From a virus: 64,000 bases of DNA. Both the position numbers and the translations under genes were made by a program. How positions within the stretch are numbered: the first letter of the stretch is position 1; each line of letters begins with the position of its first letter. Where the stretch lies: positions 10,778 through 74,777 of IMG/VR virus record IMGVR_UViG_3300050821_024094, one strand, 5' to 3'. Positions 1 through 64,000 of this stretch are shown here, piece after piece. The notes beneath the pieces are model-generated. The model ran no database searches. It had not been told where the DNA came from and worked only from the letters and a program-made list of their open reading frames with translations.

Positions 1-236
1 CCGAACTGATCGAAGACGCCTTCGATCGCATCGGGCAACGTGCCCGTGGTTCCGAGCGCAAGCGCATCGCGCGCGTTGCCGGCAATCAGGATAGGTTCGT
101 TGATCGGGAAGAGGTCGGGGTCCGCGTCCGGCGCGGTGCCGACCAGACCGATGACGTTGGACGGCCCGAGTTGGATCGGACGGATTGCGTCATCCACCTC
201 GATCGTTTCAATGCCATGACGATATTCGGTGACCAT
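1..236 (-). CDS. Tail sheath protein, N-terminal part (P2 FI-like), runs off window
   Basis: Manual translation MVTEYRHGIETIEVDDAIRPIQLGPSNVIGLVGTAPDADPDLFPINEPILI...GTTGTLPDAIEGVFDQ resembles the sheath N-terminus; not in ORF track. Confidence 0.9.
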   Translation of the reverse strand, partial: MVTEYRHGIETIEVDDAIRPIQLGPSNVIGLVGTAPDADPDLFPINEPILIAGNARDALALGTTGTLPDAIEGVFDQF

Positions 237-313
237 TGAGGGCAGCCTCCATTATCGGGCAGCCCGGTCACCGGGTGCCTCTGAGGGGTTCTTGGTTTTG
301 TGGCGAAGCGGCG

Positions 314-952
314 TTACGTCGTGATCGCCGCGAACTGAGCGTCGATCTGCGCAGTCGTCGTGATCGTGGGTGGGGTTGCCTTGATGGCGGTGACCACCGT
401 CATCTCCTTGCTGAAGCAGGCTTGGACATGCGCGCCGACCGCATCCGCGATCGCCGTGATTTGCGCAGCCGTGAGCGTGACAAAAGCACCGGTCGCGGTC
501 TTCCAGTTGATGGCGGTCGTCGGGTTCTGCTGGCAGTAATTGAAGGCGCCAGCGAGCATGGCCTGACTTGCGCGGTCGGTCGTGACCGCAGCGCCACTGA
601 CCGTGATTCCGGCCGTCTCCTTGTTGTAGCGCGCCGTGGCCGCGTAGGCGACGAGACCATCCACGGTGAGGGGCGTGGCGTCGATCACCTGCATCACGAC
701 GTTGCCGACCTTCGCGAAGTGATAACCGGTGACCGTCGAGCCATCGGTCGGGAGGGGCACCGGATCAACGCGATGGATACCGATCGCGTTAAGATCGACG
801 TCGCCCCAGAGCGAGGTGATGTCGAAGGAGTGCGCAACCGGAGCATCGCTCGTTCCGGTGTTGATGAGGGTCGGAGCCCCAGTGCTGTCAAACGGGAACA
901 ACTCGACAAACACCCCGGGCGAGGTCTCGCGAACGATGAGCTTGTTGGTCAT
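314..952 (-). CDS. Tail fibre-associated protein (DUF4376-like C-terminus)
   Basis: TDRASQAML...WKTATGAFVTLTAAQITAIADAVGAHVQACF motif; follows fibre genes. Confidence 0.75.
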   Translation of the reverse strand: MTNKLIVRETSPGVFVELFPFDSTGAPTLINTGTSDAPVAHSFDITSLWGDVDLNAIGIHRVDPVPLPTDGSTVTGYHFAKVGNVVMQVIDATPLTVDGLVAYAATARYNKETAGITVSGAAVTTDRASQAMLAGAFNYCQQNPTTAINWKTATGAFVTLTAAQITAIADAVGAHVQACFSKEMTVVTAIKATPPTITTTAQIDAQFAAITT

Positions 953-959
953 GCTGTCC

Positions 960-1325
960 TCAGAACGGGATGGCGCGCTTGACGACGTTCGCAGTGTTCG
1001 GCGTCACCGACTTCACCACGGGCTCAAAAACCGTCGTGGTCTGCGAGGGCGAGGCGCGCTGCATGTTGAGGAGCACCGCACCGTCATCGAGCGCGCGGAT
1101 GGCGTGCTTGTGATCGGGCAGAAACTCCACCGGCAAGCCGCCAGCCTCGAAGGCGACTTCCCTCCCCTCCCCGTCGTAGCCGAGGAAGCGGCCTTTGATC
1201 GGGATCGAGAGGTGAGCGAAGTTGTGTGCGTGCATGGCGATTTCATCGCCTGCGCTTTCGAAGGTGTAGAGCGTCGAGTTCATGCCTTCGTGATGAAAGT
1301 ATTGAGTCGCAGGACGTGCCATCAC
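960..1325 (-). CDS. Cupin-fold protein in tail fibre locus
   Basis: HAHNFAH...G and HKHAIRAL cupin-like motifs. Confidence 0.65.
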   Translation of the reverse strand: MMARPATQYFHHEGMNSTLYTFESAGDEIAMHAHNFAHLSIPIKGRFLGYDGEGREVAFEAGGLPVEFLPDHKHAIRALDDGAVLLNMQRASPSQTTTVFEPVVKSVTPNTANVVKRAIPF

Positions 1326-2060
1326 TCAGCTCCACGAGATCGAGACAGAACCATTGGCTCCGCCAGAACCGGCGGCCGATGGGGCGTTAGTGCAAGGCTC
1401 CCCGGCGCCTGCCGCGCCAACGACCACGGTGATGATTGCACCTGCGGTAGGCGCCCCGACGTCGCTAGACAAAAACGTCCGTTGCGAGCGACCGCCACTG
1501 CCGCCTGTACCACCAGTTGCGTCATAGGTGCCGCCTCCCCCCCCTGGCGCACCGCCACCCGTGGTGTTGGCCGTGCCACCTGTGCCGGTTCCTGGAGAAC
1601 CGGCTCCGCCGCTTTGCGGTGCATAGATCGGATTGCCACAGCAATCGGTGCCGGTCTGTACTCTGTAAGCGCCTCCTCCGCCGGTGCCACCGTTCCCGAC
1701 CAAAGGCGTCGCGCTGCCGAAGGAGCTCGCGCCGGCGTTGCTCCCGCTGCCGCCGAGGGTGGACAGCCCTTGCCCGCCACCGGCGCCCGCACCCTTCACG
1801 TCGACTACGAGAGCGTTGTAGTTCGGGACGATGAAGCTGTACGTGCCCGGCGTCGCGTAGCTGGTCGAACCGGGGATGACGGCGGGCTTTCCACCGCCCA
1901 GCGGCATCATTCCGGGGATGGTGCCGATCGGCCGCACGACGCGACCACGCACGACTGCGTACCGCCCGATCCGCCGGCGCACGACGCGCCCGCGCTCGAA
2001 CGCATAGCGTTCGTATCCCCCCGGCTTCGCCGGTTGGAAGTAGACGACCGCCCTTTGCAT
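1326..2060 (-). CDS. Glycine-rich tail fibre/accessory protein
   Basis: TPGTYSFIVP...GAGAGGG...GANGSVSISW Gly-rich domain; coupled to neighbours. Confidence 0.75.
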   Translation of the reverse strand: MQRAVVYFQPAKPGGYERYAFERGRVVRRRIGRYAVVRGRVVRPIGTIPGMMPLGGGKPAVIPGSTSYATPGTYSFIVPNYNALVVDVKGAGAGGGQGLSTLGGSGSNAGASSFGSATPLVGNGGTGGGGAYRVQTGTDCCGNPIYAPQSGGAGSPGTGTGGTANTTGGGAPGGGGGTYDATGGTGGSGGRSQRTFLSSDVGAPTAGAIITVVVGAAGAGEPCTNAPSAAGSGGANGSVSISWS

Positions 2061-2908
2061 TAGCGAGCGCCCTTACCGACGAGTGAGAGGAAAATGCGCG
2101 TGGTGGAGAGGATCGTGTAGCCGAACAGGTTGTCCCGCGACGCGGCGCTGTCGATCGAGGCCGTCGCACCACTGTCGAAGATGTATCCAGACGTGCCTGG
2201 CACATCGAAGCCGAGCGTGAAGGCGCCGGTGGCGTTCTCCGAGATTTTGATCGTGCCGGAGCGTCCGACAACCGGGGTCAAGCTGACCGTCGGAAACTTC
2301 AGCGTGCTGTTCGCGGTGAGCGTGTAGGCGATGTGGACAAACTGCGTGAAGTCCGGCGTGAAGTTGCCGGACACGTTGCCACCTGCGACGGGTGCAAGCG
2401 CCGAGGAGAGCCCGCCGGTGTCGATCGCGACACCTGCGGTCAGTGCTCGGATTTGAGCAACGGTCGCGATGTTCTCAGCCGAGACCGTGCCCAGCCCTGG
2501 CAGTCCAAGGTTGCTGACTGCCTGCGACTGCTGAGCGGGCGTTAGCGCCTGAGCCGCATCGAAGCGCAACCGATTGCCGAGCGCGGCCGTGAGCGTTCCG
2601 GCGAAGTTCGTGTCGTCGTTGATCGCGTCCGCCAGCTCCTTGAGCGTGCTCAGCCCCGCCGGAGCTCCATTGAGCAGCGCGGTGAGGAGGGATTGCACGA
2701 ACGCAGTGGTGGCGACCCTGGTCGAGCTGTCGGTGCTTACTTGCGTGGGCGCAATCGGGCTGGTGAAGTTGTAAAAGGCGACGCTTCCCGACGTCGCGTC
2801 CAGCCAAAAGATGATGCCATCATGCTCGTTGATGGCAATCTGACCGGACAGCAGCGTGGTCGGAACGGCACCTGGCGTCGTCGAGCGAAGGATTTTGACC
2901 GTGCTCAT
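2060..2908 (-). CDS. Tail fibre protein
   Basis: P2 gpH-like APT..DSSTRVATTAFV and GAPAGLSTLKELADAINDD.NFA motifs. Confidence 0.85.
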   Translation of the reverse strand: MSTVKILRSTTPGAVPTTLLSGQIAINEHDGIIFWLDATSGSVAFYNFTSPIAPTQVSTDSSTRVATTAFVQSLLTALLNGAPAGLSTLKELADAINDDTNFAGTLTAALGNRLRFDAAQALTPAQQSQAVSNLGLPGLGTVSAENIATVAQIRALTAGVAIDTGGLSSALAPVAGGNVSGNFTPDFTQFVHIAYTLTANSTLKFPTVSLTPVVGRSGTIKISENATGAFTLGFDVPGTSGYIFDSGATASIDSAASRDNLFGYTILSTTRIFLSLVGKGAR

Positions 2909-3228
2909 TAGAACGTGCCCCCGTCGAGCACCACGGTGGTGCTCAAGATGTTTTCAAGAGTGGCCACGTCAGCCTGCGCCTGCGCGACGAGCGCATTGGT
3001 CGCGTTGATCTGATTGGTCAACGACTGGATCAGCGGCGCGAAGGTGGTGTTGAGGCGGCTGATGCCGAGCGCGGTGACTTCGGCCACGGCCGCGTCGATC
3101 TTGGAGAACGTGCCCTCGAGCGCCGCGAGGCGCAGGTCGATGTCCTGGAACTTCGGATTCCAGCGCGTCGGGTCGCCCAGGTCGTCGCCCTGCTTGATTT
3201 TGTAGAGCTGGTCATAACGCTGGGCCAT
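2908..3228 (-). CDS. Hypothetical coiled-coil tail protein
   Basis: Coupled in tail operon; ends LDGGTF. Confidence 0.7.
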   Translation of the reverse strand: MAQRYDQLYKIKQGDDLGDPTRWNPKFQDIDLRLAALEGTFSKIDAAVAEVTALGISRLNTTFAPLIQSLTNQINATNALVAQAQADVATLENILSTTVVLDGGTF

Positions 3229-3232
3229 CGGA

Positions 3233-3493
3233 TCACCCCACTACCTTGGCGCCCGAGATCGCGTCGCGGTTGGTTTCCGCGAAGTCACCGCGCGCGACGA
3301 CGTCCTGGCTCGGTCGCAGCGCGATTCCGCTTTCGAGCAGAATGGTTCGCGTGAGCCGCACGCGGTACTGCTTCGCCGGATCGAACGTCGCGGGCGGGGG
3401 CGGCAGGCCGTCGCTGAGCGCGAGCAGCGCAGCCTTGGCTGCCTTATGGTTTGCCCGGCCGGATCGCGGCTGGGCGACGGGCGTCATGGCCAT
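3233..3493 (-). CDS. Hypothetical protein (tail operon)
   Basis: Fills operon gap on the coding strand. Confidence 0.6.
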   Translation of the reverse strand: MAMTPVAQPRSGRANHKAAKAALLALSDGLPPPPATFDPAKQYRVRLTRTILLESGIALRPSQDVVARGDFAETNRDAISGAKVVG

Positions 3494-3520
3494 CTGCCAA
3501 ACTCCAAAGTCGGGGAAAGG

Positions 3521-3553
3521 AAAGAGGCGCGGCCATCGAAGGCCGCGCCTTTG
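3521..3553 (-). terminator. Hairpin / possible intrinsic terminator
   Basis: AGGCGCGGCC-loop-GGCCGCGCCT stem just after the 3565 stop. Confidence 0.5.
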
Positions 3554-3564
3554 CTGTCGCTAGA

Positions 3565-6174
3565 TCAGAGCGCCCAGAAGACGCGCTCAGCGACGTGGAA
3601 CGTGTTCGCCACGGCATTCGTCGTTCCATCGATGACGATGGTGAACGTCGTGATCCCCGGCGCTGGCGTGAACGTGAAGTCGATCTGGTACTGGGCGATG
3701 CTCGCGTCCAGCAACGTCGACGCCGTCGCGATCGGGCTCAGATACCCAACGCCACCACCTGTCAGCGTTGCGCCGGAGAGGGTTGCGCCGGAGACCGTGG
3801 TTACGAGCGTGAAGGAGTTGCCGCCCGCGCCGCCGGTCTTGTCCGTGATGCTGAGGACCGTGGTCGTCACCGAGTAGGTGCACTTCGCGATCTGGGCGTC
3901 GGCCGAGGCCGAAAGGAACGTCGCCAACGCAGTCAGCGTCGCGGCGAGGTTCGCCCCGATGTTGACCTGATTGCCGGTCGCCCCGGACGTGACGAACGTG
4001 ACCGTCGTCCCGTTGAGAACGATCGTGGTCCCGGTGGCCGGGTTCGAGGTGAGGGTGACCGAGCCGGTTGCCAGCGCGAAGTTGCCGTGGAGCTTGGCTG
4101 TGCAGGTATGCGCGACCGGGTTGAAGCCCTCCACCAGCAGGCGGACCGTGATGTTGGTCGAGGAGGACGGCAACACCTCCGAGGAGGAGACGTGGCGGAA
4201 CGTGTTCGCCGGACACCAGATTTTACAGATCGAGTCCGTGAGCTTGATGCCAGGGGCAACAGCCGGCGTGCCGACGAAGCGGGCACGGAACCGCGCGAGC
4301 ACCGGGGCCGTAGCGAACGGCACCAGTGGGTTATCGGGCGTGATCGGCAGCCAGGTGCCGGTTCCATCCGGCAACACCTCGAAGATGAGGTCGCAGGAGG
4401 CCGGCACGATCATGCGCGCCGTCAAGTCGATGTCGCGGATACCGCCGCCGAGGTTGAGCGCCCCGAGTTCGATCGTGACCTGCGGCGCGCGGAACTCCGC
4501 GGTGTAGACGCGGAGCATCATCTCCTTGGTCAAGTCGCCCAGGAAGTAGGCGCCGTCCGTGGAGTACATGAACGTGCCGTCGAGGTACGACCCGCCGTCC
4601 GCCATGCCGATCTGATGGTTCGCCGCGCAGGTGACGAGCACGCCCATGCGATCGCCCTTCGACGCGAAGGACGGCGTGATGGCGAGTTCGTTCCAGCCCT
4701 GCACGAGTGCCGCGCCGGCGATGTTCTGGTGCGAGATGACCTTGGTGAGGTCGGGCACGCCGTTCGTGCATTGACAGAGGGTTAGCCACACGTCGGTCGC
4801 CGAGGCCACCGACTGAATGTAGATGCCGAGCTTGGTCACCCACATGTCGCTGGAGCACAAGAAGGTCTGGGCGAGCTGCGCACCGTTGACCGAGTGGTTG
4901 ATGGTGTCGAGCTCCCAGTACGGCTCGGTCCAGGAGTCGTGCCACCAATATTGGTAGTAATGGATGAGATGGTTCGGATCGCCGTTGTCGGTAACCGTCA
5001 CCGTCTCGTAGGTCGAGAAGTTCGGGAGCCACCAGGCCGGGGTTCCGGTCGCGGCACTCGTCTGCCAGGTCACTCCATTGGTGCAGACCGCGTAGGAGCC
5101 GCCATCGCGCAAGCGCGAGTAGGCAATGTCCTTCTCGACCAGTGCGTAGGTCTGGTAGCCGTACTGCCCCATCGCAATCGACGTGTTGAAGGCGCCGGTC
5201 TCAAGCTTCAGCGTGTTGTCATAGACCGGCAGAAGCAGGCCGTTCTGGTACGCTGCATTGGAGTCCAGCGGATTGAACAGCGAGAGCGCGAAGATGGCGG
5301 CGTTCTGAGCGGGGAACCGCACGCCCATGTCCACAAGCGCGTTCCAGCCGAGCGACTGCGTGTCGGCGGTGTCGCTCTGCGTGGTGTCTGGCCACAGGAA
5401 GTAGTCAGCGCCGTAGTCGGCGAAGGTGCTTGGGAGGCCGACTTTCGCCTTCACCTCTGCCATGTCCTGGTAGAGCTTGATGACGTCGGTGCGCTGGCCG
5501 GATTCGTTGAGCTTGTTCGCGAGGGCAGCCAAGTCGGCGGCGAGCGCGGACACGCGCGGCGCAATCTGGTTGTCGAAGTTCTCGACGTTCGAGAGGCGGT
5601 TATCGAGTGCCTCGGTCGAGGTCACCTGTCCTGCCGGGAGCATTGTCACGGAGACGACGCCGCTCGTATCGAGCAACACGTTGGCAATGCCAACCTGGGT
5701 GGATGCGATCGCCGGAGCCTGCGGGTCCGGTCCTTCCGCGCCCTGGAGGACTGCGAGCACCGCGTCACGCGAGGAGGTCATGGCGACCGGCTGAGGTTCG
5801 GTCTGACCGGTGGTGACATTGGTGAGGAAGTCGCGGGTCTGCACGTCAACCTGGTTCTCGACGCCATAGGCGACGATGGTGACGATGCGCTGCGAGGATG
5901 CGGCCAGATAGGAGACGAGCGACTGCACGGTCTGCGTCGGGAGCGAGAACACGGCGCCGGGCTGGCCGGCGGTGTTCTTGCCGTAGAAGCGACCTGGCGC
6001 CACCGTGATTTCGGCTTGGTTCGACTTGACGGTGTTGAAGCCGCTATAGCGCAGCGTGCCCGTTACCGCGTCATAGACGAGATCGTCGAGCGAACCCCGG
6101 ACATAGCCCTGGAGGTTGTTGTGATCCGAGGCTTGCTGTTCTTGATAGTCTCGGAAGATGACCTGCTTTTCCAT
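3565..6174 (-). CDS. Large baseplate/tail protein (~870 aa)
   Basis: Follows gpI-like gene; likely start MEKQVIFRD at 6174; beta-rich, Thr/Gly-rich. Confidence 0.8.
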   Translation of the reverse strand: MEKQVIFRDYQEQQASDHNNLQGYVRGSLDDLVYDAVTGTLRYSGFNTVKSNQAEITVAPGRFYGKNTAGQPGAVFSLPTQTVQSLVSYLAASSQRIVTIVAYGVENQVDVQTRDFLTNVTTGQTEPQPVAMTSSRDAVLAVLQGAEGPDPQAPAIASTQVGIANVLLDTSGVVSVTMLPAGQVTSTEALDNRLSNVENFDNQIAPRVSALAADLAALANKLNESGQRTDVIKLYQDMAEVKAKVGLPSTFADYGADYFLWPDTTQSDTADTQSLGWNALVDMGVRFPAQNAAIFALSLFNPLDSNAAYQNGLLLPVYDNTLKLETGAFNTSIAMGQYGYQTYALVEKDIAYSRLRDGGSYAVCTNGVTWQTSAATGTPAWWLPNFSTYETVTVTDNGDPNHLIHYYQYWWHDSWTEPYWELDTINHSVNGAQLAQTFLCSSDMWVTKLGIYIQSVASATDVWLTLCQCTNGVPDLTKVISHQNIAGAALVQGWNELAITPSFASKGDRMGVLVTCAANHQIGMADGGSYLDGTFMYSTDGAYFLGDLTKEMMLRVYTAEFRAPQVTIELGALNLGGGIRDIDLTARMIVPASCDLIFEVLPDGTGTWLPITPDNPLVPFATAPVLARFRARFVGTPAVAPGIKLTDSICKIWCPANTFRHVSSSEVLPSSSTNITVRLLVEGFNPVAHTCTAKLHGNFALATGSVTLTSNPATGTTIVLNGTTVTFVTSGATGNQVNIGANLAATLTALATFLSASADAQIAKCTYSVTTTVLSITDKTGGAGGNSFTLVTTVSGATLSGATLTGGGVGYLSPIATASTLLDASIAQYQIDFTFTPAPGITTFTIVIDGTTNAVANTFHVAERVFWAL

Positions 6175-6182
6175 GCCTGCCT

Positions 6183-7460
6183 CTAAGCTCTCGGAGACCC
6201 GACCACGTAGGAGTCGACGCCTGCGATGAATGGACGCCCAGCCACGAACGCGGCGATGGGGCCTGATTGGATGAGGATTTTGTCGGAGAGCCGCTTCGCC
6301 GCTTCCGTGGCCCAACGGACGAGCTTCATGGGCTCGGGATTGTGAGGAACCCAGAAGCGCGTCTTCGGGATGAAGACGCCATCACTGGATGCCGCCCACG
6401 GGCTTCGCGTGCTCGGGACCGAGACGTGCATGATCGCGGTGTGAGCCGGAAAGCCGTAGCGGCCGGTCCCCATGAACTGTGTGTTCGGGCGCTTGAGGCC
6501 GGTCGAGCCGTCGAACACCGCATACCGATCGAACACCCGGTACTTCGAGGTCGACGGGATGAAGTAGTTCCTGTGGCCCATCAACGAGCCGGTACCGTGA
6601 ACGTAGTTCGATCCGGTGAAGACCGAGCGTCCGCGCTGGCCTGGTTCGGTGACGAGCTCGGGTTGCGCGGTGATCGCCTGAAACGTTGGGCCGACCGCAA
6701 TCCGCCACGGCGTCGTGGTGTTTGGCATGATGGTCGCCAGCCGCCGCCAGGCGTCCGATGGGATGAAGAACTTCCCCGCGTTCGATGGCGTATGCGTGAA
6801 GACCTTCTCACCAGCCGAACCGACAAAGTGCAGTTGGTAATAGTTGCCGAAGTCGGTGACCGTGGTGTCGGTGTCGACACCGTTGACGTTCCAGGTCGCC
6901 TTCCGCTCGAGATGCTGCAAGGCGATCGACGGGATCGAGAACATCCCGGCCGAGTAGAAGTTGCGGCTCTTGGTGTTCGCCGAGAATTGCGATCCGATGA
7001 ACGCCTTGTGCGGGCCGGCCGTGCCGGTATCGCGGAAGTAGTAGACGCGGACCTGCGGGAGAGTTTCCAGCCAGGATTCGCGCTCTGCCCTCGTGAGCGA
7101 AGGACCCGAGAAGATTTTGGCCGGCGGCTTATCGAACTTGAGCACCGTGCCGCCGACGTAGCGGACGTACTGTTCGATGGCGTAGGCGGTGCCCTTCTTG
7201 AAGTGCAGCGGGATCGAAGCGGCGATGACGTTGCGCTTGATCTGATCCGGCCAGTCCTGGTTCCAGATGTCGACGCTGCGCTCCCACGCGAGGAACGCGA
7301 GGAATTGAGCGGGCGTCGCCTGCGGCTGCTTGACCGTGTCGATCGGGACCGGGATTTGCGTGATCCGCTTGCCGGTCGCGGAGAGCGCCTGCATCAGCTC
7401 CGAGGAGCTGGTCGGAAGCAGATGGTCCGCATACGGAACCACAGGGCCAACAGCGGTCAT
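6183..7460 (-). CDS. Phage tail protein I (P2 gpI-like) with C-terminal extension
   Basis: LLP...FLAFLAWERSVDIW..WPDQIKRNVI...H.KKGT motif. Confidence 0.9.
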   Translation of the reverse strand: MTAVGPVVPYADHLLPTSSSELMQALSATGKRITQIPVPIDTVKQPQATPAQFLAFLAWERSVDIWNQDWPDQIKRNVIAASIPLHFKKGTAYAIEQYVRYVGGTVLKFDKPPAKIFSGPSLTRAERESWLETLPQVRVYYFRDTGTAGPHKAFIGSQFSANTKSRNFYSAGMFSIPSIALQHLERKATWNVNGVDTDTTVTDFGNYYQLHFVGSAGEKVFTHTPSNAGKFFIPSDAWRRLATIMPNTTTPWRIAVGPTFQAITAQPELVTEPGQRGRSVFTGSNYVHGTGSLMGHRNYFIPSTSKYRVFDRYAVFDGSTGLKRPNTQFMGTGRYGFPAHTAIMHVSVPSTRSPWAASSDGVFIPKTRFWVPHNPEPMKLVRWATEAAKRLSDKILIQSGPIAAFVAGRPFIAGVDSYVVGSPRA

Positions 7461-7476
7461 GACGTGGCCCTTGTTG

Positions 7477-8469
7477 TCAGAAGATGCCGCCCTCTACGAT
7501 CGCCGTAGCGGGTGGCGGGGGTAGGACCGGAGGAGCTTCGTCTTGGGTAGCGAGGACCAGGGTCCGCAGGTGCGGGATCTGCGTCCCGTCGCAGACGATG
7601 TCGACGAGCGAGGGCGAGGTCGCGTTGAGCACGCCGCCGACCTTGGCCGCTGCCAGGAGCGCGTTCGCGTAGACCGTCTGCCCGATCTTGTAGACGCTTG
7701 CGGCATAAGCCTGCACGGCCGCAGCCGACTGGGCCTTGATGAGCACCGGGTCAGGACCACGCGCAACGAGCAATTGGATCGCGGCGTCATACGAGACGAC
7801 CGTCGCGTCGATGACCGAAGGAACATCGGTGAGCGGGACCACGTCCTCTCGCTGGTAGAACGTGAGCAGCTTGACGATGACGTCATTGGCAACCGGCACG
7901 CCATTCGCGCCGGCAACGTAGACGTTCACCCGACCGTCCGGGGTATCGCCTACACCGGGAGCGATCGCGTTCGCGTCAACGATGGAGATGTCGGTGGTGA
8001 GTGCCCAGTAGACGTAAGCGCCCCACGGACCAACGGTCGAGAAGGCGTCGGGCGCAAGCTGGATGCGCAGGCGAAAGCGATCATCGCTCTCCATCACCGC
8101 CGGCGTCGGCGGGGAAGTGGTGTTGTCTGCCGGCGTGACGACCATGCGCTGGACTTCGTAGTCCGCGCCGATCTGGTCGAGGTCGCGGCCCTCCGCATAG
8201 GCGAGCAGGAGCGCCTTGCACTTGTCGTTGATCTCCCCGCGAAGCAAGAGCTCGCGGTAGGCGTCGGCCTGGAGAACGATGGTGATGGGCTCGGACTGAA
8301 GATCGAGCGTGTCGAGGTTGGGCAGGCTGGGGTTCTGCGCCTGGAAAGCCGTCCACAATTGGGTGACGAGGTCGAGGCGGGCTTGGATGACCGTGTTGTA
8401 GTCGAGTGGGTCGATGACCTGCGGAGGAGGAAGCTGCGTCAGGTCGATGACCGAAAAGCGATTGGTCAT
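7477..8469 (-). CDS. Baseplate assembly protein J
   Basis: IDLTQLPPPQVI, AYRELLLR..IN, MESDDRFRLRIQLAPDAFSTVGP.GAY; ATGA overlap with W. Confidence 0.92.
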   Translation of the reverse strand: MTNRFSVIDLTQLPPPQVIDPLDYNTVIQARLDLVTQLWTAFQAQNPSLPNLDTLDLQSEPITIVLQADAYRELLLRGEINDKCKALLLAYAEGRDLDQIGADYEVQRMVVTPADNTTSPPTPAVMESDDRFRLRIQLAPDAFSTVGPWGAYVYWALTTDISIVDANAIAPGVGDTPDGRVNVYVAGANGVPVANDVIVKLLTFYQREDVVPLTDVPSVIDATVVSYDAAIQLLVARGPDPVLIKAQSAAAVQAYAASVYKIGQTVYANALLAAAKVGGVLNATSPSLVDIVCDGTQIPHLRTLVLATQDEAPPVLPPPPATAIVEGGIF

Positions 8470-8915
8470 GGAGACACTGGCCCCGTGGTGAAGAGAACGC
8501 CGTTCTGACCGACGGCCATCAGGAACCGCGTCGTGGCGTTTTCGGAGACCGAATAGTCGCCGAGGTGCCCGCGCGGGTAAAAGATGCCGATCATCTCGAT
8601 CGTGAACTGGCCGTCCTGGTTCGCGTCGACGATGTTGAACTGCGTCACGCGAAACCCGGGTTCCCAGTTCTGCAAGGCGACCGCGATGGCGCTGTAGAAT
8701 CGCGCGAAGGTCTCGCGGTTGCCCGGCTTGTCGATCAGGCTCGGAACATCGCTGCCATAGTTGAGCAGCATGACGCGCGTGTTGAAGCGCGTCGTGAGAA
8801 TGTCCCAGATCGACTGGACGCAATGAGCAAAGCCGTAGAGCAGCTTGCCCGTGAGCTTGTTGGTGCCTACCCGCTCACCGGCAACCGCTGAAGCAGTCGG
8901 GTTCAGCGCGGGCAT
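8466..8915 (-). CDS. Baseplate wedge protein W (GPW/gp25)
   Basis: QSIWDILTT...RVM..YGS....LID.P...WEP motif. Confidence 0.9.
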   Translation of the reverse strand: MPALNPTASAVAGERVGTNKLTGKLLYGFAHCVQSIWDILTTRFNTRVMLLNYGSDVPSLIDKPGNRETFARFYSAIAVALQNWEPGFRVTQFNIVDANQDGQFTIEMIGIFYPRGHLGDYSVSENATTRFLMAVGQNGVLFTTGPVSP

Positions 8916-8918
8916 AGG

Positions 8919-9149
8919 TCACCTCAGCACTTGGCTCTTGGGAAGGAGCGGCTTTGGCGCGGCGGCCTTTGCCACCGGATCGGTGGGCCGCACGATCCAT
9001 CCGTAGATGGCCGGGTACTTCGCCTGCTCGTCCGTCATGCGGATCGATTGCCCGCTGACGTACCAGGTCGTGCCGACAAAGCCGTCGCCGACCTTGATGA
9101 AGTCTTTCTTCGCAGCGAGGTTGCCGCGCGGGGTCTTCTTCGGGGCCAT
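8919..9149 (-). CDS. Hypothetical protein between V and W
   Basis: Likely start MAPKKT; operon position. Confidence 0.55.
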   Translation of the reverse strand: MAPKKTPRGNLAAKKDFIKVGDGFVGTTWYVSGQSIRMTDEQAKYPAIYGWIVRPTDPVAKAAAPKPLLPKSQVLR

Positions 9150-9256
9150 CGTTGTCACCCTGGTTGAGAGTCTGTGGGAATCTTCGCAAGCCGTGCTGGT
9201 ACGCATTCACAGCTTCGTGGCGCGATTGTAGGTTTCGACCCTGAGAGGTTCGGAAC

Positions 9257-9535
9257 ATGAAAGCAGTTATTTGCGCTTGCCTTGCGGTCGCGGCACTAGC
9301 TTCGATCAGCGTCAGCTACGGTCAAGCACCGCCGGATATAGAGCGCGCCGGCAATCCCGAGACTCGCGACGAGGGCAGCATGGCCCACCATCCCATCGAC
9401 AGGCCCATGCCCGGCCAGCCAGGGAAGCCCAAAGGCGAAGTTTCCCGCGATCGCGAACGTAGCCATCAAGAAGCTGAGTCTCCCGCTTCCCGCAGGCCGG
9501 ACAGAAAGAACATGCCGACCGGAACTGGGTTCTAG
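9257..9535 (+). CDS. Small secreted protein (moron)
   Basis: Signal peptide MKAVICACLAVAALASISVSYG; GAGG SD; antisense to tail operon. Confidence 0.6.
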   Translation: MKAVICACLAVAALASISVSYGQAPPDIERAGNPETRDEGSMAHHPIDRPMPGQPGKPKGEVSRDRERSHQEAESPASRRPDRKNMPTGTGF

Positions 9536-10164
9536 CCTGGTTTAGCGAAGGTTTTCTTCGCTGGCCCCGTGAGCGTGACAACCTTTGGCAGGTTGGTATC
9601 GCTCTTGTCGTCGAGCCCGAGGTTGGTCGTGCCGACCGTTGCGATCGCGGTAGAGGTCAGTGTGATCGAGCTCTCGTCCATGACGATCGTCGAGTTGCCG
9701 ACCTTGAGCGTGATCTTCGCCTCTTCGAGCAGAACGGAGGCCTTGTCGCCGATCTTGTGCTCGATCGTCTTGCCCTTCATCCGCGAGACAGCGCCGTCGC
9801 CGTTCATGCGAACGTAGTCGTCGTCGTCGCTGTCGGGCTTGGTGTTGTCGTCGGTGAAGTGGCCGGCAACGACGATTGCGCTCTCCGGCGTTCCGGATGG
9901 CGAGATGACGGTGACTTGCTGGCCGACGACGGGGAGTGTCTTGGTCTTCAGGCTGCCGGAGCCGGAGCCCGCGAGCTCAACCCAGTAGAGCCAGTCGGTC
10001 TTGTTGGGATCGGCATCGTCGTCCGCCATGCCGTCATCGACGCGCACCATGCGCTTTGCTTTGTCGACGTCGGTGACGAGACCTTGATAAACGGTGCGGC
10101 GGACCCGCCGTTCGAGCTCCTCGATGCGCCGCATGAGCTGCGCGATCGGATCGGTTTGGCTCAT
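9532..10164 (-). CDS. Baseplate spike protein V
   Basis: G.VTDVD...TDWL.W...AG...P.VGQQV.V.SPSG motif. Confidence 0.9.
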   Translation of the reverse strand: MSQTDPIAQLMRRIEELERRVRRTVYQGLVTDVDKAKRMVRVDDGMADDDADPNKTDWLYWVELAGSGSGSLKTKTLPVVGQQVTVISPSGTPESAIVVAGHFTDDNTKPDSDDDDYVRMNGDGAVSRMKGKTIEHKIGDKASVLLEEAKITLKVGNSTIVMDESSITLTSTAIATVGTTNLGLDDKSDTNLPKVVTLTGPAKKTFAKPG

Positions 10165-10721
10165 TGAGTGACCGTGATCGTGTCAGGATCAGGCGACGTG
10201 GTGTCGCCATCGATGCTTGCGTGGGTGGTCACGCTTGGGAACACGAACGTCTGGCCTTGTTGGACCTGCATGAGCTGCGAGGCGTAGTCGGTGCCGATCG
10301 CGAGCTGGCAGACCCAGGCGACGCCCATGATGCAGATTTGATTCTTGTCCTGAGCCGTCGACCACAAGTTCTCGATCTCGATCTTGTCGGCCGGAAAGCC
10401 CGAGGCGTTGAAGTAGTTCCACTGGGCAAGAGCCGCGACCGCTTCCGCGATCGTCCAGCCCTCGACGTCGGCTTGCGCTCCGCGATCACCGCGCGTGGCG
10501 ATGAAGACGCCGACGTGAACGTCGAAGAGCACCGTGCCGTCAGGCAGTTTCTCGTGAGCGGGAGCACCGAGCACCGCCACATAGGCGGCCGGCGACTTCA
10601 TCGAGAGCCGCTCGAAGTCTTCCAGCGTGAATTTTCCGGGATGGGGCAGGACGTCCTTCAAGTTCGTGAACGAGGTCTTGAGCTTGTCGATGACCTTGCC
10701 GCGGTATTCGATGATGCTCAT
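10161..10721 (-). CDS. Tail completion/terminator protein (Mu gp37-like)
   Basis: HPGKF...PAAYVA.LG motif; position between morphogenesis gene and V. Confidence 0.7.
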   Translation of the reverse strand: MSIIEYRGKVIDKLKTSFTNLKDVLPHPGKFTLEDFERLSMKSPAAYVAVLGAPAHEKLPDGTVLFDVHVGVFIATRGDRGAQADVEGWTIAEAVAALAQWNYFNASGFPADKIEIENLWSTAQDKNQICIMGVAWVCQLAIGTDYASQLMQVQQGQTFVFPSVTTHASIDGDTTSPDPDTITVTQ

Positions 10722-10766
10722 GCGGTTGACCTCATCCAAAGCTCCAGGCGGCACGTAAGAGTCGGC

Positions 10767-10871
10767 ATGTGGCTTTTGTTGCTGCTCCTAATCGTGCTGC
10801 TTTACCCACCTCCCCTGTGGGTGAGCGTGCCGGCTCTTTTCATCGTGTATTGGGCCACCAAGGGCTCGTGA
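10767..10871 (+). CDS. 34-aa hydrophobic micropeptide 1
   Basis: MWLLLLLLIVLLYPPPLWVSVPALFIVYWATKGS; shares 18-bp start context with the next ORF. Confidence 0.5.
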   Translation: MWLLLLLLIVLLYPPPLWVSVPALFIVYWATKGS

Positions 10872-10899
10872 AACCGGGTGATCAAGAGGAAGAGTCGGC

Positions 10900-11010
10900 A
10901 TGTGGCTGAAATGGGCCTTCGCGCTGATGTTCCTTGCCGCGCTGATCCATCCCGGTGTGGGATTGCCGGGGATCGTGTTCGTGATCGCCCTCGCGTTCCT
11001 CACGGACTAG
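10900..11010 (+). CDS. 36-aa hydrophobic micropeptide 2
   Basis: MWLKWAFALMFLAALIHPGVGLPGIVFVIALAFLTD; GAGGA SD upstream. Confidence 0.55.
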   Translation: MWLKWAFALMFLAALIHPGVGLPGIVFVIALAFLTD

Positions 11011-11023
11011 CAGCGCGTTACCG

Positions 11024-11494
11024 TCACGCGGCGATCCCAATCAGCCGATGAACCCAGGCGTTGACGACCTGGTGGATTTCGACCTCGTTGCGTGCGGAGA
11101 AGCCCATGACGACGCGGGCGACCATCTTGGATGTACCGAATTGATGGAACGGCAGGTAGAGCACGCCCTTGCCGCGTGACGACGTTGCGGTGTTTCGCAT
11201 GCGAACGTTGTCAGCGCCGTAGGCGAGGCTCCAGGAGCGAGCCATCTTGCCGCTCTCGACCAGGATGTTCGCGTTGCCCTTGCGCTTGACCGTGTCCGGC
11301 TTGAGCGGAGCCCAGCGCCCGCCATCGGGCGAGGTCTTTTCAGAGAGCACCCGCCTGGTGTGTTGCTTCGCGATCAGCGCGCCGAGCTGGCGAAGTAGGC
11401 TCGCCTTGCCCATGCCGGAGGTCGGCCGCGCGAGCCGGACCACCATCCGTTCAACCGGCGCGAGACCGATGATCTCGGCGGAGAACAGCGACAT
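11024..11494 (-). CDS. Virion morphogenesis protein (Mu gpG / P2 gpS-like)
   Basis: SPDG.RWAPL...IL.ESG...HQFG..KM.AR..MGFS motif. Confidence 0.88.
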   Translation of the reverse strand: MSLFSAEIIGLAPVERMVVRLARPTSGMGKASLLRQLGALIAKQHTRRVLSEKTSPDGGRWAPLKPDTVKRKGNANILVESGKMARSWSLAYGADNVRMRNTATSSRGKGVLYLPFHQFGTSKMVARVVMGFSARNEVEIHQVVNAWVHRLIGIAA

Positions 11495-11498
11495 TGGC

Positions 11499-11921
11499 TC
11501 ACACCCGGATTGACTTGACGATGTTGCCTGCGCCGACGTTCGTGCCTTCCGCCGGGGACGGGTCGTTCGGGCTCGAGTCCTCGCGGACGCCGAGACCGGC
11601 TTGGCCTTTTGCGATCATCGCGAGGTGCTTGCGCCAGCTATCCGCGCGGCGCTGGAGCTCCTCGAACATCTTGTCCGCCGTGAGTGCAGCGGAGTAGAGC
11701 GCGAGGTCGATGTTGATGTTGCGCAGGATCAGCGGGGTCGGATTGACCGGCACCGGGAAGCGCGTCGAGACGTAGCTGTCGATCTCGGCCGCCGAGTCCT
11801 CCAGCGCCCGATCGAGCTTCGTGTAGTCGGGCGCCGAGGTGTCCTTCTCCCAGCAGACGCGGTCGACGGTCTCGGCCTCATAGCGAGCCAGCACGTCGTC
11901 GCGCGTTGCATAGGCGGACAT
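11499..11921 (-). CDS. Head-tail connector (Mu gp36 / gp436 family)
   Basis: YATRDD...RALEDSAAEIDSY..RF.VP...DLALY...L..IAKG motif. Confidence 0.88.
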   Translation of the reverse strand: MSAYATRDDVLARYEAETVDRVCWEKDTSAPDYTKLDRALEDSAAEIDSYVSTRFPVPVNPTPLILRNINIDLALYSAALTADKMFEELQRRADSWRKHLAMIAKGQAGLGVREDSSPNDPSPAEGTNVGAGNIVKSIRV

Positions 11922-11924
11922 GGA

Positions 11925-12074
11925 TCAATCTCCGGGGCTGGGAGCCTTTTCGAAATCGCCGCAGAGCGTCTCGACGATGTAGGCGCTCTCGTCATCGATA
12001 TCGAAGCGCTCTAGCCGACGACGCACCGGAGGCTTGCGCCAGCGTGTTCGACTTGATCGCACTCGCGCCTTCAT
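11925..12074 (-). CDS. Hypothetical 49-aa protein
   Basis: Manual ORF MKARVRSS...APSPGD with GGAG SD filling an operon gap. Confidence 0.35.
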   Translation of the reverse strand: MKARVRSSRTRWRKPPVRRRLERFDIDDESAYIVETLCGDFEKAPSPGD

Positions 12075-12102
12075 GGTGAAGCTCCGCTACGGCACGGGCA
12101 GC

Positions 12103-12504
12103 TTACTTCTTGGACCTGGCAGGCTTGCCGGGCGCCGGACCTGCGCCGCGTTCATCGCCGTTCGCCAGCGGGTCGCCGTCCGTCTTCATCGCGACAGGTG
12201 GCGGAAGCAGAGGCGTCACGCCGTCGTTGCGGAGCAGCTCGACGTCGCTTGGGTCGGGATCAACGGGAGCCACGACAACGGAGCCAGGCTCCGGCCGCGT
12301 CAGCACTTCCTCGATCTCCACCATCTGCGCGTCGAAGTCGTCTTGCGTGATCTTGCCGTCTGCGAGGTCGCGCTTGATCTCGGTCTGCCGCTGGTGCGCG
12401 TGACGCACCGCATTGTTGTAGTCGCGGACGGGATTGCCGATCGAGCGAGCCTTCGCTGCCTCGAAGCGCTTCGACCATCCGCGCGGATTACCAATCGTTG
12501 CCAT
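12103..12504 (-). CDS. Hypothetical head-associated protein
   Basis: AGGAG SD; downstream of capsid. Confidence 0.65.
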   Translation of the reverse strand: MATIGNPRGWSKRFEAAKARSIGNPVRDYNNAVRHAHQRQTEIKRDLADGKITQDDFDAQMVEIEEVLTRPEPGSVVVAPVDPDPSDVELLRNDGVTPLLPPPVAMKTDGDPLANGDERGAGPAPGKPARSKK

Positions 12505-12567
12505 GAGTGCTCCTGCATCACGAGAACGGGGGGGGCGCCATATGAGGGCGGCCCCGGTCTCGGACTA

Positions 12568-12996
12568 TTAAGTGACGACGCCGGTGGACGAGTCGATGAT
12601 CGTCCAGTGCGCGCCACGATGCTCGACAAGGAGCCACGCGCCAGCGGTCGTGAGCGCCACCGCGGTGATCGTGCCTCCGTTGTAGAGGTACGTCTTGTCC
12701 ACGGAGACGGTGTCGGTCGCGTGCGCGATCGAGGCGCACTTGAGGAGATGACGCTGCCCAATGATGCCGTTGGAGGCCGGGTTCGGGAGCTGCGCCACTT
12801 GGGCCGCGATGCCGGCGCCATCCGTGGTCAGGAGGATTTGGTAGGCGTCGACCGGCAGAGCGGTCGCCGCGAGATGCGACACGGTGACATTCTCGGCGTC
12901 CTGGAGGAGTTCGGGCGCCGCGTCGAGATAGTCGTAGAACGCCTTGAGCGTCGCCGACATGTGCGTTCTGTCGAACGTAGTGCGATATGCGGTCAT
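12568..12996 (-). CDS. Putative head decoration/structural protein
   Basis: Directly after capsid; beta-rich C-terminus. Confidence 0.6.
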   Translation of the reverse strand: MTAYRTTFDRTHMSATLKAFYDYLDAAPELLQDAENVTVSHLAATALPVDAYQILLTTDGAGIAAQVAQLPNPASNGIIGQRHLLKCASIAHATDTVSVDKTYLYNGGTITAVALTTAGAWLLVEHRGAHWTIIDSSTGVVT

Positions 12997-13085
12997 GGTT
13001 CACCTTCAAAGAGTTGGTTGGGGAGGGGCAGGCCCCTCCCCGGCTCTTGAAAGCCGCTGGAAACGGCTCCGCGAGCAGATCGGCG

Positions 13086-14072
13086 TTACGAGCCGAGCTT
13101 GTGTTTAAAGATGACGGCGCGGATCAGCTTGTGATCGTACACCTTCGTCCAGTTGCCGCTGTCCGCGAGCTCCGTGTTCGCCGGAGTGGGGTTCGGCGCG
13201 GTGGCACCGACGGGCGTGGCAGGAATGCCGTTCTGCGGGGTCCACTTCACACCGCGCGTGTGCATGCAGAGCCAGCGACGATGGACGAGCCACTCGCTAC
13301 CAGCACCGACGAGCGCGCGACGCTCGATCTCGACCGGGCGACGCGGCGATGCGGTCGCATAACCGATGGCGCCTGGCCCAAAGATGTAGGTCTGGTAGAC
13401 GCCGCTCACCTTCGGCATGGTGTCGTCGACCAGGACGAACTTGCCCTGGTAGACCGGGATGTCTTCGCCGCCATCAGACGGCTTGATGAAGTCGATGAGG
13501 TCCTGCTTCTTCATCGTCTTGTAGGTGTCCGAGTGGACAGCCACACCGGCCAGCGCGTCCTGGTGATCACCAAGCACGCCGCAGGCGTCGATGAAGGAGT
13601 GCGGATCGAAGTTCGCCGCCGAGCCCGTGAGGATGGAGATATCGGAAACGTTCTCGGTCACCTTGCCGATCTGGCCGGCAACGGCGCTGAGCAGGATGTG
13701 CTGCTCGGCGCGAACCCAGAAGGCCGCGAAGCGGTTGGCGATCACCGCCATCGGGTCTGCGCCGGTGAGGTCGGCCGAGAGGTCCGACGCGCCGAACGCC
13801 TTGGCGCGGCCGAGCTTCACAGCGACGTCGAGGCCGGAAGTGACATTGTTCACTGTCAGGTCGAGCGTGTCGTTCATGACGTCATCCGACCCGGGCAGGT
13901 CGTTGAAGAACGGCATGTTGACGGTGACGCCGCCCATCTGAGGCATGAGCTCAGCGGTCAGGTCGATGAGGATGCCGCTCTGACGGAAGCGCGACAGTTC
14001 CGTGGTCTTGACGAGCACGTAACGATCGAACACCTCCGGGATGATTAGGTCGGAGAGGAGGGTCTCAGCCAT
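13086..14072 (-). CDS. Major capsid protein
   Basis: T.LSDLIIPEVF..YV...GG.TVNMPFFNDL.G...LAD..NWTKVYD.K.I pattern; follows scaffold. Confidence 0.92.
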   Translation of the reverse strand: MAETLLSDLIIPEVFDRYVLVKTTELSRFRQSGILIDLTAELMPQMGGVTVNMPFFNDLPGSDDVMNDTLDLTVNNVTSGLDVAVKLGRAKAFGASDLSADLTGADPMAVIANRFAAFWVRAEQHILLSAVAGQIGKVTENVSDISILTGSAANFDPHSFIDACGVLGDHQDALAGVAVHSDTYKTMKKQDLIDFIKPSDGGEDIPVYQGKFVLVDDTMPKVSGVYQTYIFGPGAIGYATASPRRPVEIERRALVGAGSEWLVHRRWLCMHTRGVKWTPQNGIPATPVGATAPNPTPANTELADSGNWTKVYDHKLIRAVIFKHKLGS

Positions 14073-14141
14073 GTTCTTGTTCTTCTCTTGAGACATGAGA
14101 GGCGCCAGCGGCCCCTCTCAGTGGCGGGATGGGTGGTCCGA

Positions 14142-14972
14142 TTACGCCACGCCGGCCTGCGCTTTGAGCGCGGCAGCAAGTGTCGGATCGGCGCGCGTGA
14201 TGCGCATTTGCTCAGTGAGGTTCTCGGTGGGTTTCATCCAGGGGTTGGCTTTGGTGCCACTTCCCAGATTTCCGTTGCCGCTACCGGACGCGCCTGACCC
14301 GGAGTTCCCCGATGCTTCGAAGGCTCGCCCGAACTTCGGGTCCACCTTGAGCTTCTTGACGAGGTCCGTGATCGTCGAGTTGACGGGCTTGCCGTCCTTG
14401 ATCGTGATGTCCGGGTTCCCGTTGGAGTCGAGCACTTGGACGCTGAAATGCCCGTCAGTCTCCACGACCTTGAGGCGTGGCTTGATGACGCCGAGCAGAA
14501 GCTCGGGGACGCCCTTCTCTTCGATGATCGCCGTCGATGCATGGCTTTCGACCAGAAGTCGGGTGATCTCGCCGGAGAGCTGGCCTTCACGCTTGTCGCG
14601 CTTGCCAATTTCGTCGGTGTGCGACTTGGTCAACTCCGTGACCTGGGCCTCCACTCGCGCTGCCGCGAGACGGTCGGCTTCGGACGCCGGGTCGATCTTC
14701 TTCAGACGTTCCAGATCAGCCAGTTGGGTCCGCAGCGTCTTGGGTGCTGGGAGACCCTTGTAGCCTTCGAGGGCGGCCTTGGCGCTGTCGAGCTCGCCTT
14801 TGGTGGATGCGAATGCGGACTTGAGACCATCGACGTTTTCGAGGGTCAGTCCGTTCACAGGCTCCACGGCGAGAATGAACTTGCCGGCGTTGTCGCCTTC
14901 GGTGACCGGGACGTAGAGAAGCTTGGTCGCGTCGTCGAGATTGTCGAGGGAATCGACAAGAGCTTTCAGCAT
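14142..14972 (-). CDS. Capsid scaffolding protein
   Basis: LK..VDSLD...LY...G.F.L.V N-terminus, coiled coil, GSGA...NPW...NLTEQ..I.R.DP C-terminus. Confidence 0.85.
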   Translation of the reverse strand: MLKALVDSLDNLDDATKLLYVPVTEGDNAGKFILAVEPVNGLTLENVDGLKSAFASTKGELDSAKAALEGYKGLPAPKTLRTQLADLERLKKIDPASEADRLAAARVEAQVTELTKSHTDEIGKRDKREGQLSGEITRLLVESHASTAIIEEKGVPELLLGVIKPRLKVVETDGHFSVQVLDSNGNPDITIKDGKPVNSTITDLVKKLKVDPKFGRAFEASGNSGSGASGSGNGNLGSGTKANPWMKPTENLTEQMRITRADPTLAAALKAQAGVA

Positions 14973-15202
14973 TGCTTGATCCTGGGATTGAGGCGTCGCC
15001 TCGGTGACCGGATGCAGTCCGGCGGCAGGGAGCGCTCGGCTCCTGTGACCGGCATGACGGGCCGGCAGAACGCCGCACGCTTGGGGCTCGCCCTACGTGC
15101 AGGCCGTCAGAGACGGGGAAGAATGGGCCGATCTCGCTAGGGAGACACGGCGCTTGGTTGAAGAAAGAACAGCGAAAATAGCCGCTATAAAAAAATGCGA
15201 AT

Positions 15203-15436
15203 ATGCAACTACCACAGGAAGGGTCCATCCTCGCATGGTTGGTCTACTGCGAGGTCGCCATGACTCCCCACGAACTGCCAAAAGATGATCTCATCGAAAT
15301 TGAGATCGGTAAGAATCAACGAGTGCGGATTGTCGGAAAGTTCGCGCTCGTGTCGGCCACAATCATCGCGGTCGCCGCACCCCTCAGTGGGATACTGAAG
15401 ATCGCGTTCGGCCACATACTAACGTTGTTTCGGTGA
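15203..15436 (+). CDS. Small membrane protein (alternative start 15260)
   Basis: C-terminal TM segment; GAGG before ATG at 15260. Confidence 0.5.
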   Translation: MQLPQEGSILAWLVYCEVAMTPHELPKDDLIEIEIGKNQRVRIVGKFALVSATIIAVAAPLSGILKIAFGHILTLFR

Positions 15437-15459
15437 TCAAGGTGCCGCGCTAACGCCAG

Positions 15460-16158
15460 CTACGCAAAATGTCGATACAGGTAGTCGATGCCGAAGAGGG
15501 CGGCGATGATGATGGTGACGAGACCGCCGTAGACTAATGAATTCTGAATAGCTTTAAAGATCGCGTAGACGCGCAGCGGATGAAAGGGAACACCGATATA
15601 TCGCAGAAACCACATTGTTCGATGGTTCAGGTACATCAGAATAGACGGCGTAGGGACATCTAGCCTGAAGAAAGGAGAATGAGCTTTAAGCTCTCTCCAA
15701 GTCGCATCCGCCCACTCTTCCAACTGCATTTTTCTACGGTTTCTTTCCTCTTCGCTCAATCCACGTTCTTCCAGCCTGTGGTACATGAGAGCCATCTGAT
15801 CATTCGCGTCCACGCCCATCAAATACCGTTGGTATTCCCGCTTGCTCAACGAGACTCCGCGCCCGCCTGAAAATACAACCACGCCCAGAACGTCATAGAT
15901 GAGTGGTGGCAGGGGCGGCAGATGCAGCTTCTGCACAAGGACGTGGACGAACTCACGATAGCCCGCGATCCAGTCCGATACGCGATGCCCAAATTCAACC
16001 AAGATCGGCCTGTGCGACAGTGGTACCTGTGCAACGCACCAATCCCAGGCGTCGATAACAAACTGCAACTTCGACAGAATGCTCACGAAACCGTGCAGCG
16101 CCCATACCGCAGACGCCAAGCCGAAAATCCACGCGGCGATCGTGCGCACGTTGGTCAC
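15460..16158 (-). CDS. Membrane protein, paralogue 3 of tandem array
   Basis: GTG start overlapping upstream TGA; ends AALFGIDYLYRHFA. Confidence 0.8.
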   Translation of the reverse strand: MTNVRTIAAWIFGLASAVWALHGFVSILSKLQFVIDAWDWCVAQVPLSHRPILVEFGHRVSDWIAGYREFVHVLVQKLHLPPLPPLIYDVLGVVVFSGGRGVSLSKREYQRYLMGVDANDQMALMYHRLEERGLSEEERNRRKMQLEEWADATWRELKAHSPFFRLDVPTPSILMYLNHRTMWFLRYIGVPFHPLRVYAIFKAIQNSLVYGGLVTIIIAALFGIDYLYRHFA

Positions 16159-16844
16159 GCGAAATGTCGGTACAGGTAGTCGATCCCGAAAAGGGCGGCG
16201 ATCACGAGCGCGACGAGGCCGCTGTAGAACGACGCCGTGATGGCCTGCGCAACGACCCTTGTTAGAGGTCCTAACAAGCTGATCAGTAGGGACGAGCCTG
16301 CAATTTTTTGTAAGACCCCAAGCTGCCATCGTAAAGCGATGCCGCTTGCCCGGCGATACAAGGAATATTTCATCACCGACGAAAACGGAAAGTCCAGCTC
16401 ACGCATCTTCCTCATTCTATCGGCCTTAGAATCGGCCTCAGACATTGAGTTTATTATCTCTTCAGCCCTACGTCTGTCAGCAGCGCGAGTTTCGTCGTAT
16501 GCCTTCATGTACCGCTTTTCGGCGAGGTTTGTAATCCACCGGCCTCTGGCCATCGAAAAGGCGGCAATGCCAGCCCAGTCATAGATCAACTGTGGCAGCT
16601 TCGGCAGATGCAGCATCTGGACCAGCCCATGCACCAGAGCACGATAGCCAGTCACCAATTGCGATATCAGCTTGCCGATTGTCAGCGCGACCGTCTTCAC
16701 CGTCAGTGGTGCATGATTCGCGGACCAGTCGAGGCTGTCGACAACGAATCCAAGTCGAGAAAGCGTGCTGAAGGTGCCGAAGATTGCCCAGACAAACAGC
16801 GCAATGCCGATCACCCAACTGGCGTACTTGCGGATGCTCGTCAT
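16155..16844 (-). CDS. Membrane protein, paralogue 2 of tandem array
   Basis: ATGA coupling; ends AALFGIDYLYRHFA. Confidence 0.85.
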   Translation of the reverse strand: MTSIRKYASWVIGIALFVWAIFGTFSTLSRLGFVVDSLDWSANHAPLTVKTVALTIGKLISQLVTGYRALVHGLVQMLHLPKLPQLIYDWAGIAAFSMARGRWITNLAEKRYMKAYDETRAADRRRAEEIINSMSEADSKADRMRKMRELDFPFSSVMKYSLYRRASGIALRWQLGVLQKIAGSSLLISLLGPLTRVVAQAITASFYSGLVALVIAALFGIDYLYRHFA

Positions 16845-17494
16845 GCGAAGTGCCGATAGAGGAAGTCGATGCCGAAAAGGGCGGCGAGGATGATGGCGAC
16901 GGTGCCACAGTAAACGAACGAGACGATCAATCTTGCGCGATATCGATCTAAATTGGTGTCAAGATGCGAGGTTTTGGAATATAGCCAACGTGATAACTGA
17001 AGAAGTAACAATGGAGAAGGGTCGTCGCGCATTTGCCCACGAGCACTGTACATTTCGGCCTCTTCCTTTGTTATCTCCGAATAGTCGTTCTTAGAAATTG
17101 CGGTTTCAATCTTTTGACGCCGTAATGCCAGCCTCTCGTGTTCTTTCAAAGCATCTCGGCGCTGAAGCCACTCTCCGCGCTTAATCGAAAACACTTCGAG
17201 CACGAGCACGTCATAAGCTTCCTGCGGCAAGCGCGGCAGCCGCAACATCTCGACTAAGCCGTGGACGAACTCGCGGTAGCCTCCGACGATCCCGGACACG
17301 TTTTTGCCAACCGCAAGCGCGACAGCTCTGATGGAGATCGGAACTTGATCGACTGACCACGTCCAGCCGTCGACGAGGAACTTCAGCTCAGAGAAGATGC
17401 TGAAGGCCGACACCGTCGCCCAGCAGAACAGCACAATGCCGATCACCCAGCCAATAAACTTGAGCATGCGCTTCCCCCACGATACGGTCACCAT
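16841..17494 (-). CDS. Membrane protein, paralogue 1 of tandem array
   Basis: Ends AALFGIDFLYRHFA; conserved N-terminal half. Confidence 0.85.
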   Translation of the reverse strand: MVTVSWGKRMLKFIGWVIGIVLFCWATVSAFSIFSELKFLVDGWTWSVDQVPISIRAVALAVGKNVSGIVGGYREFVHGLVEMLRLPRLPQEAYDVLVLEVFSIKRGEWLQRRDALKEHERLALRRQKIETAISKNDYSEITKEEAEMYSARGQMRDDPSPLLLLQLSRWLYSKTSHLDTNLDRYRARLIVSFVYCGTVAIILAALFGIDFLYRHFA

Positions 17495-17503
17495 ACCAGG
17501 GGC

Positions 17504-17881
17504 ATGAGAAACGCCACAATGATCCGGTACAATATTTCGCTACCAGTGGTGTCGGCAGTTCTATTGCTCATAGCGTGCACGACGGCGGCACCAGCATACG
17601 AATGCTCGCAGGCCACTTTTCAAAGGGCTCGGCCAAAAGTGCAGCTATTATTCGGGGCAGGCATCCTACAAAACATGCCGAATCCCGAAGCTAGTCTTAG
17701 TGTTCTTGTAGCCGAGAACTATTGGGCGCGAATGACGTATCCGGAAAAGCAGAGGTTTGCCGACGAATTTGTGTGTGCCATTGCTGGGGCGGGCAAGGGA
17801 CTCTTAAGTCTGAGTTTCAAATCCTTGATGAGCGGGAAGACGATCGGGGAATGGTCGGCTGGAACGCTTACCATCCCATAA
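17504..17881 (+). CDS. Secreted protein/lipoprotein (moron)
   Basis: Signal peptide, possible lipobox LIAC; AT-richer DNA. Confidence 0.65.
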   Translation: MRNATMIRYNISLPVVSAVLLLIACTTAAPAYECSQATFQRARPKVQLLFGAGILQNMPNPEASLSVLVAENYWARMTYPEKQRFADEFVCAIAGAGKGLLSLSFKSLMSGKTIGEWSAGTLTIP

Positions 17882-17902
17882 GACCGTGCACGGGGAAATA
17901 CA

Positions 17903-18223
17903 TCAGGTCAGCACCCAGGCAGTGATGTCTGCGCCGGTTCCAGTCGCGCGCACGGCGCGGATGATCAGCCAATCGATGACGGTGAGGCCGACCGGAACCT
18001 TGAGGTCCACATGCACGCTGTCGTCCTGGCACTCGACGGTGACCGCGCGGATCACCTCGGCTGCCGTGCCAGCGTTGAACACCGCAAGCTTGCCGTAAAC
18101 CGGCAAGTCGTTGGTGTCGTTCGGCGTGACCGGCAGAGCATCCCTCGCCGGCGCGATCGCACGATGCGAGGCGCAGGAGAATTTGAGCACGTCGCTGGAA
18201 GAGACATACGAGTTCGTGGTCAT
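17903..18223 (-). CDS. Head spike base protein-like (RcGTA rcc01079 family)
   Basis: APA.DA..VTPND..DLP...L.V..AG...VRATGT motif. Confidence 0.7.
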   Translation of the reverse strand: MTTNSYVSSSDVLKFSCASHRAIAPARDALPVTPNDTNDLPVYGKLAVFNAGTAAEVIRAVTVECQDDSVHVDLKVPVGLTVIDWLIIRAVRATGTGADITAWVLT

Positions 18224-18422
18224 GGACGTGTCCCGATGTTGGACGAAAGGAGTGCGACGGGGGTCAGGTGCGCGGGCGGTCGTTGCCTGCTACGGCCGTC
18301 TGCCTGACTCGGTGCGCGCCGCGTGTGAAAGGAGAACCACGCGCCCCGTCGCAAGCGATCCGGTGACGGAGGGCACCAGGTTCGCTCATGCATGGCCTAA
18401 GGGCAGGCCACGCGAAGGAAGT

Positions 18423-18674
18423 TCAGTGAATGGTCTTCTGCTCTCCACCGCTCGTCGCGAAGATGACGGCAGAGGGATCGAGATACAGGGTCAGCGAGAG
18501 CTGATTGGGTGAGGTGACGTAAGAGAGCCCGACGACGCCTTCGAGGACGATGCCCTCGACCATGGCGACGAGCACACCATGCTCGTTGCGCTCGAGCGTG
18601 ATCTTGCCAGTGAATGGCGGAGTGTCGATCTCGCGCTTGGCGTCTTCCCGCTTGTCGTCTTTCTTGCTCGCCAT
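18423..18674 (-). CDS. Hypothetical protein
   Basis: Coupled small-gene cluster. Confidence 0.6.
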   Translation of the reverse strand: MASKKDDKREDAKREIDTPPFTGKITLERNEHGVLVAMVEGIVLEGVVGLSYVTSPNQLSLTLYLDPSAVIFATSGGEQKTIH

Positions 18675-18675
18675 G

Positions 18676-18882
18676 TCAGCCCTTCCGTTTGCCCTTGCGC
18701 ATACCCATCAGCGTGATCGCCTCGCGGGCCTCCGCGCCGAGCTTACCGGGTGCGCCCTTTTCCTTCTCCGCGTAGGCGCGCGTCGTCATGTGAGCGCGCT
18801 GCGCCTTCGCCTTGAAGACGCCGCGGTGTGATTTCGGGATCGACTTGGCGATCCAATTCGATTGATGACCGACCTTGGCCAT
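18676..18882 (-). CDS. Small basic protein (possible nucleic-acid binding)
   Basis: NWI..SI...G...GKLG..AR.A.TL pattern; GGAG SD. Confidence 0.65.
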   Translation of the reverse strand: MAKVGHQSNWIAKSIPKSHRGVFKAKAQRAHMTTRAYAEKEKGAPGKLGAEAREAITLMGMRKGKRKG

Positions 18883-18892
18883 GGCGGCTCCC

Positions 18893-19075
18893 TTAGTGCT
18901 TCACGTCCACCTTGCAGCCAGCCGCAACGGACATGGTGTTCTTCGGCCAGGTGCCGGGGCTCACGAGAAACGTGTGAGCTGCAACCTCGCAGTCATTGAG
19001 CTTGTCGAACGGCTTGGCGCTCACCTGCGGACTAGAACTGCCGGCGAGGTAAATCAGCGTGACGAAAAGATACAT
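18893..19075 (-). CDS. Small exported protein
   Basis: GGAG SD; hydrophobic N-terminus; two Cys. Confidence 0.55.
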   Translation of the reverse strand: MYLFVTLIYLAGSSSPQVSAKPFDKLNDCEVAAHTFLVSPGTWPKNTMSVAAGCKVDVKH

Positions 19076-19192
19076 GCGCCATCTCCAGGGCCATGAGCAC
19101 CATCCGGTGGCGCCGCGTTAGACACGAATCGAAACCCCGCCGCTGTTTCCAGCGACGGGGTCGTTTTGTCCGCCAGGTTTTTTATCGAGCGA

Positions 19193-19402
19193 TTACTGGC
19201 CTTCGGGGTTTCGCACCTGCGAGTACTCGCGACCAGTGATGGCCGTCGCAAGCGGGTCAGGCTTCGGAGGATTCGCTCGCAGTTGCGCCACGTAAGCCTC
19301 GTGCGCCTTGCAGGCCGCTTGGTCTGCCGTGCTCGGGCAAGGCAGGGCGTTAGCGGAGGTGGCGAACAGCGCAGCCGCAACAACGAGAACAACGTGTTTC
19401 AT
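19193..19402 (-). CDS. Small secreted protein
   Basis: AAGGAG SD; signal peptide MKHVVLVVAAALFATSANA. Confidence 0.65.
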   Translation of the reverse strand: MKHVVLVVAAALFATSANALPCPSTADQAACKAHEAYVAQLRANPPKPDPLATAITGREYSQVRNPEGQ

Positions 19403-19713
19403 GTTTGCTCCTTCTGTTGACGGCCGAGTTCTTTCACACCTCGATTTGCGAGTCGGCAAAGCCTCTTTGCGACTTGCGCAAAACGCGGACGGTGATGGCG
19501 GCGCTGGGCTCGGGCGCCTCCTCAATCTTCCGATCGTCTTCAACGGTGCTCGTGGCCGTTCACGTTGGGCTCGGCCGGAAGCATCTGCCCGGAGGAAAGT
19601 GCGGGCGCCCTGCTGAGGATTCAAAATGCCTAAAAGAAAACCCCGCGGCGGCCGACGATGCCAGGATTTCAAGTCCTGCCATCGCCGGCCTTGGCGCGGC
19701 GGGGGGTTATGGG

Positions 19714-19787
19714 TGGAGCGGGGAGCTGGAATTGAACCAGCACGTTCCGGCTGGAGACCAGGTGCTCTACCGTTGAGCTATCCCCGC
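19714..19787 (-). tRNA. tRNA-Gly(TCC) with atypical anticodon loop
   Basis: GCGGGGA acceptor stem, GCTC/GAGC D arm, TTCAATT T loop, U73 plus encoded CCA; anticodon loop TCTCCAG. Confidence 0.85.
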
Positions 19788-19796
19788 TTGAGCAGG

Positions 19797-20186
19797 TTAC
19801 TGCGCGGGGGCTGCAGGAGCCGCCGGAGCATCTGCGACCGGCGCGGCCGGAGCGTCGGCGACAGGAGCAGCCGGAGCCGCCGGAGCGTCGGCCGCAGGAA
19901 CCGCAGGCGCGGCCGGAGCAGCGTCTTGCGCGGGAGCCGCAGGCACCGGAGCAGCCGGAGCTGCCGGGGCCGGAGCCGGGGTCACGGCGGCGGTGATCGC
20001 GTCGTTGGTGGCCTGCATCTTCGCGACGATCGCGGAGATCGCTGCGCTGTCATCCGCCGGGACGGTCGCGAGTTGCGCGACGAGCGTGTTGTGATCCGCA
20101 ACGAGCGCGGAAACTTTGTCCATCAGCGCCTTCACGGCGACTTCGTTGGCTGCCTCGACGGCAGCGAGAGTGTCGAGGGCGGTCAT
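19797..20186 (-). CDS. Coiled-coil protein with Ala/Pro-rich repetitive tail
   Basis: AAGGAG SD before MTALDTL; PAAPA repeats. Confidence 0.7.
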   Translation of the reverse strand: MTALDTLAAVEAANEVAVKALMDKVSALVADHNTLVAQLATVPADDSAAISAIVAKMQATNDAITAAVTPAPAPAAPAAPVPAAPAQDAAPAAPAVPAADAPAAPAAPVADAPAAPVADAPAAPAAPAQ

Positions 20187-20358
20187 GATGTTGATGTCTC
20201 CCTTGGTGAGTTGTTCGAGATAGATCAAGCAGACGCTCACCTTGCGGGCGAGCTCAGCGAGGGACTCCTGGATGGAGGTCTGCTCCGGACTCATGCGTTG
20301 GCTGCGAAACATATCGAGCGCTCCCCAGAACATGAGTGGATGGTCGAATGCCGAAACG

Positions 20359-20393
20359 AAAAACCCCGCCAGCGCGGGTGCGCGGGCGGGGTT
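20359..20393 (-). terminator. Intrinsic terminator after portal
   Basis: AACCCCGCC...GGCGGGGTT stem followed by T run on minus strand. Confidence 0.65.
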
Positions 20394-20459
20394 GAACAGA
20401 TTCGTTCGATGTTGATCCGAAAGTTGCACGGTCAGCGAGGCTAGTCAAGGCACTTCGTT

Positions 20460-22118
20460 TTACGCCGCACCGATCTGGTCTTGCAGACCTTGATTGTCGT
20501 CTTTCGCGAGCAGAATTTTCTTGCCGGTGTTGCCGGTGTCGCCGACTTTCGGATCTTTTGGAGCACCGGGACCACCACCGGCCGCCGCAGTCGCAGCCGC
20601 GAGCGCCGCTGCTTGCTTGTTGTCCTCCTCCAATTGCTTGGCGAGGCGTTGCTCTTCGACCTCGGGATCGAACTGCGGTCCGAGGAAACCACGACGCGCC
20701 CACTCATCCCACAGCGTCTCGCGCGAGATGACACGGCTGTCGTGGGCTTCCATGAGCTCGGTGTTCTCGTTGGTCTCGCGCAGCTCCACACCGAAGTCGG
20801 TGTGGATGTAGACCTCGGGCTCGGCCTGAATGTTGAGCCACATGGCGGTGAAGACGAACAATTCCTCGAGCACGTCCTTTTCGTCGGACGCCCAGGCTTC
20901 GGCTGCGGCGTGAGCCTTGGCGGCATTGACGGCCTCTGCCGTTGCGGTGATGTGCCCGCCACCGCGCACGATCGGCGCCATGCCGAGCTTTGCCATTTGC
21001 TCCTCGATCTTGTCGACCTGGGCTTGCAGCTTCTCGATGGATTGACCGGCAGGCTCGATGAAGGTCCAGCTCGGGATCGACGACGTGAGGCCCGGTTGAG
21101 GAGGTGCAAAGCACACGAGGCCCGGTCCGATTCGAAGCTGCATCGGTTGTCCGGTGGCCGGGTCGATCGGCGGCGAGATGCCGTTGCCCGATAGCATTGG
21201 GAAGGCCGCCTGCAGGAGGATGTGCTTGAGGTTCGAGCTCTGCTGATAGTGCTCGATTTGCAAGTAGGCCAAGTCGGTCATCGGAGAGACGCAGGCGTTC
21301 GTCCACCACTCGCGCTCGCCCGGCTTGAACAAGCGGAACGGGAGTTCTGGCAGCGTGATGAAGCCCCCACCGACGAGCGCCCAGCCGGTGCCACCGACCT
21401 CCCAGAGCTGCCAGGTGCGATTGACACCATCGTCATCGAGCACGCGCACGCGGCGCACCGGGATCTCTGAAAAGCCAACGCGCTTGACGATGTCCTCGCG
21501 CAGACGGACGTGCTTGACGTACTTCCGCCCTGCCCGCATCTCCGTGTAGAGCGCGATGATGTCCTCTGCCCGATACATGGACCAGTAGGGGCGAGCGCCC
21601 AGGCGCCGCTCATCAGCGAGCGTCGAACCGGGATTGACGTTTGGGTAATCGACGAGCAGCCCGACGACGCCGAAGGCGACGCCCTCCTTGAAGATGTCAC
21701 GGGCGAACTTGTGCAGCGAGACGCCATGGCCGTCCACATCCTCCGCGATCTCGCGGATTTGCGGCGAGATGTCGTCACCCTGGAGCGCGACCTCTTTCGA
21801 GAACGGCTTCGAGGTGATGCTGTTGACGGAGTCCTTGAAGTGATTGACGAAGGGCGCGTACTTGTTGCGAGCCGTGTATTCGGTGTCGCTCTCCTCCGTG
21901 AACCGCGGAAGATAGAGCTCGCCGGCCGCACGAATACGACGCGCTCCGCCGAGGATGTCGCGGATCAGACTCCATTCGGGGAGAGCCGCCACATAGGCGA
22001 GCGACGGGACCGAGGGATCGCCGCCCTGTTCGATGAGCGATTGCGCGGGGAGCGGCGTGTCGCTCGTGAGCGGAGACCGGAAAGGGTCCGCCTTCTTCTT
22101 GCTGGTTGGTCGTTTCAT
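20460..22118 (-). CDS. Portal protein (DUF4055 type)
   Basis: W..IRD..GG...R.AGE.YLP...E...Y..R; RPYW..Y.AEDI; LAYLQIEHYQ..S; TAT. Confidence 0.92.
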   Translation of the reverse strand: MKRPTSKKKADPFRSPLTSDTPLPAQSLIEQGGDPSVPSLAYVAALPEWSLIRDILGGARRIRAAGELYLPRFTEESDTEYTARNKYAPFVNHFKDSVNSITSKPFSKEVALQGDDISPQIREIAEDVDGHGVSLHKFARDIFKEGVAFGVVGLLVDYPNVNPGSTLADERRLGARPYWSMYRAEDIIALYTEMRAGRKYVKHVRLREDIVKRVGFSEIPVRRVRVLDDDGVNRTWQLWEVGGTGWALVGGGFITLPELPFRLFKPGEREWWTNACVSPMTDLAYLQIEHYQQSSNLKHILLQAAFPMLSGNGISPPIDPATGQPMQLRIGPGLVCFAPPQPGLTSSIPSWTFIEPAGQSIEKLQAQVDKIEEQMAKLGMAPIVRGGGHITATAEAVNAAKAHAAAEAWASDEKDVLEELFVFTAMWLNIQAEPEVYIHTDFGVELRETNENTELMEAHDSRVISRETLWDEWARRGFLGPQFDPEVEEQRLAKQLEEDNKQAAALAAATAAAGGGPGAPKDPKVGDTGNTGKKILLAKDDNQGLQDQIGAA

Positions 22119-23075
22119 TGGGTGCCTATCTTGGAGCGGGATGGTTGTTCTTGTTTGTTCGGTTGCGAGGTACGGGAGTGAGTTATGCGAGGTAGGCGGG
22201 TGAGTTATTGGTCACGTTATTGGTCATTCGCTGTTGACTCACTTGCGGTATCGCCAAAAACCGCGCACGAGAACGGCAATGCTCTCAATGGGTTGTCTGG
22301 TAGAAATCCTCTCATGGCAGAAGTCTGCCATGACAAAGTTTGCGAAATTCAGAGGTAGAATCACAATTTTCGAGGCTTGTTAGTCTGCAAGTGCAGGCGC
22401 TTGGCCAAATTGTGGCGAAAGTTCTCCCCGCGCGTGTCTTGCATTCTTGGTTATGCTGACCCCCCATACCCCCTGCCCTTGGGTTCCTGATTCTTAAAGG
22501 AAGGAAACCCATGGGCGCCCCACCGGAAAAATTAGAGATCAACATCTGCGTTCGCGCAGAAGGACGGACCGCGAGTAGAGCCGCGGCCGTCATCGCCGCG
22601 TCGATCGCAATACTTGCCGCCGGCCTGATCCTTTGGTCAGTCGTGAAGCATCTTTAGACTGCGGCGACGTGTCCCCCGTAAAAATCCCAATAGCGAGAAA
22701 AGCGCGACCATATCTTGGGCGTTGCGCCGCGAGGCGATAACAACCCAAGATAACAAGGAGTTTAATCGCCATGATCGACTGGCGCATTACGGTTCGCAGA
22801 TGTCTCAATCGCATGAACGCATGGTGCGTTTACAAGGAGCGAGGAACCAACGGCACAGCAATGGCCACACGCAAAGAGCTCTCGCACCACAGGTCATTCG
22901 AGATCGCGCAAAGGCGCGCGACATATCTGAGGGCCTTACCGCACTGGGTGTGGGAACAACTGCACTCGGTTGGGAGCCGGGACTAACCGGGGATAGACTT
23001 AGAGAACGTGAACCTGAGCTAACCGCAGGTGGCCGGCGTGCTAGACTTCCCGCGTTAGAGCACGGGGTGATTTCG

Positions 23076-23466
23076 ATGAGGACAAAGTATCTGCTTGGCG
23101 CCGCCGGGCTACTCGGCGTAGCCAGCATGCCGATTCCCGTCAGTGCGCAGGGCGCCGAGCCGAAGTTCGAAACCGTCCAGGACCTTTATCGGATGTGCAC
23201 GGGCGGTGGTTTTGAGCGCTTTGGTTGCCTCGGCTTTATTAGCGGAGCGAATGGCGAGATGTCCTTATTCGGCGCGCTCGCCGATTCCCTTCGCGACCCG
23301 AGGGACCGTGTGCTGGTGAAGGAGCAGTCAGTGTGCGGCAATGGCACCAACGGAGCGGCGGTTCAGGCTTTCAAAAAACTGGGCAGAAAAACACCCGGAG
23401 ATGTGGAGCAAGCGACCTCTGACGGGCATCATCCTTGCCTTGCGCGAAACGTGGCCGTGCAAGTGA
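23076..23466 (+). pseudogene. Rap1a/Tai-family immunity protein with +1 frameshift in A6 tract (23373-23378)
   Basis: Signal peptide, LY..C...C.GFI.G; removing one A gives FKNWAEKHPEMW...ALRETWPCK*. Confidence 0.75.
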
Positions 23467-23470
23467 CCGT

Positions 23471-24532
23471 TTAGTGGGCGTTGGGCTTCACACATACTGA
23501 CAAAAGCCCAGGCAACTTTGCCGCGCCCTCGCTCATTGGCAAGTCTTCAAATCCCGCGAATACCGGGGCGCTCCGCGTCCCCTGAAGAGCCAGACCAACG
23601 TTCTTGGCAGTCGCAATGCGAGTCATAAGATTTCCATCGACGCCATACATCGCATTAACCCACCCGTTGATTATCTTCCTCTCGATCCTGTAGTTTTCAA
23701 TCGGAATGTACTGCCCGTCGACGACCAAAGAGTCTGCGCTCATCCTCATAATCACATCTCCTTGTACTCCCGCATCAAAAATAAAATGCAGAAATGGCTT
23801 TCCATCAGATGGGCAAACAATAAGAAGCTTATTGATTCCGTTGACAGTCTCTCGTTGGCCTTTGAGATAAATTCCGCCCTCAAAGCTCTCAATCGTCCAA
23901 GCAACCGACCCGCGTCCGTTGTTGATCACTCCTAATCGAAGAAGCTCCGGTTCAGCCAAGGTGACAGCCCGATCTCTGCCAGCGCGAGTAGCAATGGAGA
24001 ACAACTCGGTCGAAACGCCCATCTCCTTGATGTAAGCCACGACGGCGGCAGACAAGACCTGTGTGAGGTCGCTTTCATTCGGCATCGGCTTGTCGAAGAA
24101 AAACCTATGCACGCCGTATACAGAACCGTTTCCGAGGTATCGATATCTGCCTCCGAGAAAAGCGAGCGCACAGGCGCTAACACAAAATCCCGGCTGCACC
24201 TTCTCGCGTTTTTGGCCAACTTGTATGGTTAGATTGTGCTTCCGGATTGTCCGGCCCAACTCGATACCTCCCAATAAATTGCCCCCCGGTGAATCGATAA
24301 CCATTAAGCTTCCGTCTATGATCTTTCGCGCCTGAATTAGGGCGTCGAGCCGCTTGCCCGCGTCGGCATCAATTTCACCGGATGCGTAAATTTGCCATCT
24401 GAAATCACCCATGAGCGCCGAAACGGCTTCATTAGGGGGCTCGACGGCGAATTGCATCGTCTCTGCGTTCGCAGAGTTACAAAGCAATACCGTAACTACT
24501 ATTGCCGCGAGTGGTCCCCATTGCCTTGTCAT
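23471..24532 (-). CDS. Secreted protein with ClpP/crotonase-like (COG3904-like) domain
   Basis: Signal peptide; DSPGG...LGR.IR; C.SAC.LAFLGG..R; GVH. Confidence 0.75.
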   Translation of the reverse strand: MTRQWGPLAAIVVTVLLCNSANAETMQFAVEPPNEAVSALMGDFRWQIYASGEIDADAGKRLDALIQARKIIDGSLMVIDSPGGNLLGGIELGRTIRKHNLTIQVGQKREKVQPGFCVSACALAFLGGRYRYLGNGSVYGVHRFFFDKPMPNESDLTQVLSAAVVAYIKEMGVSTELFSIATRAGRDRAVTLAEPELLRLGVINNGRGSVAWTIESFEGGIYLKGQRETVNGINKLLIVCPSDGKPFLHFIFDAGVQGDVIMRMSADSLVVDGQYIPIENYRIERKIINGWVNAMYGVDGNLMTRIATAKNVGLALQGTRSAPVFAGFEDLPMSEGAAKLPGLLSVCVKPNAH

Positions 24533-24627
24533 TGGCGCGCCCCCGATCAATGCATCCCGCCACCATGACTCCAGGTCGGCTCAACTGCAACGACGCATCC
24601 GGCCGGTCCACACTTCGAGATGTTTCC

Positions 24628-24870
24628 TCAAATCTCGCCCGGCTCCTCGGGTCGCACGAGACGCGCGAGTATGAAGGCAACAAAGGATACGGCGCCGAAA
24701 AAGAGAGCCCCGGTCAAGGCGAGCATGATGACAATCATCAACCCCTCGCCCACATAATCGCGTGAGATAACTCTGTAGACCAAACTGGCAGCGAACACCG
24801 CCGTGCACACAGTGGCGATGCTCCGCATACCTCTCATCAAGCGCGTTAAGATCAGGCGGATAAAGCGCAC
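24628..24870 (-). CDS. Small 2-TM membrane protein
   Basis: Two hydrophobic segments; GGAGG upstream. Confidence 0.55.
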   Translation of the reverse strand: MRFIRLILTRLMRGMRSIATVCTAVFAASLVYRVISRDYVGEGLMIVIMLALTGALFFGAVSFVAFILARLVRPEEPGEI

Positions 24871-24906
24871 CCCGTCACCTCCAAATACGGCTCAGACGAG
24901 CCTATC

Positions 24907-25230
24907 GTGACCGCCAGAGACGTCACTGATGGGAGATACGAGCCCATGACCTTGTTGGATGACACCAAAGTCGTAGCCGAGGAGATCCTCGCGCCTGTCC
25001 CAGAGATAGCGAAGGACGCTTTCCAGGCCGAACTCGATTTCCTCGAGTGGAGGGCCGACAACGAGCCCGCACACTGCGAGGAGTTCATGGCGATGTTGGC
25101 GGATTACGTGCGGCGCGCGAAGCCTCTCGTTGATACTTACGCTCGGATCGCTCGCCAGCATCCGCCACTTATGGGGCGGTTCGTGGCAATCGTTGAGCCG
25201 ATCCGACGAGAGACGTTCGGCACCGAGTAG
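24907..25230 (+). CDS. Hypothetical protein
   Basis: Protein-like composition; GGGAG before internal ATG. Confidence 0.5.
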   Translation: MTARDVTDGRYEPMTLLDDTKVVAEEILAPVPEIAKDAFQAELDFLEWRADNEPAHCEEFMAMLADYVRRAKPLVDTYARIARQHPPLMGRFVAIVEPIRRETFGTE

Positions 25231-25241
25231 CTAGTCGCGCA

Positions 25242-25454
25242 TCAGCCGTTACTTTCTGGTGCCTCCGCGTGCAGGAGCGGATCAGTCGCCCAGAGCATCG
25301 AGTTGCCCTTGGCAGTGCCGTCCAGCTCGCGCGGAAGGATGAGGATTTGGGTTGTGTCGATGTCGGCGTGCTCTGGATCGAGGGCGCCGAGTAGCTGTGC
25401 CGTCTTGCGAGAGCAGATGATGAAGACCGGCGTGTAACCGTCACGGTCCGTCAT
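25242..25454 (-). CDS. Hypothetical protein
   Basis: Last gene of the coupled 26574-25242 mini-operon. Confidence 0.55.
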   Translation of the reverse strand: MTDRDGYTPVFIICSRKTAQLLGALDPEHADIDTTQILILPRELDGTAKGNSMLWATDPLLHAEAPESNG

Positions 25455-25641
25455 CGAGCGCCCTCACCGCTGCCCGGCCTGCGACTTCAGCGATGAGGAT
25501 GGTGCGTGCGCGTTCGCGATAGTCGCGCCACCTTGCGCCGAAGCTGTCGCCCATGGTGAGAACGCGCTGATCCGGGTCGACGCCCTCCGCATCGCACATC
25601 GCACGCGCGACGATCTGGACTTGCCGGTCGGTGACCATCAT
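25441..25641 (-). CDS. Hypothetical phage protein
   Basis: VARAMC...G.DPD...W..Y...AR pattern; coupled. Confidence 0.65.
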   Translation of the reverse strand: MMVTDRQVQIVARAMCDAEGVDPDQRVLTMGDSFGARWRDYRERARTILIAEVAGRAAVRALDDGP

Positions 25642-26021
25642 GACGCCCTCCGCCGAGATCTGGCGACTGCAGGCGCCTTCGCACCTGCTTCGAGCTCTGC
25701 GATCCGCTTGAGCGCGTCAGCGAGGTTGAGCGCGAGCGTGTCGCGGTCGTTCTCGACCTCGGTGAGCACGGCATCGAACGCCCGAAACATGGCGAAGACC
25801 TCCGAACGGGAGGGGTATTGCACCATGTCAAACGAGAGGCGCCGCGCGAGGTACAAGGCTTCGCGCGCGTTGTAGCTCGCCATCCGCGCGATGTGACGGC
25901 GTTGGATGGAGCCAAGGATGAAGCGGAGGATGAGGATCGCCACGCCGGTGGCGATGAGCACGATGACGATGGCCCTAAGCGCATCCATCGCGAAGCCGAT
26001 CCAGGCCAGACGCACCATCAT
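25638..26021 (-). CDS. Membrane-anchored coiled-coil protein
   Basis: N-terminal TM segment; coupled overlaps. Confidence 0.65.
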   Translation of the reverse strand: MMVRLAWIGFAMDALRAIVIVLIATGVAILILRFILGSIQRRHIARMASYNAREALYLARRLSFDMVQYPSRSEVFAMFRAFDAVLTEVENDRDTLALNLADALKRIAELEAGAKAPAVARSRRRAS

Positions 26022-26302
26022 GTCCGCGCCTTCTTCTGCTGGAGATTGAGGTAGACGCCCATGGCTTCGACGTCGCCCTCCTTCAAGACCTTCTGAAGCA
26101 GGCAGCCCAGCACGAAGTCGTTGACCTCAGCTCGAATGATCTGCGCCTCCTTGCGGAGCGGCCCGTCGATGAGCGAGCGGAAGTCCTGGTAGGGCACGCC
26201 GAGCGTGCGGCAGGCCGTTGCGGCGATGCCCCAGGACTCGCGATAGACGTTGAGGATGCGGTCCTGGTCGATGAAGGTGTTGTTGGCGGGCGCGTCGGTC
26301 AT
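26018..26302 (-). CDS. HTH protein paralogous to the terminase small subunit
   Basis: Aligns by eye with the core of 28540-29085. Confidence 0.65.
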   Translation of the reverse strand: MTDAPANNTFIDQDRILNVYRESWGIAATACRTLGVPYQDFRSLIDGPLRKEAQIIRAEVNDFVLGCLLQKVLKEGDVEAMGVYLNLQQKKART

Positions 26303-26574
26303 CAGAAGCCATCCCGGAAGGGAGCACCGTGGAGCTCCATGCAGTGGACGCCGAGAGCAGTGACCTTGCGGATTTCGTGGAGAGACGGTTCGACGCCGCC
26401 CGCCTTACACCACGCTGCCCGCGCCTTGGCGAGATACTCCTCCATGCAGACGATGAACTCGCCGGGCGACATGGCCTTTTCGTCGTGGCGTGCGGCGTTG
26501 CCCTTCCCCGCGTCCTGATACAGACGCTCACTGTCGACGGCAGAGTAGACGCGAGTGCGTGAGGCTTGCGGCAT
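26302..26574 (-). CDS. Hypothetical all-alpha protein (possibly MazG-like)
   Basis: ER.YQD...E..KV.AL...CME pattern; GGAG SD with CCCTACCAC motif. Confidence 0.65.
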   Translation of the reverse strand: MPQASRTRVYSAVDSERLYQDAGKGNAARHDEKAMSPGEFIVCMEEYLAKARAAWCKAGGVEPSLHEIRKVTALGVHCMELHGAPFRDGF

Positions 26575-26704
26575 TGAGAGGTCTCCGTGTGGTAGGGAAG
26601 TGATTTGTTATGAGGGCACGCTTGCCACATGCGCGGGCGCACGCAAGATTAAATCGACGCGCGCGTCACGCTTTTCGAGTACTGTGACCGTTACAGGCAG
26701 AAAT

Positions 26705-26905
26705 TCACACCCCACGAAGCGCCGCGACGATCGCGTGCAGCGCATCAGGACTAATCAGGACGCGGCAGTAGGTCTTGTCGGAGTCCATCGACTGGAGCGA
26801 CGACGCCTTGTCGAGCGCCGCCGCGAGCTTCAGGCGGTAGGCGGGAGTGTCATAGGCCGGGTCAATGGCCGCCGGTTCCTCGGTGAGGATGCTCGTCACG
26901 CTCAT
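26705..26905 (-). CDS. Hypothetical protein
   Basis: AGGA SD directly after terL. Confidence 0.55.
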   Translation of the reverse strand: MSVTSILTEEPAAIDPAYDTPAYRLKLAAALDKASSLQSMDSDKTYCRVLISPDALHAIVAALRGV

Positions 26906-26917
26906 GCTTGATCCTGT

Positions 26918-28480
26918 TCAATGTGAGAAGGCGTATCGGCCCTGGAGCGGGCCACTGGCTGTGACGGTGAGCGCACGGAAAGCGCCGGACGCTGCGTCTA
27001 CCTGGTCATCGTGAGCACCGTTCGGGAACGACGCGAGCTCGTCGAGGAAAGCCTCATTCCAGGGACCGCGCAGGAGCTTGACGTTGCCGGCCTCGGCTTG
27101 GGCGGCGAATGGATCGGCGCGGGTTCCCTTGTCGCCCGTCTCTGCCTCCGAGGTGACGACGTATCCCGCGAGATTGGAGGCGAGCTGGCGCACCTGGAAC
27201 TTGCCGGCCTGGCCGGGGTCTTGCGGGATGCGGATTTTGGTGCCGTAGCCGTCCGAGGTCGCGATGTTCTTCATCGTCGATTCGATAACGCCCGGCGACC
27301 AGCGATCGCGTGCGACGTCACAGATGTAGAAGATGCCCGTCACGGGATCGCGCCCCATGAGCAGTCCGACGGTGTAGTCCGGGTCCGACTTCACGTCGGT
27401 CGAGGACGCCAAGTCCCACGAGCGCACGCGATGGAACGCGACGGAGGCGGGAGCTGCCCCGACGATCTCGAACCAGGTCCGCTTGAAGGTGCCGCCCTCG
27501 CGAGCGGTCGGGCGTTGCTGGAGCTGACCGGCCGCAGCGTGCGAGCCGAGGCGGGTTGACCACTCCGCCAGAATGTCAGCGGTGAAGCGCTCCTTCCACA
27601 GCGGTTCGCCTGGGATGGTGCGAAGGTCGCACCAAACCTCCTTGATCGGCGACTTCTTCCGCACGACCTTGGTCTGGAACCCGATGGGATGGTCCCGCTC
27701 ATAGCTCGCCGGCAGGCAAACAATGTCCCAGCCCATCTCCTTCGCGAGAATGTGGCCCGTGAGATCGCGCTCGTGCGAGCGCTGCATGATGACGATGAAG
27801 ACGCCGGTCTTCGGATTGTTGAGGCGGGTCGGAAGGACCTCGTCCCACACCCGCAGCGTCTCTTCGCGGATGACCTCGCTCTCGATCTCTTTGATGTTGT
27901 GGGCGTCGTCGATGACGATGATGTCAGCGCCGAAGCCGGTGACGCCACCGGAGAACGACAGCGCCATGCGCGAGCCGCCCTGCACCGTGTCGAAGTCGGT
28001 GATGCGGTTCGAGTTGGGGTCAAGCTGGACGCGCTCGCCCCACAGCTTCGCGTACCACTGGCTCTCGATGAGCTGGCGGCACTTCTGCGAGTGCGCGTTC
28101 GACAAGCGGCCCGAATAGGAGATGTAGGCGAACTTCACCCCGGCGCCGTAATGGCGGAACACCTGCTTGCGATACGAAGGATCGCCCGATCGCCGCTTGA
28201 GGTCTTGCAGCCACGTCCAGGCCGGATAGAACACGTTGGCGCCGATCGACTTCATGTGCCGAGGCGGCAGATTGAGGATCAGTCGTTTGATCTGACCGTC
28301 CGCAACCGCTTCGAGGTGATCGCAGACGGCATCGATGTGCCAGTTGGATTGGAAGTCCGCAGGTTCGACGAACGGCCAGCCGAACTTGACGAAGGTGCCC
28401 AAGTCTTGTTCGCAAACCTCCCGCAGTGATGCCGCGATGTTATCGGGCAGGTTCGCGATGTCTTCGGGACGCATAGGCAT
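26918..28480 (-). CDS. terL: Terminase large subunit
   Basis: NLPPRHMKS, IIVIDD, IVIMQR, SWDLA, QDPGQAGK, FPNGAHDDQVDA. Confidence 0.97.
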   Translation of the reverse strand: MPMRPEDIANLPDNIAASLREVCEQDLGTFVKFGWPFVEPADFQSNWHIDAVCDHLEAVADGQIKRLILNLPPRHMKSIGANVFYPAWTWLQDLKRRSGDPSYRKQVFRHYGAGVKFAYISYSGRLSNAHSQKCRQLIESQWYAKLWGERVQLDPNSNRITDFDTVQGGSRMALSFSGGVTGFGADIIVIDDAHNIKEIESEVIREETLRVWDEVLPTRLNNPKTGVFIVIMQRSHERDLTGHILAKEMGWDIVCLPASYERDHPIGFQTKVVRKKSPIKEVWCDLRTIPGEPLWKERFTADILAEWSTRLGSHAAAGQLQQRPTAREGGTFKRTWFEIVGAAPASVAFHRVRSWDLASSTDVKSDPDYTVGLLMGRDPVTGIFYICDVARDRWSPGVIESTMKNIATSDGYGTKIRIPQDPGQAGKFQVRQLASNLAGYVVTSEAETGDKGTRADPFAAQAEAGNVKLLRGPWNEAFLDELASFPNGAHDDQVDAASGAFRALTVTASGPLQGRYAFSH

Positions 28481-28539
28481 GTACGCGCGCCGTCGCCGGC
28501 ACGCGCCCTTTTGTTCTTGTTCTTGGGAGTAGCGGTCGC

Positions 28540-29085
28540 TTACTCGGTCTTCGCGTCGATCACCGGACCGAGCGAGCCGAGCAGTTCCGTCGTCTTCTCC
28601 ATGCCGAGCCTCACCACGGTGTCGAGAAACTCGACCTGCTTGTCCAAAGGCATGGCGGCGAGGTTCAAGGTCGCGAGCGGATGCGGCACCGCCTGCACCT
28701 TGACCGGACCGTCATTGGGCCCGGTGATCTGGTGCGACTCGATGTAGCCGCGATCGCGCGCCTGGCAGCGCAGGAAGAAGCGGATGGACTCCCGATCCCC
28801 CTTCTTGACCGCCTCGAGCAGCTTGCCCTCGCCGAGGTCGATCAGCTCCTCCTTGATGTCGAGCATCGCCTCCTTCAGCTTTGGGGATTCCTCGATCCAT
28901 CGATACAGACTCGAGCGCGCGCAACGCAGGCGTTTGGCGGCGACGGTCTTAAGACCTGCCGACGCGCGCAGCGCTTCGAGGATCAGTTGGTCGGAGGGAC
29001 GGTCATACAGGGACGGACCTGGCGCGATCACGTCATAGGCAGGTTGAGCCTTCTTGGTGCGAGGCTTCTTGGTCTTACTGGTCAT
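28540..29085 (-). CDS. Terminase small subunit-like HTH protein
   Basis: HTH (AAKRLRCARSSLYRW), FFL...RGY, ITGPNDGPV; directly upstream of terL. Confidence 0.75.
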   Translation of the reverse strand: MTSKTKKPRTKKAQPAYDVIAPGPSLYDRPSDQLILEALRASAGLKTVAAKRLRCARSSLYRWIEESPKLKEAMLDIKEELIDLGEGKLLEAVKKGDRESIRFFLRCQARDRGYIESHQITGPNDGPVKVQAVPHPLATLNLAAMPLDKQVEFLDTVVRLGMEKTTELLGSLGPVIDAKTE

Positions 29086-29156
29086 TGCGTATCTCAAACG
29101 AAAAAGGCGCGGCCCGCGAGGACCACGCCCTTTCGTGCTTTCGATCGTTGGTTGGA

Positions 29157-29603
29157 TTAGGCGGCTTCGCAGAACATCTGCGCGCCGAACTGGAAGTTCC
29201 GGCAGGTGAGGTAGTTGCGCGATCGGTCGCCGAACTTGGCATCCGACACGCTCTTGTCGATCGGGATCGCTTCGAGCCCTCGGATCACGAGCATGTCCTT
29301 CGTCCACAGATCGAGCGACGCCATCGCTCCGCGCTTCACCCGCCCCGCCAGATGGGCATTGTTCGCCCAGTTATAGGGTTGGGCGACGCCACAGAAGTAG
29401 AGGATGTTCCCCTCGGGATAGGCGAGTTCGACATCGCGATTGATCGGTGACTTGAGGCCGAAGTTCTTGTCGAACTTTCCGACCAGGCAGCGAGCGCAGT
29501 GTACGTTTTCGTTGAACCCCTCGACCGTCTTGAGCCAGAGATAGCGCCAGCCCCGCAAATGAAGGGCGTGCGAGCGAATGTGGTAGGAAACCCCGTCAGC
29601 CAT
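29157..29603 (-). CDS. Hypothetical Cys/His protein coupled to ParB-methyltransferase
   Basis: HCARC motif; overlaps upstream gene end. Confidence 0.7.
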   Translation of the reverse strand: MADGVSYHIRSHALHLRGWRYLWLKTVEGFNENVHCARCLVGKFDKNFGLKSPINRDVELAYPEGNILYFCGVAQPYNWANNAHLAGRVKRGAMASLDLWTKDMLVIRGLEAIPIDKSVSDAKFGDRSRNYLTCRNFQFGAQMFCEAA

Positions 29604-30978
29604 AGATTGCCCTTACTGCCGCCTTGACGTCTTCCCCCCGGCCTAGTCGGCGGTCGTCACTGACCGGAAGATCGAACTCGTAGTCGCAGGCGGCGAGCAT
29701 GTCATCGAGCGGAAGGTCTCGCTCCTTGACCGCTTCAATCTGCCATGACGTGCCCGTGTGCGAATGCACCAGCGCGCGAAACCCGAAGCGCGGAGCAATC
29801 GCCGCCGCCTCGGGCTTGGTGTGGAACTTCTGATAGAACCAGCGCCCGTCACGGTAGAGCGCGGTGAAGCCGTCCTTGTCCGGGAACTCGACGTAGCGCC
29901 GGCTGTTCTGAATTTTCGTGGTGTTGTTCATGTGCTCGATCGCTTCGACCGGGCGACCTGAAAAGAACACGCGACCACCCTTGGCAGCGAGCATGTTCAA
30001 CACAGTCATCACGGCGGTTTCAGCTTGTCGGCAATCGACCGAGTTCAGGACGCTGTCGCAGACAACATGATCGTATGGACCGTTATCGTATAGCGAGCGC
30101 GTCATCGCAGTGACCATAGTATTGACTTCCCGCATGTCAATACTTTGAGACGCGCCGACCCTACGAAAAAGCTCGATGTCGAAAAAATCAAGTCCTCGTT
30201 TGCGCATCGCATTCGCGTAGTCTCCCTGGCCGGAGCCGAAGTCGATAAAGCGAGCGGTCTTATTCTTCATCGCGAACGGGATGACATGCTGCTCGTAGAG
30301 GGTCGACTTGCCGCCTCGCGTTTGCCCGCGCAGCCGCTTCATCTGCGCGAGCGTCTGAATGAAGGTGTCCTTCTTCAAGTGCGTGTAGGAGAAGACGCCA
30401 TACTGGCGATCGAGGAAGGCGCGGTACTTGCCCTCGTCCGCGTCCGCGATGACGAAGGTCGTGAGCTTCGTGCGCGTGAGACCGGCCGCGAGCGCGTACT
30501 GAGCGGCGTGAATGACCCGACCTGACTTCGTCGCAACGACACCGCCCCAAGGTCCATACTTCACGATCAGATCGGCGATCGCGGTGCGCACGTTCGCGAG
30601 TTTGGAGCGGTAGTTCCCCGTGATCCGCGAAGGCTCGACGATTGTGAAGCCGAGTGCGTCGAATCCGCCTGTGATCCTCACCATCTCATCGCCACCGTCC
30701 ATGTCGGTGCCGTTGTGGAGTTGGTTGAAGCGGACCTCGTCGTAGGTGGTGGTGTCGCGCGGGAGCACGTAGACCGGTGCGGTCGTGTAGCCGAGGCTGC
30801 GCAGCGCCTTCGTGCGTTGATGGCCCGCGACCAGGAGTGTGCCGCGCACGATCAGCGGTTTGACAAGGCCGAGGTCGCGGATGCTCTCCGCGAGCTTGGT
30901 CAGATCATCCTCGTTGATGTGGCGCGGATTGTACTCGGCACCCCGGAGGCGGGTGATGTCGTAATTCAGGTCAAGCAT
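29596..30978 (-). CDS. ParB/Srx N-terminal domain fused to class I SAM methyltransferase
   Basis: YNPR...SI..G.VKPL...AGHQR; FIDFGSGQG; YDHVVCDSVLNSV. Confidence 0.85.
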   Translation of the reverse strand: MLDLNYDITRLRGAEYNPRHINEDDLTKLAESIRDLGLVKPLIVRGTLLVAGHQRTKALRSLGYTTAPVYVLPRDTTTYDEVRFNQLHNGTDMDGGDEMVRITGGFDALGFTIVEPSRITGNYRSKLANVRTAIADLIVKYGPWGGVVATKSGRVIHAAQYALAAGLTRTKLTTFVIADADEGKYRAFLDRQYGVFSYTHLKKDTFIQTLAQMKRLRGQTRGGKSTLYEQHVIPFAMKNKTARFIDFGSGQGDYANAMRKRGLDFFDIELFRRVGASQSIDMREVNTMVTAMTRSLYDNGPYDHVVCDSVLNSVDCRQAETAVMTVLNMLAAKGGRVFFSGRPVEAIEHMNNTTKIQNSRRYVEFPDKDGFTALYRDGRWFYQKFHTKPEAAAIAPRFGFRALVHSHTGTSWQIEAVKERDLPLDDMLAACDYEFDLPVSDDRRLGRGEDVKAAVRAIYG

Positions 30979-31615
30979 TCTTGCGCCCTTCGATCAGATA
31001 CGAAGCAAAGCCGTAGTCCGCGCCCATCTCCTCGACGTACTTGTCTTTGAGCGCGGTCAGCGCCACGACCTCCTCGTCCGTCATCGAGACCTTGACGTCG
31101 CCGAAGCGAAGGAAGTTGCGCGAGGAACCGCGGGACTCATCGCCATCGACGCCGAAGTTCACGAGGTCGTCGGGGTCCAGAAGCTTCGAGAGCTCGGAGC
31201 TTGAGAAGCCGAGAAGGCTGGTGTCGAAGTTGAGCTCGGCGAGGCCAGCGACCTCGACCTTGAGCATGTCCATGTCCCAGCCCGCGTTCTCCGGGAGCTT
31301 GTTGTCCGCGATGACGTAGGCGCGGCGCTGCGCCTCGCTCCAGCCATGCGCGACGATGCACGGGACCTTGTCGATGCCGAGCTGTTGGGCCGCCATGATC
31401 CGACCGTGACCGGCGATGATGCCGTTGTCGGGATCAATGAGCACCGGAATGGTCCAGCCGAACTCCCGGATCGAAGCCGCGATCTGCCCGACCTGCGCCG
31501 GCGAATGCGTGCGCGAGTTGCGCGCATAGGGGATCAAATCCGCCGTCGCGCGGGTGACGATCTCGGATGCCGGCCACCTCTTGGTGTCATCCGCCTTGCG
31601 TGCCTGTTTGGTCAT
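30971..31615 (-). CDS. ParB/Srx N-terminal domain protein
   Basis: LIPYARNSRTHS..Q..IAASIREFGW..P...IIAGHGR...ADNKL. Confidence 0.9.
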   Translation of the reverse strand: MTKQARKADDTKRWPASEIVTRATADLIPYARNSRTHSPAQVGQIAASIREFGWTIPVLIDPDNGIIAGHGRIMAAQQLGIDKVPCIVAHGWSEAQRRAYVIADNKLPENAGWDMDMLKVEVAGLAELNFDTSLLGFSSSELSKLLDPDDLVNFGVDGDESRGSSRNFLRFGDVKVSMTDEEVVALTALKDKYVEEMGADYGFASYLIEGRKNA

Positions 31616-31681
31616 CTGCCAAAGTTATCCTCGGTTGTCGCTTAAAAAATCTCACTCGATTGTTGCATCCGGTCGGGACCG

Positions 31682-31699
31682 TGGTACTTATATGGACCA
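31682..31699 (+). promoter_or_regulatory. Palindromic operator 1 overlapping promoter of parB-like gene
   Basis: TGGTAC-TTATAT-GGACCA; TTGCAT 19 bp upstream. Confidence 0.65.
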
Positions 31700-31731
31700 A
31701 CGAAAACACCTACCACACGGAGACGACGACG

Positions 31732-32673
31732 ATGACCACGGCCACCGAAACCAAGACGACTGTTGCCCGCAAGACGAAGTTCATTGCCCTCGCGAACGTC
31801 ATCGCGAACCCGAACCAGCCGCGCAAAGATTTCGACGACGCGCATATCCGGGAGCTGGCGAGCTCCATCGCCAAGCACGGACTGATCCAGCCAATATCGG
31901 TGCGCCCGATCGAGAAGGCCGTCGGCAAGACGACGACCTACATGATCATCGCCGGCGAATGCCGCTACCGCGCCCACAAGCTGCTGGCCGAGGAAGGCAA
32001 GCTCGATGCTCCGGTCGTCGAGGCCATCGTTTCAACCGACGTTGACGACACTCAGATGCAGGTGCTCGCCATCATCGAGAACGCCAAGCGCAAGGACGTC
32101 AATCCGATGGAGGAGGCCGACGCCTTCCAATTCCTCCTCGACACCGGCATGACGATCGCCCAGGTCCAGCGCGAGCTGGGCTTCGGCTCCCGAGGCCGGG
32201 TGACCGATCGCCTCAACCTGCTCAAGCTGGAGGACAACGCCAAGACACTGGTGCGCTCCGGTCAGCTCTCCGCCTGCTTCGCCGCAGAGATCGCCACCCT
32301 CCCCGCTCACATGCACACGCGGATGATCCGCAAGGTGTCGACGGGCGAGTTCAAGAGCATCGATCAGATACGCGCCGCCTGCTCGGCCATCCGCGAGGCG
32401 AACGAGCAAGGCAGCATGCTCGGTGGAGCGCCGGCAGCGACCGACGGCGAGATGCGCACGCTCCGCAGCATGGAAGCGCGGATCGACGATGTGCTCAAAA
32501 TGGTCAACGCAGGTTTCAAGGACGGCGAATGCCAGATCGCCAAGAAGGCTGATCCAAACCGCACGACTGCAATGGCCGACAAGCTGGCTGCCGTGCGATC
32601 CGCCATCACGGTGATGGAGTTCCAGCTCCGCAAGGCATCGGCAGTCGCCGACCTGCTCGAAACCGCCGCCTGA
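31732..32673 (+). CDS. ParB/RepB/Spo0J family protein
   Basis: NPNQPRK.F...LA.SI..GLIQPI.VR...IIAGECRYRA; ENAKRKD.NPMEEA; HTH. Confidence 0.92.
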   Translation: MTTATETKTTVARKTKFIALANVIANPNQPRKDFDDAHIRELASSIAKHGLIQPISVRPIEKAVGKTTTYMIIAGECRYRAHKLLAEEGKLDAPVVEAIVSTDVDDTQMQVLAIIENAKRKDVNPMEEADAFQFLLDTGMTIAQVQRELGFGSRGRVTDRLNLLKLEDNAKTLVRSGQLSACFAAEIATLPAHMHTRMIRKVSTGEFKSIDQIRAACSAIREANEQGSMLGGAPAATDGEMRTLRSMEARIDDVLKMVNAGFKDGECQIAKKADPNRTTAMADKLAAVRSAITVMEFQLRKASAVADLLETAA

Positions 32674-32700
32674 GCGACGGCGAACATATCCTGCAAGTTG

Positions 32701-32726
32701 AGGGCACCTTCCGCGGTGCCCTTTTT
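32701..32726 (+). terminator. Intrinsic terminator
   Basis: AGGGCACC-TTCCGC-GGTGCCCT followed by T run. Confidence 0.75.
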
Positions 32727-32969
32727 GCCGGGGTTTTCACCCACTCCGGGTTGAAACCGGCCACTTCGGACCCGACGATCCGACCGAAGCCTCGCGTGCG
32801 CGTGCGCGTGAGTGTCCGAAATGCACGACGCCAAACCGCTTCATGCCAATCCCTCCCGATCCCTCAGTGCATGATCGATCGAACGTTTCCGTTCTGTCGC
32901 ACGGATGACCGCGCGATGCTACCACCGCTCACCACCGCGCTCGCGATAGCGTGCTCGGTGGAGGATATA

Positions 32970-33176
32970 ATGACGAATCACGATCTCTTCCTGATCTGCG
33001 ATTGTGTTGCCGAAGCGCAGGCTATCCTGCACGATCATTTGGAATGCGGAAACCATTCGGCCGCTGAAGTGTTGGCAAGATTGCAGCGCGTGTTGTCCGA
33101 GGAAGCGCTACTCCGATCACTGTACGACGTTGGATATTTTCCGGCGACTACGCCGCCTGTGTCGCGATCACATTGA
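32970..33176 (+). CDS. Small hypothetical protein
   Basis: GGAGG SD before MTNHDL. Confidence 0.55.
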   Translation: MTNHDLFLICDCVAEAQAILHDHLECGNHSAAEVLARLQRVLSEEALLRSLYDVGYFPATTPPVSRSH

Positions 33177-33371
33177 TCTGGACTCGTGTGGTGAACCCGT
33201 ATCGTCGTCGCGTTCGCTGGTCGGTGCATCAGCGCCAGCCGCCCGTTGTGCGAGATGTTCGTAGCATACTGAGATTTCCAGCAATTGTCGGCGGCACCAG
33301 TCGTCGCGCGTCTCAGCGGCCTGCCTTAGCGCCTCGATGGCACGGTCTCGCCAGTATTGCGCATTCCGCAT
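33168..33371 (-). CDS. Small hypothetical protein (Rhizobiales type)
   Basis: YWR.RA.EA...A......LL.I...YE.LA pattern. Confidence 0.6.
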   Translation of the reverse strand: MRNAQYWRDRAIEALRQAAETRDDWCRRQLLEISVCYEHLAQRAAGADAPTSERDDDTGSPHESRSM

Positions 33372-33494
33372 CGGGTGCCCCCAAATCAGCGCAACGCCGT
33401 CAGCCCCGCCCGGTTCCTTACTCGTTAAAATTAACAATAAAGTGTGTTGCTGACATGCCACGCCACGTTTCCAATTTCCGATATCGTCATTTCG

Positions 33495-34109
33495 ATGATC
33501 AAGTCGCGCCTCGTACGCCCTGCGGGCTTCATCGAACCTTGCATTCCGGTCCTTGCTGACAAGCCGCCGACCGGTGAGCAATGGGTGCATGAAATCAAAT
33601 ACGACGGCTACCGCCTACAGGTGCATCGCAACGGCGAGCGCGTGCGCATCTTCACACGGCGCGGATTTGACTGGACGGATCGTTTTCCCGTCATCGCGTC
33701 GACGGCGCTGACGCTCAAGGCGAAAGCCTTCATCCTGGACGGTGAGGGTGTGGTCACAGACGCTGCAGGTGTGACGCAATTCGATCAGCTTCACGGCCAT
33801 CGGCGCTACACGAGCGCGTTTTTGCAGGCGTTCGATCTTCTGTCGATCGAGGGCGATGATTTGCGCCGTCTTCCGCTGTTCGATCGCAAGGTGCTGCTGG
33901 ACGGGCTGCTTATGGGTTCATATTCGGGCATCGTCAACGATGGGCACGTGAAGGCACTCGGCGCGGTCGTGCTGGCCAAAGCGTGCCAACTCGGTCTGGA
34001 AGGCATCGTGTCGAAAAAGATCGACGCGCCGTATCGCAGCGGCAAAAGCGGCGATTGGATCAAGGTTCGCAATCCCGAGGGACATGCAGCGAAACGGTTT
34101 GAGCGGTGA
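33495..34109 (+). CDS. ATP-dependent DNA ligase, adenylation domain only (LigD/LigC-like)
   Basis: EIKYDGYR, LDGE, AFDLL, EGIVSK, YRSG..DWIKV; no OB domain. Confidence 0.88.
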   Translation: MIKSRLVRPAGFIEPCIPVLADKPPTGEQWVHEIKYDGYRLQVHRNGERVRIFTRRGFDWTDRFPVIASTALTLKAKAFILDGEGVVTDAAGVTQFDQLHGHRRYTSAFLQAFDLLSIEGDDLRRLPLFDRKVLLDGLLMGSYSGIVNDGHVKALGAVVLAKACQLGLEGIVSKKIDAPYRSGKSGDWIKVRNPEGHAAKRFER

Positions 34110-34370
34110 AATAACAGGCCGCGCGTGTCCGGCTGTCCAGGCGGTCACGCACGGCCTGCTTATTTCTGCGATCAAAACGCGGTACATAGCCCCGATCGCA
34201 AAGCTGTAACCGCGCCGATACAATCCGGTTCCGGTGATATCAGATATTGTCCACAAGCTTGTGTCGGCCATCGGAGACGGTGCGGGACGCGCTCGGGCGA
34301 TTGGATCAAGGTTCGAACTCCGGACAGCCCAGCGGCCAAACGCTTCCAGCGCGGCAATGAGGGCATCCAC

Positions 34371-34736
34371 CTAGACGTTGATGGAAATCTGGCCACCGGG
34401 CGGACTATTCGCCGGTTCGACGACGCGATCAGCGCGGGCAAGTCGGCGTAGCATGATGCGCTCGCCTCCGAACCCGGCCGCGAACGTGTTCGCATGCGCC
34501 GGCTCCGCGAAACAGAACAGTGTAAAGTCACCGATGTCACGATGGTCGCTTTTGGTGTGATAGGGCATCGCCTGCTTCCCGCAGAAAGCGTGCATGCTCA
34601 TCAGGCGCTGGCCGAGGCCGCCGAGCGGAATCGCTATGGCGACTTGGAAAGGATAGTCGCGGTCGATCCGATGTTTTGTGGTCCTGCGTCGGGACGTGCC
34701 GTGAAGGCTCTCTAATCTCGGTCGCAATCCGGGCAT
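34371..34736 (-). CDS. Hypothetical protein
   Basis: IDRDYPFQVA...FCF.....A..F...FGGE pattern. Confidence 0.55.
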   Translation of the reverse strand: MPGLRPRLESLHGTSRRRTTKHRIDRDYPFQVAIAIPLGGLGQRLMSMHAFCGKQAMPYHTKSDHRDIGDFTLFCFAEPAHANTFAAGFGGERIMLRRLARADRVVEPANSPPGGQISINV

Positions 34737-34930
34737 TGAAATGTCCTCATCTTCGGCCCTTGGAAGCAACGGTACGCGCCTCCGGCAATAAAAACTGGTC
34801 ACAATCGCTCACTCTGGCCGCCAACGCCGCCGCCTGCAGACACGGATTGAAGCCATCATCAGAAAGTTCTTGGAGGGACCGCGATAGCAATGCGCTTGAC
34901 CGCTCGATGGTCGCGCGCTGACATCTATCG

Positions 34931-35140
34931 ATGAGCCAAACCCTGACGCTGCGCGATTGGCCGGACGAATGGGTCACGCTCGCCTGCCACGATTGCGACC
35001 GCAAAGGCCGGTACCGCAAGGAGACGTTGATCGAACAATTCGGCGCGGATGCCGAGTTGCCGGAATTGCGGCACCAAATCGCGCAGTGCCCGCTCGGCAT
35101 GCGCAGCCAAGCCCGTGTGGTGTCTATTACCCGGATTTGA
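34931..35140 (+). CDS. Small Zn-ribbon protein
   Basis: CHDCDRKGRY....LIEQFG.D..LP. Confidence 0.6.
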   Translation: MSQTLTLRDWPDEWVTLACHDCDRKGRYRKETLIEQFGADAELPELRHQIAQCPLGMRSQARVVSITRI

Positions 35141-35303
35141 TGGGTCGTGGCGGATAACAATCATCAGCGAGGTGCGCCAAGCTTCTCGCTAGACGCAGCC
35201 ACGCGACGGCGTCAACCAGATACTCAGATTTGTGCTCCGGCTCGGCTTCAGCGAGCGCGGTGAGTTCGCGTGCCCGAATTTGGCAATGCGCTATCGTCGG
35301 CAT
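35127..35303 (-). CDS. Small hypothetical protein
   Basis: GGAGG SD; C..RA.E...A......AWL.LA pattern. Confidence 0.5.
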   Translation of the reverse strand: MPTIAHCQIRARELTALAEAEPEHKSEYLVDAVAWLRLARSLAHLADDCYPPRPIKSG

Positions 35304-35587
35304 ATGCGCCTCCTGTGGAGGCAAAATCGTGCCAGACTACGAGTGCCGGTGTCTGTTCAAACTTGATCACCGTGGCAGGTAGCCGCGCTAGGCGGTGGCG
35401 GAACGAGCGCGTATCTTACGCCCATGAGCGAGAACGCTGGCAAGTCTTCGTTCTGGGCCACGAGGCAGAGCGTCTTGGCGTGGTGATAACTCCGGATCGC
35501 GAATCTGCAATCAAGGCCGCGATGAAGGAGTTTGAGATCACTGACAGGCACGGGCAGAGACTCTTTGTTCGACAAATGGATGACTAG
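35270..35587 (+). CDS. Small hypothetical protein (start uncertain)
   Basis: C-terminal LG.V..PD.ESAI.AA.KEF.I...RL pattern. Confidence 0.45.
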   Translation: MPEFGNALSSAYAPPVEAKSCQTTSAGVCSNLITVAGSRARRWRNERVSYAHERERWQVFVLGHEAERLGVVITPDRESAIKAAMKEFEITDRHGQRLFVRQMDD

Positions 35588-35593
35588 CCGCCC

Positions 35594-35854
35594 TTACCGC
35601 TTGGCCTTCGCCGCTGGCCTGCCGGCAAGCCAGTCTTCGTTGTCAGCCATGTCATTCAGAGCCTTGCCGCGCTTGCGATGTCGGCGGCTTTCCTTGAGGG
35701 ATTTGGACTCGCCGGCTGCTTGTTTTGCGGCGTTGGCTTGCGCGCGGAAATCATCCGCGCTGGTTGGTAATTTGTTTTCCGGGGATTGCCTCGTTAACGA
35801 GCCGCGATCAGGCACTCGGCCGCGCAACGGCGATAGCGTTTCTGACTCCGACAT
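35594..35854 (-). CDS. Small hypothetical protein
   Basis: AL..MADNE.WL.G C-terminus. Confidence 0.45.
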   Translation of the reverse strand: MSESETLSPLRGRVPDRGSLTRQSPENKLPTSADDFRAQANAAKQAAGESKSLKESRRHRKRGKALNDMADNEDWLAGRPAAKAKR

Positions 35855-36032
35855 GACACTAGACGCCTTCCCAAGCCCGACTTGTTTCGGGCACTAGCCA
35901 GTTTTGTATGGAATGATTGGGCGGAGGCTGCGCTCGTTATCCATTCGAGTCTGGTCGAAAGAGCACACTTCCGCTGAAGCGACCGCACGTCGCTAATACG
36001 TCGGCATGGCCGCAAGACGTGGATCGTGATCG

Positions 36033-36251
36033 CTAGCGTGTGGGCGCCGCGACACATTTCGCGAGTTCCATCAAGTCTTCCGGTTCGGCTTGCGCCTCGG
36101 TCAGCAGATCGAGGCTGATGCCTTCGCCGATCATGACGGCCTCGACCAATTCCGGTTGACGGTGCCATCGGTGGAACGCAGCGAGCGCTGCCGCGTAGCC
36201 ATTGAGGTATTCAGCAGTTTCAATGTGACGCATGAAGCCGATCCGCGCCAT
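36033..36251 (-). CDS. Small hypothetical protein
   Basis: Downstream of SRAP gene on the same strand. Confidence 0.5.
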   Translation of the reverse strand: MARIGFMRHIETAEYLNGYAAALAAFHRWHRQPELVEAVMIGEGISLDLLTEAQAEPEDLMELAKCVAAPTR

Positions 36252-36287
36252 GCGATTTTCCCCCGTTCCAATCCCTAAATACCGGGA

Positions 36288-36998
36288 TCAATCCGCCTCT
36301 AAAATATCCCCCAGGGCAATCTTATCGATCAAAGTCGCGTCGTCATCGCTCGTGCGTGAACTATTCACACGTTTTGACACCGGCCACTTCTGCAACACGT
36401 CTTCGCCGGCCGGCTTCATCAGCGCGACGGCGTCGTTCGCGTCACCGTGTTCCCATTGCTCAAAGTCTTTGGCTTCGAGGATCACGGGCATGCGATCGTG
36501 GACTTCCGCAACGAACTTGTTCGGCACGGTGATGACCATCGTCGTCGACAACAGGTCGCTGCCGGCGTCCTTGTCTTTCCACTTCGACCACAAACCCGCG
36601 AACGTGATCGGATGCCCATCGCGCCGGGTGAAGTACCAAGGCTGCGGCTGCTTTACTCCGGTGGTGTGTTGCCATTCGTAATAGCCACTTGCCAGCATCA
36701 GGCAGCGACGATGCTTGAAGGAGTCTTTGAACATCGGCTTCGTCGCAACCGTTTCTGCGCGCGCGTTGAACGTCGCCATCTTCATTTCTTTGAGCGTCTT
36801 GTCCCACCAATACGGGATCAGCCCCCAGCGCATTGGGACAAGAGAGCGCTTGCCGTCAGTTGAGATCACGACGTCAACGGGCGTCGTCGGACAAATGTTG
36901 TAACGGGGCTGCGTATTGCGCGCCGGTGCGTCGAGGGTCAGCCGATACAGCCGGACAATCTCTTCCCAGGTCAGCTTGTAGGTGTACCGCCCACACAT
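36288..36998 (-). CDS. SOS response-associated peptidase (SRAP/YedK)
   Basis: MCGRY, RYNI.PT, MRWGLIP, FNARAET, YYEW, HDRMP. Confidence 0.96.
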   Translation of the reverse strand: MCGRYTYKLTWEEIVRLYRLTLDAPARNTQPRYNICPTTPVDVVISTDGKRSLVPMRWGLIPYWWDKTLKEMKMATFNARAETVATKPMFKDSFKHRRCLMLASGYYEWQHTTGVKQPQPWYFTRRDGHPITFAGLWSKWKDKDAGSDLLSTTMVITVPNKFVAEVHDRMPVILEAKDFEQWEHGDANDAVALMKPAGEDVLQKWPVSKRVNSSRTSDDDATLIDKIALGDILEAD

Positions 36999-37174
36999 GG
37001 CCCCTCCGCAACTCGGGTCAGTTGAAGCGGAAGGCTAGACGAGAAGAGACCGCGCAACAACGCGCGCAACAACGATTGTGAAGCCCCTTTTTGCTCTCGG
37101 GACCGAGCGAAGCAGTCGAACCATCTGAAATATCGAGACTATTTCGCACGGACCTGTTGACGCCAACACCGGCA

Positions 37175-37192
37175 TGGTACATATACGTACCA
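37175..37192 (+). promoter_or_regulatory. Palindromic operator 2
   Basis: TGGTAC-ATATAC-GTACCA; TTGACG 18 bp upstream. Confidence 0.7.
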
Positions 37193-37260
37193 CGCAGCGA
37201 CAATGACTCTGACGACCAAAAAAAACGACTTCCCTACCACCCACCGCAACGGAGACGACA

Positions 37261-37443
37261 ATGAAGCCCATCACGGTGCGCCTCGCGCACAACCTTCTCC
37301 ATGGCTGCCTGATACTCGACGGCATCCGAATCCGCCGGCTGGCGGAGTTGCTCACGCTCAGCTTGACCGAGCGCAAAGCACTTATCGCCTACCTCGGTCT
37401 CGATGGGATCGAGCGCATCGCTGACACCTTCGAGCTGGCTTGA
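37261..37443 (+). CDS. Hypothetical protein
   Basis: GGAG SD plus CCCTACCAC motif. Confidence 0.6.
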   Translation: MKPITVRLAHNLLHGCLILDGIRIRRLAELLTLSLTERKALIAYLGLDGIERIADTFELA

Positions 37444-37454
37444 GGGAGGCGACG

Positions 37455-37793
37455 ATGAGCGAGCAACAAGAGCCCACGTCATTCACCGTCGCGGTCTATC
37501 TGGTCGACCAAGTCTACGGCGGCCCAGAAGAAGGCGGCTGGTGGTTCCAAGCTGGAACGATCGTCGATCCGGCGTCACTCGACATCCCCTTCGAGATGGC
37601 AGCGCCGCGCGTGTTCAAGGACGAGGACGCGGCGACCGAACACGCCGACGCGGTCAACCTCGCACTCAAGAAGATAAACGCGGGGCGCCCGTCGCTGACC
37701 TCGGTTCTGTCCGAGGGGAGATATTGGGCGCAAGTCCATCCCGGCTTCGTGCCGCCCGACCACTTCCCCGCAGTCACCCCGCACTACGAATAG
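37455..37793 (+). CDS. Hypothetical protein
   Basis: VAVYLVD..YGGPEEGGWW motif; GGAGG SD. Confidence 0.8.
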   Translation: MSEQQEPTSFTVAVYLVDQVYGGPEEGGWWFQAGTIVDPASLDIPFEMAAPRVFKDEDAATEHADAVNLALKKINAGRPSLTSVLSEGRYWAQVHPGFVPPDHFPAVTPHYE

Positions 37794-37830
37794 CAGCCTT
37801 CCCTACCACCCGAGCAACGAGAGAAAAATC

Positions 37831-38208
37831 ATGAACATCAACATTGAAGTCCCGTCACAGCGCATCGCCGACATGATCATCGGTGCGGTCGAAGGCGGCT
37901 CCACCTATTGGGCCAGAAGCCTCGTACTCAAGTCGACGAAGATCGCCGACCGCGAGAGCCCCTGGTACGCCGACCCGCGCCTCTACGAAGACGAGACGCT
38001 GGAGCTCGAACTGATCGAGGACGAGCCGTCCGCGCCGAACCACGACGGCAAGTACACCATCAAATTCGCCGACTTCGCCAAGGGCCTCACCATCATGGCG
38101 CAGAAGCACGCCTGGCACTTCGGCAACATGATCAGCGAGAACGACGACGCGACGACCGCCGACGTGCTCCTGCAATGCATCGCGCTCGGCGAGCTGGTCT
38201 ACGGCTGA
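37831..38208 (+). CDS. Hypothetical protein
   Basis: EGG..YWA...DA..ADV.LQ....GE.VYG motif. Confidence 0.8.
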   Translation: MNINIEVPSQRIADMIIGAVEGGSTYWARSLVLKSTKIADRESPWYADPRLYEDETLELELIEDEPSAPNHDGKYTIKFADFAKGLTIMAQKHAWHFGNMISENDDATTADVLLQCIALGELVYG

Positions 38209-38215
38209 GGGCGCC

Positions 38216-38332
38216 ATGAAAGAGATCATCATTGGCATCCTGCTCACGTGGGGCGTCGTCTCTGCTCTGGCCTGTTGGGCAATGTGCCGCGTCGCCGCGA
38301 TCGCAGACCGACAAATCGAAGAAGGGAATTGA
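38216..38332 (+). CDS. 38-aa single-TM peptide
   Basis: Manual ORF MKEIIIGILLTWGVVSALACWAMC...; fills operon gap. Confidence 0.5.
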   Translation: MKEIIIGILLTWGVVSALACWAMCRVAAIADRQIEEGN

Positions 38333-38334
38333 CC

Positions 38335-38997
38335 ATGGCAGCCGAGAAACGACGCGCCTGCGGCTATCGAAAGGTCGGTGGCCTCTACCTCGTGAGCGAT
38401 GGGCTTGGAGCGTCGTGCTGCAAGCTACCGATCATCCTTAAGACGTGTCCATGCTGCGGCAATGGCGTGAAGCAAGCGCGCGGCTGGACGTGGATTGATC
38501 CGAGTCCGTGGATCAAAGGCGAGTGCAAGTCGTGGAATGGCAAAAAATCGATGGCAGGCGGGTTTTGCCCGCTCGCTGATCCGCGCGTGCTGGGTCAGCG
38601 CGTCGGCCTCCTCTGGATCGGCGAGCAGTTCTACCCGACACCCGAGGCATTCGCCGAGGAAGCGAATGAGATGGGCATCTCGCGCCGCATCACGGCGGTC
38701 CCGCGCGGGTTCAAGGTCGGAGAGCATTGGGTGTTCCTCGCGCATCCGAAGCTGGAGCGCTCGATCAATCCGGACACGAAAGAGGCCGAGTGGGCGGGTG
38801 GCGTGTTCCGCGTCTTCAAGCCCACGCGCATCGAGAAGATCATCACGGAGAGCCAGTCGAAGGACGAGATCGCGATGAAGCGGCTCGAGCTCCAGAAGAT
38901 CACATCCGTCATCGTGCCCGACGACGACAAGGACCACCAAGGGACCGTCTACGACAAAGACGAAGCGGACGGCGACCTATTCGCAGAGGAGAATTGA
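38335..38997 (+). CDS. Cys-rich hypothetical protein
   Basis: RACGYRKVGGLYL, CPCCG, WIGEQFYPTP..F..EA..MG.SRRI. Confidence 0.8.
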   Translation: MAAEKRRACGYRKVGGLYLVSDGLGASCCKLPIILKTCPCCGNGVKQARGWTWIDPSPWIKGECKSWNGKKSMAGGFCPLADPRVLGQRVGLLWIGEQFYPTPEAFAEEANEMGISRRITAVPRGFKVGEHWVFLAHPKLERSINPDTKEAEWAGGVFRVFKPTRIEKIITESQSKDEIAMKRLELQKITSVIVPDDDKDHQGTVYDKDEADGDLFAEEN

Positions 38998-38998
38998 C

Positions 38999-39211
38999 GT
39001 GACACCAGAACAAGTAAAGGGCCTGCGGATGATCTGCGATGGCATCATCGAAGCAATCAAAGCAGGTGGCCCGCTCGGAGCACCAGCAGGTGTGCTCTAT
39101 GCGGCGTTGATGGGCGCGGGCTGCTCACTCGACCAATTCAACCAGATCATGTCTGGCCTGGTGCGAGCGGGCAAAGTGCGCAAGCGCGGCGACTGCTACC
39201 ATGCAGTCTGA
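38999..39211 (+). CDS. Small winged-helix-like protein
   Basis: GAP.GVLYAALM...LDQF..I...L...G.V. Confidence 0.65.
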   Translation: MTPEQVKGLRMICDGIIEAIKAGGPLGAPAGVLYAALMGAGCSLDQFNQIMSGLVRAGKVRKRGDCYHAV

Positions 39212-39251
39212 CCCGCGTGCTATGACTGCCCCTTTCGAGGGGCAGTCATTC

Positions 39252-39479
39252 ATGAGCCAGAACAAGCCGATGACCGGCGCGACGCTTCAGCGTTGGCGCA
39301 AGAAACGCAAACTGTCGGAACGCGGGGCCTGCCTGGTGCTCGGCCTTTCACGCGGCGCGCTTCGCAACTTCGAGGCAGCCGGCGCTCCGCTCTATATTGC
39401 GTTGGCATGTGCCGCACTCGACGCGAACCTCAGCCCTGTCGGCGTTCGCGGCAAACCGAAGTCTCGTACCCTTCGATAA
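39252..39479 (+). CDS. Small XRE-type HTH regulator
   Basis: MT...LQRWRK..KLS...A..LGLSR.....E...P.YIALACAAL. Confidence 0.75.
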   Translation: MSQNKPMTGATLQRWRKKRKLSERGACLVLGLSRGALRNFEAAGAPLYIALACAALDANLSPVGVRGKPKSRTLR

Positions 39480-39534
39480 CCCACTGGAGTAACCGACGAA
39501 AACACAGAACGAGATTGACTGTCTACGCCCGGTG

Positions 39535-39552
39535 TGGTCCATATATGTACCA
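39535..39552 (+). promoter_or_regulatory. Palindromic operator 3
   Basis: TGGTCC-ATATAT-GTACCA; TTGACT 20 bp upstream. Confidence 0.7.
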
Positions 39553-39602
39553 AGCCAAGCCGACGCGGAAAACTGCGCGGCTCCCTACCACGGAGAAGAC
39601 CA

Positions 39603-39992
39603 ATGAACATCCTCACAGGCGAGCGCCTTGCGCGTACCGCCCCGGTGCGCAAGCGCCGACCAGCCATCACCACCACCACTCCCGACGTCACCGAGTACGT
39701 CGTCCATTGGCGAACCTACACCGCGCGACAAGTCTGGCTCGCCGGCGCCGAGGTCTACGCTTGCAAGGACAAGATGCTTCGCGAGATTTACGCCGGCGCG
39801 GTGAACACCGTGCAGCGCGTCATATCCTACAACGCGGCCGAAGGATGGGCGCATGACGTGAGCGCAGACGTCGCCCAGGAGATCGCCGACCGCTTCAACT
39901 CGACGGGCGACTCCATCGAACGGTCGCTCATCAATTTCCTCCACGACCACCTCGGCGTCGAGTCGACGCTTGAGCTCAACACGGAGGAGTGA
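39603..39992 (+). CDS. Hypothetical protein
   Basis: GGAG SD plus motif; RVI.YN..EGW..DVS.D.A pattern. Confidence 0.75.
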   Translation: MNILTGERLARTAPVRKRRPAITTTTPDVTEYVVHWRTYTARQVWLAGAEVYACKDKMLREIYAGAVNTVQRVISYNAAEGWAHDVSADVAQEIADRFNSTGDSIERSLINFLHDHLGVESTLELNTEE

Positions 39993-39995
39993 GCG

Positions 39996-40235
39996 ATGGC
40001 CAAGAAGCTTTTCATCGCAGCCTTCTTCGTGGACGCAGAGCGGTTCGACGAGATGACCGGCGCCGGCTCGCCCCACAAGGACGACGTCATGGCCCTGCTT
40101 GAGAACCAGCTCGGCATGGACGGAGACGTCACAGACTTCGCCGTTTGGGATGGCACCGACAACACGGTCGTCCTGCTCAAAGAGATTGCCGACGCGATCA
40201 ATGACTCGCGCCGTCACCGTTTCGAGGAGCACTGA
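39996..40235 (+). CDS. Hypothetical acidic protein
   Basis: GGAG SD; in operon. Confidence 0.65.
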   Translation: MAKKLFIAAFFVDAERFDEMTGAGSPHKDDVMALLENQLGMDGDVTDFAVWDGTDNTVVLLKEIADAINDSRRHRFEEH

Positions 40236-40333
40236 CCATGCCTTGGGTCGCGCTCTTCCTCGGTTTCTGGGCCGGCGACACGGTTGCATAAATAAGAACT
40301 TCCCTACCACCGATAAGCAACGAGGAATTGAGA

Positions 40334-40507
40334 ATGAGTATCGGCGAAGAACAGCGACTCCGATCGGAGATCGCATTCATCGAACAGCGTTACGACGGCC
40401 ACTACCCGAAGTCGATCTGGGCAGTCCTCGAAATCTACCAGCGCGAGCTGGCCGAATGCCTCGCCAAGAAGGACGCCGCTCCGAGCACTGGAGCTGCACA
40501 ACAATAA
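40334..40507 (+). CDS. Hypothetical 57-aa protein
   Basis: Manual ORF MSIGEEQRLRSEIAFIEQRY...; GAGG SD plus motif. Confidence 0.6.
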   Translation: MSIGEEQRLRSEIAFIEQRYDGHYPKSIWAVLEIYQRELAECLAKKDAAPSTGAAQQ

Positions 40508-40572
40508 GCCACTGAGAACCGAGGAGCCGGATCAACCGGCCCTCTCCATCCCTACCACCAGGATCAATCCCC

Positions 40573-42117
40573 ATGCTCGATGTCACCACCGGCGCGCTCG
40601 CGCGCTGCAGCGAAGACGTCACTCAAGACCGGCCGACCGACACCGGTATTGTCCCGCGCGACACGGTCGAGACCATCGTGCGCAACCGCGACCGCGCATT
40701 GGAGCTCTACTGCCTCGCCCACCAGGCCCTGAACACCGCGAACGAAGCTGTCGCCGGAGCGGCAGGAGCAACACGTGACCTCTGCCCAGGAGAGAACCGT
40801 TACAACCACCATCTCAGCAGCGAGAAGGCCCATTGGCTCAAGCCAGGCCGAGTGCCGTCGCGCGAAGACTACATGGCGACCGCGCGCAAGATCACGGACA
40901 CAGATGTCTGGTCGCACCTGATCGCGATCACCGACCTTGAGAAGCTCATGGATCGCAAGGCGAAGGACGAGTTCTCGCGGCAGCTTCAAGACGATCCGCC
41001 TGAGGTGACGGTCGACAACGTGTTCGCGACACTTGAGCACTTCATGGCGGACGCCGGCACCATCTTCCGGCGCGGCATCGCCAATTGCTTCTCCAGCCTC
41101 GATCGCCGGTTCAAGTCACACGACGGTTTCAAGATCGGGAGCCGCGTGATCCTCACCCACATGTTCGATGGGTTTGGCCACATGAACTATCACCGCAACA
41201 CCGAGGCGACGCTCATCGACATCGACCGCACGTTCCGCCTGCTCGACGGAAAGAAGGACTGCGACGTCTACACCGGCATCGTCGGCGCGCTGCGCAACGA
41301 CCGCACGGGTTGGGGCGCTCGGCAGACCGAGACGCACTCTGACTACTTCAAGGTCGTCGGCTACATGAACGGCAACGCGCACATTTGGTTCAAGCGCGAC
41401 GACCTGCTCGAGAAGGTCAACAAGATGCTCGCCGAATACTACGGCGAAACAATCGGCGACGGAAACGACCGCGACGATGGCGGACTGTTCACACCCAAGA
41501 CGACGCTAGCGAAGCACTACGGCTTCTACCCGACGCCGGATGAAGCATCGAAGACGATCATCGACATGGCCGGGCTCTATCGAGAGAAGGGCATGCCTGC
41601 GCTCCGCATCCTCGAACCGTCCGCCGGCACCGGCAACCTCGCGCGGCGTTGCGTGCGAGGATACGGCGAAGGGCACGAGAGCGTGTCGTATCACGCTCGC
41701 GAGCGCATCGCATCCGAGCCCAACCTGGTCGACTGTGTCGAGGTGCAGGCCAATCTCGCCAGCGACCTCAAGGCCGAGGGCATTTATCGGAAGGTCTACG
41801 CCCAGGACTTCCTCACGCTGCAACCCGTCGGCCTCTACGACCGCGTGGTGATGAACCCGCCGTTCGATCGGGAGCGCGACATTGATCACGTCATGCACGC
41901 GCTCAACTTCCTCGCCGACGACGGCGTGTTGATCGCGATTATGTCGGCAGGCACCGAGTTCCGCGAGACGCGCAAGGCAACCGCCTTCCGCGCGTTGATG
42001 AAAAAAATGAACGCCCACTGGCGCGATCTGCCGGCCGGATCGTTCTCCTCCGTCGGCACGAACTGCAACACGATCGTGCTGAAGGTCAGCAAGAACGGCC
42101 GGCACTTCTATCACTGA
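40573..42117 (+). CDS. DUF4942-type DNA N6-adenine methyltransferase
   Basis: FYPTP, LEPSAGTGNL, VVMNPPF; N-terminal helical domain. Confidence 0.88.
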   Translation: MLDVTTGALARCSEDVTQDRPTDTGIVPRDTVETIVRNRDRALELYCLAHQALNTANEAVAGAAGATRDLCPGENRYNHHLSSEKAHWLKPGRVPSREDYMATARKITDTDVWSHLIAITDLEKLMDRKAKDEFSRQLQDDPPEVTVDNVFATLEHFMADAGTIFRRGIANCFSSLDRRFKSHDGFKIGSRVILTHMFDGFGHMNYHRNTEATLIDIDRTFRLLDGKKDCDVYTGIVGALRNDRTGWGARQTETHSDYFKVVGYMNGNAHIWFKRDDLLEKVNKMLAEYYGETIGDGNDRDDGGLFTPKTTLAKHYGFYPTPDEASKTIIDMAGLYREKGMPALRILEPSAGTGNLARRCVRGYGEGHESVSYHARERIASEPNLVDCVEVQANLASDLKAEGIYRKVYAQDFLTLQPVGLYDRVVMNPPFDRERDIDHVMHALNFLADDGVLIAIMSAGTEFRETRKATAFRALMKKMNAHWRDLPAGSFSSVGTNCNTIVLKVSKNGRHFYH

Positions 42118-42157
42118 CTCAAGATCTAACCATCCCTACCACCAGGAGCAGACAACG

Positions 42158-42502
42158 ATGGCACTCCCAGCGACATACCGACCACGCGAAGGCGACATCC
42201 TGATCCTGCACGCGAGGGTCAAGCACAGCTTCACAGGCAGCGACGACGGGCTGTACGTCGAGATCGAAGGTCACTACAGCACGCCGTGCCTTCCACCGGA
42301 GAGTTTCGCAGGTGTCCATCGCCTCGGCTTCGAGGTTGGTGACTACGTTTGGCACGTCGACCAGCAAGCACACGCCACCGTGCTCGCGATCAACGGCAAC
42401 CAAGCTTGGATCAAGTGGCAGATCGGCGGGTCCACCATGGTCATTGCCATGACTGACCTAGAGCGCAGCGCGCGCCCGGAGCAAGCGGAGGCCGCGGAAT
42501 GA
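42158..42502 (+). CDS. Hypothetical protein (SH3/KOW-like)
   Basis: AGGAG SD plus motif; FEVGDYV...ATVLAI. Confidence 0.65.
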   Translation: MALPATYRPREGDILILHARVKHSFTGSDDGLYVEIEGHYSTPCLPPESFAGVHRLGFEVGDYVWHVDQQAHATVLAINGNQAWIKWQIGGSTMVIAMTDLERSARPEQAEAAE

Positions 42503-43347
42503 ACACGCTCAAGACGACGCTGCTCCTGACCGCAATGATGGCAGCGTTCCTCGCCATCGGTAATTTGTTTGCCGACACCGCCGGCGCGGTGGTCGGCTTC
42601 ATCGCCGCCATCCTGTTCGGTGCGCACACCTACTGGTACGGGCTTCAGAACGCCGTGCGCACGCATCAAGCCAAGCCCGCCGACTTCGCCCGCAAGCGAG
42701 AGCGACAGTTGATCGAGCTGGTCAACGAGCTCGCGAGAAACGCAGGCATCCCGACGCCTCGCGTCTTCGTGTTCGACAGCGCCCAGCCGAATGCGTTTGC
42801 CGCCGGGCGCGGACCGAGTCATTCCGCGATCATCGTCTCGACCGGGCTACTGGCCTGCCTCGATTGGAACGAAATCGCCGGCGTGATCGCGCACGAGCAG
42901 GCGCATATCAAGAACCGCGACGCGCTCACGATGACGGTTGCCTCTGGCCTGGCCGGCGTGATCGCCTTCCTTGCGGGGACCATCGCCATGCTCGGGCTGG
43001 CCAACCGCCGGGGCGGCGGGATCGGTGCGATCGTGTTCGGCGCCATCATGGCGCTTGGGGCGCTTGTGCTCCAAGCCATGCTCGGCCGGTCACGAGAGTA
43101 TGTCGCCGACCGTGATGGCGCAGCGATCTGCGGTCACCCACTTTGGATCGCCAGGGCATTGCGCCGCATGAGCGGAGGAACGAAGCAGGTCAATCATGCT
43201 GCGGAGAGCAACCCGGCTCTATCGGCCCTCTACTTCGTGAACCCTCTGTCCGGGGGTTGGGTGGCGAGGATGTTCTCGACTCACCCGCCCGTTGAGAAGA
43301 GAATCAGACGACTGGAGCGAATGACCGAACACGGAGGGACTAAGTGA
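42499..43347 (+). CDS. htpX: Membrane zinc metalloprotease HtpX (M48)
   Basis: QPNAFAAGR, VIAHEQAHIKNRD, SREYVAD, FSTHPP.EKRI. Confidence 0.92.
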   Translation: MNTLKTTLLLTAMMAAFLAIGNLFADTAGAVVGFIAAILFGAHTYWYGLQNAVRTHQAKPADFARKRERQLIELVNELARNAGIPTPRVFVFDSAQPNAFAAGRGPSHSAIIVSTGLLACLDWNEIAGVIAHEQAHIKNRDALTMTVASGLAGVIAFLAGTIAMLGLANRRGGGIGAIVFGAIMALGALVLQAMLGRSREYVADRDGAAICGHPLWIARALRRMSGGTKQVNHAAESNPALSALYFVNPLSGGWVARMFSTHPPVEKRIRRLERMTEHGGTK

Positions 43348-43553
43348 AGCTCGCAGACGTTGACGTCCAAGACCTCATCACAGCGCTCCGCGATGAACGC
43401 AGTGTCGGTATCAGCGCAGCGCGGGAAGAACATCGGAAGCCGACGGACGCAGAAGAGATCACTTTCTGCGTCTTAAGGGCCCTAGAGTGCGCACTAGCAG
43501 CGGCGATTTCGCGGCGAGAGACAGAAGTTTACGACCCTACGTTGGGGGCTTGA
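43344..43553 (+). CDS. Hypothetical protein
   Basis: GGAGG SD; last gene of plus-strand block. Confidence 0.5.
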   Translation: MKLADVDVQDLITALRDERSVGISAAREEHRKPTDAEEITFCVLRALECALAAAISRRETEVYDPTLGA

Positions 43554-43590
43554 AAAAGAACCGGCCAGAACCCGAGGGCTCTGGCCGGTC
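43553..43590 (-). terminator. Intrinsic terminator of candidate sRNA
   Basis: GACCGGCCAGAGCCC-TC-GGGTTCTGGCCGGTT-CTTTTT on minus strand. Confidence 0.85.
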
Positions 43591-43659
43591 TAGTTGGCAA
43601 ATGCTTCCCTACCACAGGAGCAACGAAGACGTGTCACAGGGACACGCGCCCTTCGTAGC
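43553..43659 (-). ncRNA. Candidate trans-acting sRNA antisense to the phage RBS motif
   Basis: Upstream TTGCGA-N17-CATGTT; 5' hairpin; seed CTCCTGTGGTAGGGAAG; 3' terminator with T run. Confidence 0.7.
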
Positions 43660-43663
43660 CCCG

Positions 43664-43693
43664 AACATGGATCAGGAAGCGGTGAATCGCAAG
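43664..43693 (-). promoter_or_regulatory. Sigma70-like promoter of candidate sRNA
   Basis: (C)TTGCGA at 43692-43687, 17-bp spacer, CATGTT at 43669-43664. Confidence 0.55.
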
Positions 43694-44080
43694 ATGGCGC
43701 CTGCCCTAAATGTTAACGCCAGTGCCGCGACCAGGTCCGAGTGCAGAGCTTGCATTCGACCCGTTCAATCAGAACCTCCCGGCTAGTGCTTAGGCCGATG
43801 ACGTCCGTCTCCGCCCCAAGCGGGCAGATGCAAGGGACGGCGCGGGCCTCGGAGACTTTGGCGGCCTTATCAACCGGCCGCTCGGCGGTGAGAACATCAC
43901 ATTCGGAGATCATGGTTTGGCCTGGAGGTTGCCCAGGCACAGATGCGCGTCCTCGCGCGCGCACGCGCGAGAGATGACCGATCGGAATGTGTCTGGAAAT
44001 GCGAAACGCAAACGGGCCCCACCTGGGGGCCCGCGCAAGTTCCGCCGAATCTATTTATTTGTTAGCACGGTTGAGCAAGG

Positions 44081-44692
44081 CTAGCCAAGTGACATGAGAC
44101 GCGCTTCGAGCGCCGCCGCCTCCAGGCCGTGACTTGCGAGAGCCGCATCGATCTGATCGTCAGCAGGCATCACCGCTTTGAGCTTGTGCGCGATCGCCAC
44201 CATCTGGAGATCGCGCCGCTCATAGACCGAGTTCCGGTGAAGGCCGAGTGAGCGAGCAATTTGCTGCCCCTCCTTCCCGGCCGCCATGCCGCAAATGATC
44301 TGATAGTCGCGGCGTCGGTTTTTCCCGACCAGGAGCTTGGGGAAGACGTCGAAGATGACGTGCATGCGCTGCACGTCCCTCGGCGTCGGCTGAGCGGTCC
44401 GGAGCAGAGAATCATTGCTCTGGTGCCCTGCCTCGATCGCGGCGAGCTCGGTGCGATAGGCTTCCATTCGCTCCTCTTGCGTGCGCGTAAATTCCGGCCA
44501 GAGAGACCGCATGGAGTAGAGCAATGCGGCCTCCGGATCGGGGAGCTTCTTCATCGTCGTCATCGCCCGCTGGAGGACGTAGAAGACCAGATCGGTGGGT
44601 CTCACCCTTTCCTTGCCCTCGGCGACGAGAGCTTGGAGAGCATCCCTGAAAGCCAGGTGCAGGATCTCGGGGTAGTCCTTCTCCCCTGCCAT
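44081..44692 (-). CDS. Putative late transcription regulator (Q-position, C-terminal HTH)
   Basis: Last gene of replication operon; QQIARSLGLHRNSVYER HTH. Confidence 0.65.
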   Translation of the reverse strand: MAGEKDYPEILHLAFRDALQALVAEGKERVRPTDLVFYVLQRAMTTMKKLPDPEAALLYSMRSLWPEFTRTQEERMEAYRTELAAIEAGHQSNDSLLRTAQPTPRDVQRMHVIFDVFPKLLVGKNRRRDYQIICGMAAGKEGQQIARSLGLHRNSVYERRDLQMVAIAHKLKAVMPADDQIDAALASHGLEAAALEARLMSLG

Positions 44693-45015
44693 CACACCAC
44701 CAGATCGTCTTCGGCCGGCAACGATAGCTCGAGCCGCGCACTGGAGCGCTGCACAAGGTAGATCGCCTCCATCAGGTCGGGAGAGCGATCCTGGATCATG
44801 AAAACCTCGCCGCGTTCGTGCGCCAGACACACTTCGACCGCGAGAGCCTGGAGCACGATGCGCTGGTCGCCGGGCAGGTTGGAGAACTCGAGACTCTTGT
44901 CGCCGGCGAGGTTGCCTTGGTGGTAGATCGCGTAATCGCCGGCCTTCGCCATACGCAAGAAGACCTTGAACTCGTCCGCAGTGGTGACCGTGGTGGGTTT
45001 TTTCTTGGTGCTCAT
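44692..45015 (-). CDS. Hypothetical protein
   Basis: A..GD..IYH.GNLA.D pattern; GGAG SD plus motif. Confidence 0.7.
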   Translation of the reverse strand: MSTKKKPTTVTTADEFKVFLRMAKAGDYAIYHQGNLAGDKSLEFSNLPGDQRIVLQALAVEVCLAHERGEVFMIQDRSPDLMEAIYLVQRSSARLELSLPAEDDLVV

Positions 45016-45068
45016 TGGTCGATGTCTCCGTGGTGGTAGGGATTGTGTTGTGTGTTTTTTGTGAGAGC

Positions 45069-45527
45069 TCAGAAGGGGATTTCGTCGTCGAGCTCGTCGC
45101 GACGAGACGTCTGCGGACCATCTGCCGGCGGAGGAGTGCCGGCGTCCGCCGGGCGATTGCCCTTGTTTTGGTCCCAGGCTTTGCAGCGGATGATTTGCAG
45201 CTCGGATTTGAACGGCCGCAGCACGACCTCGGTCGCGTAGCGTTTGCCACCACCCTGGTCTTCCCAAGAGCGGGTCTCGAGCTGGCCCACGATCATGATC
45301 TGATCGCCCTTGGCGAGGTACTGTTCGATGACCTTCACCAGGCCATCGGCCCAGACGACGACGCGGTGCCACTGCGTCTTCTCCTTGCGCTCGCCCGTGC
45401 TCTTGTCCTTCCAGCTTTCCGAGGTGGCGATCGAGAGCGTCGCGAGCTTCGCACCGTCGGCGAGAGCTTTGACTTCGGGGTCCTGGCCGAGATTGCCGAG
45501 CAGGATGACTTTGTTCATTGCAGCCAT
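45069..45527 (-). CDS. ssb: Single-stranded DNA-binding protein
   Basis: NKVILLGNLGQDPE, TQWHRVV, LDDEIPF tail. Confidence 0.97.
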   Translation of the reverse strand: MAAMNKVILLGNLGQDPEVKALADGAKLATLSIATSESWKDKSTGERKEKTQWHRVVVWADGLVKVIEQYLAKGDQIMIVGQLETRSWEDQGGGKRYATEVVLRPFKSELQIIRCKAWDQNKGNRPADAGTPPPADGPQTSRRDELDDEIPF

Positions 45528-45542
45528 GTGGTAGGTCTCCGT

Positions 45543-47084
45543 TTATTGACTGAAGGTTTCAGTGTGAGGGTCGAACTTGAACGACGTTGATCCTCGATTG
45601 CCGAGGGCCTTGAAGCGGAACTTTTTCCCGTGGATGAAGGTCTCCCCGAGGGTCTCGTTTCGGTCCACGACGATTCCAATGTCGGGCTTATTGACCCAGG
45701 CGGCGGAACCGTCTGCGTCATAGAGGGACATGTCGCCGCTCTCCTTCATGCCGCCCGACTTGGTTGGGTGGACGACGACGATCACGAGCACGTCGTATGA
45801 ATGGGCGAAGCGCTTGAGCGCGCGGATGGCGCGGTTTGCGTACTGCGTTTCGTTCTCGTCCTTTCGGCGACAGTGTTCGAGTTCGTTCCAGGGATCGATG
45901 AGCAGCACCTTGATGCCGTCCCGAATGACGGCATCGGCCGCGCGATCAATCAGCCATTCCAGTGTTGGGTCTTCGTCCTCGGTTCGAGGATCGATGTGGA
46001 AGAACGCGAAGTGCCGATTGATCCATTCGTCCGCCAGCTCGCGATCATCCGATGACCAATCCGGCCGAGCCTTGCCGGCGTGGTGCGTGCGCAGGATGTC
46101 GCGAACGTAGGGGACAGTCGGCATCTCGAAGCTCGCAATGCCGGCGTTCCAGTGATGGAGCTTCACGGTCTGGCAGAGGGTTTGCAGCGTCCAGGTCGAC
46201 TTGCCAGAGCCGGGCGCACCGAGCACGACCATGAACATCCCGGTCGCCAGCATGATCGAGCACAGGCCGGGCGCATGAGCGGGCGTGTCGAGGCGGCCAA
46301 AGCCAGTCGAGTAGACGGTCGGCGGTGGCGCGTCCGGGAAGTCGCGCAGGTGATAGATGCCGCGCACCGGGAACGGCGCTGCGTCATGGATCAACCGGCA
46401 GACGGCGCTGGCGCCTTGCTGCTTGAGCACCTCGTTGGCGTCCGGCTTCTCGCCCTTGAGGTCGGGGAAGCGAACGAACGAGCAGCGCACGCGACCGAGG
46501 CGGCGGGCGATTTCGTCTCGGAGCCGCTCTCCCTGCTCGTCACCATCGGTGAACAGGATGTGGCGCTTGATCTCCTTGAGCCGGTCCCAATTGTTGAAGA
46601 TGTAGCTGTACTTGTCGTCGTGCTCGGGGTCGATGTCGTCGGCAGTCTGCGGCACAGGAGGGAATGGCTTGCCGTTCTTGTCACGCGCAGCCGGCGCACC
46701 ATCCGGCACGGAGACGACGAAGGGATAACCCGCCTGGATCACTGCGAGGCAATCGGGCTCGCCCTCCACCCAGACCAGCGCAGCCTCGCCCGTTTTGAGC
46801 GCGGGATCATCGAGGACGTCGGAGTTGTAGAGCGTCTTCTTGCCGCCCACCTTCTGCCACAGCCGCTTGCCGGCGGCGCGATACTTGGCGTTTACCTCCT
46901 GGCCGGCTTCGAGATACGGAAAGACGAGGATATCGCCGTTCGCGTCAGCGACGACCACGTTCTCGGGGTTTGCTTCATCGCCACGACGCTCGAGCCGACC
47001 GCTGAAGACTCCCATACGTAGGACGGTCTCGACGTCGATCGCTCGGCCTTCGAACCACGCCAAAGCTCTTGGATTGACCGTCAT
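45543..47084 (-). CDS. TOPRIM primase-DnaB-like helicase (T7 gp4/Twinkle-like) lacking Zn finger
   Basis: VEGEPD, SVPDGA, TDGDEQG, DANE, GAPGSGKS, IDPWNEL, VVHPTK; GGAGG SD before MTVNP. Confidence 0.9.
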   Translation of the reverse strand: MTVNPRALAWFEGRAIDVETVLRMGVFSGRLERRGDEANPENVVVADANGDILVFPYLEAGQEVNAKYRAAGKRLWQKVGGKKTLYNSDVLDDPALKTGEAALVWVEGEPDCLAVIQAGYPFVVSVPDGAPAARDKNGKPFPPVPQTADDIDPEHDDKYSYIFNNWDRLKEIKRHILFTDGDEQGERLRDEIARRLGRVRCSFVRFPDLKGEKPDANEVLKQQGASAVCRLIHDAAPFPVRGIYHLRDFPDAPPPTVYSTGFGRLDTPAHAPGLCSIMLATGMFMVVLGAPGSGKSTWTLQTLCQTVKLHHWNAGIASFEMPTVPYVRDILRTHHAGKARPDWSSDDRELADEWINRHFAFFHIDPRTEDEDPTLEWLIDRAADAVIRDGIKVLLIDPWNELEHCRRKDENETQYANRAIRALKRFAHSYDVLVIVVVHPTKSGGMKESGDMSLYDADGSAAWVNKPDIGIVVDRNETLGETFIHGKKFRFKALGNRGSTSFKFDPHTETFSQ

Positions 47085-47289
47085 ACCGCCGCCCTCCAGT
47101 CCAGCCGCAGTTGAAGCAATTCCAGACCACGCCCTCGCCATCGATCCGCACGGACAGGCAAGGTTCTCGCTTGCGCTTTCGTTTGTGTGAGCATTCGGGG
47201 CATAGGGCTTTCTGGTTTCCGTTTCGGTGTGGTCGGGCGTTGATGTGGAACTCGTTGAGGATGTCACTCGCACTCAGGGTGTCAGACAT
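46975..47289 (-). CDS. Stand-alone primase zinc-binding domain
   Basis: CPECSH.RK...CLSV.ID..G..WNCFNCGWTGG. Confidence 0.8.
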   Translation of the reverse strand: MSDTLSASDILNEFHINARPHRNGNQKALCPECSHKRKRKREPCLSVRIDGEGVVWNCFNCGWTGGRRYDGQSKSFGVVRRPSDRRRDRPTYGSLQRSARASWR

Positions 47290-47297
47290 GCGGCGCC

Positions 47298-48143
47298 TCA
47301 GATGTGAAAGGAGCGCTTCGGCGCCGAGCCTGGAGGTGGTCGCCTCGACCGGAACTCGACCTCGTTGCCAACCCAGGTGCGGAACGCCGCTCGCCAGTCC
47401 ACGAACCTATTGCCCTTCGCCGTGTGGTGATCTCGAAAGCGTAGGAACATCCGATCGAGTTCGGGATCGGCGAAGCCGCGCTCTTGCCCGAAGGCGCGCA
47501 GGGCGTCGTCAAGAGCGAAGCCTTCCGGCCAAGCGGTCGCCACGCTGCGCGGCTTGCGTTCCGCCCTCGCCTTGGATGGGATGTTGATCGGGTTCGCCGC
47601 CCCCAACAAATCCGTGGCGGGCGTCCCCTCCCGCGAGGGAGGGGATAAGGCGAGGGTTTCTTTCTGTTCTTGTTCTTGTTTATGTAAGTGTAAGTGTGCA
47701 TCGGAAGCCATTGGGGGAGCATTGGCTACCTGATCGGTAGGCGATAACTTGGCTATAGGTTGCCTATCGGTGTTTTGTTGATTTGACTTAGCTTTTCCCC
47801 ACCGACGAGAAGCGCCCTCCACGCCACCATCGGATTGAGATTTCGTGCGCGTTTTTTGAGTGGCAATTTCCTCCGCAGCGACCGGGTTAAAAAGGCGACC
47901 GTTTTCCGTAGTGGCGAGCTTGCCGGCCGTGATCAGACTGGCGACCGCAGCCGCCACTTTCCTTTCCGAAAGGTGGGCGCGCAGAGCCAGTGAACGGGCC
48001 GTCTCCGCGATCGGGCCGCCCACCTCGTACATGCGCAAGATGGCGATGACGTAGGTGTAGCCTTCCTCTGCGGTCATCGCGGAGAGCGCCCCGAGCAGCT
48101 TGGTCGGATAGCATGGGAACCACGGAAGGCGCTCCTCGCTCAT
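47298..48143 (-). CDS. Replication initiator-like protein (YdaU/DUF1376 N-terminus)
   Basis: LPWF.CYP...L......EE.Y...I..MY; C-terminal DWRAAFRTW. Confidence 0.8.
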   Translation of the reverse strand: MSEERLPWFPCYPTKLLGALSAMTAEEGYTYVIAILRMYEVGGPIAETARSLALRAHLSERKVAAAVASLITAGKLATTENGRLFNPVAAEEIATQKTRTKSQSDGGVEGASRRWGKAKSNQQNTDRQPIAKLSPTDQVANAPPMASDAHLHLHKQEQEQKETLALSPPSREGTPATDLLGAANPINIPSKARAERKPRSVATAWPEGFALDDALRAFGQERGFADPELDRMFLRFRDHHTAKGNRFVDWRAAFRTWVGNEVEFRSRRPPPGSAPKRSFHI

Positions 48144-48436
48144 GCCGCCCTCCGTTCACGCATTGGGAAGAAGCCGCGCATGCGCAGGTGGCTGGCGACG
48201 AACCAACGGGCGAGCGGAGCCGTCCAATGGTCGTTGCACTTGAACTCGCGATCACCCCTCTCGACCCGACGGTGCCATCGGATGCGATGAAGAATGGCGT
48301 CGGACGAGTAGTGCTTGAAACCCGATGAGCGGACCTCGAAGGCGAAACGCTCGAACAGACTGCACACGTCTTCGGGGATGCCCTCCGGCATCTGGACCGG
48401 CTCCAAGCTGGCGCAGAGATCCACGAGGTCCATCAT
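48140..48436 (-). CDS. Hypothetical protein
   Basis: FERFA.....G..HYS..AI..RIRW...FK.N.....AR.F pattern. Confidence 0.7.
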   Translation of the reverse strand: MMDLVDLCASLEPVQMPEGIPEDVCSLFERFAFEVRSSGFKHYSSDAILHRIRWHRRVERGDREFKCNDHWTAPLARWFVASHLRMRGFFPMRERRAA

Positions 48437-49059
48437 GCTGCCTCCGCTGGCGTGTGGTCCTCCCAGGAGACGCGGCGGACCTCGTAGTGGTCGCAGCGGT
48501 GCTCGCGGTCCCAGACGAACCAGGCGAACGCCATACCGCTGTTTGCCTTCCGCCCTTCCCAGCCGGCGCGGTGCATCATCGGGAGCCGCTTGCGGAACAC
48601 CCAAACGCGGGCGAGGTGACCGCCATCGAGTGCGAAGCGGCGAGCTTGGCCTGCCTCTGAGCGGCTGTTGCCACCCTCCAGGAACGCGAGGCGCAAGAGG
48701 AAGTAGACCCGCGGCACCATCCCGATCGCCTTCTCAGCAAAGCGCGCTGCGAGCTTGAACGGCGGATTGGTGATGATCGCCTCGGCGCCCATCCACGCCC
48801 TTCGCTCCAACAGGAAATCACAGCCGGCTTCCGATTCCGGGCAGCCGTAGTCGCGGAGATCGCTGGCATAGACGGTGTGTCCAGCGTCGCGTAGCACGCG
48901 CACGATGGCGCCAGGCCCACAGGCGGGCTCCCAGATTTTCCGTGGCAGGCGCTCGACACCCATGAGCGCGTGGACGGCGACGGCCGGCGTCTCATAGAGA
49001 TCGTCGCCGCGAGCGGCGAGCTTGTCTCGTTTATTGCCGAGTGAGGAATCCAATGGCAC
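48433..49059 (-). CDS. DNA N6-adenine methyltransferase
   Basis: YETP, IWEPACGPG, IITNPPF, LLRLAFLEG, FAWFVW. Confidence 0.88.
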   Translation of the reverse strand: MPLDSSLGNKRDKLAARGDDLYETPAVAVHALMGVERLPRKIWEPACGPGAIVRVLRDAGHTVYASDLRDYGCPESEAGCDFLLERRAWMGAEAIITNPPFKLAARFAEKAIGMVPRVYFLLRLAFLEGGNSRSEAGQARRFALDGGHLARVWVFRKRLPMMHRAGWEGRKANSGMAFAWFVWDREHRCDHYEVRRVSWEDHTPAEAA

Positions 49060-49065
49060 GAGCGC

Positions 49066-49569
49066 TCACCTCGCCTTCGGATGGCGATACGCGATGCGGG
49101 CATGGAACGTGCAGTAGGGCTTGCACTCGCCCTCACCCGCCGCATTGCCGCAGAAAGCGAAGCCGTCCTCGAGCGGATCTCCGAGCGGGAAATGACATTT
49201 GATCGAGGAGAGCTCGATGATGGAGCAGTTAAGCTCGGGCATCGGCGATGCGACATCGACTGCATCGTAGAAAGCCGGCCGCACACGCCGCTCATAGGCA
49301 CGCGCAGTGGAGCGACGCACACGTGCCTCTCTCGGTTTGCGCGAGACAACGAGCAGGAGACGGTGCGCCTTGCCGATGCAGGCGTTCCGCGTCAGTACGC
49401 CACCGTGCTCCTCGTTGATCCGCTCGGCGATCAGCGAGAAAGAGATGCCCTCGGAAATGAGCGCCTTAAGCATTTCGGTCCGCTCGGCGGTCCAGGTCGT
49501 ATTGTTGCGACCGGCGGGCTTGTGGACCGGGGTGGCGTACTGCGGCGCGACCATGACGTGCATGTTCAT
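49066..49569 (-). CDS. gcrA: GcrA family cell-cycle regulator homologue
   Basis: WT.ER...LK....G.S.S.IA...TRNA.IGK.HRL; C.FPLGDP....F.FCG...YC..H..IAY. Confidence 0.9.
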   Translation of the reverse strand: MNMHVMVAPQYATPVHKPAGRNNTTWTAERTEMLKALISEGISFSLIAERINEEHGGVLTRNACIGKAHRLLLVVSRKPREARVRRSTARAYERRVRPAFYDAVDVASPMPELNCSIIELSSIKCHFPLGDPLEDGFAFCGNAAGEGECKPYCTFHARIAYRHPKAR

Positions 49570-50048
49570 ACGAACGCTCTCCTGGCTTGACGGGCGCGGT
49601 ACCACGCGAGAAGCGCGGCCTCGGCGAGGTTGTGGTCTTTCTTGAAAGCAAACAGCGAAGCGCGCTGCGGAAACATCTCGATCGCGCGCTGACGGCTGAG
49701 CTCGCCGTCCTTGGTCAGGCCGAGTGCCTTCTTCCAAACGCGGGGCTCAGCCTTGAAGAGTGGGATGCCGAACAGCATGACGGTCGCGCGCAGTGATCCG
49801 TTGGCGTCGCCGAAGCGAAACGTCGAGGAGAGGCCCTGCCCCGGCATTGCGCCGACGCGCTCCAGGATGGCCTCGGTCGGTCGCTGCATCTGAAGCCACG
49901 CCCACATCGCGTTGACGTCGACGTAGCGCTTGGAGCCCTCCCCGATCACCGGGACGCGGATTGCGCTGACGTCGTTGGTGTCAGGCGCGTACACCGCGAG
50001 CCCTCCTTCAAGTCCGGGGTCGATGCCGAGGATGCGAGGATCGCTCAT
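49566..50048 (-). CDS. Holliday junction resolvase (RuvC-like)
   Basis: ILGIDPGL.GG, LERV.AMPGQG.SS.FRFG, P..WKK, AEAALLA. Confidence 0.88.
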   Translation of the reverse strand: MSDPRILGIDPGLEGGLAVYAPDTNDVSAIRVPVIGEGSKRYVDVNAMWAWLQMQRPTEAILERVGAMPGQGLSSTFRFGDANGSLRATVMLFGIPLFKAEPRVWKKALGLTKDGELSRQRAIEMFPQRASLFAFKKDHNLAEAALLAWYRARQARRAFV

Positions 50049-50275
50049 TGACTGCCTTTGGTGATCTGATCGTTGAGCCTGCCGAGGATCGCGAGTGCTT
50101 CTCGCGGTCCGTGCCTGTCAGCAATGAAGAGGACGATCGCCTCGACCGCGGAGGTCGCCGTCCGGAGACAGCGGTCTTCACCTTGCTTTTCAGTGAGCTT
50201 GCGGATCGCCTCGACGAACTTGGCCACCTCCTTGCCTTCCGGCTCGAAGGTGGGTTCGCCCCAGAAGCGGCTCAC
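50045..50275 (-). CDS. Hypothetical protein
   Basis: Coupled in operon; GGAGG SD. Confidence 0.6.
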   Translation of the reverse strand: MSRFWGEPTFEPEGKEVAKFVEAIRKLTEKQGEDRCLRTATSAVEAIVLFIADRHGPREALAILGRLNDQITKGSQ

Positions 50276-50278
50276 GAC

Positions 50279-50863
50279 TTAGAGCCTCCGGTGCGCGTGC
50301 TCCCCCATCGGGGGCGGCGGCTTGAAGGGCATGTCGATGTCGTGAAGGATCAGATCGACGCTGGCGTAGAGATCCTTGAGCGAGCCATCGTTGTGAATGA
50401 CGTAGTCGCCCTGGATGTCGTGCCGCTCGCTTTCGTGATTGGCGTGAGCCGTGGTGGTACCGTCCCTCACGATCTGGATGATCTTGCCGGCGCGCTGGCG
50501 GACCGCCTCTGCTTCGTTGGGGAAGCGGACGTCGTCGGCAACGATCCAGTACCGAAAGAACGAGTCGACGCGGGCATTCCAGATGTTGGTCCAGATGTCC
50601 CCGCCGATTTGATCACGGCCCCACTCGGTCCCGATCGTGATCATCGCGAAGCGCGGGCTCTTGCCGCAAAGCAGCTTGCACGACTGATCCTTGAGCGAGC
50701 CTTCGATCTGGTCCTCCGTGAGCCCGATGGCGCGCAGCATGTCCTTGAGCGGGTCAGCGAACTTCACGACCTTGAAGCCGTGCATGCGCGTGAGATAGCG
50801 GGCGACCTCTGACTTTCCGCAGCCGGCGCGACCGTGCAGGCCGATGATGGCGGGATCACGCAT
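50279..50863 (-). CDS. Deoxynucleoside monophosphate kinase
   Basis: GLHGRAGCGKS, FADPLK, SPR..M.TIGTEWGR, DDVRFPNEA, HESE. Confidence 0.92.
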   Translation of the reverse strand: MRDPAIIGLHGRAGCGKSEVARYLTRMHGFKVVKFADPLKDMLRAIGLTEDQIEGSLKDQSCKLLCGKSPRFAMITIGTEWGRDQIGGDIWTNIWNARVDSFFRYWIVADDVRFPNEAEAVRQRAGKIIQIVRDGTTTAHANHESERHDIQGDYVIHNDGSLKDLYASVDLILHDIDMPFKPPPPMGEHAHRRL

Positions 50864-51344
50864 AGCGCTGCGCTCCAGCACACAGCGGCTTCGGTTGAGG
50901 CGAGCCAGTGCGGTTGACGTGGGACTGGATGCCGCGATGAACGCCGGAATGATCGAGGAGATTGAGGAAGCCCGCGATGTGAGCCAGGCTCCAGCCGGTG
51001 TCGCGACGGATCAGGTACATAAGCTCCTGACGCGCGGTCGTGACCGGGAGACGCTTGCTATAGCCCTTGATGACGTGTTCCGGGATGGCGTGGCGCGTGC
51101 AGACGTCCTCCGTATGGTGGCGAGCGATCGCCGGCCAATGATGCCGGATACTCGGGGAGAGCGTCGCGGGAAGCGGAGTGATGGCGCCTTTGACTGGCGC
51201 TGTCGCCAGTTCCCGGCTCGCCGGCGGGGCCTGAGTGTCTTTCTTCGCAGTGAAGGCGGAACCAGCCGCCGCCATACGGGCTTTGACATCTCGGTAGCCG
51301 CGCACGAGATCGCGGCCCGAGCTGGGCTCGGTGTTCAAGTTCAT
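50856..51344 (-). CDS. Protein with DnaA C-terminal-like HTH
   Basis: ARQELMYLIR..T.WSL..IA......DHS.V..G. Confidence 0.75.
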   Translation of the reverse strand: MNLNTEPSSGRDLVRGYRDVKARMAAAGSAFTAKKDTQAPPASRELATAPVKGAITPLPATLSPSIRHHWPAIARHHTEDVCTRHAIPEHVIKGYSKRLPVTTARQELMYLIRRDTGWSLAHIAGFLNLLDHSGVHRGIQSHVNRTGSPQPKPLCAGAQRYA

Positions 51345-51427
51345 GTGGTAGGGTCTCTGTTAGATTTTATTTGGAGGGCGGCGTGGCCGGTTTATCCGAC
51401 CACGCCGTAGTTCGAAGGGCTCGTCGT

Positions 51428-51835
51428 TTAGGCGGTCGAGACTTTTTCATCGAGCGCCCGCGCATGACGGGAGCACTCGGAACGATACGCGGCGCGCAGA
51501 TTCTCGTAGACGTCCCAGTAGATTCCTTTGGGACGGCGATACTCAAGATTCCACAGCAACGTCGGTGGCAATCGGTGCCGCACGGACAACCGGCGCATGG
51601 CGGTCTCCTTGTCGCCAGGGAAACGGGTTTCCATCTTCACCATCTCCTGGGACATGCGGACCGCCTCGTCCATGTAGCCGGAGGGGTTGCTGATCCCACC
51701 TTGCTTCAACAGCAAAGACTCTTTGCTGCATTGCAAAAACTCTTGGGGGATACTCTTCATCGTTGAGGTTGGGATTTGAAGGAGGCGCCACGATGAGGGA
51801 ACGATGGGCGCGGCCAGTAGATCGGTGCCGCTCAT
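51428..51835 (-). CDS. Putative CII-position regulator
   Basis: PGD.E.AMRRL.....P..LWNL.YRRPK pattern; second gene of lytic operon. Confidence 0.6.
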   Translation of the reverse strand: MSGTDLLAAPIVPSSWRLLQIPTSTMKSIPQEFLQCSKESLLLKQGGISNPSGYMDEAVRMSQEMVKMETRFPGDKETAMRRLSVRHRLPPTLLWNLEYRRPKGIYWDVYENLRAAYRSECSRHARALDEKVSTA

Positions 51836-52164
51836 GCTGCAACTCCCGCGCCGGCATCACGTGCGGACGCGCGCGTAGCACGGTCCGTGCCAACGCCAGC
51901 ACGACGAATTTCCGCCTGCTGGATGGCAGTCATGTAGGTTTCGAGGATCGCGTCTTGTTCGGCCCGCTCGGAAGCATCCTTACGGCGAAACGCGATGACA
52001 GACTTGAGCGCTTTGACGTCGTATCCGGCGCCCTTGGCTTCCTGATAGATGTCGCGCTTGTCGTCGTTGAGGTCTTTGATTTCCGCTTCGAGGTGCTCGA
52101 CCCGCTCTACGAGGGAAAGCAATTGTTCTCCCGCGGCTGAACTGGAACCATTTCCGTTTGACAT
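51832..52164 (-). CDS. GapR/DUF2312 (UPF0335) nucleoid-associated protein homologue
   Basis: QL...VERVE.LE.E...L..D..DIY.EAKG.GYD.KAL...I..R..D..ER.EQ.AILETY. Confidence 0.9.
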   Translation of the reverse strand: MSNGNGSSSAAGEQLLSLVERVEHLEAEIKDLNDDKRDIYQEAKGAGYDVKALKSVIAFRRKDASERAEQDAILETYMTAIQQAEIRRAGVGTDRATRASARDAGAGVAA

Positions 52165-52192
52165 GGTTGCCTCTCCGAACTCAGGGACGCGG

Positions 52193-52221
52193 TGTATGCG
52201 GTTATTTTTCCGCTTTGTCAA
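52193..52221 (-). promoter_or_regulatory. PR-like promoter with operator GCGGTTATTTTTCCGC (52198-52213)
   Basis: TTGACA-N17-CATACA on minus strand; operator lies in the spacer. Confidence 0.75.
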
Positions 52222-52330
52222 CCGGAAAGGTCTTTTAACCGCACCAATGGGGTTTTTTCCATGGGTGACAAGTGTTAGACATGCGCCGGAAGGGGTCCCG
52301 GTCTGAAATTTTGGGGGCGCGGATTTAGTC

Positions 52331-53098
52331 ATGACCAGCGACAAGAACACGCCATATGCGATGCAACTGGCGGATATCCTTGCGAGAATCGAATCGCGAC
52401 AGAAGGTGGTCGGACTTAGTGACCACGCCGCCAGTCTCGAGGCAGGGCTGTCTCGTGACGCAATCCGAAGCATGCGCCGCGGCTTGAAGGACGGCAAACA
52501 AGAGGGGGTGCAGTCCAGAACTATCCGCGCGCTCGCGGCACCCCTGCACACGACACCTGAATGGTTGATGACTGGCGAAGGGCCGGAGTCTCTCGACGCC
52601 GACGAGATTGCACCGCGTGCGCCCTTCCTCGAGGTGGTGGGAGAGATAGCCGCTGGCGTGTGGATTGCGGCAGACAAGCACTTGGTCGACCCGCCGCGCC
52701 TGCCTTATTTGGTCCCTCCAGACCCCATGTATTCGCAGTCAGCGCAATTTGCGCTGATCATGCGCGGCTCATCGTTCAACCGATACGCCGCAGATGGCGA
52801 CGCCGTCATTTGCATCGACGTGCGGCGGGCGAACCTGCGACTTCAGAACAACGATTTGGTTTTGGCCTGGAGCGTTCAAGTCGGCGGCTCCCTGAGAGAA
52901 ATCACGGCGCGTCGACTGCATCTGCAGCGAAACGGTACTGGCGAGCTCACCTATGAATCGACGGATGATCGCTTCGCGTCGACGACCGAGCGCGTCTCAC
53001 TGCGAGACGAAGGCCGTGTGACTAAAGTCGGAGCAGCGGAGATTTCAGTCACTGCCGTCGTGTGTGGCATCTATCGCTCCGTGCCACGCGGAAATTAG
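52331..53098 (+). CDS. cI: CI-like repressor (HTH plus S24 domain)
   Basis: HTH ...LA..L.TTPEWL.TGEG; VVGEIAAG.W; MRGSSFN...DGD. Confidence 0.88.
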   Translation: MTSDKNTPYAMQLADILARIESRQKVVGLSDHAASLEAGLSRDAIRSMRRGLKDGKQEGVQSRTIRALAAPLHTTPEWLMTGEGPESLDADEIAPRAPFLEVVGEIAAGVWIAADKHLVDPPRLPYLVPPDPMYSQSAQFALIMRGSSFNRYAADGDAVICIDVRRANLRLQNNDLVLAWSVQVGGSLREITARRLHLQRNGTGELTYESTDDRFASTTERVSLRDEGRVTKVGAAEISVTAVVCGIYRSVPRGN

Positions 53099-53209
53099 GC
53101 GAGAATTAGTTCGTATACGTACAAATTTTAGTTGCGGACCACGAGGGCAACCGGATAAGTCTCCGCTGTTTACGCGAATATAATACCGCCTGAAAGCTGG
53201 GGGGCGTCG

Positions 53210-53512
53210 ATGTGGTCTCGTGTCGGCATGCGCGTTGTGTTTGCGCAATCGTTCGATCGTTTCCCTTGGTACCATATCCAAACCGGCGAACGCGGGACTG
53301 TTGTCAATATCTGGCCAGGCCACACTCGCGTTAAAATTCTCATGGACCGGCCGCACGCAGGTCTCGCGCACTACCAAAATCACCTCTGGCTCACTAGGGT
53401 CGAAGCGTTCCACATGATCGGTCCTCTCCTGTTTGCCGGCTCGCAGTACCTTTGCAGCAACGAATGTGTGGAGGCGTGCTTATCCACCCTGCCAAGTTTG
53501 TTTTGTGGGTGA
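53210..53512 (+). CDS. Hypothetical protein in rex position
   Basis: Between cI and PL-like promoter; SH3-like VGMRVV...GERGTVV. Confidence 0.45.
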   Translation: MWSRVGMRVVFAQSFDRFPWYHIQTGERGTVVNIWPGHTRVKILMDRPHAGLAHYQNHLWLTRVEAFHMIGPLLFAGSQYLCSNECVEACLSTLPSLFCG

Positions 53513-53528
53513 TTAATCCGCTTTTTTA

Positions 53529-53557
53529 TTGACGCGGATATTTTTCCGCTTTAGCGT
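53529..53557 (+). promoter_or_regulatory. PL-like promoter with operator GCGGATATTTTTCCGC (53534-53549)
   Basis: TTGACG-N17-TAGCGT; operator differs by 1 nt from the PR operator. Confidence 0.75.
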
Positions 53558-53585
53558 CGATGCAACCTCAAAAGAGGAATGCATT

Positions 53586-53969
53586 GTGCTCCCTACCACA
53601 CTCTCTCCCTATACGAGCGGCCCAGGTCGCCCGGCCTATCAACGGCGCGTGCTCGCCAAGGCGAACGGCGCGCTCGTCATCACCTTCGTCCTGAGCAAAG
53701 ACGTAGCAGCCTGCATCGGCCTCAAGCCGGGCGGCCGTTTCTGTGTGGAGCTCGAGCAGACGCGGATGGTGCTGCGCGCGACGCACGCCGACTTCGGCGG
53801 CAAGGCCACTGCTTTCGGGAACCAGGTCAGCGTCAACATCCGAGGCGCGTTTCTCGCGCGCGACGTTCCCGCTGAGCCCGTTGAGCTCTCCCATCAAATT
53901 CGAGACGGCGAGCTGATCGTCGATCTCTCCCAGCTCCCTACCACGGAGAATCAACGGAGAAACGCATGA
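53586..53969 (+). CDS. Hypothetical protein, first gene of PL operon (possibly AbrB-like)
   Basis: GAGGA SD, GTG start; LSKDVA..IGLKPG.R. Confidence 0.65.
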   Translation: MLPTTLSPYTSGPGRPAYQRRVLAKANGALVITFVLSKDVAACIGLKPGGRFCVELEQTRMVLRATHADFGGKATAFGNQVSVNIRGAFLARDVPAEPVELSHQIRDGELIVDLSQLPTTENQRRNA

Positions 53970-54694
53970 CACAGAGACCAGACGACCTGCACAGGCAGGT
54001 GGAGGCCGCCAAGCAATTGCGGCTCCAGATCGCACTACTCGTTGCCGGCGAGAGCGCCGAAGCGATCGGGCAAGAGCTGAGCGAGGATGATCGCCGCGCG
54101 ATACAGGACACGTTCGAGGGTGAGACGAGCCTCGATGTTGAGCTCGAACGCGCGATCGCGGCCGAAGACGAAGACCTGATCCTGATCGAGGGCATCAGGA
54201 AGCGCGAGGACGAGCTGAGCGCCCGTCGCAAGCGGTACGAGAAACGCAAGGAGGCGCGTCGCGGCCTGATTGAGCAGGCGATGACGGTCGCTGGTTGGAA
54301 GAAGAAGGAGACCGCGCTCGGCACACTCTCGCTCGGCAGGGGATCGGCGAAGGTCGCGACTGACGACGAGAGCAAAATCCCCGTCGACTACTGGAAGCGA
54401 GCGGAGCCGACCCTCGACAAGACCACGCTCGGCGCAGCGCTACGCGAGCACAAGAAGGCGGTCGAGGAAGCGCTCAAGATCAGGGATGCGTATTCGCGCA
54501 GCGAAGCCCTGCTCCGGCTCTCGAACAAGCTGCCCCAGGCGGAGACGGTCAACGCCCGGATCATCGATGCTGTGATGCTCAACGACCCGGACGCGCAGTG
54601 CGAAGCGCTCGCAGCGATCCTCGCGAGCACGTCTCCCATCCCAGGCTGCCATCTCGAAATCGGCGGTCCGTCCCTCACCATCACCAGGAAGTGA
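53966..54694 (+). CDS. Siphovirus Gp157-like protein
   Basis: DT.EGET, coiled coil, DESKIP..YW...PTLDK..L...L, IPG.HL. Confidence 0.8.
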   Translation: MTQRPDDLHRQVEAAKQLRLQIALLVAGESAEAIGQELSEDDRRAIQDTFEGETSLDVELERAIAAEDEDLILIEGIRKREDELSARRKRYEKRKEARRGLIEQAMTVAGWKKKETALGTLSLGRGSAKVATDDESKIPVDYWKRAEPTLDKTTLGAALREHKKAVEEALKIRDAYSRSEALLRLSNKLPQAETVNARIIDAVMLNDPDAQCEALAAILASTSPIPGCHLEIGGPSLTITRK

Positions 54695-54697
54695 GCC

Positions 54698-55720
54698 ATG
54701 AACGAGATTGCACGTTTCAGCCACGGTGCGGCCGTCGCGCTTCCAAGCATCGCCTGGAGCTCCCGCCAGCTTGACACCATCAAGCGCACAGTAGCGAAGG
54801 ACACCAACAACGACGAGTTCGACCTGTTCATCGAATACTGCAAGGTGAAGGGACTCGATCCGTTCTCGCGACAGGCGATCGCCGTCGTCTTCAACAAGGA
54901 CAAGCCGGCGAAACGTCAGATGACCATCATCACGACGCAGGACGGTCTGCGCGTGATGGCCTCGCGCTGCGGCGACTACCGGCCGGAGGAGACCGAGGCG
55001 GTCTACGAGTACGACGAGAACCTCAAGAGCCCGGTCAATCCGCTCGGCATCGTGAAGGCGACGGTGACGCTGTGGAAGCAGGACTCGAAGTCGGACAAGT
55101 GGTGGCCGGTCAACGGCACCGCCTACTGGGACGAGTTCGCACCGATCAAGACGGACGATCGCGTCTTCGAGTGGGTCCCCACCGGAGAGGTCTACGAAGA
55201 CACCGGCAGGCCGAAGAAGCGCAAGCAAATCAAGGAAGGCTGCAAGGTCGAGGACTTCCAGAAGCTCGATGACAGCGGGCTCTGGGCGAAGATGGGCCGC
55301 AACCAGATCGCCAAGTGCGCCCGGATGCAGGGACTTCGCGGCGGTTGGCCAGAGACGTTCTCCGGTGTCTACGCCGAGGAAGAGATGGACCGGGCGCGCG
55401 TTGCCGATCTGACCGCTTCCGAGATGGTCGACATGGAGCGCGAGGAGCGCAGGGCGAAAGCCATCTCGATGTCAACCGACGAGTACCCATGGGTCACGAA
55501 CGAGGGCGAGCTGATCTTCGTCCCCGCCGGCAAGTTCTCCGACCACGTCTGCAAGGTCCTGCGCGAGGGCAAGTCCGCCGAGGAGATCGACACCATCCTG
55601 GTCCGCAACCGAGAAGGCATGGCGCGGTTCTGGAAGGTCCACAAAGACGAGGCGCTGATGCTCCGCAAGGAAGTAGACGGCGTCATCAAGTCCGTCCAGC
55701 AAACGGAAAAAGTCGCGTGA
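54698..55720 (+). CDS. bet: Phage recombinase Bet/RecT family
   Basis: EF.LF...C...GLDPF.RQ, DGLR..A.R, W.KM.R.QIAKCA..Q.LR..WP...G.Y..EEM. Confidence 0.9.
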   Translation: MNEIARFSHGAAVALPSIAWSSRQLDTIKRTVAKDTNNDEFDLFIEYCKVKGLDPFSRQAIAVVFNKDKPAKRQMTIITTQDGLRVMASRCGDYRPEETEAVYEYDENLKSPVNPLGIVKATVTLWKQDSKSDKWWPVNGTAYWDEFAPIKTDDRVFEWVPTGEVYEDTGRPKKRKQIKEGCKVEDFQKLDDSGLWAKMGRNQIAKCARMQGLRGGWPETFSGVYAEEEMDRARVADLTASEMVDMEREERRAKAISMSTDEYPWVTNEGELIFVPAGKFSDHVCKVLREGKSAEEIDTILVRNREGMARFWKVHKDEALMLRKEVDGVIKSVQQTEKVA

Positions 55721-55872
55721 GCCTGGCCCTCCTCCCGGCTTATGCGCACGGGGCGGCTCAGTGGAGTCGCCCCGTCATCCGCATCCTGATCGCGGCGCCT
55801 CTGCTGACCGTCGTGCTCACGACGCTCGCAGCCTGCGCCATCGGCATCCTCGCACCGAAGGTCTTCCGATGA
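55717..55872 (+). CDS. Small membrane protein
   Basis: Overlaps both neighbours by 4 nt; TM segment. Confidence 0.5.
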   Translation: MSLALLPAYAHGAAQWSRPVIRILIAAPLLTVVLTTLAACAIGILAPKVFR

Positions 55873-56375
55873 AGGTCGATGTCGAGACACCCAAGCTGCT
55901 GTTGCTGCACACGCCGCAGCACGCGCTGGTCCCTGCCACTCAGTACGACCTGGAGAAGCTGTGCAGGTACGGCGTCGGCCACGTCATCGAGGCGAAGCTG
56001 TGGCAGGAACGGTCGATCAAGCAACACCGACTCTATTGGGTCGCGCTGGGCATCGTTGCAGAGAACAACGAGGTGTGGACGAGAGCGGAGGTGGTCCACC
56101 GGAATATCAAAAAGGCGCTCGGCTATGTCGAGACCTACTTCGATTTCTTCGGCGTCGAGTGTGAGTACGTCCAATCCACCGGCTTCAACGCGATGGATCA
56201 GGGCGCCTTCAAAGAATACTTCGACCAGGCGATGGAGCTCATCCGGCTGCATTTCAAGGTCGATATCGACGAGTTGCTGAAAGAGAGCCGGCAAAGACTG
56301 GCTCCGCAGCGCCACTTCCCTACCACGCACCGGAGCAACCATGAACATCGTCGACTTCCTGCGCAGCAACATTAG
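55869..56375 (+). CDS. DUF1367-like protein
   Basis: RS.KQHR.YW...K..LG...S..F..MDQ..F..YF. Confidence 0.7.
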   Translation: MKVDVETPKLLLLHTPQHALVPATQYDLEKLCRYGVGHVIEAKLWQERSIKQHRLYWVALGIVAENNEVWTRAEVVHRNIKKALGYVETYFDFFGVECEYVQSTGFNAMDQGAFKEYFDQAMELIRLHFKVDIDELLKESRQRLAPQRHFPTTHRSNHEHRRLPAQQH

Positions 56376-56637
56376 GACCCGGAAGGCCGCCCGTAAGCGG
56401 TACATCCATCTCGTCTCGACGTCCAAGGTGATCGGCGGTGTGCCTCACTTCCGCAACGCAGCGGCAAGAGCGCGAGCCAAGGGTATCCACGAGAACGCCG
56501 CGAAGGGCGATCTGGTGATGATCGAGGTCAAGCGCTCGGTCTTCGTCGACGGCTCGAAGCACCCGCCATCCATCCTGCGCAAGGTCACCGCAGCGAAGGG
56601 TGTCGGCCGCCCTCCCCTCCAGCAAGAAGCGGAGTGA
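56341..56637 (+). CDS. Hypothetical basic protein
   Basis: GGAG SD plus motif. Confidence 0.65.
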   Translation: MNIVDFLRSNIRTRKAARKRYIHLVSTSKVIGGVPHFRNAAARARAKGIHENAAKGDLVMIEVKRSVFVDGSKHPPSILRKVTAAKGVGRPPLQQEAE

Positions 56638-56831
56638 GCGCCATGAGCAACGCCGATGCATGGCCTGACATGCCCGAGTTCCTGCGCCGCCCAGCGGTGA
56701 CGCCCGAACAACGCCGGCGCCTCGACCGCATGAGGGTCAACGACGTGGAGCGCACGATCAAGAACCCGCCGAAGCGAGCGAAACGCAAGACCAAGCTGCT
56801 CGGCTTCTCGCCGGTGAAGAGGGGCAAATGA
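56634..56831 (+). CDS. Hypothetical protein
   Basis: PDMPEFLRR motif; coupled. Confidence 0.55.
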   Translation: MSAMSNADAWPDMPEFLRRPAVTPEQRRRLDRMRVNDVERTIKNPPKRAKRKTKLLGFSPVKRGK

Positions 56832-57325
56832 TCCTGCCCGCCGGGACGTTCAAAGTCAGCGACTACCGCAAGGCGGTCCCCGTCTACGTCAAGCTCGCGG
56901 TGCTGATCCGCCAGGAGTGCAAGGACACGGGCGGCGAACGGTTTGAGGACGACGTGGAGCTGGAGTTCGATCACTCGCCGGCCCTGGTCAATCGCGACTA
57001 CGACACCGAGGCCGGCGATTTCATCCCACCGCAGAACGATCCGAAGTTCATCGTCGCGAGCCGCAAGGCCGAACACCTGGAGAAGACGACGGGCCGAAAG
57101 GCGGGAGCAGAGAAGACAGTGACCACGCGCGGGAGTGATGTGGGCGAAGCCGCCCGCACGCGCGGGATCAAGCGAACCCAGGCCGCGCACCAAGCGCGGA
57201 TGGAGGCGAAGCAGATCGGCGCCGAGGTTCCGGTCGAACCAATCCGCAAGCGAACGCGGAAGATAGCGAGCCGACCATTCTCGAAAGAGCGGCGGCCATT
57301 CCCTACCAGCCAACGGAGAGCATGA
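56828..57325 (+). CDS. HNH-like nuclease
   Basis: EFDH.PAL...ND......H..KT. Confidence 0.65.
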   Translation: MILPAGTFKVSDYRKAVPVYVKLAVLIRQECKDTGGERFEDDVELEFDHSPALVNRDYDTEAGDFIPPQNDPKFIVASRKAEHLEKTTGRKAGAEKTVTTRGSDVGEAARTRGIKRTQAAHQARMEAKQIGAEVPVEPIRKRTRKIASRPFSKERRPFPTSQRRA

Positions 57326-57816
57326 TGAGCGACCTGAAGGAATCCATTGATGCCGCACGCGAGACGTTGCTCCGTGTCGGAGGTCCCACCGTCAACGTCG
57401 GCGGCCGCGTCGAGGGGATCGTCGCCCACATCCGCAAAGAGCTCGACGAGATCCGAGTCGATCCGAGCGACGTCATCGAGTACGCCGACGTCTTCATTCT
57501 CGCGATCGACGCGGCTTGGCGCGGCGGGGCATCGAACGACGAGATCGTGGAGATGTTCACCCAGGTCGACCAGTTCGACGACGTCCAGCCGGTCACTGAT
57601 CTGGAAGAAGCGCTCGCCCTGCTGTGTCACTTCCCTCGCACGCTCCACGCTTGCTGTGTCGTGATGGCCTGCGCGAAGCGGATGGCAGCGGATGCCGGGT
57701 TCGACGAGGCCGCCTTCCGGGATGCCCTCGATCGCAAGATCGCGATCGTCGGGACGCGCAAGTATCCACCGATGGTCGAGGGCCGCCCCTTCGAGCATAT
57801 CCGCGAACCTACCTAG
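57322..57816 (+). CDS. DUF550-like dNTP pyrophosphohydrolase
   Basis: G...HIRKELDEI...P.D..EYADV.ILA.D...R.G; K......R.YP.....P.EHIR. Confidence 0.7.
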   Translation: MMSDLKESIDAARETLLRVGGPTVNVGGRVEGIVAHIRKELDEIRVDPSDVIEYADVFILAIDAAWRGGASNDEIVEMFTQVDQFDDVQPVTDLEEALALLCHFPRTLHACCVVMACAKRMAADAGFDEAAFRDALDRKIAIVGTRKYPPMVEGRPFEHIREPT

Positions 57817-57928
57817 TATTTATGTGAGTGGCCGCCATTTTTACTTGACTGGAAGCGCCGGCCTGTAAGTATCCATCCGCCAACAAAAAGTAACGACGTC
57901 CCTACCACAAAGATCAACGGAGAATCCA

Positions 57929-59044
57929 ATGAAGCTATCAATCGAGCGCTCCGCGCTCCTCAAAGCCGTCAACGCAGTTCGCGGCTCGGTCGAGCGCAAG
58001 GCAACAATCCCCATCCTCGCCAACGTGCTCCTCGCTGCGAGCGGCGAACAACTCTCCATCACCGGAACCGATCTTGACATTGAGTGCCGCACTGTAGCGC
58101 CGGCCGAAGTGTCGAAGCCCGGTCAGATCACGGTGGCCTGCGAGATTTTGCGCGACATCGCCTCCAAGGTCGGTGCGAGCGACAAGATCAGCATGGAGGT
58201 CGAGAAGGGCGGCGACACCCTGATCGTGAAGTCTGGGCGCTCGCGCTTCAAGCTCAACACCATCCCGGCGACTGACTTCCCCTCGCTCAATGTCGGGAAG
58301 TTCGACGCCACATTTGTGATTACGTCCGATCACTTGACTGGGCTGTTCAGCAAGACAGAGTTCGCGATCTCGGACGAGGCGACGCGCTACTATCTCTGCG
58401 GCACCTACCTGCACCCGATCGCGCGCGACAATGCGTCGGTCCTGCGCGCGTGCGCAACCGACGGCCATCGCCTTGCGATGATCGATGTGGATGGGCCCGA
58501 GGGTTCGCACGCTATGCCCGGCGTGATCGTCCCGCGCCGGACGGTGACCCAGGTGATCGCGCTCTGCGATACCGCCGACAGCGTCACGGTCGAGGTGTCG
58601 ACGTCCAAGATCACGTTTGAAACCGAGACGACCAAGCTCACGTCCAAGCTGATCGATGGGCAGTTCCCCGACTACATGCGCGTCGTCCCGCTGGGGAACG
58701 ATAAGCCGCTGAGCGTTGCACGACAGGACTTTGTCGATGCCATCGCGAGAGTGTCGGCGATCAAGACCGAGCGCAGCCCGGCCATGAAGCTCTCGATGGG
58801 TGACGGGGCCGTGGTGCTCTCGATGGCGAACTCGGACACCGGCACCTCGTCAGACGAACTCGACGCCGAATACGTTTCCGACCCGATGGAGATCGGATTC
58901 AACTCTCGCTACCTCGCCGAGATTTGCAGTGAGATCGACGCGGATCGGATCGAGCTCAAACTGGCTGATCCGGGCTCGCCCACCATCATCGCTCCGGTCG
59001 GCGACAGCGGTGCGACCTACGTGCTCATGCCCATGAGAGTTTGA
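57929..59044 (+). CDS. dnaN: DNA polymerase III beta sliding clamp
   Basis: TIPILANVLL, TDLD, TRYYL.G, ATDGHRLA, SKLIDG.FPDY.RV, IGFNSRYL, VLMPMRV. Confidence 0.97.
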   Translation: MKLSIERSALLKAVNAVRGSVERKATIPILANVLLAASGEQLSITGTDLDIECRTVAPAEVSKPGQITVACEILRDIASKVGASDKISMEVEKGGDTLIVKSGRSRFKLNTIPATDFPSLNVGKFDATFVITSDHLTGLFSKTEFAISDEATRYYLCGTYLHPIARDNASVLRACATDGHRLAMIDVDGPEGSHAMPGVIVPRRTVTQVIALCDTADSVTVEVSTSKITFETETTKLTSKLIDGQFPDYMRVVPLGNDKPLSVARQDFVDAIARVSAIKTERSPAMKLSMGDGAVVLSMANSDTGTSSDELDAEYVSDPMEIGFNSRYLAEICSEIDADRIELKLADPGSPTIIAPVGDSGATYVLMPMRV

Positions 59045-59142
59045 GGCGCGGCGGACTACCCCTCTGCCAAACCTCAATCGAGAGGCGGGGCCGATAAACT
59101 TGGCTCCGGTCCCGCCTCTCAAATCTCTCGGGACACGACTCC

Positions 59143-60114
59143 ATGACCGTCTTTCGCGTTTGCGACATCGAAACTACCGGCATTGACCCGGAGCAGCACG
59201 CGATCGTGGAGATCGCCTGCACGGACGTCGTCGACCGCCAACTTGCTACTGAGTACAGTTCGCTGGTCAAGCCGCCTCACCCGATCCCGCCCGAGGCGAT
59301 GGCTGTCCACCACATCACCGATGCCGACGTGGCAGACGCCCCAGAGGCGCGCGAGATTGTCCCGTTGTTCCTCGGGACTGACTACCGCGACATGATCTAT
59401 GTCGCTCACAATTCACAGTTCGAGCAGGGTTTCCTAGCGCCCTACGTTCCCGGCGCGCGCTGGCTCTGCACCTTCAAGTCGGGCCTGCGAGTGTGGCCGG
59501 ATGCCCCCGGTCACTCCAATCAGGTGCTTCGTTACGTGCTTGGCCTCCAGCTTTCACCTGGCGCTCCGCACCGCGCAGGACCCGACACCATTGTCACGGC
59601 GAACATTCTCCTGGAGCTCCTAAGGCACGCGAGTGTCGAGGACATGCTCGCATGGACGATGGAGCCGCCGATCTTCAAGACGGTGAGGTTCGGAAAGAAG
59701 CATCGCGGCGAGCCGTGGGTCGACCTGCCGCAGGACTACCTGCTCTGGATCATCGAGAAGTCCGACCTCGACGACGACACGAAGTGGAACGCCAAGCGCG
59801 TGCTGAAGATGCGGCGTGCGGAGGCCGAGAAGAAGACCAACGAAGCGCGCAACGCCTACACCGCGCTGGCCGTGCAAGCCGCTGCGATCGCCCTCACCGT
59901 CGCAGACCTTGAGACCTGGTTTCGAGGCGAGACGGCCAACCGATCCAAGCACGGCGTCTATCCCAACACCCCACCCTACAAGCGGATTGTTGATGCCTGT
60001 GCGGCGCGTAAAGCCGCGCTGAGCCCGAAAAAAGAAGCGACCATCACCATCCCTACCACGGAGAAAACGAATGCCAGAGACCCAGAGTACGGTTCGCTCC
60101 TACCGCCCATCTAA
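59143..60114 (+). CDS. Exonuclease X-like DEDDh 3'-5' exonuclease with DUF3820-like domain
   Basis: DIETTG, VAHN..FE, HRA..D, FGK.HRG....LP.DYL.W. Confidence 0.9.
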   Translation: MTVFRVCDIETTGIDPEQHAIVEIACTDVVDRQLATEYSSLVKPPHPIPPEAMAVHHITDADVADAPEAREIVPLFLGTDYRDMIYVAHNSQFEQGFLAPYVPGARWLCTFKSGLRVWPDAPGHSNQVLRYVLGLQLSPGAPHRAGPDTIVTANILLELLRHASVEDMLAWTMEPPIFKTVRFGKKHRGEPWVDLPQDYLLWIIEKSDLDDDTKWNAKRVLKMRRAEAEKKTNEARNAYTALAVQAAAIALTVADLETWFRGETANRSKHGVYPNTPPYKRIVDACAARKAALSPKKEATITIPTTEKTNARDPEYGSLLPPI

Positions 60115-60379
60115 CGGATCGGAGGGCGAGCATTTCGAGAACCAGTTTTGCGCGCAGTGCTCGCGCGATGCCGCGTTCCGCGACAATCCTGATAGCAACG
60201 ACGGCTGTCCGATCCTGGCGATGGCTTACGCCTTCGACCGCTCACACCAGAATTATCCGAGAGAGTGGGTGACCGACGACGTCAAAGGTCCGCGCTGCAC
60301 CGCGTTCACGACCGAGACGAGCGAGCCGCCGCAGGAGCGCTGCCCTCACACGATCGACATGTTCGCGGCGGCGGCGTGA
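60071..60379 (+). CDS. Cys-rich hypothetical protein
   Basis: YRPSNGSEG..F...C..C...CPI...CT.F...RCP.T.DMF. Confidence 0.75.
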   Translation: MPETQSTVRSYRPSNGSEGEHFENQFCAQCSRDAAFRDNPDSNDGCPILAMAYAFDRSHQNYPREWVTDDVKGPRCTAFTTETSEPPQERCPHTIDMFAAAA

Positions 60380-60588
60380 TGGAAGAGGAACCGCATTTCG
60401 TTTGGACGCGCGGCGTCGGCAACAAGCCGAGCCCGAGCAAATGGCCGGACGCGCCAGTGCGCCACTGCGGGCGCGAGTTGCGGCGAAAGGAAGACGTATT
60501 CGCCGCACACAAGCTCAAGCCGGACGAGTTCGCGATGTCGCTCAATGAGCTGATCGAGCTCTACCCGCCGCCGGCGGTGCCGCAATGA
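60379..60588 (+). CDS. Hypothetical protein
   Basis: Coupled; L.EL...YP.P end. Confidence 0.55.
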   Translation: MEEEPHFVWTRGVGNKPSPSKWPDAPVRHCGRELRRKEDVFAAHKLKPDEFAMSLNELIELYPPPAVPQ

Positions 60589-60935
60589 CCAGGCTCTATG
60601 AATGCACGACCTGCCGCCGATGGGTCTTCGATAAACACGTCTGCCCACCGAAGTGGGAGTGCCGCGCCGCTTGGGAAGACTGGCGGGACGCGGAGTGGAC
60701 GACCATGCACGCCTACGACGCCGAGACTGCGGCGGAGAAATATGCCGAGCACTACGATTGCGAGGGCGGCGAATACGCGATCGTCAGTGGTCACGTCGGC
60801 GACGGCATCATTTACGTCCGCAAGCCGGCCAAGGACCCCGACAGCTACGACGTCCAGGACGTCGAGCTCTACGCCATCAGGGCAGAGACGGTCCCGACCT
60901 ACTACGGCAACAAGATCGAACGGAGGGTGGCATGA
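60585..60935 (+). CDS. Hypothetical protein
   Basis: CxxC; DAETAAEKYAE motif; coupled. Confidence 0.7.
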   Translation: MTRLYECTTCRRWVFDKHVCPPKWECRAAWEDWRDAEWTTMHAYDAETAAEKYAEHYDCEGGEYAIVSGHVGDGIIYVRKPAKDPDSYDVQDVELYAIRAETVPTYYGNKIERRVA

Positions 60936-61390
60936 GCACCGTGCGAGCAATCTCCCTGTGGCAACCATGGGCCTCGCTCTGGCTCTCGCCGCGCAAGCTG
61001 CACGAGACCCGGCACTGGGCGACCAAACATCGCGGGCCGCTCGTGGTGCACGCGGCCAAGCGCATCGAGCGCGTTGATCCGGAGTCGCCGCTTGGGGTGA
61101 TCCTGGAAGGCGAGTTCGGAAAGGGTTGGTACGAGTCGCTACCGCGCGGCGCCATTCTCGGCGTTGTTGAGCTCCTTGATTGCCGGCGCACTGAGGAGAT
61201 TTGGGCGGAGACCGACGAGCTCAAACAGTGCGACGACGACTACTACTGCGGCGACTTCTCACCTCGCCGCTTCGGTTGGCTGCGCGGCGACTATTCCCGA
61301 TTTCCAGAGCCGATCCCGTACCGCGGACAGCAAGCGCTGTTCAGCATCCCGCGGGAGGTGCTGCTCGCAGCCCTGGGGCGCGCAGCATGA
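60932..61390 (+). CDS. ASCH domain protein
   Basis: AISLWQPWASL....K..ETR.W.T..RGPL..HAAK; P.P.RGQQ.LF. Confidence 0.9.
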   Translation: MSTVRAISLWQPWASLWLSPRKLHETRHWATKHRGPLVVHAAKRIERVDPESPLGVILEGEFGKGWYESLPRGAILGVVELLDCRRTEEIWAETDELKQCDDDYYCGDFSPRRFGWLRGDYSRFPEPIPYRGQQALFSIPREVLLAALGRAA

Positions 61391-61599
61391 ACAAGAACCT
61401 GCGCGATGCACTGAGCATCATCGAAGAGGAAGGCTTGAAAGTGATCGAGATCAAGAACGGTGCGCGCCATGTCCGCGTTCACTGCGAGGGCGAGGCCGGG
61501 AAAGGCGTGGTCACCGTCCACGCTGGGACCAAGGTGAAGTCGCGTTTCCTGCCGTCGATCCGCTCCTGCGCGCGCGCGATCGCAAGGGGGGCGGCATGA
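61387..61599 (+). CDS. Small protein, possibly HicA-like fold
   Basis: L.....G......G..H......G.VTV pattern. Confidence 0.55.
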   Translation: MNKNLRDALSIIEEEGLKVIEIKNGARHVRVHCEGEAGKGVVTVHAGTKVKSRFLPSIRSCARAIARGAA

Positions 61600-62198
61600 G
61601 CGAACTCCCCTTCGCTGTGCTCCCGCGCCATCTCGCACACGACCCCGGCGGCAAGGTGATGCTTAGCCTTGAGCCAGGCGTGGTCGGCGATGCCGAGTTC
61701 TACGGCGACAACAATCAATACCGGCTCTGGCTCTCGCGCTGGTGGGGCGACCAGCGCGGGCCGTTCGCGCTCTGGATCGGGATGAACCCGTCGACCGCCG
61801 CGAAGCATGTGGACGATCCGACGGTGCGGCGCGAGTGCCTCTACAGCCGGCGCCACCTCCAGGTGAACGGCTACGTCAAGTGCAACGTCGCGGACTACCG
61901 CGCGACCAAACCGAGCGAACTGCTGAAGGTCGAGCCGCGCAGCGATCGCAACCTGGACACCATCCTACGGTTCGCGGCTCGCGCCGACCGCATCATCGTT
62001 TGCTACGGAGCGCTGCACAAAAAGCTGGAGCACTGCGCCTCGATTGTGGTCGGCGCGCTGGAGGCCGCCGGCTGTGACCTCCACTGCCTTGGCTACACGA
62101 AAGACGGCGCTCCCCGCCATCCACTCTACTTGCGCGGCGACACCGAGCTGGTGCCGTTCACGCGCGGCGCAAAACCCAACCGGGAGATTGACCAATGA
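61596..62198 (+). CDS. DUF1643 family protein
   Basis: YR.WL.R.W, IGMNPSTA...DDPT.RR, RAT.P, G.TKDG.PRHPLY. Confidence 0.9.
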   Translation: MSELPFAVLPRHLAHDPGGKVMLSLEPGVVGDAEFYGDNNQYRLWLSRWWGDQRGPFALWIGMNPSTAAKHVDDPTVRRECLYSRRHLQVNGYVKCNVADYRATKPSELLKVEPRSDRNLDTILRFAARADRIIVCYGALHKKLEHCASIVVGALEAAGCDLHCLGYTKDGAPRHPLYLRGDTELVPFTRGAKPNREIDQ

Positions 62199-62452
62199 AG
62201 ATGACGCCCGAGCTCGAAGCCGTGATCAGCGCCGCCCGCGACGATTGGTGGTTGGAGCGACGAGGCGATGATCCTGGCGAACGCCAATTGATCGCCGCGC
62301 TCTGCCGCGCATTCCCGCGGGACGTTCACACGCGAGAGACCTGCTCGTGCGGGGAGCAGGAGGGATGCGATGAGTGCCCGACACGCTTCGAAGTCGACGC
62401 GATGATCGCGAAGGCCGATCGCGAGGCGGGGCAAGGAAGAACAGACCAATGA
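62195..62452 (+). CDS. Hypothetical protein
   Basis: Coupled; CSC...C.EC. Confidence 0.6.
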   Translation: MKMTPELEAVISAARDDWWLERRGDDPGERQLIAALCRAFPRDVHTRETCSCGEQEGCDECPTRFEVDAMIAKADREAGQGRTDQ

Positions 62453-62721
62453 CGTCAATCAAGTTTCGCGTTGATCCCGGCGACGTCCCGCCCGAGAAGG
62501 CGGCACGACGCCTGCACCTTTCGGAAGCGGAGTTCGAGATCAAGCTGCCCGAGTTGATTTCGCGCGGCTTCCCCGAGCCCGATCCGACTACCGGTATGTT
62601 CTGCATGGAGGCGATCGACGAGTGGCGTCGCGCCCGCTATCCACACTTGTTCCGGTTGACCGCACAACGTGCGAACAAGCAGTCTCACGCGCAGGTGATG
62701 GCACGCATCAACGAGCTGTAG
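62449..62721 (+). CDS. Excisionase-like protein
   Basis: AARRL.L...F...L..L..RGFP.PDP.TG....AID.W; directly before integrase. Confidence 0.7.
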   Translation: MTSIKFRVDPGDVPPEKAARRLHLSEAEFEIKLPELISRGFPEPDPTTGMFCMEAIDEWRRARYPHLFRLTAQRANKQSHAQVMARINEL

Positions 62722-62725
62722 CCCG

Positions 62726-64000
62726 ATGGGACATGACAAGGTTCGATACCTGATGCCCGTCAAGGGCTCCTGGTACTGGCGCGCGACGAAGTCGATGCGC
62801 GAGGCCGGCTTTGCGACGCGAGCATTGGGCAAGGACTACGATCGTGCAAAGGCTGAAGCCATCCGCTTCAACGAGGAGTGGGATCGCTATCGTCGCGGCG
62901 GAGAGGAAGCGCCCAAAGGGCCCTACTTCCCGCCAGGGACGCTTGGGCATGCCTACGTGCGTGTGATGAACATGCGCGCGCAGGCGCGCAAGGCTAAGAG
63001 CATCGAATGGACTGCCGAGCAGGCGAGCCGAGACGACTGGCCGCGCGCGTGGCGATGGCTCGGCCACGCCTTTGCCGTCATGCCGCCTCTCGACATCACG
63101 CCTGAGCAGATGATGACGCTTCGCAATAGGGTGCTCGAGAAGGTTTCCGAGACCGAGGCTCACCGCATGGTGAAGGTGTTCCGCGCGCTCTGGAAGAAGC
63201 TGCCCAGCCTGGGAGCCCACTACGCGGGCGTGACCAAGGAGAACGATCCGTCCCTCCTATTTGCCAACAACGCGCCTCAGCCGCGCCAGGCCGTGTGGAG
63301 CCACCGCGAGGTAGTGATCCACGTCCAGCGGGCTTGGCGCCTGGGCTTCAAGGGCCTCGCTGCCTGCCTGGCGGTTGGGTGGGACACGATGCTCTCTCCG
63401 ATCGACGCCCGCACCCTGTCGCTGGAGCAGATGGTAGGCGACGACAATGGGGCGATGTTCTTCCTCGATCGCGCGAAGACCGGCCGCGCAGCCGCCGGGA
63501 CCATGACGCGGTGGTCGGAGGCTCTCCTGCGGGTGTACGTCGCCGAACTGGAGCAAAGGGGCATAAAGCTGCTCCCGAGCGATCAGATATTCCACACGCC
63601 AGGCACCGAGCCAGGGCCTAGGGGCGGTAGGCGCTGGCAGCCACAGCCCTATACGAAGGACACGCTGGCGAAGGACTTCCGCCTGGTGCGCGTTGCGATC
63701 AATCCGGCCGAGGAGCGCACGATTGCCGATATGCGCCGCTCCGGCGCCGTGGAGGCCGACGCGGGCGGTGCAACAGACACCGACCTCTCGAACAAGATGG
63801 CGAACACCATCAGCGCGTCGACGCGCCTGCGGAAGACCTACAACCCGGTGAATGTTCCATCAGTGCGCCGCGTCGACGAAGCGCGTGGGCGCGGACGCGA
63901 GCTGCTCGGAACGAACGCTGAATCTCAGCGCGTTAAAGGCGAACAAAACCCGACGAAAAGTGCAAACTCGCCTCGGAAAAAAGTGCAAACCAAACGGTAA
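62726..64000 (+). CDS. int: Tyrosine integrase (divergent)
   Basis: RAKTG, DMRRSG..EA..GG, RKTY; terminal position after xis-like gene. Confidence 0.8.
   Translation: MGHDKVRYLMPVKGSWYWRATKSMREAGFATRALGKDYDRAKAEAIRFNEEWDRYRRGGEEAPKGPYFPPGTLGHAYVRVMNMRAQARKAKSIEWTAEQASRDDWPRAWRWLGHAFAVMPPLDITPEQMMTLRNRVLEKVSETEAHRMVKVFRALWKKLPSLGAHYAGVTKENDPSLLFANNAPQPRQAVWSHREVVIHVQRAWRLGFKGLAACLAVGWDTMLSPIDARTLSLEQMVGDDNGAMFFLDRAKTGRAAAGTMTRWSEALLRVYVAELEQRGIKLLPSDQIFHTPGTEPGPRGGRRWQPQPYTKDTLAKDFRLVRVAINPAEERTIADMRRSGAVEADAGGATDTDLSNKMANTISASTRLRKTYNPVNVPSVRRVDEARGRGRELLGTNAESQRVKGEQNPTKSANSPRKKVQTKR

Follow-up and report, generated by a model that had tools for sequence, protein, structure and literature searches.

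The tag CCCUACCAC marks the translation starts of about 17 mostly early genes in this phage, and it is probably the target half of a phage-encoded antisense sRNA regulon that would act by occluding ribosome binding. One small RNA probably controls translation of the whole tagged set. This reading draws on direct observations: how often and where the motif occurs, its presence in other phages, the RNA-gene architecture of its mirror (reversed) copies, strand-specific covariation of the seed hairpin, and, in two other lineages, tags and mirrors that have changed to match.

In the proposed mechanism, the target is the tag, which sits in the ribosome-binding window of the leading gene in each of about 17 clusters with early, replication, recombination, partition and accessory functions. 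The partner would be an RNA of about 105 nt made from its own promoter on the minus strand (43553-43657), with GUGGUA displayed in a hairpin loop. Pairing would start at this loop, extend over 9-13 bp and reach into or beside the Shine-Dalgarno sequence (SD) through the adjacent CUCCU/UCU. The paired sRNA would keep the 30S subunit from binding and reduce translation of every tagged gene at once, and translational coupling would carry the repression on to the downstream genes. Production of the sRNA, pairing in vivo, repression rather than activation, and timing in lysogeny or late infection are proposed from the sequence. The seeds of the type found in contig G408 leave the SD uncovered, which weighs against the occlusion reading on the direction of control.

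Number of motif copies

The window is the whole 64,000-nucleotide stretch that was analysed, positions 10778-74777 of a 74,777-bp record. It contains 15 exact copies of CCCTACCAC, compared with a mean of 0.12 and a maximum of 1 in 100 dinucleotide-preserving shuffles. The first-pass annotation had claimed an excess over chance with 15 copies, and the k-mer count agrees with it. When up to one mismatch is allowed there are 26 matches in the window, compared with 6.0 expected, and the whole record has 17 exact copies, compared with about 0.1 expected. The three 8-mer variants reported earlier were found as one-letter variants, ACCTACCAC at 31708 (parB) and at 45528 (ssb), and CCCTACCAG at 57301 (a DUF550-like gene). 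All the motif coordinates given in that annotation proved correct, with starts 1-3 nt lower where a flanking (C)TT had been counted in.

Five alphaproteobacterial genomes have 2-21 copies of the motif each, compared with 40-127 for the reversed control word, and only one genome in a sample of 401 from the order to which a Rhizobium genome belongs contains TCCCTACCACNGGAG. In the bacterial genomes searched, the motif is thus rare and is not a general host start signal. All the sequencing runs that contain this DNA are soil metagenome DNA, and the soil phages with this system are probably alphaproteobacterial. No record of the phage collection that was searched shows similarity to it. The 9-mer is nearly invariant across phages with few genes in common, which fits a multi-target constraint but also a shared host factor.

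Placement of the motif at gene starts

In the whole record, 16 of the 17 exact copies are sense to an ORF start, as the first-pass annotation had described. The gap from motif to start is 0-23 nt (0-21 by scan and up to 23 by gene calls), except for one copy that lies inside codons 2-5 of the ORF starting at 53586. The sole copy without a sense ORF start is at 43607-43615. Some sites are found within operons, some directly follow the stop codon of the preceding gene, and others lie between SD and ATG or in codons 2-5; all these positions fall inside the ribosome-binding window, about -32 to +14. In relatives, the motif adjoins GGAG directly and the ATG follows 10-11 nt further. The tagged genes are mostly heads of translationally coupled early, replication or accessory clusters. 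A-rich tracts can be read in the sequence upstream of several targets.

On the minus strand, the copy at 45033..45041 precedes the gene at 44692-45015, and the ssb gene (45069-45527) has the variant ACCTACCAC at 45528..45536 between its SD and ATG. The ssb gene of the related contig G411 carries CCCTACCAT in the same order of SD, motif and ATG. The copy at 51345..51353 adjoins the ATG of the gene at 50856-51344, with an SD-like GAGA upstream.

On the plus strand, the parB-like gene (31732-32673) is preceded at 15 nt by ACCTACCAC (31708..31716). A 60-aa gene (37261-37443) follows the copy at 37232..37240, and its SD region, GCAACGGAGACG, is also predicted to pair over 12 bp with the 5' segment of the sRNA. 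Further copies precede the genes at 37831-38208 (phrog_2355; motif at 37801..37809) and 39603-39992 (39583..39591, adjoining GGAG), the latter with an orthologue in G411 that has the motif too. A 57-aa gene (40334-40507; motif at 40302..40310), a DNA methyltransferase gene (40573-42117; 40550..40558) and the gene at 42158-42502 (42134..42142), which heads a coupled pair with an M48 peptidase gene, are tagged as well. The copy in codons 2-5 (53591..53599) belongs to the first gene of the rightward early operon (GTG at 53586) and lies downstream of TTGACG-N17-TAGCGT. The remaining copies precede a Gam-like gene (53966-54694; motif at 53936..53944), the gene at 56341-56637 (56318..56326), the gene at 57322-57816 (phrog_4826; variant CCCTACCAG at 57301..57309), dnaN (57929-59044; 57900..57908) and the gene at 60071-60379 (phrog_6074; 60051..60059, adjoining GGAG).

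The earlier claim that no copy occurs at structural genes stands in that no recognisable virion gene is preceded by the motif, but three copies do sit in the packaging and tail arms. The other 14 of the 17 are in the early arms. The three are at small genes to which no function is assigned. One copy (26589..26597, minus strand) is 14 nt before the ATG of a 90-aa gene (26302-26574) located between terL and the portal gene. Two more lie beyond the window (genome positions 1308 and 3260, minus strand), at genes whose neighbours are a CHAP-domain gene and a baseplate-hub gene.

The candidate small RNA

The mirror copy at 43607-43615 is in an ORF-less region between a conserved small gene, gene X, and a strong minus-strand terminator. 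In silico, minus-strand positions 43553-43657 have the make-up of a discrete RNA gene, with a promoter-like element, a Rho-independent terminator and a stable predicted fold (z-score -6.2). The candidate sRNA of about 105 nt consists of a 5' hairpin, a seed hairpin and the terminator. The seed hairpin is GCUCCU[GUGGUA]GGGAAGC, with the seed GUGGUAGGG at 43615-43607, and the terminator is a 14-bp hairpin (43590-43559) followed by UUCUUUUU. The promoter-like TTGCGA-N17-CATGTT (43664..43692, minus strand) has weak hexamers, and a consensus scan reported no promoter. Directly upstream of the sRNA is gene X (43713..43913, minus strand), which is small and Cys-rich (zinc-ribbon-like) and is 37% identical to a syntenic ORF of G411. 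The orthologous locus in G411 keeps TTGCGA-N17-CATNTT, the seed CUGUGGUAGGGA and a terminator, and the remainder has diverged; the promoter hexamers and their spacing are conserved while the spacer sequence is not. A point against the antisense reading is that, on the plus strand of this phage, AGGAG and a GTG at the head of a 51-codon frame come after the mirror copy.

Pairing of 9 bp or more between the SD region and the sRNA segment 5' of the seed is predicted for 9 of 18 tagged genes, compared with 19 of 94 others. An Rfam search of the RNA locus with E up to 1 gave no family match, with one weak chance match elsewhere in the stretch, and the family model of P1/P7 c4 (Rfam C4) did not match at the locus. 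No gene for the chaperones Hfq or ProQ was noticed among the roughly 48 annotated phage proteins.

Conservation and covariation in other phages

At least seven further soil viral contigs have the same layout of tag and mirror, with 4-20 copies each and at least one ORF-less mirror copy in each. Six of the seven have a terminator-like hairpin and its T-rich tail after the mirror copy; the hairpin in G414 is without a T-run. G408, G412 and L282 have a single-stranded seed within the 3' UTR of parB, with unrelated hairpins on one side of it and the terminator on the other. Strong terminators on the anti-motif strand (dG <= -20, T tail) are found at copies without a convincing sense ORF and are absent from ordinary start-associated copies, a contrast that takes in one case, L281, at scan level only.

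When the seed hairpins of the eight contigs are aligned, 91.1% of the cells are paired on the anti-motif strand, compared with 66.1% on the sense strand. Since the helix is well paired only on the anti-motif strand, the G-U pairs identify the strand of the RNA. Four of the seven pairs have changed on both sides, and the covariation score was reached in none of 500 shuffles. The target bases at -1 and -2 also track the sRNA flank of their own phage (C:G in G413 and U:A in the others; C:G at -2 in G411), a weak effect.

Two ParB-related phages use other tags, CUGCCAC and CAGCCAC, and their terminator-adjacent mirrors are altered to match, GUGGCAG and GUGGCUG. G419 has the tag CUGCCAC, with the mirror in the hairpin UCUGC[GUGGCA]GCAGA between a 5' hairpin and the terminator. 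G418 has eight forward copies of TCAGCCACG and one reverse copy, CGUGGCUGA, located 3 nt before the terminator. Across lineages the pairs of tag and seed are CUACCAC/GUGGUAG, CUGCCAC/GUGGCAG and CAGCCAC/GUGGCUG. No partner RNA was found in G415, G416 and G417, lineages with their own tags, and their lone reversed 8-mers look like chance matches in coding DNA. The matched changes in G418 and G419 exclude a fixed host factor, although they do not by themselves exclude a phage-encoded protein; covariation of tag and mirror is compatible with a protein as well, because any site bound by a protein would, if present in reverse as well, change along with its sense copies.

Alternative explanations

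The alternative that survives best, though it is unlikely, is an RNA element read by a protein, of the T4 RegA or MS2 coat-protein hairpin type, or a cis extension of the ribosome-binding site, with the mirror copies being incidental. The start-associated copies are sense-only and inside the ribosome-binding window, the 9-mer is almost invariant, as with a fixed reader, and the G411 consensus CUCC-CUACCAC-GGAG can fold so that its SD and an internal anti-SD form a 4-bp stem around a conserved 7-nt loop. However, this stem is not conserved, with C at -1 in G413 and A at -2 in G408 while GGAG lacks a compensating change. A fixed host reader is unlikely because tags differ between related lineages, and a candidate shared phage protein was not found in the genomes compared. 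A reader of sense RNA also gives no reason for the reversed copies in the 3' UTRs or sRNA-like units of all eight genomes.

It is rather improbable that the motif serves as an asymmetric DNA operator, bound by a phage or host protein that would block transcription in a stoperator-like, orientation-dependent manner, with the reversed copies halting read-through from convergent genes. Cluster A mycobacteriophages likewise have stoperators as many short, asymmetric sites oriented with transcription (PMC3203893). The odd copies in this phage, G411 and G408 are at convergent-gene junctions, and covariation of the tag with a mirror copy is expected for an operator too. However, stoperators are bound as DNA by the immunity repressor and are scattered over both arms with no tie to start codons, whereas the sites here track the SD and start codon rather than promoters, with a gap of 0 to GGAG in most of the relatives' copies and one site in codons 2-5, and they have a candidate RNA partner. 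The repressor of this phage is of the CI/S24 type and would be expected to use palindromic operators, and TerL is the sole protein family common to all six other genomes compared. An operator also leaves unexplained the mirror copies in loops or single-stranded linkers before terminators and the pairing on one strand.

It is very improbable that the motif is a promoter element, -10-like or used by a phage-directed RNA polymerase, that gives each tagged gene its own transcription start. TACCAC is loosely like a -10 hexamer, operator- or promoter-like sequences precede several copies in relatives, and at two genes the motif directly adjoins the ATG (gap 0), as leaderless transcripts might require. 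But no conserved element, -35-like included, is found upstream of the motif, and a start about 7 nt past it would strip the conserved GGAG from the mRNA. Promoter-proximal copies have a separate -10-like TAAGTT about 20 nt upstream, which places the motif within the 5' UTR, and no RNA polymerase or sigma-factor gene turned up among the approximately 48 annotated proteins. The first-pass annotation had favoured an mRNA-level site over a promoter because the position relative to SD and ATG varies while the sense orientation stays constant. The lack of a -35-like element and the spread of sites across the ribosome-binding window support that preference, as do the GGAG adjoining the motif in relatives and the complementary RNA gene that covaries with the tag.

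It can hardly be upheld that the 13-15 nt unit has no regulatory role and serves chiefly as a gene-boundary linker for recombination, by which mosaic phages would swap early-gene cassettes: the same unit heads unrelated genes in phages sharing few proteins and the set of tagged orthologues differs between this phage and G411, but strict sense orientation, fixed distance to the start codon, mirrors in RNA-gene architecture and lineage-specific tag changes matched by the mirror are left unexplained, though recombination could still be a side effect.

Comparison with known systems

The closest known analogue of the proposed antisense regulon is the start-associated sequence (SAS) of Cluster K mycobacteriophages; the motif described here may work like the SAS but is not a member of that family. 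The SAS is a short asymmetric motif of 11-19 copies a few nucleotides upstream of start codons, in the non-structural half of the genome only, in one orientation and rare in the host genome, with one reverse copy independent of any gene start (Pope et al. 2011, PMC3203893). This phage similarly has 17 exact copies and three variants of a short asymmetric repeat, sense and upstream of starts (0-23 nt here, 10-11 nt in relatives), and one reverse copy off gene starts (43607-43615) with equivalents in seven other contigs. In phage Adephagia, the strand that is transcribed has a 20-bp hairpin whose 10-nt loop contains the lone reverse SAS copy, an arrangement parallel to the seed hairpin of this phage. 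The differences are that the SAS consensus GGGATAGGAGCCC contains the SD, whereas the 9-mer here has a different sequence and sits beside it, and that the motif of this phage varies more in how far it lies from the start (0-23 nt). The SAS phages also infect hosts of another phylum and have no genes in common with this phage, and the ESAS inverted repeats are absent here. The role of the SAS was still termed unknown in papers from 2024-2025, and it is without a published antisense partner.

Like multi-target trans-acting sRNAs, the candidate is a terminator-bearing small RNA with a short conserved seed in a loop or linker and with seed matches in the ribosome-binding regions of many mRNAs. The A-rich tracts upstream of several targets are a further similarity. 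The CI RNA of P4 is a phage-encoded antisense RNA immunity factor. The c4 RNA of P1/P7 is another (PMC12197685). The phage sRNAs listed in that review, VpdS of VP882 and PreS of lambda among them, regulate host genes or else one or a few targets in a phage. Unlike these sRNAs, the candidate would target the phage's own genes through a near-invariant 9-mer instead of loose complementarity. It resembles c4 and CI as a putative trans-acting antisense RNA whose loops would pair with short repeated sites near the RBS and hold lytic functions down. However, c4 and CI act at two sites within one operon and arise by processing of the transcript that they control, whereas there are about 17 dispersed sites here and the candidate RNA either comes from a promoter of its own or forms a 3' UTR. 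T4 RegA is a translational repressor protein with a loose sequence preference. As with RegA, many early mRNAs would be controlled together at their translation-initiation regions, but the candidate effector here is an RNA and its site is near-invariant.

Implications for temperate phages

It is possible, and can be put forward only tentatively, that a set of start-associated tags with a single mirroring small RNA is a general, unrecognised form of translational regulon for early genes in temperate phages, with lineage-private tag and seed pairs that co-evolve, and that the SAS of Cluster K follows the same principle. If so, the function of the Cluster K SAS, open since 2011, would be explained by a principle seen in these soil phages, and the Cluster K partner would be the hairpin with the single reverse SAS copy, in the gap between gp92 and gp93 of Adephagia. 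Common tags could then define groups of phages that cross-regulate or exclude one another through RNA.

Placement of the tag

The nine-letter tag CCCTACCAC has 15 copies in the window, where 0.12 would be expected, and 17 across the full record of 74,777 bp (~62% G+C), of which the window covers bases 10778-74777. Three one-mismatch variants, at 31708, 45528 and 57301, belong to parB, ssb and a DUF550-like gene. With the gene calls made in this analysis, all exact copies except one are sense to an ORF start, and the 3' end of the tag is 0-23 nt from the start codon. The commonest order is tag, 0-11 nt, an SD-like GGAG, 5-8 nt and ATG. For ssb and gene 51344 the tag is found between SD and ATG, and at 53591 it provides codons 2-5 of the first gene after a TTGACG-N17-TAGCGT promoter. 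The first-pass annotation had placed the motif at translation starts, always in sense and at a variable position relative to SD and ATG; this placement is confirmed, the single odd copy apart. Upstream of the tag only the T at -1 is conserved, often within CTT or CAT.

Tagged genes include a methyltransferase, dnaN, a Gam-like gene, ssb, parB and many small genes without assigned function. Most have an intergenic gap before them and are thus leaders of translationally coupled clusters. The earlier statement that structural genes lack the motif holds for recognisable virion genes, none of which is tagged, and has to be amended for the late arm, where three copies each accompany a small gene without assigned function.

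Some features of individual sites were also noted. The unusual SD-tag-ATG order of ssb is kept in both the window (45528-45536, ACCTACCAC) and contig G411 (~1296-1312, CCCTACCAT). Gene 53586-53969 encodes Leu-Pro-Thr-Thr twice by means of the tag (53589-53600 and 53934-53945), at codons 2-5 through its own copy and near the C-terminus through the copy of the next gene. A-rich tracts, odd at 62% G+C, are seen just 5' of many copies (37210-37231, 45042-45065, 51354-51375, 57880-57899 and 60025-60045) and may be where a chaperone or S1 binds.

The candidate small RNA gene

The odd copy (43607-43615) is part of a putative minus-strand RNA gene at 43553-43657, in which its reverse complement forms the seed (43615-43607). 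Along that strand, a small Cys-rich gene, which has 37% identity to its syntenic ORF in G411, ends with its stop codon; next come TTGCGA-N17-CATGTT, a 5' hairpin, the seed hairpin GCUCCU-GUGGUA-GGGAAGC, and a 14-bp stem and then UUCUUUUU. The fold z-score of the locus is -6.2, and Rfam holds no family matching the candidate RNA. G411 is genuinely related to the window phage, many of its proteins being 40-65% identical. Its orthologous locus retains CTTGCGATTCA and CATCTT, again 17 nt apart, as well as CUGUGGUAGGGA and a terminator; three parts have diverged from those of the window, namely the spacer, the 5' hairpin and the sequence of the terminator.

The strand of the seed hairpin was assessed in an alignment of eight mirror copies (reverse complements of the tag) from eight contigs, with a 7-bp stem and the loop GUGGUA. 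On the anti-motif strand 91.1% of the cells are paired versus 66.1% on the sense strand, a difference due to G-U pairs, which are present on the anti-motif strand only. Both strands have four of seven pairs changed on both sides, and for neither did any of 500 shuffles match the covariation score.

The phage and its relatives

The proteins of the record suggest a temperate phage with an alphaproteobacterial host. DnaN shares 44% identity with the DnaN of Rhizobium phages and TerL ~45% with its counterparts in Methylobacterium and Rhizobium prophages, and the gene at 52331-53098 encodes a CI-like repressor that contains an S24 peptidase domain. No nucleotide relatives of the window were found in phage or plasmid collections, and its DNA was matched in ten soil-metagenome DNA sequencing runs only. 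The record ends fall within the 3' parts of convergent ORFs (genome 1-1290 and 73503-74777, the latter being window 62726-64000). Both ends cut ORFs, so the contig is probably incomplete or arbitrarily opened.

Pattern scans of IMG/VR gave many contigs of 60-64% G+C with several tag copies, among them G001 (7 copies), G408 (12), G411 (20 in 39.5 kb), G412 (9), G413 (6) and G414 (4). In these six the tag nearly always adjoins GGAG, with ATG 10-11 nt further on. G001 has little in common with the window phage except TerL, and no other protein family is common to all six records compared. When relatives were sought through the M48 peptidase, G411 alone was found.

At least one mirror copy without an ORF is present in each of seven other records. 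In six of the seven a terminator-like hairpin and a T-rich tail come next on the anti-motif strand; the G414 copy has a hairpin without a T-run. The RNA predicted for the relatives would be ~70-110 nt long, carry GUGGUAGGG and end at the predicted terminators. Strong anti-strand terminators are found at copies without a convincing sense ORF and are absent from ordinary start-associated copies. Over all loci, anti-strand terminators accompany 9 of 49 ORF-less copies versus 10 of 111 others, a weak contrast because chance single copies dilute it; the separation is seen for strong terminators only. A scan with the G001/G408 terminator hairpin returned only four near-identical contigs.

One mirror copy in G408, G412 and locus L282 lies in the parB 3' UTR, where it is unpaired and has an unrelated hairpin on one side and the terminator on the other. 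A second, stand-alone mirror locus has a Y-shaped fold, a seed hairpin and then a terminator-like hairpin (G001 46087, G408 21728, G412 22974, G414 24555). These four contigs thus seem to encode a pair of RNAs that share one seed, with the second in the parB 3' UTR. Palindromic GTAACC-N5-GGTTAC operator-like sites occur 5' of several tagged genes in G001 (43590-43630, 45300-45335) and G408 (22430-22470, 24440-24475, 28620-28655). In G001 one such site also precedes the stand-alone mirror-copy RNA, and its presence 5' of both RNA and targets suggests a shared repressor. The tag and mirror system occurs widely among soil phages that have not been cultured and also in the proviruses of sequenced isolates, for example in the related records IMGVR_UViG_2847686936_000003, 2791355118_000001 and 2756170239_000002.

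Covariation of tag and mirror

Relatives found by the motif are biased towards it, so 80 loci were collected by a motif-independent search with a ParB alignment. Several ParB loci (L302, L305, L308, L320, L336 and L319, from IMG/VR) have other tags directly 5' of GGAG, namely TCAGCCAC, (T)CTGCCAC, CCCCTGCCA, AACCAAAC, CCTTCCGA and AAAACTTG. In L320 a small hairpin, GCCGCC-UGCAAA-GCGGC, precedes every tag copy. De novo counting of 9-mers across all loci was uninformative, as GC-rich noise dominated.

Two contigs with other tags have a mirror copy to match. G418 has eight forward copies of TCAGCCACG and a single reverse one, which reads CGUGGCUGA and stands three nt 5' of a terminator. Of three reverse copies of the G419 tag CTGCCACG, one folds as UCUGC[GUGGCA]GCAGA; a 5' hairpin precedes it and a terminator follows, which repeats the three-part arrangement of the window. 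With CUACCAC/GUGGUAG in the window, three tag/seed pairs are known, and a fixed host reader is thereby ruled out. For the other tags of G415, G416 and G417 no partner RNA was found; their lone reverse 8-mers lie in unstructured, probably coding DNA and look like chance matches.

In the five alphaproteobacterial genomes examined the 9-mer is under-represented, and the motif-plus-SD pattern occurs in one of 401 genomes sampled from one order; for the genomes searched, a general host signal is rejected. In the TerL-related prophages of Methylobacterium and Rhizobium the tag has five copies in 1 Mb, which is taken as absence. Searches of literature text matched the 9-mer only to primers and aptamers. 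To our knowledge, neither the 16S rRNA 3' end, helix 44/45 nor tRNA contains a convincing complement of the tag.

Mechanism and alternatives

All the evidence is in silico. Seed and tag would pair over 9 bp, and the flanks match to a small extent: in the window phage targets prefer CUU 5' of the tag and the RNA has AAG 3' of the seed, in G411 the preference is for CU and the RNA has AG, and in G413 all targets have C at -1 and the RNA has G. The sequences adjoining the seed (UCU, CUCU or CUCCU) can pair with GGAG, which gives up to 13 contiguous pairs as read from the G411 and G413 sequences. In 9 of 18 tagged genes versus 19 of 94 others, the SD region can pair over 9 bp or more with the part of the RNA that lies 5' of the seed. 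RNAduplex energies over the whole length did not tell targets apart from the remaining genes, and the four target sites with variants in the tag are too few for a test of wobble compatibility.

Target positions in the window span -32 to +14, and an RNA bound in this range is expected to block 30S binding, an established action of sRNAs. It is proposed that the antisense sRNA represses translation of the tagged genes together, and coordinated repression of this kind is considered probable, if well short of certain. Activation in its place is possible, since some seeds leave the SD uncovered.

Recognition of the tag by an RNA-binding protein, or a hairpin acting in cis, would likewise operate on the mRNA and is given a small chance; both leave the conserved mirror copies unexplained, and the CUCC/GGAG stem of a cis hairpin is not kept across phages. 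A DNA operator of the stoperator type is slightly less probable again. Tag and mirror would covary in that case too, but the SD-bound placement, the site at codons 2-5 and the one-strand hairpin are left unexplained. The tag is very unlikely to be a promoter element. As a -10 it would place the transcript start 3' of the conserved GGAG, and promoter-proximal copies in relatives have a separate -10-like TAAGTT ~20 nt 5' of the tag, which puts the tag inside the 5' UTR. A recombination linker, like the promoter a poor fit, deserves the least credence of all. The comparative evidence thus supports the earlier preference for an mRNA-level site over a promoter element.

A (C)TAAGTTATTGA-like element is also seen ~20 nt 5' of the tag in several lineages, irrespective of tag sequence (G411 7856, 13368, 15195 and 17343; G408 17778; L305 2477 and 4387; L336 703). 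It may be a common promoter -10 region or an operator.

Significance

The closest described system is that of the start-associated sequences (SAS) of Cluster K mycobacteriophages (PMC3203893), whose role was still called unknown in papers of 2024 and 2025. The system described here is not SAS, as sequence and host differ. In Adephagia (JF704105) there are 16 forward SAS and one reverse. The reverse SAS is found in the gp92-gp93 gap, which has no annotation (L296:662-713 = 58661-58712). The transcribed strand there folds into a 20-bp hairpin (dG -33.7, z -3.7) with this SAS as its 10-nt loop, CCUCCUAUCC. This hairpin is a candidate antisense partner of the 16 forward SAS.

The phage sRNAs covered by a 2025 review target host genes or one or a few phage genes (PMC12197685). 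If repression by the antisense sRNA is correct, one small RNA would control ~17 genes of its own phage through a near-invariant nine-letter tag. It would do as an RNA what translational repressors such as T4 RegA do as proteins. The presence of the system in proviruses of sequenced isolates makes a bench test possible, and the tag/seed pairs could serve as compact, orthogonal translational switches. Cluster K includes phages that serve as tools of mycobacterial genetics and are under consideration as therapeutics, and the same mechanism, if true, would offer a concrete, testable account of their SAS.

Follow-up and report, generated by a model that had tools for sequence, protein, structure and literature searches.

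What reads a short sequence that recurs at many gene starts of one phage? The window analysed here, a stretch of 64,000 nucleotides, comes from a 74.8-kb soil phage of the temperate type, probably with a host among the Hyphomicrobiales. About 18 gene starts carry the tag (CTT)CCCTACCAC in sense orientation, and the genes concerned are early, replication and accessory ones. The tag was matched 17 times compared with 2.4 expected, and before gene starts it was always in the sense orientation. Its position varies, since it is found before the SD, between the SD and the ATG, or just past the start; the SD lies 0-11 nt downstream of it (Table 1). The only antisense copy in the window is located in a non-coding gap, with a 5' hairpin on one side and a strong terminator of the minus strand on the other. 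We incline, with moderate confidence, to the reading that an RNA of about 105 nt, encoded on the minus strand at this copy, pairs with both the tag and the SD, a second segment included, and jointly represses the tagged genes. No paper on the tag motif was found in the literature. A promoter function of the tag was ruled out, as it recurs between cistrons, 0-20 nt from start codons.

Table 1. Candidate small RNA locus and tagged gene starts in the window
Feature	Coordinates	Strand	Elements or basis
Candidate trans-acting sRNA, ~105 nt	43553..43660	-	Fold, absent coding signature
Promoter-like TTGCGA-N17-CATGTT	43664..43692	-	Read from sequence; 6-8 nt upstream of outer stem
Hairpin 1, -14.9 kcal/mol	43623..43656	-	Folding; 3' arm is distal part of second segment
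Second segment 5'-ACGUCUUCGUUGCUCCU-3' (17 nt, 5' of seed)	43616..43632	-	Complementarity tests
Seed GUGGUAGGGAAG	43604..43615	-	Tag complement
Intrinsic terminator	43553..43590	-	Terminator prediction; 14-bp stem then UUCUUUUU
90-aa ORF leader	26572..26600	-	Tag 26589-26600; ACGGAGAC 26581-26588; ATG 26574-26572
ParB-like gene leader	31707..31734	+	Tag variant CACCTACCAC 31707-31716; ACGGAGACG 31717-31725 (9 nt); ATG 31732
60-aa ORF leader	37229..37263	+	Tag 37229-37240; ccacc-GCAACGGAGACG 37246-37257 (12 nt, one G:U); ATG 37261
125-aa ORF leader	37798..37833	+	Tag 37798-37809; cc-GAGCAACGAG 37812-37821 (10 nt); ATG 37831
Target with SD straight after tag (CCACGGAG)	39582..39605	+	Pairs by seed and anti-SD only
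57-aa ORF leader	40299..40336	+	Tag 40299-40310; cgata-AGCAACGAGGA 40316-40326 (11 nt, G:U); ATG 40334
DUF4942/methyltransferase gene leader	40549..40575	+	Pairs by seed and anti-SD only
114-aa ORF leader	42131..42160	+	Tag 42133-42142; c-AGGAGCAG 42144-42151 (8 nt); ATG 42158
107-aa ORF (44692-45015) leader	45013..45042	-	Tag 45033-45042; ACGGAGAC 45024-45031
SSB gene start	45525..45537	-	Tag between SD and ATG (acggagaCCTACCACATG)
DnaA-C-like HTH gene start	51342..51354	-	Tag abuts ATG (ACCCTACCACATG)
Gp157/Gam-like gene leader	53933..53968	+	Tag 53935-53944; CAACGGAGA 53952-53960 (9 nt); ATG 53966
98-aa ORF leader	56315..56343	+	Tag 56315-56326; gcacc-GGAGCAAC 56332-56339 (8 nt); ATG 56341
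dATP/dGTP pyrophosphohydrolase-like gene leader	57300..57324	+	Tag variant ending CCAG, then ccAACGGAGAgcATG
DnaN sliding-clamp leader	57897..57931	+	Tag 57899-57908; CAACGGAGA 57915-57923 (9 nt); ATG 57929
102-aa ORF leader	60050..60073	+	SD straight after tag

Read on the minus strand, the locus comprises an outer stem GGC/GCC, hairpin 1, hairpin 2 with GUGGUA, the terminator and a U tail, with a fold of -55.5 kcal/mol (z = -5.6 compared with shuffles). In hairpin 2 (43602-43622) the loop is GUGGUA, and the closing U.G pair would become C.A on the opposite strand. The second segment comprises the anti-SD CUCCU (43616-43620), followed by the linker UUG and a second pyrimidine tract, GUCUUCG, within 43621-43632. 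None of the six frames of region 43600-43960 carries a coding signature (GC3 of 0.58-0.66 compared with a gene median of 0.79), and a 51-aa plus-strand ORF (43631-43786, GC3 0.62) was ruled out as a gene. A separate terminator, at 44012-44034, serves the minus-strand operon upstream. As for a separate transcription unit, the terminator is strong and the promoter is just the weak TTGCGA-N17-CATGTT site with its weak -10 box; a consensus promoter scan found no strong sigma-70 site for the sRNA, and similar TTGC-type boxes precede three homologues at an equal distance, as judged by eye. We infer that the locus is transcribed, and a structured minus-strand RNA ending at the predicted terminator is plausible. 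In prediction, it has the accessible conserved seed, complementary to several RBS targets, that is generally expected of an sRNA.

The Rfam models of C4 (RF01695) and IsrB (RF01386) gave no match at the sRNA, a cmscan of 43400-43800 at E<=10 returned only chance-level Vault and UPD-PK rows, and tRNA alone was detected over the window at the gathering score; seven homologous loci had no hits at the sRNA sites at E<=0.1. The DNA of region 43400-44100 had no match among GenBank phages and PLSDB plasmids. In four soil-metagenome contig sets an identical contig covers 43034-43968, and neither the sRNA nor the leaders showed informative variants there.

A preliminary description of this DNA noted that the full complement of the sRNA, here placed on the plus strand at 43604-43631, reads CTTCCCTACCAC-AG-GAGCAACGAAGACG, and that many target leaders resume matching to it after a variable bulge. 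Both observations were confirmed, and all eight second-segment matches quoted in it are present; the match at 31709 is possible only if the sRNA loops out 7 nt, and in the Gp157/Gam-like leader the first GGAG adjoins the tag. Its further argument, that an A-to-G difference preserving a G:U pair indicates RNA:RNA pairing, is weak, because a single position varies, in one direction, and the change itself makes the SD and is expected without any sRNA.

The 17-nt segment is complementary to the stretch from tag to start codon above chance, as seen from duplex energy, run length, near-collinearity, transplant and shuffles (p from about 0.03 to <0.001). Comparison of regions of unmatched length gave p=0.15, and length-matched tests were used instead, with control gene starts taken from our own crude gene calling: the duplex energy was -14.1 kcal/mol for 16 targets and -11.3 for 68 SD regions lacking the motif (p about 2e-4 by resampling), and for the distal 12 nt alone it was -9.2 and -7.4, respectively (p about 0.002). 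Overall, the matches exceed those of motif-less SD regions; when early motif-less genes only are compared, the energy excess is modest for the whole segment (p=0.03) and not significant in the 12 distal nucleotides (p=0.18). Shuffling of the sRNA segment, a control suggested in the preliminary description, also left the real targets ahead (p<0.001 for the whole segment, 0.007 for the distal 12 nt). The longest complementary run averages 8.3 nt in targets and 6.9 nt in early motif-less genes of the same operons, runs of at least 9 nt are found in 53% of targets and 16% of early motif-less genes, and near-collinear runs of at least 8 nt in 40% and 9%, respectively (p<=0.001). Foreign SD regions placed behind the real tag lose 4.7 kcal/mol on average in the full cofold model (p<1e-4), and none of 68 chimeras was as good as the leader at 37229 (ddG -24.5, 10 distal pairs) or that at 37798 (ddG -27.5). 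The signal is present in roughly one target out of two.

When the cost of opening the hairpins of the sRNA is included, the hybrids have a predicted mean ddG of -17.7 for 17 tagged leaders compared with -4.4 for 99 other starts, the best of which reaches -11.3, so that cofold prediction sets all 17 targets apart. The predicted hybrids span 7-18 nt of the region from -18 to +3 and often reach the start codon, in agreement with the proposed covering of the SD. Extension into the 3' arm of hairpin 1, proposed as well, is seen with at least 6 nt of the arm in seven of the 17 predicted hybrids; such distal pairing has to open a hairpin of -14.9 kcal/mol. The targets that match the distal tract are those in which the SD is displaced from the tag. 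With its two anti-SD-like tracts, spaced by about 10 nt, the RNA could thus cover an SD that adjoins the tag as well as one 5-11 nt further downstream.

A real sRNA might, however, act via the seed and the adjacent anti-SD alone, the distal match being an inherited by-product of an inverted leader copy with little function, and the leaders being paralogous RBS modules. Indeed, the plus strand at 43604-43633 is itself leader-like (tag, AGGAG, 10 nt and GTG), so the similarity could be inherited and not selected. The leaders also resemble one another, those at 37798 and 40299 having AGCAACGAG in common, so that common descent explains much of the match, and the non-significant distal excess over early motif-less genes points in the same direction. 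On the other hand, the real segment fits the target set better than any of 16 single-leader antisenses or 68 control antisenses, long near-collinear runs are far commoner than in neighbouring early genes, and the distal-tract matches belong to the displaced-SD targets. We consider this explanation rather unlikely, although descent from a copied leader and selection for pairing cannot be separated.

The same layout, a tagged regulon with one or two antisense copies, was observed in at least six other proviruses, one of them close to a Mesorhizobium prophage. The tag regulons are strand-biased in at least six, and the antisense loci share a 5' hairpin, a hairpin UCCU-GUGGUA-GGGA, and a terminator with a U-rich tail on the anti-tag strand. 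Hairpin 2 is predicted in nine homologues, and two of its pairs differ among them in both partners; the invariance of UCCUGUGGUAGGGA partly reflects how the homologues were chosen, because several were found with a pattern already containing it, and the homologue flanks are too divergent to align. ParB-like genes are tagged in G001, G002 and L344 as well. Scans of viral and bacterial collections with 14-mers listed mostly chance matches, and only multi-tag loci were used. No related viral locus emerged from a search with a single protein, and the tag is absent from 80 primase-related viral loci, whose frequent 9-mers proved to be iterons, tandem repeats or ordinary strong RBSs. Among GenBank phages, the primase/helicase has its best relative in Bradyrhizobium phage BDU-MI-1, at only 40% identity, and primase relatives at 60-65% identity exist.

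Only the anti-SD adjoining the seed is conserved across the proviruses. In four of the six others (G001, G002, G004 and G005) nothing beyond a 3-5-nt anti-SD fits the targets, the p-values of this comparison being rough as the homologue shuffles were redrawn per target; the second segment does not stand as a family feature, and this absence favours an inherited match. In G007, by contrast, the sRNA carries GGUUCCU and the target SD is AGGAAC(C), which makes an independent matched case and argues against mere inheritance. The distal segment is specific to the present phage, with G007 as a second case.

That the tag is invariant in diverse proviruses looks as if a third party reads it, and the tag could accordingly be recognised by a protein or by the ribosome (as the target of a RegA-like translational repressor, as an enhancer or as a processing signal), with antisense copies that are not functional RNAs and a match reflecting the shared RBS context of early genes. 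The T4 protein RegA represses numerous early mRNAs at the level of translation, reading loosely conserved sites in their initiation regions; the likeness lies in one phage factor acting on many early mRNAs, whereas here an RNA is proposed to read an exact tag of 10-12 nt. Early motif-less genes do pair with the segment somewhat better than late genes, as a shared context would predict. Nevertheless, genome after genome has one or two antisense copies, each accompanied by hairpins and U-tailed terminators on the anti-tag strand, the gap lacks a coding signature, and the variable position of the tag suits occlusion more than an enhancer of fixed geometry. Pairing of the tag with 16S rRNA was ruled out, since the Mesorhizobium 16S rRNA contains no 8-nt complement and its best duplex with the tag is equalled by 6% of shuffles, that is, not beyond chance. 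A protein or ribosome site is therefore improbable.

In the repression model that we prefer, we infer both the sequence of pairing steps and the direction of the effect. The GUGGUA loop would meet the tag in a kissing contact, and pairing would spread 3' into GGGAAG and 5' into the anti-SD CUCCU; in the present phage it could continue through the linker (UUG) and on into the 3' arm of hairpin 1 (GUCUUCG). The RBS would then be occluded and the tagged genes translationally repressed together, as an immunity function or a timing brake. The same pairing could instead activate or stabilise the tagged mRNAs, by opening a UCC...GGA leader hairpin or by blocking an RNase at short 5' leaders. The tag and the adjoining GGA can, by inspection, fold into a 3-4-bp hairpin that hides the SD, and in G001 and G004 the tag stands at or near predicted 5' ends, right after operator-bearing promoters. 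However, the predicted hybrids cover the SD and often the start codon, and such cover normally blocks initiation; activation seems to us even slightly less probable than a protein site.

Among known systems, pairing in two parts is a property of c4 RNA. This phage trans-acting antisense RNA of P1/P7 presents in loops the stretches that pair around the RBS and block translation (PMC12197685). It differs in having one target operon (icd-ant) and in being processed from its own operon transcript, compared with about 18 dispersed tagged genes here, and it has no sequence or structure match to the candidate sRNA. In Cluster K mycobacteriophages, 10-20 non-structural genes carry the start-associated sequence (SAS), a short and asymmetric motif located at the RBS or beside it (Pope et al. 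2011, PMC3203893), which has a single orientation and is conserved in related phages, and for which a phage or host RNA or protein has been suggested (PMC3203893). Each K1 genome has one SAS copy in the opposite orientation, which in Anaya makes up the 10-nt loop of a hairpin located within a 385-bp gap; a 2025 survey still called the SAS role unverified. The tag described here shares the single orientation, the non-structural genes and the conservation in related phages, an analogy of layout and not of membership, as (CTT)CCCTACCAC does not match the SAS consensus GGGATAGGAGCCC (at most two mismatches, 3-7 bp before starts). That consensus contains the SD, whereas the tag is separate from it at a variable distance; in addition, the host phylum is different, and an antisense RNA has been neither proposed nor shown for SAS.

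A broader and more tentative possibility, which we hold with less than even confidence, is that phages of Hyphomicrobiales possess a family of provirus master antisense RNAs, in which an invariant GUGGUA kissing loop and the adjoining anti-SD silence the CCCUACCAC-marked early regulon and the 5' flank is tuned in each phage to the SD spacing and SD variant of its own leaders; the present phage would have two anti-SD registers. If the RNA is produced and works as predicted, one small gene would control the translation of most early and replication genes of a phage, in parallel to protein repressors such as RegA but at the RNA level, and the second segment illustrates how an RNA may reach the RBS when tag and SD are apart. 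Because the tag is common to unrelated proviruses, a resident RNA would also strike incoming tagged phages, suggesting an RNA-based mechanism of cross-immunity between them. It would also offer a testable explanation for start-associated motifs that have been known since 2011 from other groups of phages, and the Cluster K SAS, whose single reverse copy occupies a hairpin loop, may follow the same logic.

Allowing at most two mismatches, the window has 17 copies of the tag CTTCCCTACCAC, where 2.4 would be expected, and about 20 copies of TCCCTACCAC with at most one mismatch were counted over the whole record. Nearly all copies are in sense orientation, 0-25 nt upstream of a start codon, and in most the Shine-Dalgarno sequence (SD) follows immediately 3' of the tag. 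Other placements are listed in the table below; the copy located just behind a GTG start is still inside the ribosome footprint. Apart from two copies at 1314 and 3266 of the record, before the window begins, tags mark genes of early, replication and accessory function, and the other minus-strand genes in the left part, presumably structural, showed no tagged start. A promoter role is unlikely because of the intercistronic copies, and a role as a 16S rRNA enhancer is also unlikely. Literature searches on the tag sequence found no relevant report.

Coordinates of tag copies, reading frames and features of the candidate sRNA locus in the window
Feature	Positions	Description
Tag at SSB gene	45525-45537	between SD and ATG
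Tag at DnaA-C-like HTH gene	51342-51354	between SD and ATG, or abutting ATG without evident SD
Tag right after GTG start	53586-53599	SD AAGAGGAA; within first codons of 127-aa ORF
ORF behind the 45042 tag	44692-45015	107 aa, GC3 0.81; coupled to the DUF6362-like gene via ATGA overlap
DUF6362-like gene	44081-44695
Tag copy, minus strand = putative sRNA	43604-43631
Minus-facing terminator	43553-43590	14-bp stem, then UUCUUUUU
Terminator of upstream minus-strand operon	44012-44034
Low-GC3 region	43600-43960	GC3 0.58-0.66 in all six frames

Several features speak for a real RNA gene on the minus strand of one tag copy. It ends in a minus-facing terminator, the upstream minus-strand operon has a terminator of its own, and GC3 around the locus is low in every frame compared with the gene median of 0.79, including the plus-strand 51-aa ORF 3' of the tag. 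The 108-nt stretch has a predicted fold of -55.5 kcal/mol (z = -5.6), comprising an outer stem, hairpin 1, hairpin 2 (GCUCCU-GUGGUA-GGGAAGC) and the terminator. Upstream of it stands a weak TTGCGA-N17-CATGTT; a search of Rfam matched no family to the candidate.

The preliminary description proposed that the seed nucleates pairing, which then extends into a second sRNA segment and covers the SD. All eight second-segment matches that it quoted are present. Two tracts of the candidate sRNA, some 10 nt from each other, resemble an anti-SD. The first, CUCCU, adjoins the seed and is matched by leaders with the SD abutting the tag (39582, 40549, 42133, 60050); the second, UCUUCG, lies within the 3' arm of hairpin 1 and is matched almost collinearly by leaders with the SD 8-11 nt downstream (37229, 53935, 57899). 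The linker GAGCAAC(GA) is matched by the leaders at 37798, 40299 and 56315.

Duplex energies were computed for target stretches from the tag end to ATG+6, length-matched to controls, which were motif-less genes with an SD from crude in-house gene calling. For the 17 nt that adjoin the seed on its 5' side (ACGUCUUCGUUGCUCCU) the energy was -14.1 kcal/mol on targets versus -11.3 on controls (p about 2e-4), and for the distal 12 nt it was -9.2 versus -7.4 (p about 0.002); against shuffled sRNA segments the values were p<0.001 and p = 0.007, respectively. Antisenses of individual leaders did worse than the real segment on the whole target set: the best, against one target's own leader, reached -13.3, and none of 16 target-leader or 68 control antisenses outdid it. 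Cofolding with the sRNA core, in which opening the RNA's own hairpins costs energy, gave a mean ddG of -17.7 for 17 tagged leaders versus -4.4 for 99 other starts (best of the 99, -11.3). All 17 predicted hybrids covered 7-18 nt of the -18..+3 region, and 7 of them paired 6 nt or more of the distal tract. When the real tag was kept and the SD region of a motif-less gene was placed behind it, the chimeras averaged -13.6 versus -18.3 observed (p<1e-4), a gain confined mostly to about seven leaders.

Compared with motif-less genes of the same early operons, targets have longer complementary runs (mean 8.3 versus 6.9 nt), more runs of at least 9 nt (53% versus 16%) and more runs of at least 8 nt lying no more than 2 nt off the sRNA register (40% versus 9%; p<=0.001). 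In energy, early motif-less genes (-12.0) stand between targets (-14.3) and late genes (-10.6); therefore, part of the pairing signal is general early-gene ribosome-binding context, such as AACGGAG. The advantage of the second segment over motif-less SD regions holds by runs and, for the whole segment, by energy (p=0.03), but the distal 12 nt show no significant energy excess over early genes (p=0.18). The distal similarity may also have been inherited from a copied leader rather than selected for pairing, two compatible readings: on its plus strand the sRNA locus itself resembles a leader, and AGCAACGAG occurs in two of the leaders, so that inheritance is inseparable from selection.

Pattern scans yielded, among the matches listed, other viral contigs with recurring YCCTACCAC-SD-ATG. 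Whole-record counts on the two strands were strongly biased in these proviruses (G001, 11 and 1; G003, 13 and 1; G004, 10 and 0; G005, 7 and 0; G007, 10 and 0; reversed-pattern control, 0-3), G004, G005 and G007, like loci L267, L295 and L289, having been retrieved with a pattern that already included UCCUGUGGUAGGGA. G001, G002, G004, G005 and G007 each have one or two tag copies without a gene start after them, whose opposite strand carries UCCU-GUGGUA-GGGA between a 5' hairpin and a terminal one; L267, L295 and L289 also hold such sRNA-like copies. By our own count, the anti-tag strand has a U-rich tail in 7 of 10 sRNA-like sequences; in four, a TTGC-type -35 and a -10-like box with 17 nt between them could be made out by eye at equal distance. 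RNAalifold predicts hairpin 2 in nine homologues. Four of its pairs are invariant, among them a U.G for which the opposite strand would have C.A, and in two outer pairs both sides have changed. ParB-like genes are tagged in the present phage, G001, G002 and L344.

G001 has a close relative in Mesorhizobium sp. WSM3862, and this relative has both RNA loci as well. In G001 (L195 16262-16372, L196 1683-1795) and in the relative (L344 1367, 6208), the two sRNA-like loci differ from each other but share the seed; at one of them hairpin 2 is missing and the terminator follows the seed directly. Palindromes of the form TGTAACC-N4-GGTTACA stand 25-35 nt upstream of several tagged leaders (L196 of G001, L271 of G004), so that some operator-controlled transcripts probably have a tag at their extreme 5' end. 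In provirus G008 (L295 8309-8364), a long hairpin (CCCGCTGG...CCAGCGGG) presents a tag in its loop, 55 nt upstream of a second tag abutting ATG (GGAGTCCCTACCACATG). Close to the sRNA-like locus of L233, not at it, is a sub-threshold match (2328-2402, minus strand) to the Bradyrhizobiaceae sRNA BjrC68 (26.5 bits versus a gathering score of 39, E 0.01). In the bacterial contig L429 (7031-7446), a unit of about 130 bp that includes GTCCCTACCACAGGAACTTGGAG occurs four times in tandem.

The second segment is a family feature only in part: the seed-adjacent anti-SD is common to the proviruses and the distal match is not. When each phage's sRNA flank was set against its own and other phages' targets, extra complementarity was confined to the present phage (-14.3 on own targets versus -6.0 to -12.3 on foreign sets) and G007 (-12.9 versus -9.0 to -11.6), where the sRNA has GGUUCCU and the target SD is AGGAAC(C). 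In G001, G002, G004 and G005 the tag abuts GGAG, with no match past 3-5 nt. The RNA flank thus appears to follow the leader layout of each phage, which, on two cases, fits RNA-RNA pairing. The tag may instead, though less probably, be a protein site; the G:U-tolerant variation earlier offered for RNA pairing is a weak argument here, because the A-to-G change itself makes the SD. Judged from sequence and predicted energies, bipartite pairing of the putative sRNA with its targets is plausible and partly supported.

The window (bases 10778-74777, GC about 62%) comes from one 74.8-kb virus record of soil metagenomes; family searches identified primase/helicase, SSB, RecT, Gp157/Gam-like protein, DnaN clamp, exonuclease, ParB-like protein, methyltransferase and M48 peptidase. 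The host likely belongs to the Hyphomicrobiales, because the closest relatives of the primase are metagenome proteins (60-65% identity), followed by prophage proteins of Bradyrhizobium, Enterovirga and Methylobacterium. A start-associated repeat of a different kind was seen in a tagless phage related through its primase (L167 2787-9254), where a single long start region (CACTGAAGGAGGGTGAGTGATG) recurs at the starts of seven genes.

The nearest known system in mechanism is the c4 antisense RNA of P1/P7 (PMC12197685). In function, the protein counterpart is RegA of T4. In layout the nearest are the start-associated sequences (SAS) of Cluster K mycobacteriophages, whose role is still open in the literature; each K1 genome has one reverse-oriented copy (Pope et al. 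2011, PMC3203893). In Anaya the sole reverse copy (JF704106 59870-59882; L442 39871-39883) falls between gp96 and gp97, in a gap of 385 bp. There, in plus-strand orientation, CCUCCUAUCC makes up the 10-nt loop of a predicted GCGCGG/CCGCGC hairpin, which is itself part of a longer stem (z = -4.0). Hairpin 2 of the present phage has the same layout, and by this analogy antisense RNA may likewise target the SAS of Cluster K.

What the first reader, a model, noticed from the sequence alone, without database searches (positions are those of the whole stretch)
43553..43693. Candidate phage-encoded master sRNA complementary to 17 phage ribosome-binding regions
Seen: between two convergent operons, the minus strand has TTGCGA-N17-CATGTT, then a ~105-nt unit. 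The unit comprises a 5' hairpin (ACGAAG..CGUGUC/GACACG..CUUCGU), a probably unpaired segment UGCUCCUGUGGUAGGGAAGC, and a strong intrinsic terminator ending CUUUUU. This segment is the reverse complement of CUUCCCUACCAC(A)GGAGCA, the motif at the starts of 17 phage genes. It is the only strong copy not attached to a convincing gene. Inference: a trans-acting antisense RNA blocks translation of many early/middle genes, either maintaining lysogeny or driving the early-to-late switch. Known phage antisense RNAs (P1 C4, P4 CI, P22 Sar, lambda OOP) act on one or a few sites, so a genome-wide regulon would be unusual.
Basis: partly seen in the sequence, partly recalled or inferred. Interest (0 to 1): 0.95.

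Follow-up and report, generated by a model that had tools for sequence, protein, structure and literature searches.

The report
Phage small RNA mirroring gene-start tag
A soil prophage puts the same private 12-base tag just ahead of the ribosome site of about 15 of its early (DNA-metabolism and accessory) genes. It also keeps one mirror copy of that tag inside a conserved ~105-base hairpin RNA unit, so one small RNA probably controls translation of the whole gene set, although nobody has yet seen the RNA.

Summary
CTTCCCTACCAC occurs 17 times at up to 2 mismatches, against 2.4 expected. About 15 copies lie in gene sense, 11-23 nt before start codons of non-structural genes. None serves the tail, head or packaging genes.

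The copy at 43604-43615 (+) has no conserved gene. Read on the minus strand, it lies in a ~105-nt unit (43657-43553). The unit has -35/-10-like hexamers, a 5' hairpin, a weak second hairpin showing GUGGUA in its loop, and a strong intrinsic terminator.

One metagenomic relative (L009; neighbouring protein 61% identical) keeps the unit in the same place:
- six base pairs changed on both sides;
- G:U pairs that work only on this strand;
- a seed change (G to U) matching the change in its own gene tags.

The three-hairpin fold is about 9 kcal/mol better on the minus strand in both phages.

I read it as a trans-acting antisense sRNA that occludes the tagged ribosome sites (confidence 0.55). No RNA data exist, the promoter is only predicted, and there is one relative lineage. 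The closest analogue is the start-associated sequences (SAS) of Cluster K mycobacteriophages, whose function is still unknown. Other agents of this scan noted the same tag-plus-mirror layout in at least eight other phage genomes; those notes are unchecked.

The parts
43687..43692 (-). -35-like hexamer TTGCGA
   Evidence: Read directly. L009 has TTGTCA at the aligned place. It is below the consensus-scan threshold.
43664..43669 (-). -10-like hexamer CATGTT, 17 nt after the -35
   Evidence: L009 has TACATT at the same distance (8 nt) from the conserved CGAAGG.
43553..43657 (-). Predicted ~105-nt sRNA, from the inferred start to the end of the U run
   Evidence: Fold is -52.5 kcal/mol, z -5.6. 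It is an island of conservation against L009. No Rfam family matches.
43623..43656 (-). Hairpin 1: outer stem ACGAAG/CUUCGU and inner stem GCGUGUC/GACACGU
   Evidence: Two inner pairs changed on both sides in L009, and the G:U pair is kept.
43621..43630 (-). GUCUUCGUUG, a second pairing module that complements CAACGGAGAC-type SD contexts with one G:U
   Evidence: Invariant between the window and L009. CAACGRAGA has six exact copies; four are at tagged RBSs and one is here.
43602..43622 (-). Hairpin 2 (seed hairpin). The 5' arm holds the anti-SD CUCCU, the loop is GUGGUA, and the 3' arm is GGGAAGC
   Evidence: One pair changed on both sides (C:G to U:A) and U:G is kept.
43604..43615 (+). Orphan copy of the tag CTTCCCTACCAC; the minus-strand RNA carries its complement
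   Evidence: No conserved plus-strand ORF follows it.
43553..43590 (-). Intrinsic terminator: 14-bp stem, loop CUCG, then CUUUUU
   Evidence: Two G:U pairs make it minus-strand specific. L009 has a different stem sequence plus a U run.
43713..43913 (-). 66-aa Cys-rich ORF (CxC ... CxxC...RTW) directly upstream on the same strand. The sRNA could also be its 3' UTR
   Evidence: 38% identical to the L009 ORF, E 6e-12. It was called as a gene in the source collection. No Pfam or PHROG match.
44012..44034 (-). Terminator-like hairpin ending the replication operon, before the Cys ORF
   Evidence: conserved in L009 at 1241-1270.
37229..37240 (+). Tag before the 60-aa gene at 37261
37798..37809 (+). 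Tag before the 125-aa gene at 37831; best non-self duplex
39580..39591 (+). Tag before the 129-aa gene at 39603
40299..40310 (+). Tag before the 57-aa gene at 40334
40547..40558 (+). Tag before the DUF4942/DNA methyltransferase gene at 40573
42131..42142 (+). Tag before the 114-aa gene at 42158. Tag plus SD match the sRNA over about 19 nt with one bulge
53588..53599 (+). Tag overlapping the GTG start (53586) of the first rightward early gene
53933..53944 (+). Tag before the Gp157-like gene at 53966 (RecT follows)
56315..56326 (+). Tag before the 98-aa gene at 56341
57298..57309 (+). Tag (variant ...CCAG) before the dATP/dGTP pyrophosphohydrolase-like gene at 57322
57897..57908 (+). Tag before the DNA polymerase III beta-clamp gene at 57929
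60048..60059 (+). Tag before the 102-aa gene at 60071
45033..45044 (-). Tag before the 107-aa gene at 45015. The orthologous site in L009-L011 reads CCCTACCAG
45528..45536 (-). 8-nt core CCTACCAC abutting the SSB start codon. L009-L011 read CC(C)TACCAA
51345..51353 (-). 9-nt core abutting the start of the DnaA_C-HTH gene (51344)
26589..26600 (-). Tag before the 90-aa gene at 26574
31709..31716 (+). 8-nt core before the ParB-like gene at 31732

Best explanation
The minus strand of 43657-43553 encodes a ~105-nt trans-acting antisense sRNA.

How it is made (inferred): it is transcribed from its own weak sigma-70-type promoter, and probably also as the 3' end of the upstream 66-aa gene's mRNA. It ends at a strong intrinsic terminator.

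How it is built (shown by folding and comparison): its middle hairpin shows GUGGUA in the loop. The loop is flanked by GGGAAG on the 3' side and by the anti-Shine-Dalgarno CUCCU on the 5' side. The adjacent GUCUUCGUUG can extend the pairing.

What it pairs with (complementarity shown, pairing inferred): these segments complement a private 5'-UTR tag, (C)UUCCCUACCAC, plus the following GGAG/CAACGGAGA ribosome site. The tag sits 11-23 nt before the start codons of about 15 early, DNA-metabolism and accessory genes.

What it does (inferred): pairing starts at the loop on these largely unstructured leaders and covers the 30S binding site. One RNA therefore lowers translation of the whole tagged set while leaving the untagged structural genes alone. 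The likely roles are to hold down leaky early-gene expression in the lysogen and to set a threshold that an induced burst of early mRNA must exceed.

The direction of the effect and its timing are inferences.
For: 1. Tag statistics and placement.
- 17 matches against 2.4 expected.
- All start-associated copies are in gene sense, 11-23 nt before starts.
- The tagged genes are a methyltransferase, SSB, a Gp157-like protein, a MazG-like protein, the beta clamp, a DnaA_C-HTH protein, ParB and small unknowns.
- The structural module at 1-29 kb has no tag at its tail, head or packaging genes.

2. Unit anatomy.
- A terminator with a U run exists on the minus strand only.
- The three-hairpin fold has z = -5.6.

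3. Conservation. L009 (DUF6362 neighbour 61% identical) keeps the order Cys ORF, -35/-10-like hexamers, hairpin 1, mirror of the tag, terminator. The unit is 60-70% identical, against 23-50% in its immediate flanks.

4. Structure rather than sequence is conserved.
- 92% of cells are paired.
- Six pairs changed on both sides, against 0-1 when the partners are slid.
- Three G:U pairs are kept in both phages.

5. Strand.
- The fold is -52.5 (minus) against -43.3 (plus) in the window, and -46.8 against -37.8 in L009.
- Hairpin 2 forms only in the sRNA sense in L009.

6. No conserved ORF on the other strand. L009 also lacks an SD there.

7. Seed and targets change together.
- Window tags read ...CCAC and the seed reads GUGG...
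- Tags in L009-L011 read ...CCAA or ...CCAG and the seed reads UUGG....

8. Ten of the twelve best non-self duplex sites in the 128 kb of both strands are tagged RBSs. The tagged leaders are nearly unstructured, at 0 to -5 kcal/mol.

9. CAACGRAGA exact copies concentrate at tagged RBSs and in the unit itself.
Against: - No transcript evidence of any kind.
- The hexamers are weak (CATGTT matches 3 of 6) and fail the consensus scan.
- There is only one relative lineage (L009-L011). Structural covariation therefore rests on two sequences, and 10 of 500 shuffles reach the observed values.
- Seed-target covariation would also arise if this were just one more sense copy of a tag read by some other factor.
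- Part of the seed is paired in hairpin 2, and the second module lies inside hairpin 1. Full pairing needs these to open.
- Duplex ranking is partly circular, because the tag was defined by the complement.
- In several targets the tag ends 20 nt or more before the start codon, at the edge of the ribosome footprint.
Confidence: 0.55

Rival explanations
1. There is no dedicated regulator. The stretch is simply the 3' UTR and terminator of the 66-aa minus-strand gene, and also the end stop for the converging plus operon. The plus-strand tag in it is one more sense-oriented copy of a site read by something else. That reader could be a DNA-binding protein acting like the stoperators of Cluster A mycobacteriophages, a translation-enhancer factor, or a recombination 'boundary' sequence.
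For: - The tag copy is co-oriented with the plus operon that ends at 43553.
- The hairpin at 43559-43590 could stop both converging transcripts.
- The promoter is weak.
- Covariation of this copy with the other tags is expected if all copies are read by one factor.
- In L009 a gene also converges on the unit from the same side.
Against: - A 12-bp protein site does not explain the invariant CGAAGGGCGC and GTCTTCGTTG around it, the pairs changed on both sides, or the strand-specific G:U pairs.
- It does not explain the 9 kcal/mol strand asymmetry in both phages.
- The tags keep a narrow distance to start codons even in long intergenic regions such as 57817-57928. They also share SD context with the unit. 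Both point to the RNA level.
- The genes beyond the unit differ between the window and L009. The unit therefore travels with the minus-strand module, not with the plus operon.
Confidence: 0.2
2. The sRNA is real but works differently. It may activate tagged genes by opening weak CUUCC:GGAG leader hairpins or by protecting the mRNAs. Alternatively, its main targets may be host mRNAs, or the early genes of incoming related phages (RNA-based superinfection immunity).
For: - Some leaders can pair UCCC/CUCC with their own GGAG (39583, 42134, 53936, 60051).
- The host genome is unknown, so host targets cannot be excluded.
- Known phage sRNAs such as VpdS and PreS act largely on host RNAs (PMC12197685).
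Against: - The leader hairpins are very weak (-1 to -5 kcal/mol), and most leaders are open.
- The sRNA itself carries an anti-SD next to the anti-tag, so pairing would cover the SD rather than free it.
- The tag is a property of the phage, present in about 15 copies.
Confidence: 0.15
3. The plus-strand tag serves a real small gene: GTG at 43631, 51 aa, overlapping the end of the 66-aa gene in antisense.
For: The GTG lies 15 nt after the tag and 10 nt after GGAG, inside the range seen for the other tagged genes.
Against: - GC3 is 0.62, against 0.76-0.80 in neighbouring real genes.
- The start codon is buried in a hairpin.
- The corresponding L009 frame shows no similarity (no alignment at E <= 100), and L009 has no SD there.
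Confidence: 0.04

Closest known systems
Start-associated sequences (SAS/ESAS) of Cluster K mycobacteriophages (Pope et al. 2011, PMC3203893; function still open in PMC11373665, 2024, and PMC12699233, 2025)
   Same: Both are short asymmetric repeats in 11-19 copies, just upstream of start codons, restricted to non-structural genes, and in one orientation. [quoted passage not shown] I confirmed this in Anaya: 16 forward copies and 1 reverse copy. The reverse copy lies in a 385-bp gene-free gap after a terminator. That gap is conserved in 182 Cluster K records.
   Different: - The sequence is unrelated (GGGATAGGAGCCC).
- SAS contains the SD and sits 3-9 nt from the start. This tag lies 5' of a separate SD.
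- The hosts are actinobacteria. Here a GapR-like domain suggests an alphaproteobacterial host.
- No RNA regulator has been proposed in those papers.
- In Cluster K the mirror is exact only in K1-type phages. Krueger, Ekdilam and Ellie keep SAS unchanged but have diverged pyrimidine-rich versions at the mirror site. The parallel there is therefore weaker than in this phage.
Phage immunity and antisense RNAs: P1/P7 c4, P4 CI, P22 sar, lambda OOP and aQ (P22 sar, OOP and aQ as reviewed in PMC12197685; P1 c4 and P4 CI from my own knowledge)
   Same: They are small, structured, terminator-ended phage RNAs that pair with phage mRNAs at or near ribosome sites, often through loops. They hold back lytic functions.
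   Different: Those RNAs act on one or two sites. They are usually encoded opposite, or in the same transcript as, their target. Here a single trans-encoded RNA matches about 15 dispersed sites that share a private tag.
Regulon-type bacterial sRNAs with a conserved seed (GcvB with C/A-rich elements; AbcR1/2 and other anti-SD sRNAs of alphaproteobacteria; from my own knowledge)
   Same: One seed, many mRNAs, pairing at or just upstream of the SD, and a Rho-independent terminator.
   Different: Those targets share only short degenerate elements that are part of host physiology. Here the target element is a 12-nt near-identical tag that the phage itself places on a chosen gene class, and seed and tags change together between relatives.
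Stoperators of Cluster A mycobacteriophages (L5 repressor gp71; mentioned in PMC3203893, details from my own knowledge)
   Same: Asymmetric 13-bp sites in many copies, in short intergenic gaps, oriented with transcription.
   Different: Stoperators are protein-bound DNA sites found in both genome arms, including structural operons. They have no fixed relation to start codons and no mirror copy in a structured RNA.

Membership tests
Trans-encoded base-pairing sRNA | Discrete transcript with its own promoter | tested here: inconclusive
   TTGCGA-N17-CATGTT is present. TTGTCA-N16-TACATT sits at the aligned place in L009. The site is below the consensus-scan threshold, and no RNA data exist.
Trans-encoded base-pairing sRNA | Rho-independent terminator at the 3' end | tested here: met
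   A 14-bp GC-rich stem plus CUUUUU on the minus strand. L009 has a different stem plus a U run.
Trans-encoded base-pairing sRNA | Seed complementary to several mRNAs at their translation-initiation regions | tested here: met
   About 15 tagged leaders. Ten of the twelve top non-self duplex sites are tagged RBSs.
Trans-encoded base-pairing sRNA | Conserved secondary structure with compensatory changes | tested here: met
   Six pairs changed on both sides and 92% of cells paired, against 39-50% when slid. Only two sequences are available.
Trans-encoded base-pairing sRNA | Regulatory effect on targets; chaperone (Hfq/ProQ) dependence | not testable with these tools
   Uncultured soil provirus. 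No RNA run is listed.
Cluster K SAS | Asymmetric repeat immediately upstream of starts of non-structural genes, in one orientation, with a single reverse copy | tested here: met
   compare.
Cluster K SAS | Consensus GGGATAGGAGCCC that includes the SD, 3-9 nt from the start codon | tested here: not met
   This tag is CTTCCCTACCAC. It lies 5' of a separate GGAG, 11-23 nt from the start.
Stoperator-type repressor sites | Sites spread over the whole genome including structural operons, with no fixed spacing to starts | tested here: not met
   There are no copies at structural genes, and spacing to starts is narrow.
Stoperator-type repressor sites | Bound by the phage repressor as double-stranded DNA | not testable with these tools
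   No binding data.
Any Rfam family | Match at or near the gathering score | tested here: not met
   Only tRNA-Gly matched in the window. At E <= 10 in 43300-44100, only far sub-threshold hits appeared.
cis-antisense immunity RNAs (P22 sar, lambda OOP type) | Encoded opposite its single target gene | tested here: not met
   The unit lies in a convergent intergenic gap. The targets are dispersed over 26-60 kb.

The most novel reading that the evidence does not exclude
Private 'start tag plus mirror sRNA' pairs are a general and so far unrecognised layer of phage gene control. A phage marks its early and accessory genes with a tag of its own. A single loop-presenting sRNA reads all the tags, giving a threshold switch between lysogeny and lytic growth. 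The same RNA gives sequence-specific, RNA-based immunity against incoming relatives that carry the same tag. This would also explain what start-associated sequences are for.
Probability: 0.3. Interest if true: 0.88.

Novelty: new variant of a known kind. Interest (0 to 1): 0.72.

Why it matters
Phage antisense RNAs described so far act on one or a few sites. Start-associated sequences were described in 2011, and papers from 2024-2025 still call their role undefined.

This locus offers a concrete, testable mechanism. One small RNA reads a private tag on a whole class of phage genes. Seed and tags change together between relatives. That would add a post-transcriptional regulon to the classic repressor/operator picture of temperate phages. 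This phage also has candidate operator palindromes, so two layers could be compared.

The design is simple enough to test with reporter fusions in a surrogate host, and it might be reusable as an orthogonal translational switch.

Tried and rejected
- **Relatives.** No relative was found in IMG/VR with the DUF6362 protein, the primase/helicase or the DUF6362 alignment. None was found in genome contigs with the alignment or a 24-base sRNA pattern, nor in IMG/VR with that pattern. A looser pattern gave two chance hits inside coding DNA. The ParB-MTase gene found only distant phages.
- **Expression.** No RNA holder is listed for this stretch. Laying four soil DNA runs gave only identical low-depth contigs, so there was no microdiversity to use.
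- **Host.** Cluster look-ups gave no names or host.
- **Rfam.** No family matched.
- **Cis anti-SD idea.** The tag could in principle sequester the SD within the same leader. The leaders are almost unstructured, so I rejected this as the main role.
- **16S rRNA helix 45 idea.** The tag might pair with helix 45 (GUAGGGGAAC, recalled from memory). I rejected it by inference. That helix lies 5' of the anti-SD in 16S rRNA, so an mRNA partner would have to lie 3' of the SD, whereas the tag lies 5'. The host rRNA could not be checked.
- **Plus-strand 51-aa ORF.** Rejected.
- **Cluster K parallel.** The reverse SAS lies in a conserved non-coding region behind an invariant TAGACT. However, it is diverged in non-K1 phages whose SAS is unchanged. 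I keep it as a lead only.

Full report
**Context.** The window is 64 kb of a 74.8-kb IMG/VR provirus record. The same DNA occurs at low depth in several soil metagenomes.
- Tail, baseplate, scaffold, portal and terminase genes fill about 1-29 kb on the minus strand.
- The rest holds ParB-like and methyltransferase genes, and a plus-strand accessory operon at 37.2-43.5 kb with a DUF4942/DNA methyltransferase and an M48 peptidase.
- A minus-strand replication operon follows: DUF1376 primosomal protein, primase/helicase, SSB, a 107-aa gene and a DUF6362 gene.
- A rightward early operon encodes a Gp157-like protein, RecT, a MazG-like protein, the beta clamp and an exonuclease.
- A GapR-like domain protein suggests an alphaproteobacterial host.

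**The tag.** CTTCCCTACCAC has 17 matches at up to 2 mismatches, against 2.39 expected by shuffling.
- Inspection of each site shows 15-16 copies, counting 8- or 9-nt cores at ssb, parB and the DnaA_C-HTH gene. All are in gene sense.
- The 3' end of the tag lies 11-23 nt before the start codon in most cases. In three cases it abuts or overlaps the start codon.
- The tag usually follows an A-rich tract and precedes a GGAG-type Shine-Dalgarno (SD) site.
- None serves a structural gene.
- The leaders are nearly unstructured, at 0 to -5 kcal/mol.

**The unit.** The copy at 43604-43615 (+) lies in the 159-bp gap between the converging stop codons at 43553 (+) and 43713 (-). On the minus strand the order is as follows:
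1. TTGCGA at 43692-43687.
2. A 17-nt spacer.
3. CATGTT at 43669-43664.
4. About 7 nt.
5. Hairpin 1 at 43656-43623.
6. Hairpin 2 at 43622-43602.
7. A 14-bp terminator stem at 43590-43559, then CUUUUU.

Hairpin 2 is weak. It places GUGGUA in the loop, the anti-SD CUCCU in the 5' arm, and GGGAAGC in the 3' arm. The hexamers are weak and fall below the consensus scan. A second terminator-like hairpin at 44034-44012 ends the replication operon. The 66-aa Cys-rich ORF (43913-43713) and the unit may therefore form a small transcription unit of their own.

**Comparative test.** Only one relative lineage could be reached: three short soil-metagenome contigs, L009-L011. L009 carries ssb, the 107-aa gene, the DUF6362 gene (61% identical), the conserved terminator, a homologue of the Cys ORF (38% identical, E 6e-12), and then the same unit. 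That unit reads TTGTCA-N16-TACATT, hairpin 1, the mirror of the tag, a terminator and a U run.
- Beyond the unit the genes differ (a TPR-like gene). The unit therefore belongs to the minus-strand module.
- The unit is an island of 60-70% identity between flanks of 23-50%. CGAAGGGCGC, GTCTTCGTTG and TGGTAGGGAA are invariant.
- On the window's structure, 92% of cells pair. Six pairs changed on both sides: two in hairpin 1, one in hairpin 2 and three in the terminator. Slid controls give 0-1. Three G:U pairs are kept in both phages.
- In both phages the sRNA-sense strand folds about 9 kcal/mol better than its complement. In L009 hairpin 2 exists only in that sense.
- The plus-strand GTG ORF (43631, 51 aa) has typical tag geometry but low GC3. 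It has no counterpart in L009.

**Seed and targets.** The window seed reads ...UGUGGUAGGGAAG, and 15 of 16 tags read ...CCCUACCAC. The L009 seed reads ...UUUGGUAGGGAAC. The two orthologous tags seen in L009-L011 read CC(C)UACCAA at ssb and CCCUACCAG at the 107-aa gene. The 107-aa gene tag and its SD can pair with the L009 seed over about 15 contiguous positions if G:U pairs are counted.
It would also arise if the orphan copy were one more sense tag, so I weight it less than the strand-specific structure.
- The scan's note e1-6081569 proposed a second pairing segment, and I checked it. CAACGRAGA has six exact copies. Four lie at tagged RBSs and one lies in the unit. The invariant GUCUUCGUUG would pair with CAACGGAGAC through one G:U. 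It lies inside hairpin 1, so using it needs that stem to open.
- A duplex scan of both strands ranks tagged RBSs as 10 of the 12 best non-self sites. This is partly circular.

**Reading.** The best explanation is a trans-acting antisense sRNA that occludes tagged ribosome sites (0.55). The rivals are:
- a plain 3' UTR/terminator holding one more sense tag, read by a protein or serving another role (0.20);
- a real sRNA with another mode or other targets (0.15);
- a plus-strand micro-gene (0.04).

Whether the RNA maintains lysogeny, times the early-to-late switch or gives immunity is not addressed by any data here.

**Known systems.** Rfam has nothing. Reviewed phage sRNAs act on one or a few sites, or on host RNAs.

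The closest analogue is Cluster K SAS: the same placement, the same restriction to non-structural genes, and a single reverse copy without a gene in K1 phages. Its function is still called undefined in 2024-2025. I checked Anaya and found 16 forward copies and one reverse copy. The reverse copy lies in a 385-bp gene-free gap after a terminator. That gap is conserved in 182 Cluster K records, and an invariant TAGACT lies upstream in the nine phages I aligned. Krueger, Ekdilam and Ellie keep SAS unchanged while their mirror site has diverged. That parallel is therefore only a lead.

**Earlier notes of this scan.** Other agents reported the same tag-plus-mirror-hairpin layout in at least eight other phage genomes. 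These are unchecked AI notes and I do not count them as evidence. They do suggest the arrangement is recurrent.

Noticed in passing
window 37176-37191, 39536-39551, 31683-31698 (+): Three 16-bp palindromes of the type GGTAC-N6-GTACC (GGTACATATACGTACC, GGTCCATATATGTACC, GGTACTTATATGGACC). Each lies 10-40 nt upstream of a tagged leader and overlaps a TATA-like -10. They are probably operators of a second, protein-based control layer on the accessory and ParB operons.
   Followed up: partly
window 43713-43913 (-): A 66-aa Cys-rich protein (CxC ... CxxC-RTW-R-W) lies directly upstream of the sRNA unit and is co-conserved with it in L009 (38% identical). It has no Pfam or PHROG family and no other homologue in 5.8 billion proteins. 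It could be a partner of the RNA.
   Followed up: partly
window 44081-45253 (-): The 390-aa open frame is two genes. One is a tagged 107-aa gene (45015-44692) in another frame. The other is the 203-aa DUF6362 gene (44692-44081), joined to it by an ATGA overlap. L009 has the same arrangement.
   Followed up: yes
window 44012-44034 (-); L009 1241-1270: A conserved GC-rich hairpin followed by TTTGCGTTTCG, right after the DUF6362 gene. It is the likely end of the replication operon and makes the Cys ORF plus sRNA a separate unit.
   Followed up: partly
L013 (Mycobacterium phage Anaya) 34700-35067; alignment A5: The single reverse-oriented SAS of K1 mycobacteriophages lies in a ~380-bp gene-free region after a terminator. 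An invariant TAGACT and two conserved hairpins lie upstream of it. A rightward RNA there would carry CCUCCUAUCCC, the complement of SAS. In Krueger, Tierra, Bryler, Ekdilam and Ellie the site has diverged (CUCCCUUCCC-like); SAS is unchanged in the three of these I checked (Krueger, Ekdilam, Ellie).
   Followed up: partly
window 57929-59044 (+), 51832-52677 (-): The phage encodes its own DNA polymerase III beta clamp (tagged) and a protein with a GapR-like DNA-binding domain. The latter hints at an alphaproteobacterial host.
   Followed up: no
window 19714-19787 (-): A tRNA-Gly (UCC) gene sits between the structural genes and the portal gene. It is the only Rfam hit in the window.
   Followed up: no
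window 29580-29591 (-): A weak tag copy (GTTTCCTACCAC) lies just after the stop of the ParB-MTase gene, with no start codon within 75 nt. It is a second copy without an obvious gene, on the sense strand of its operon.
   Followed up: no
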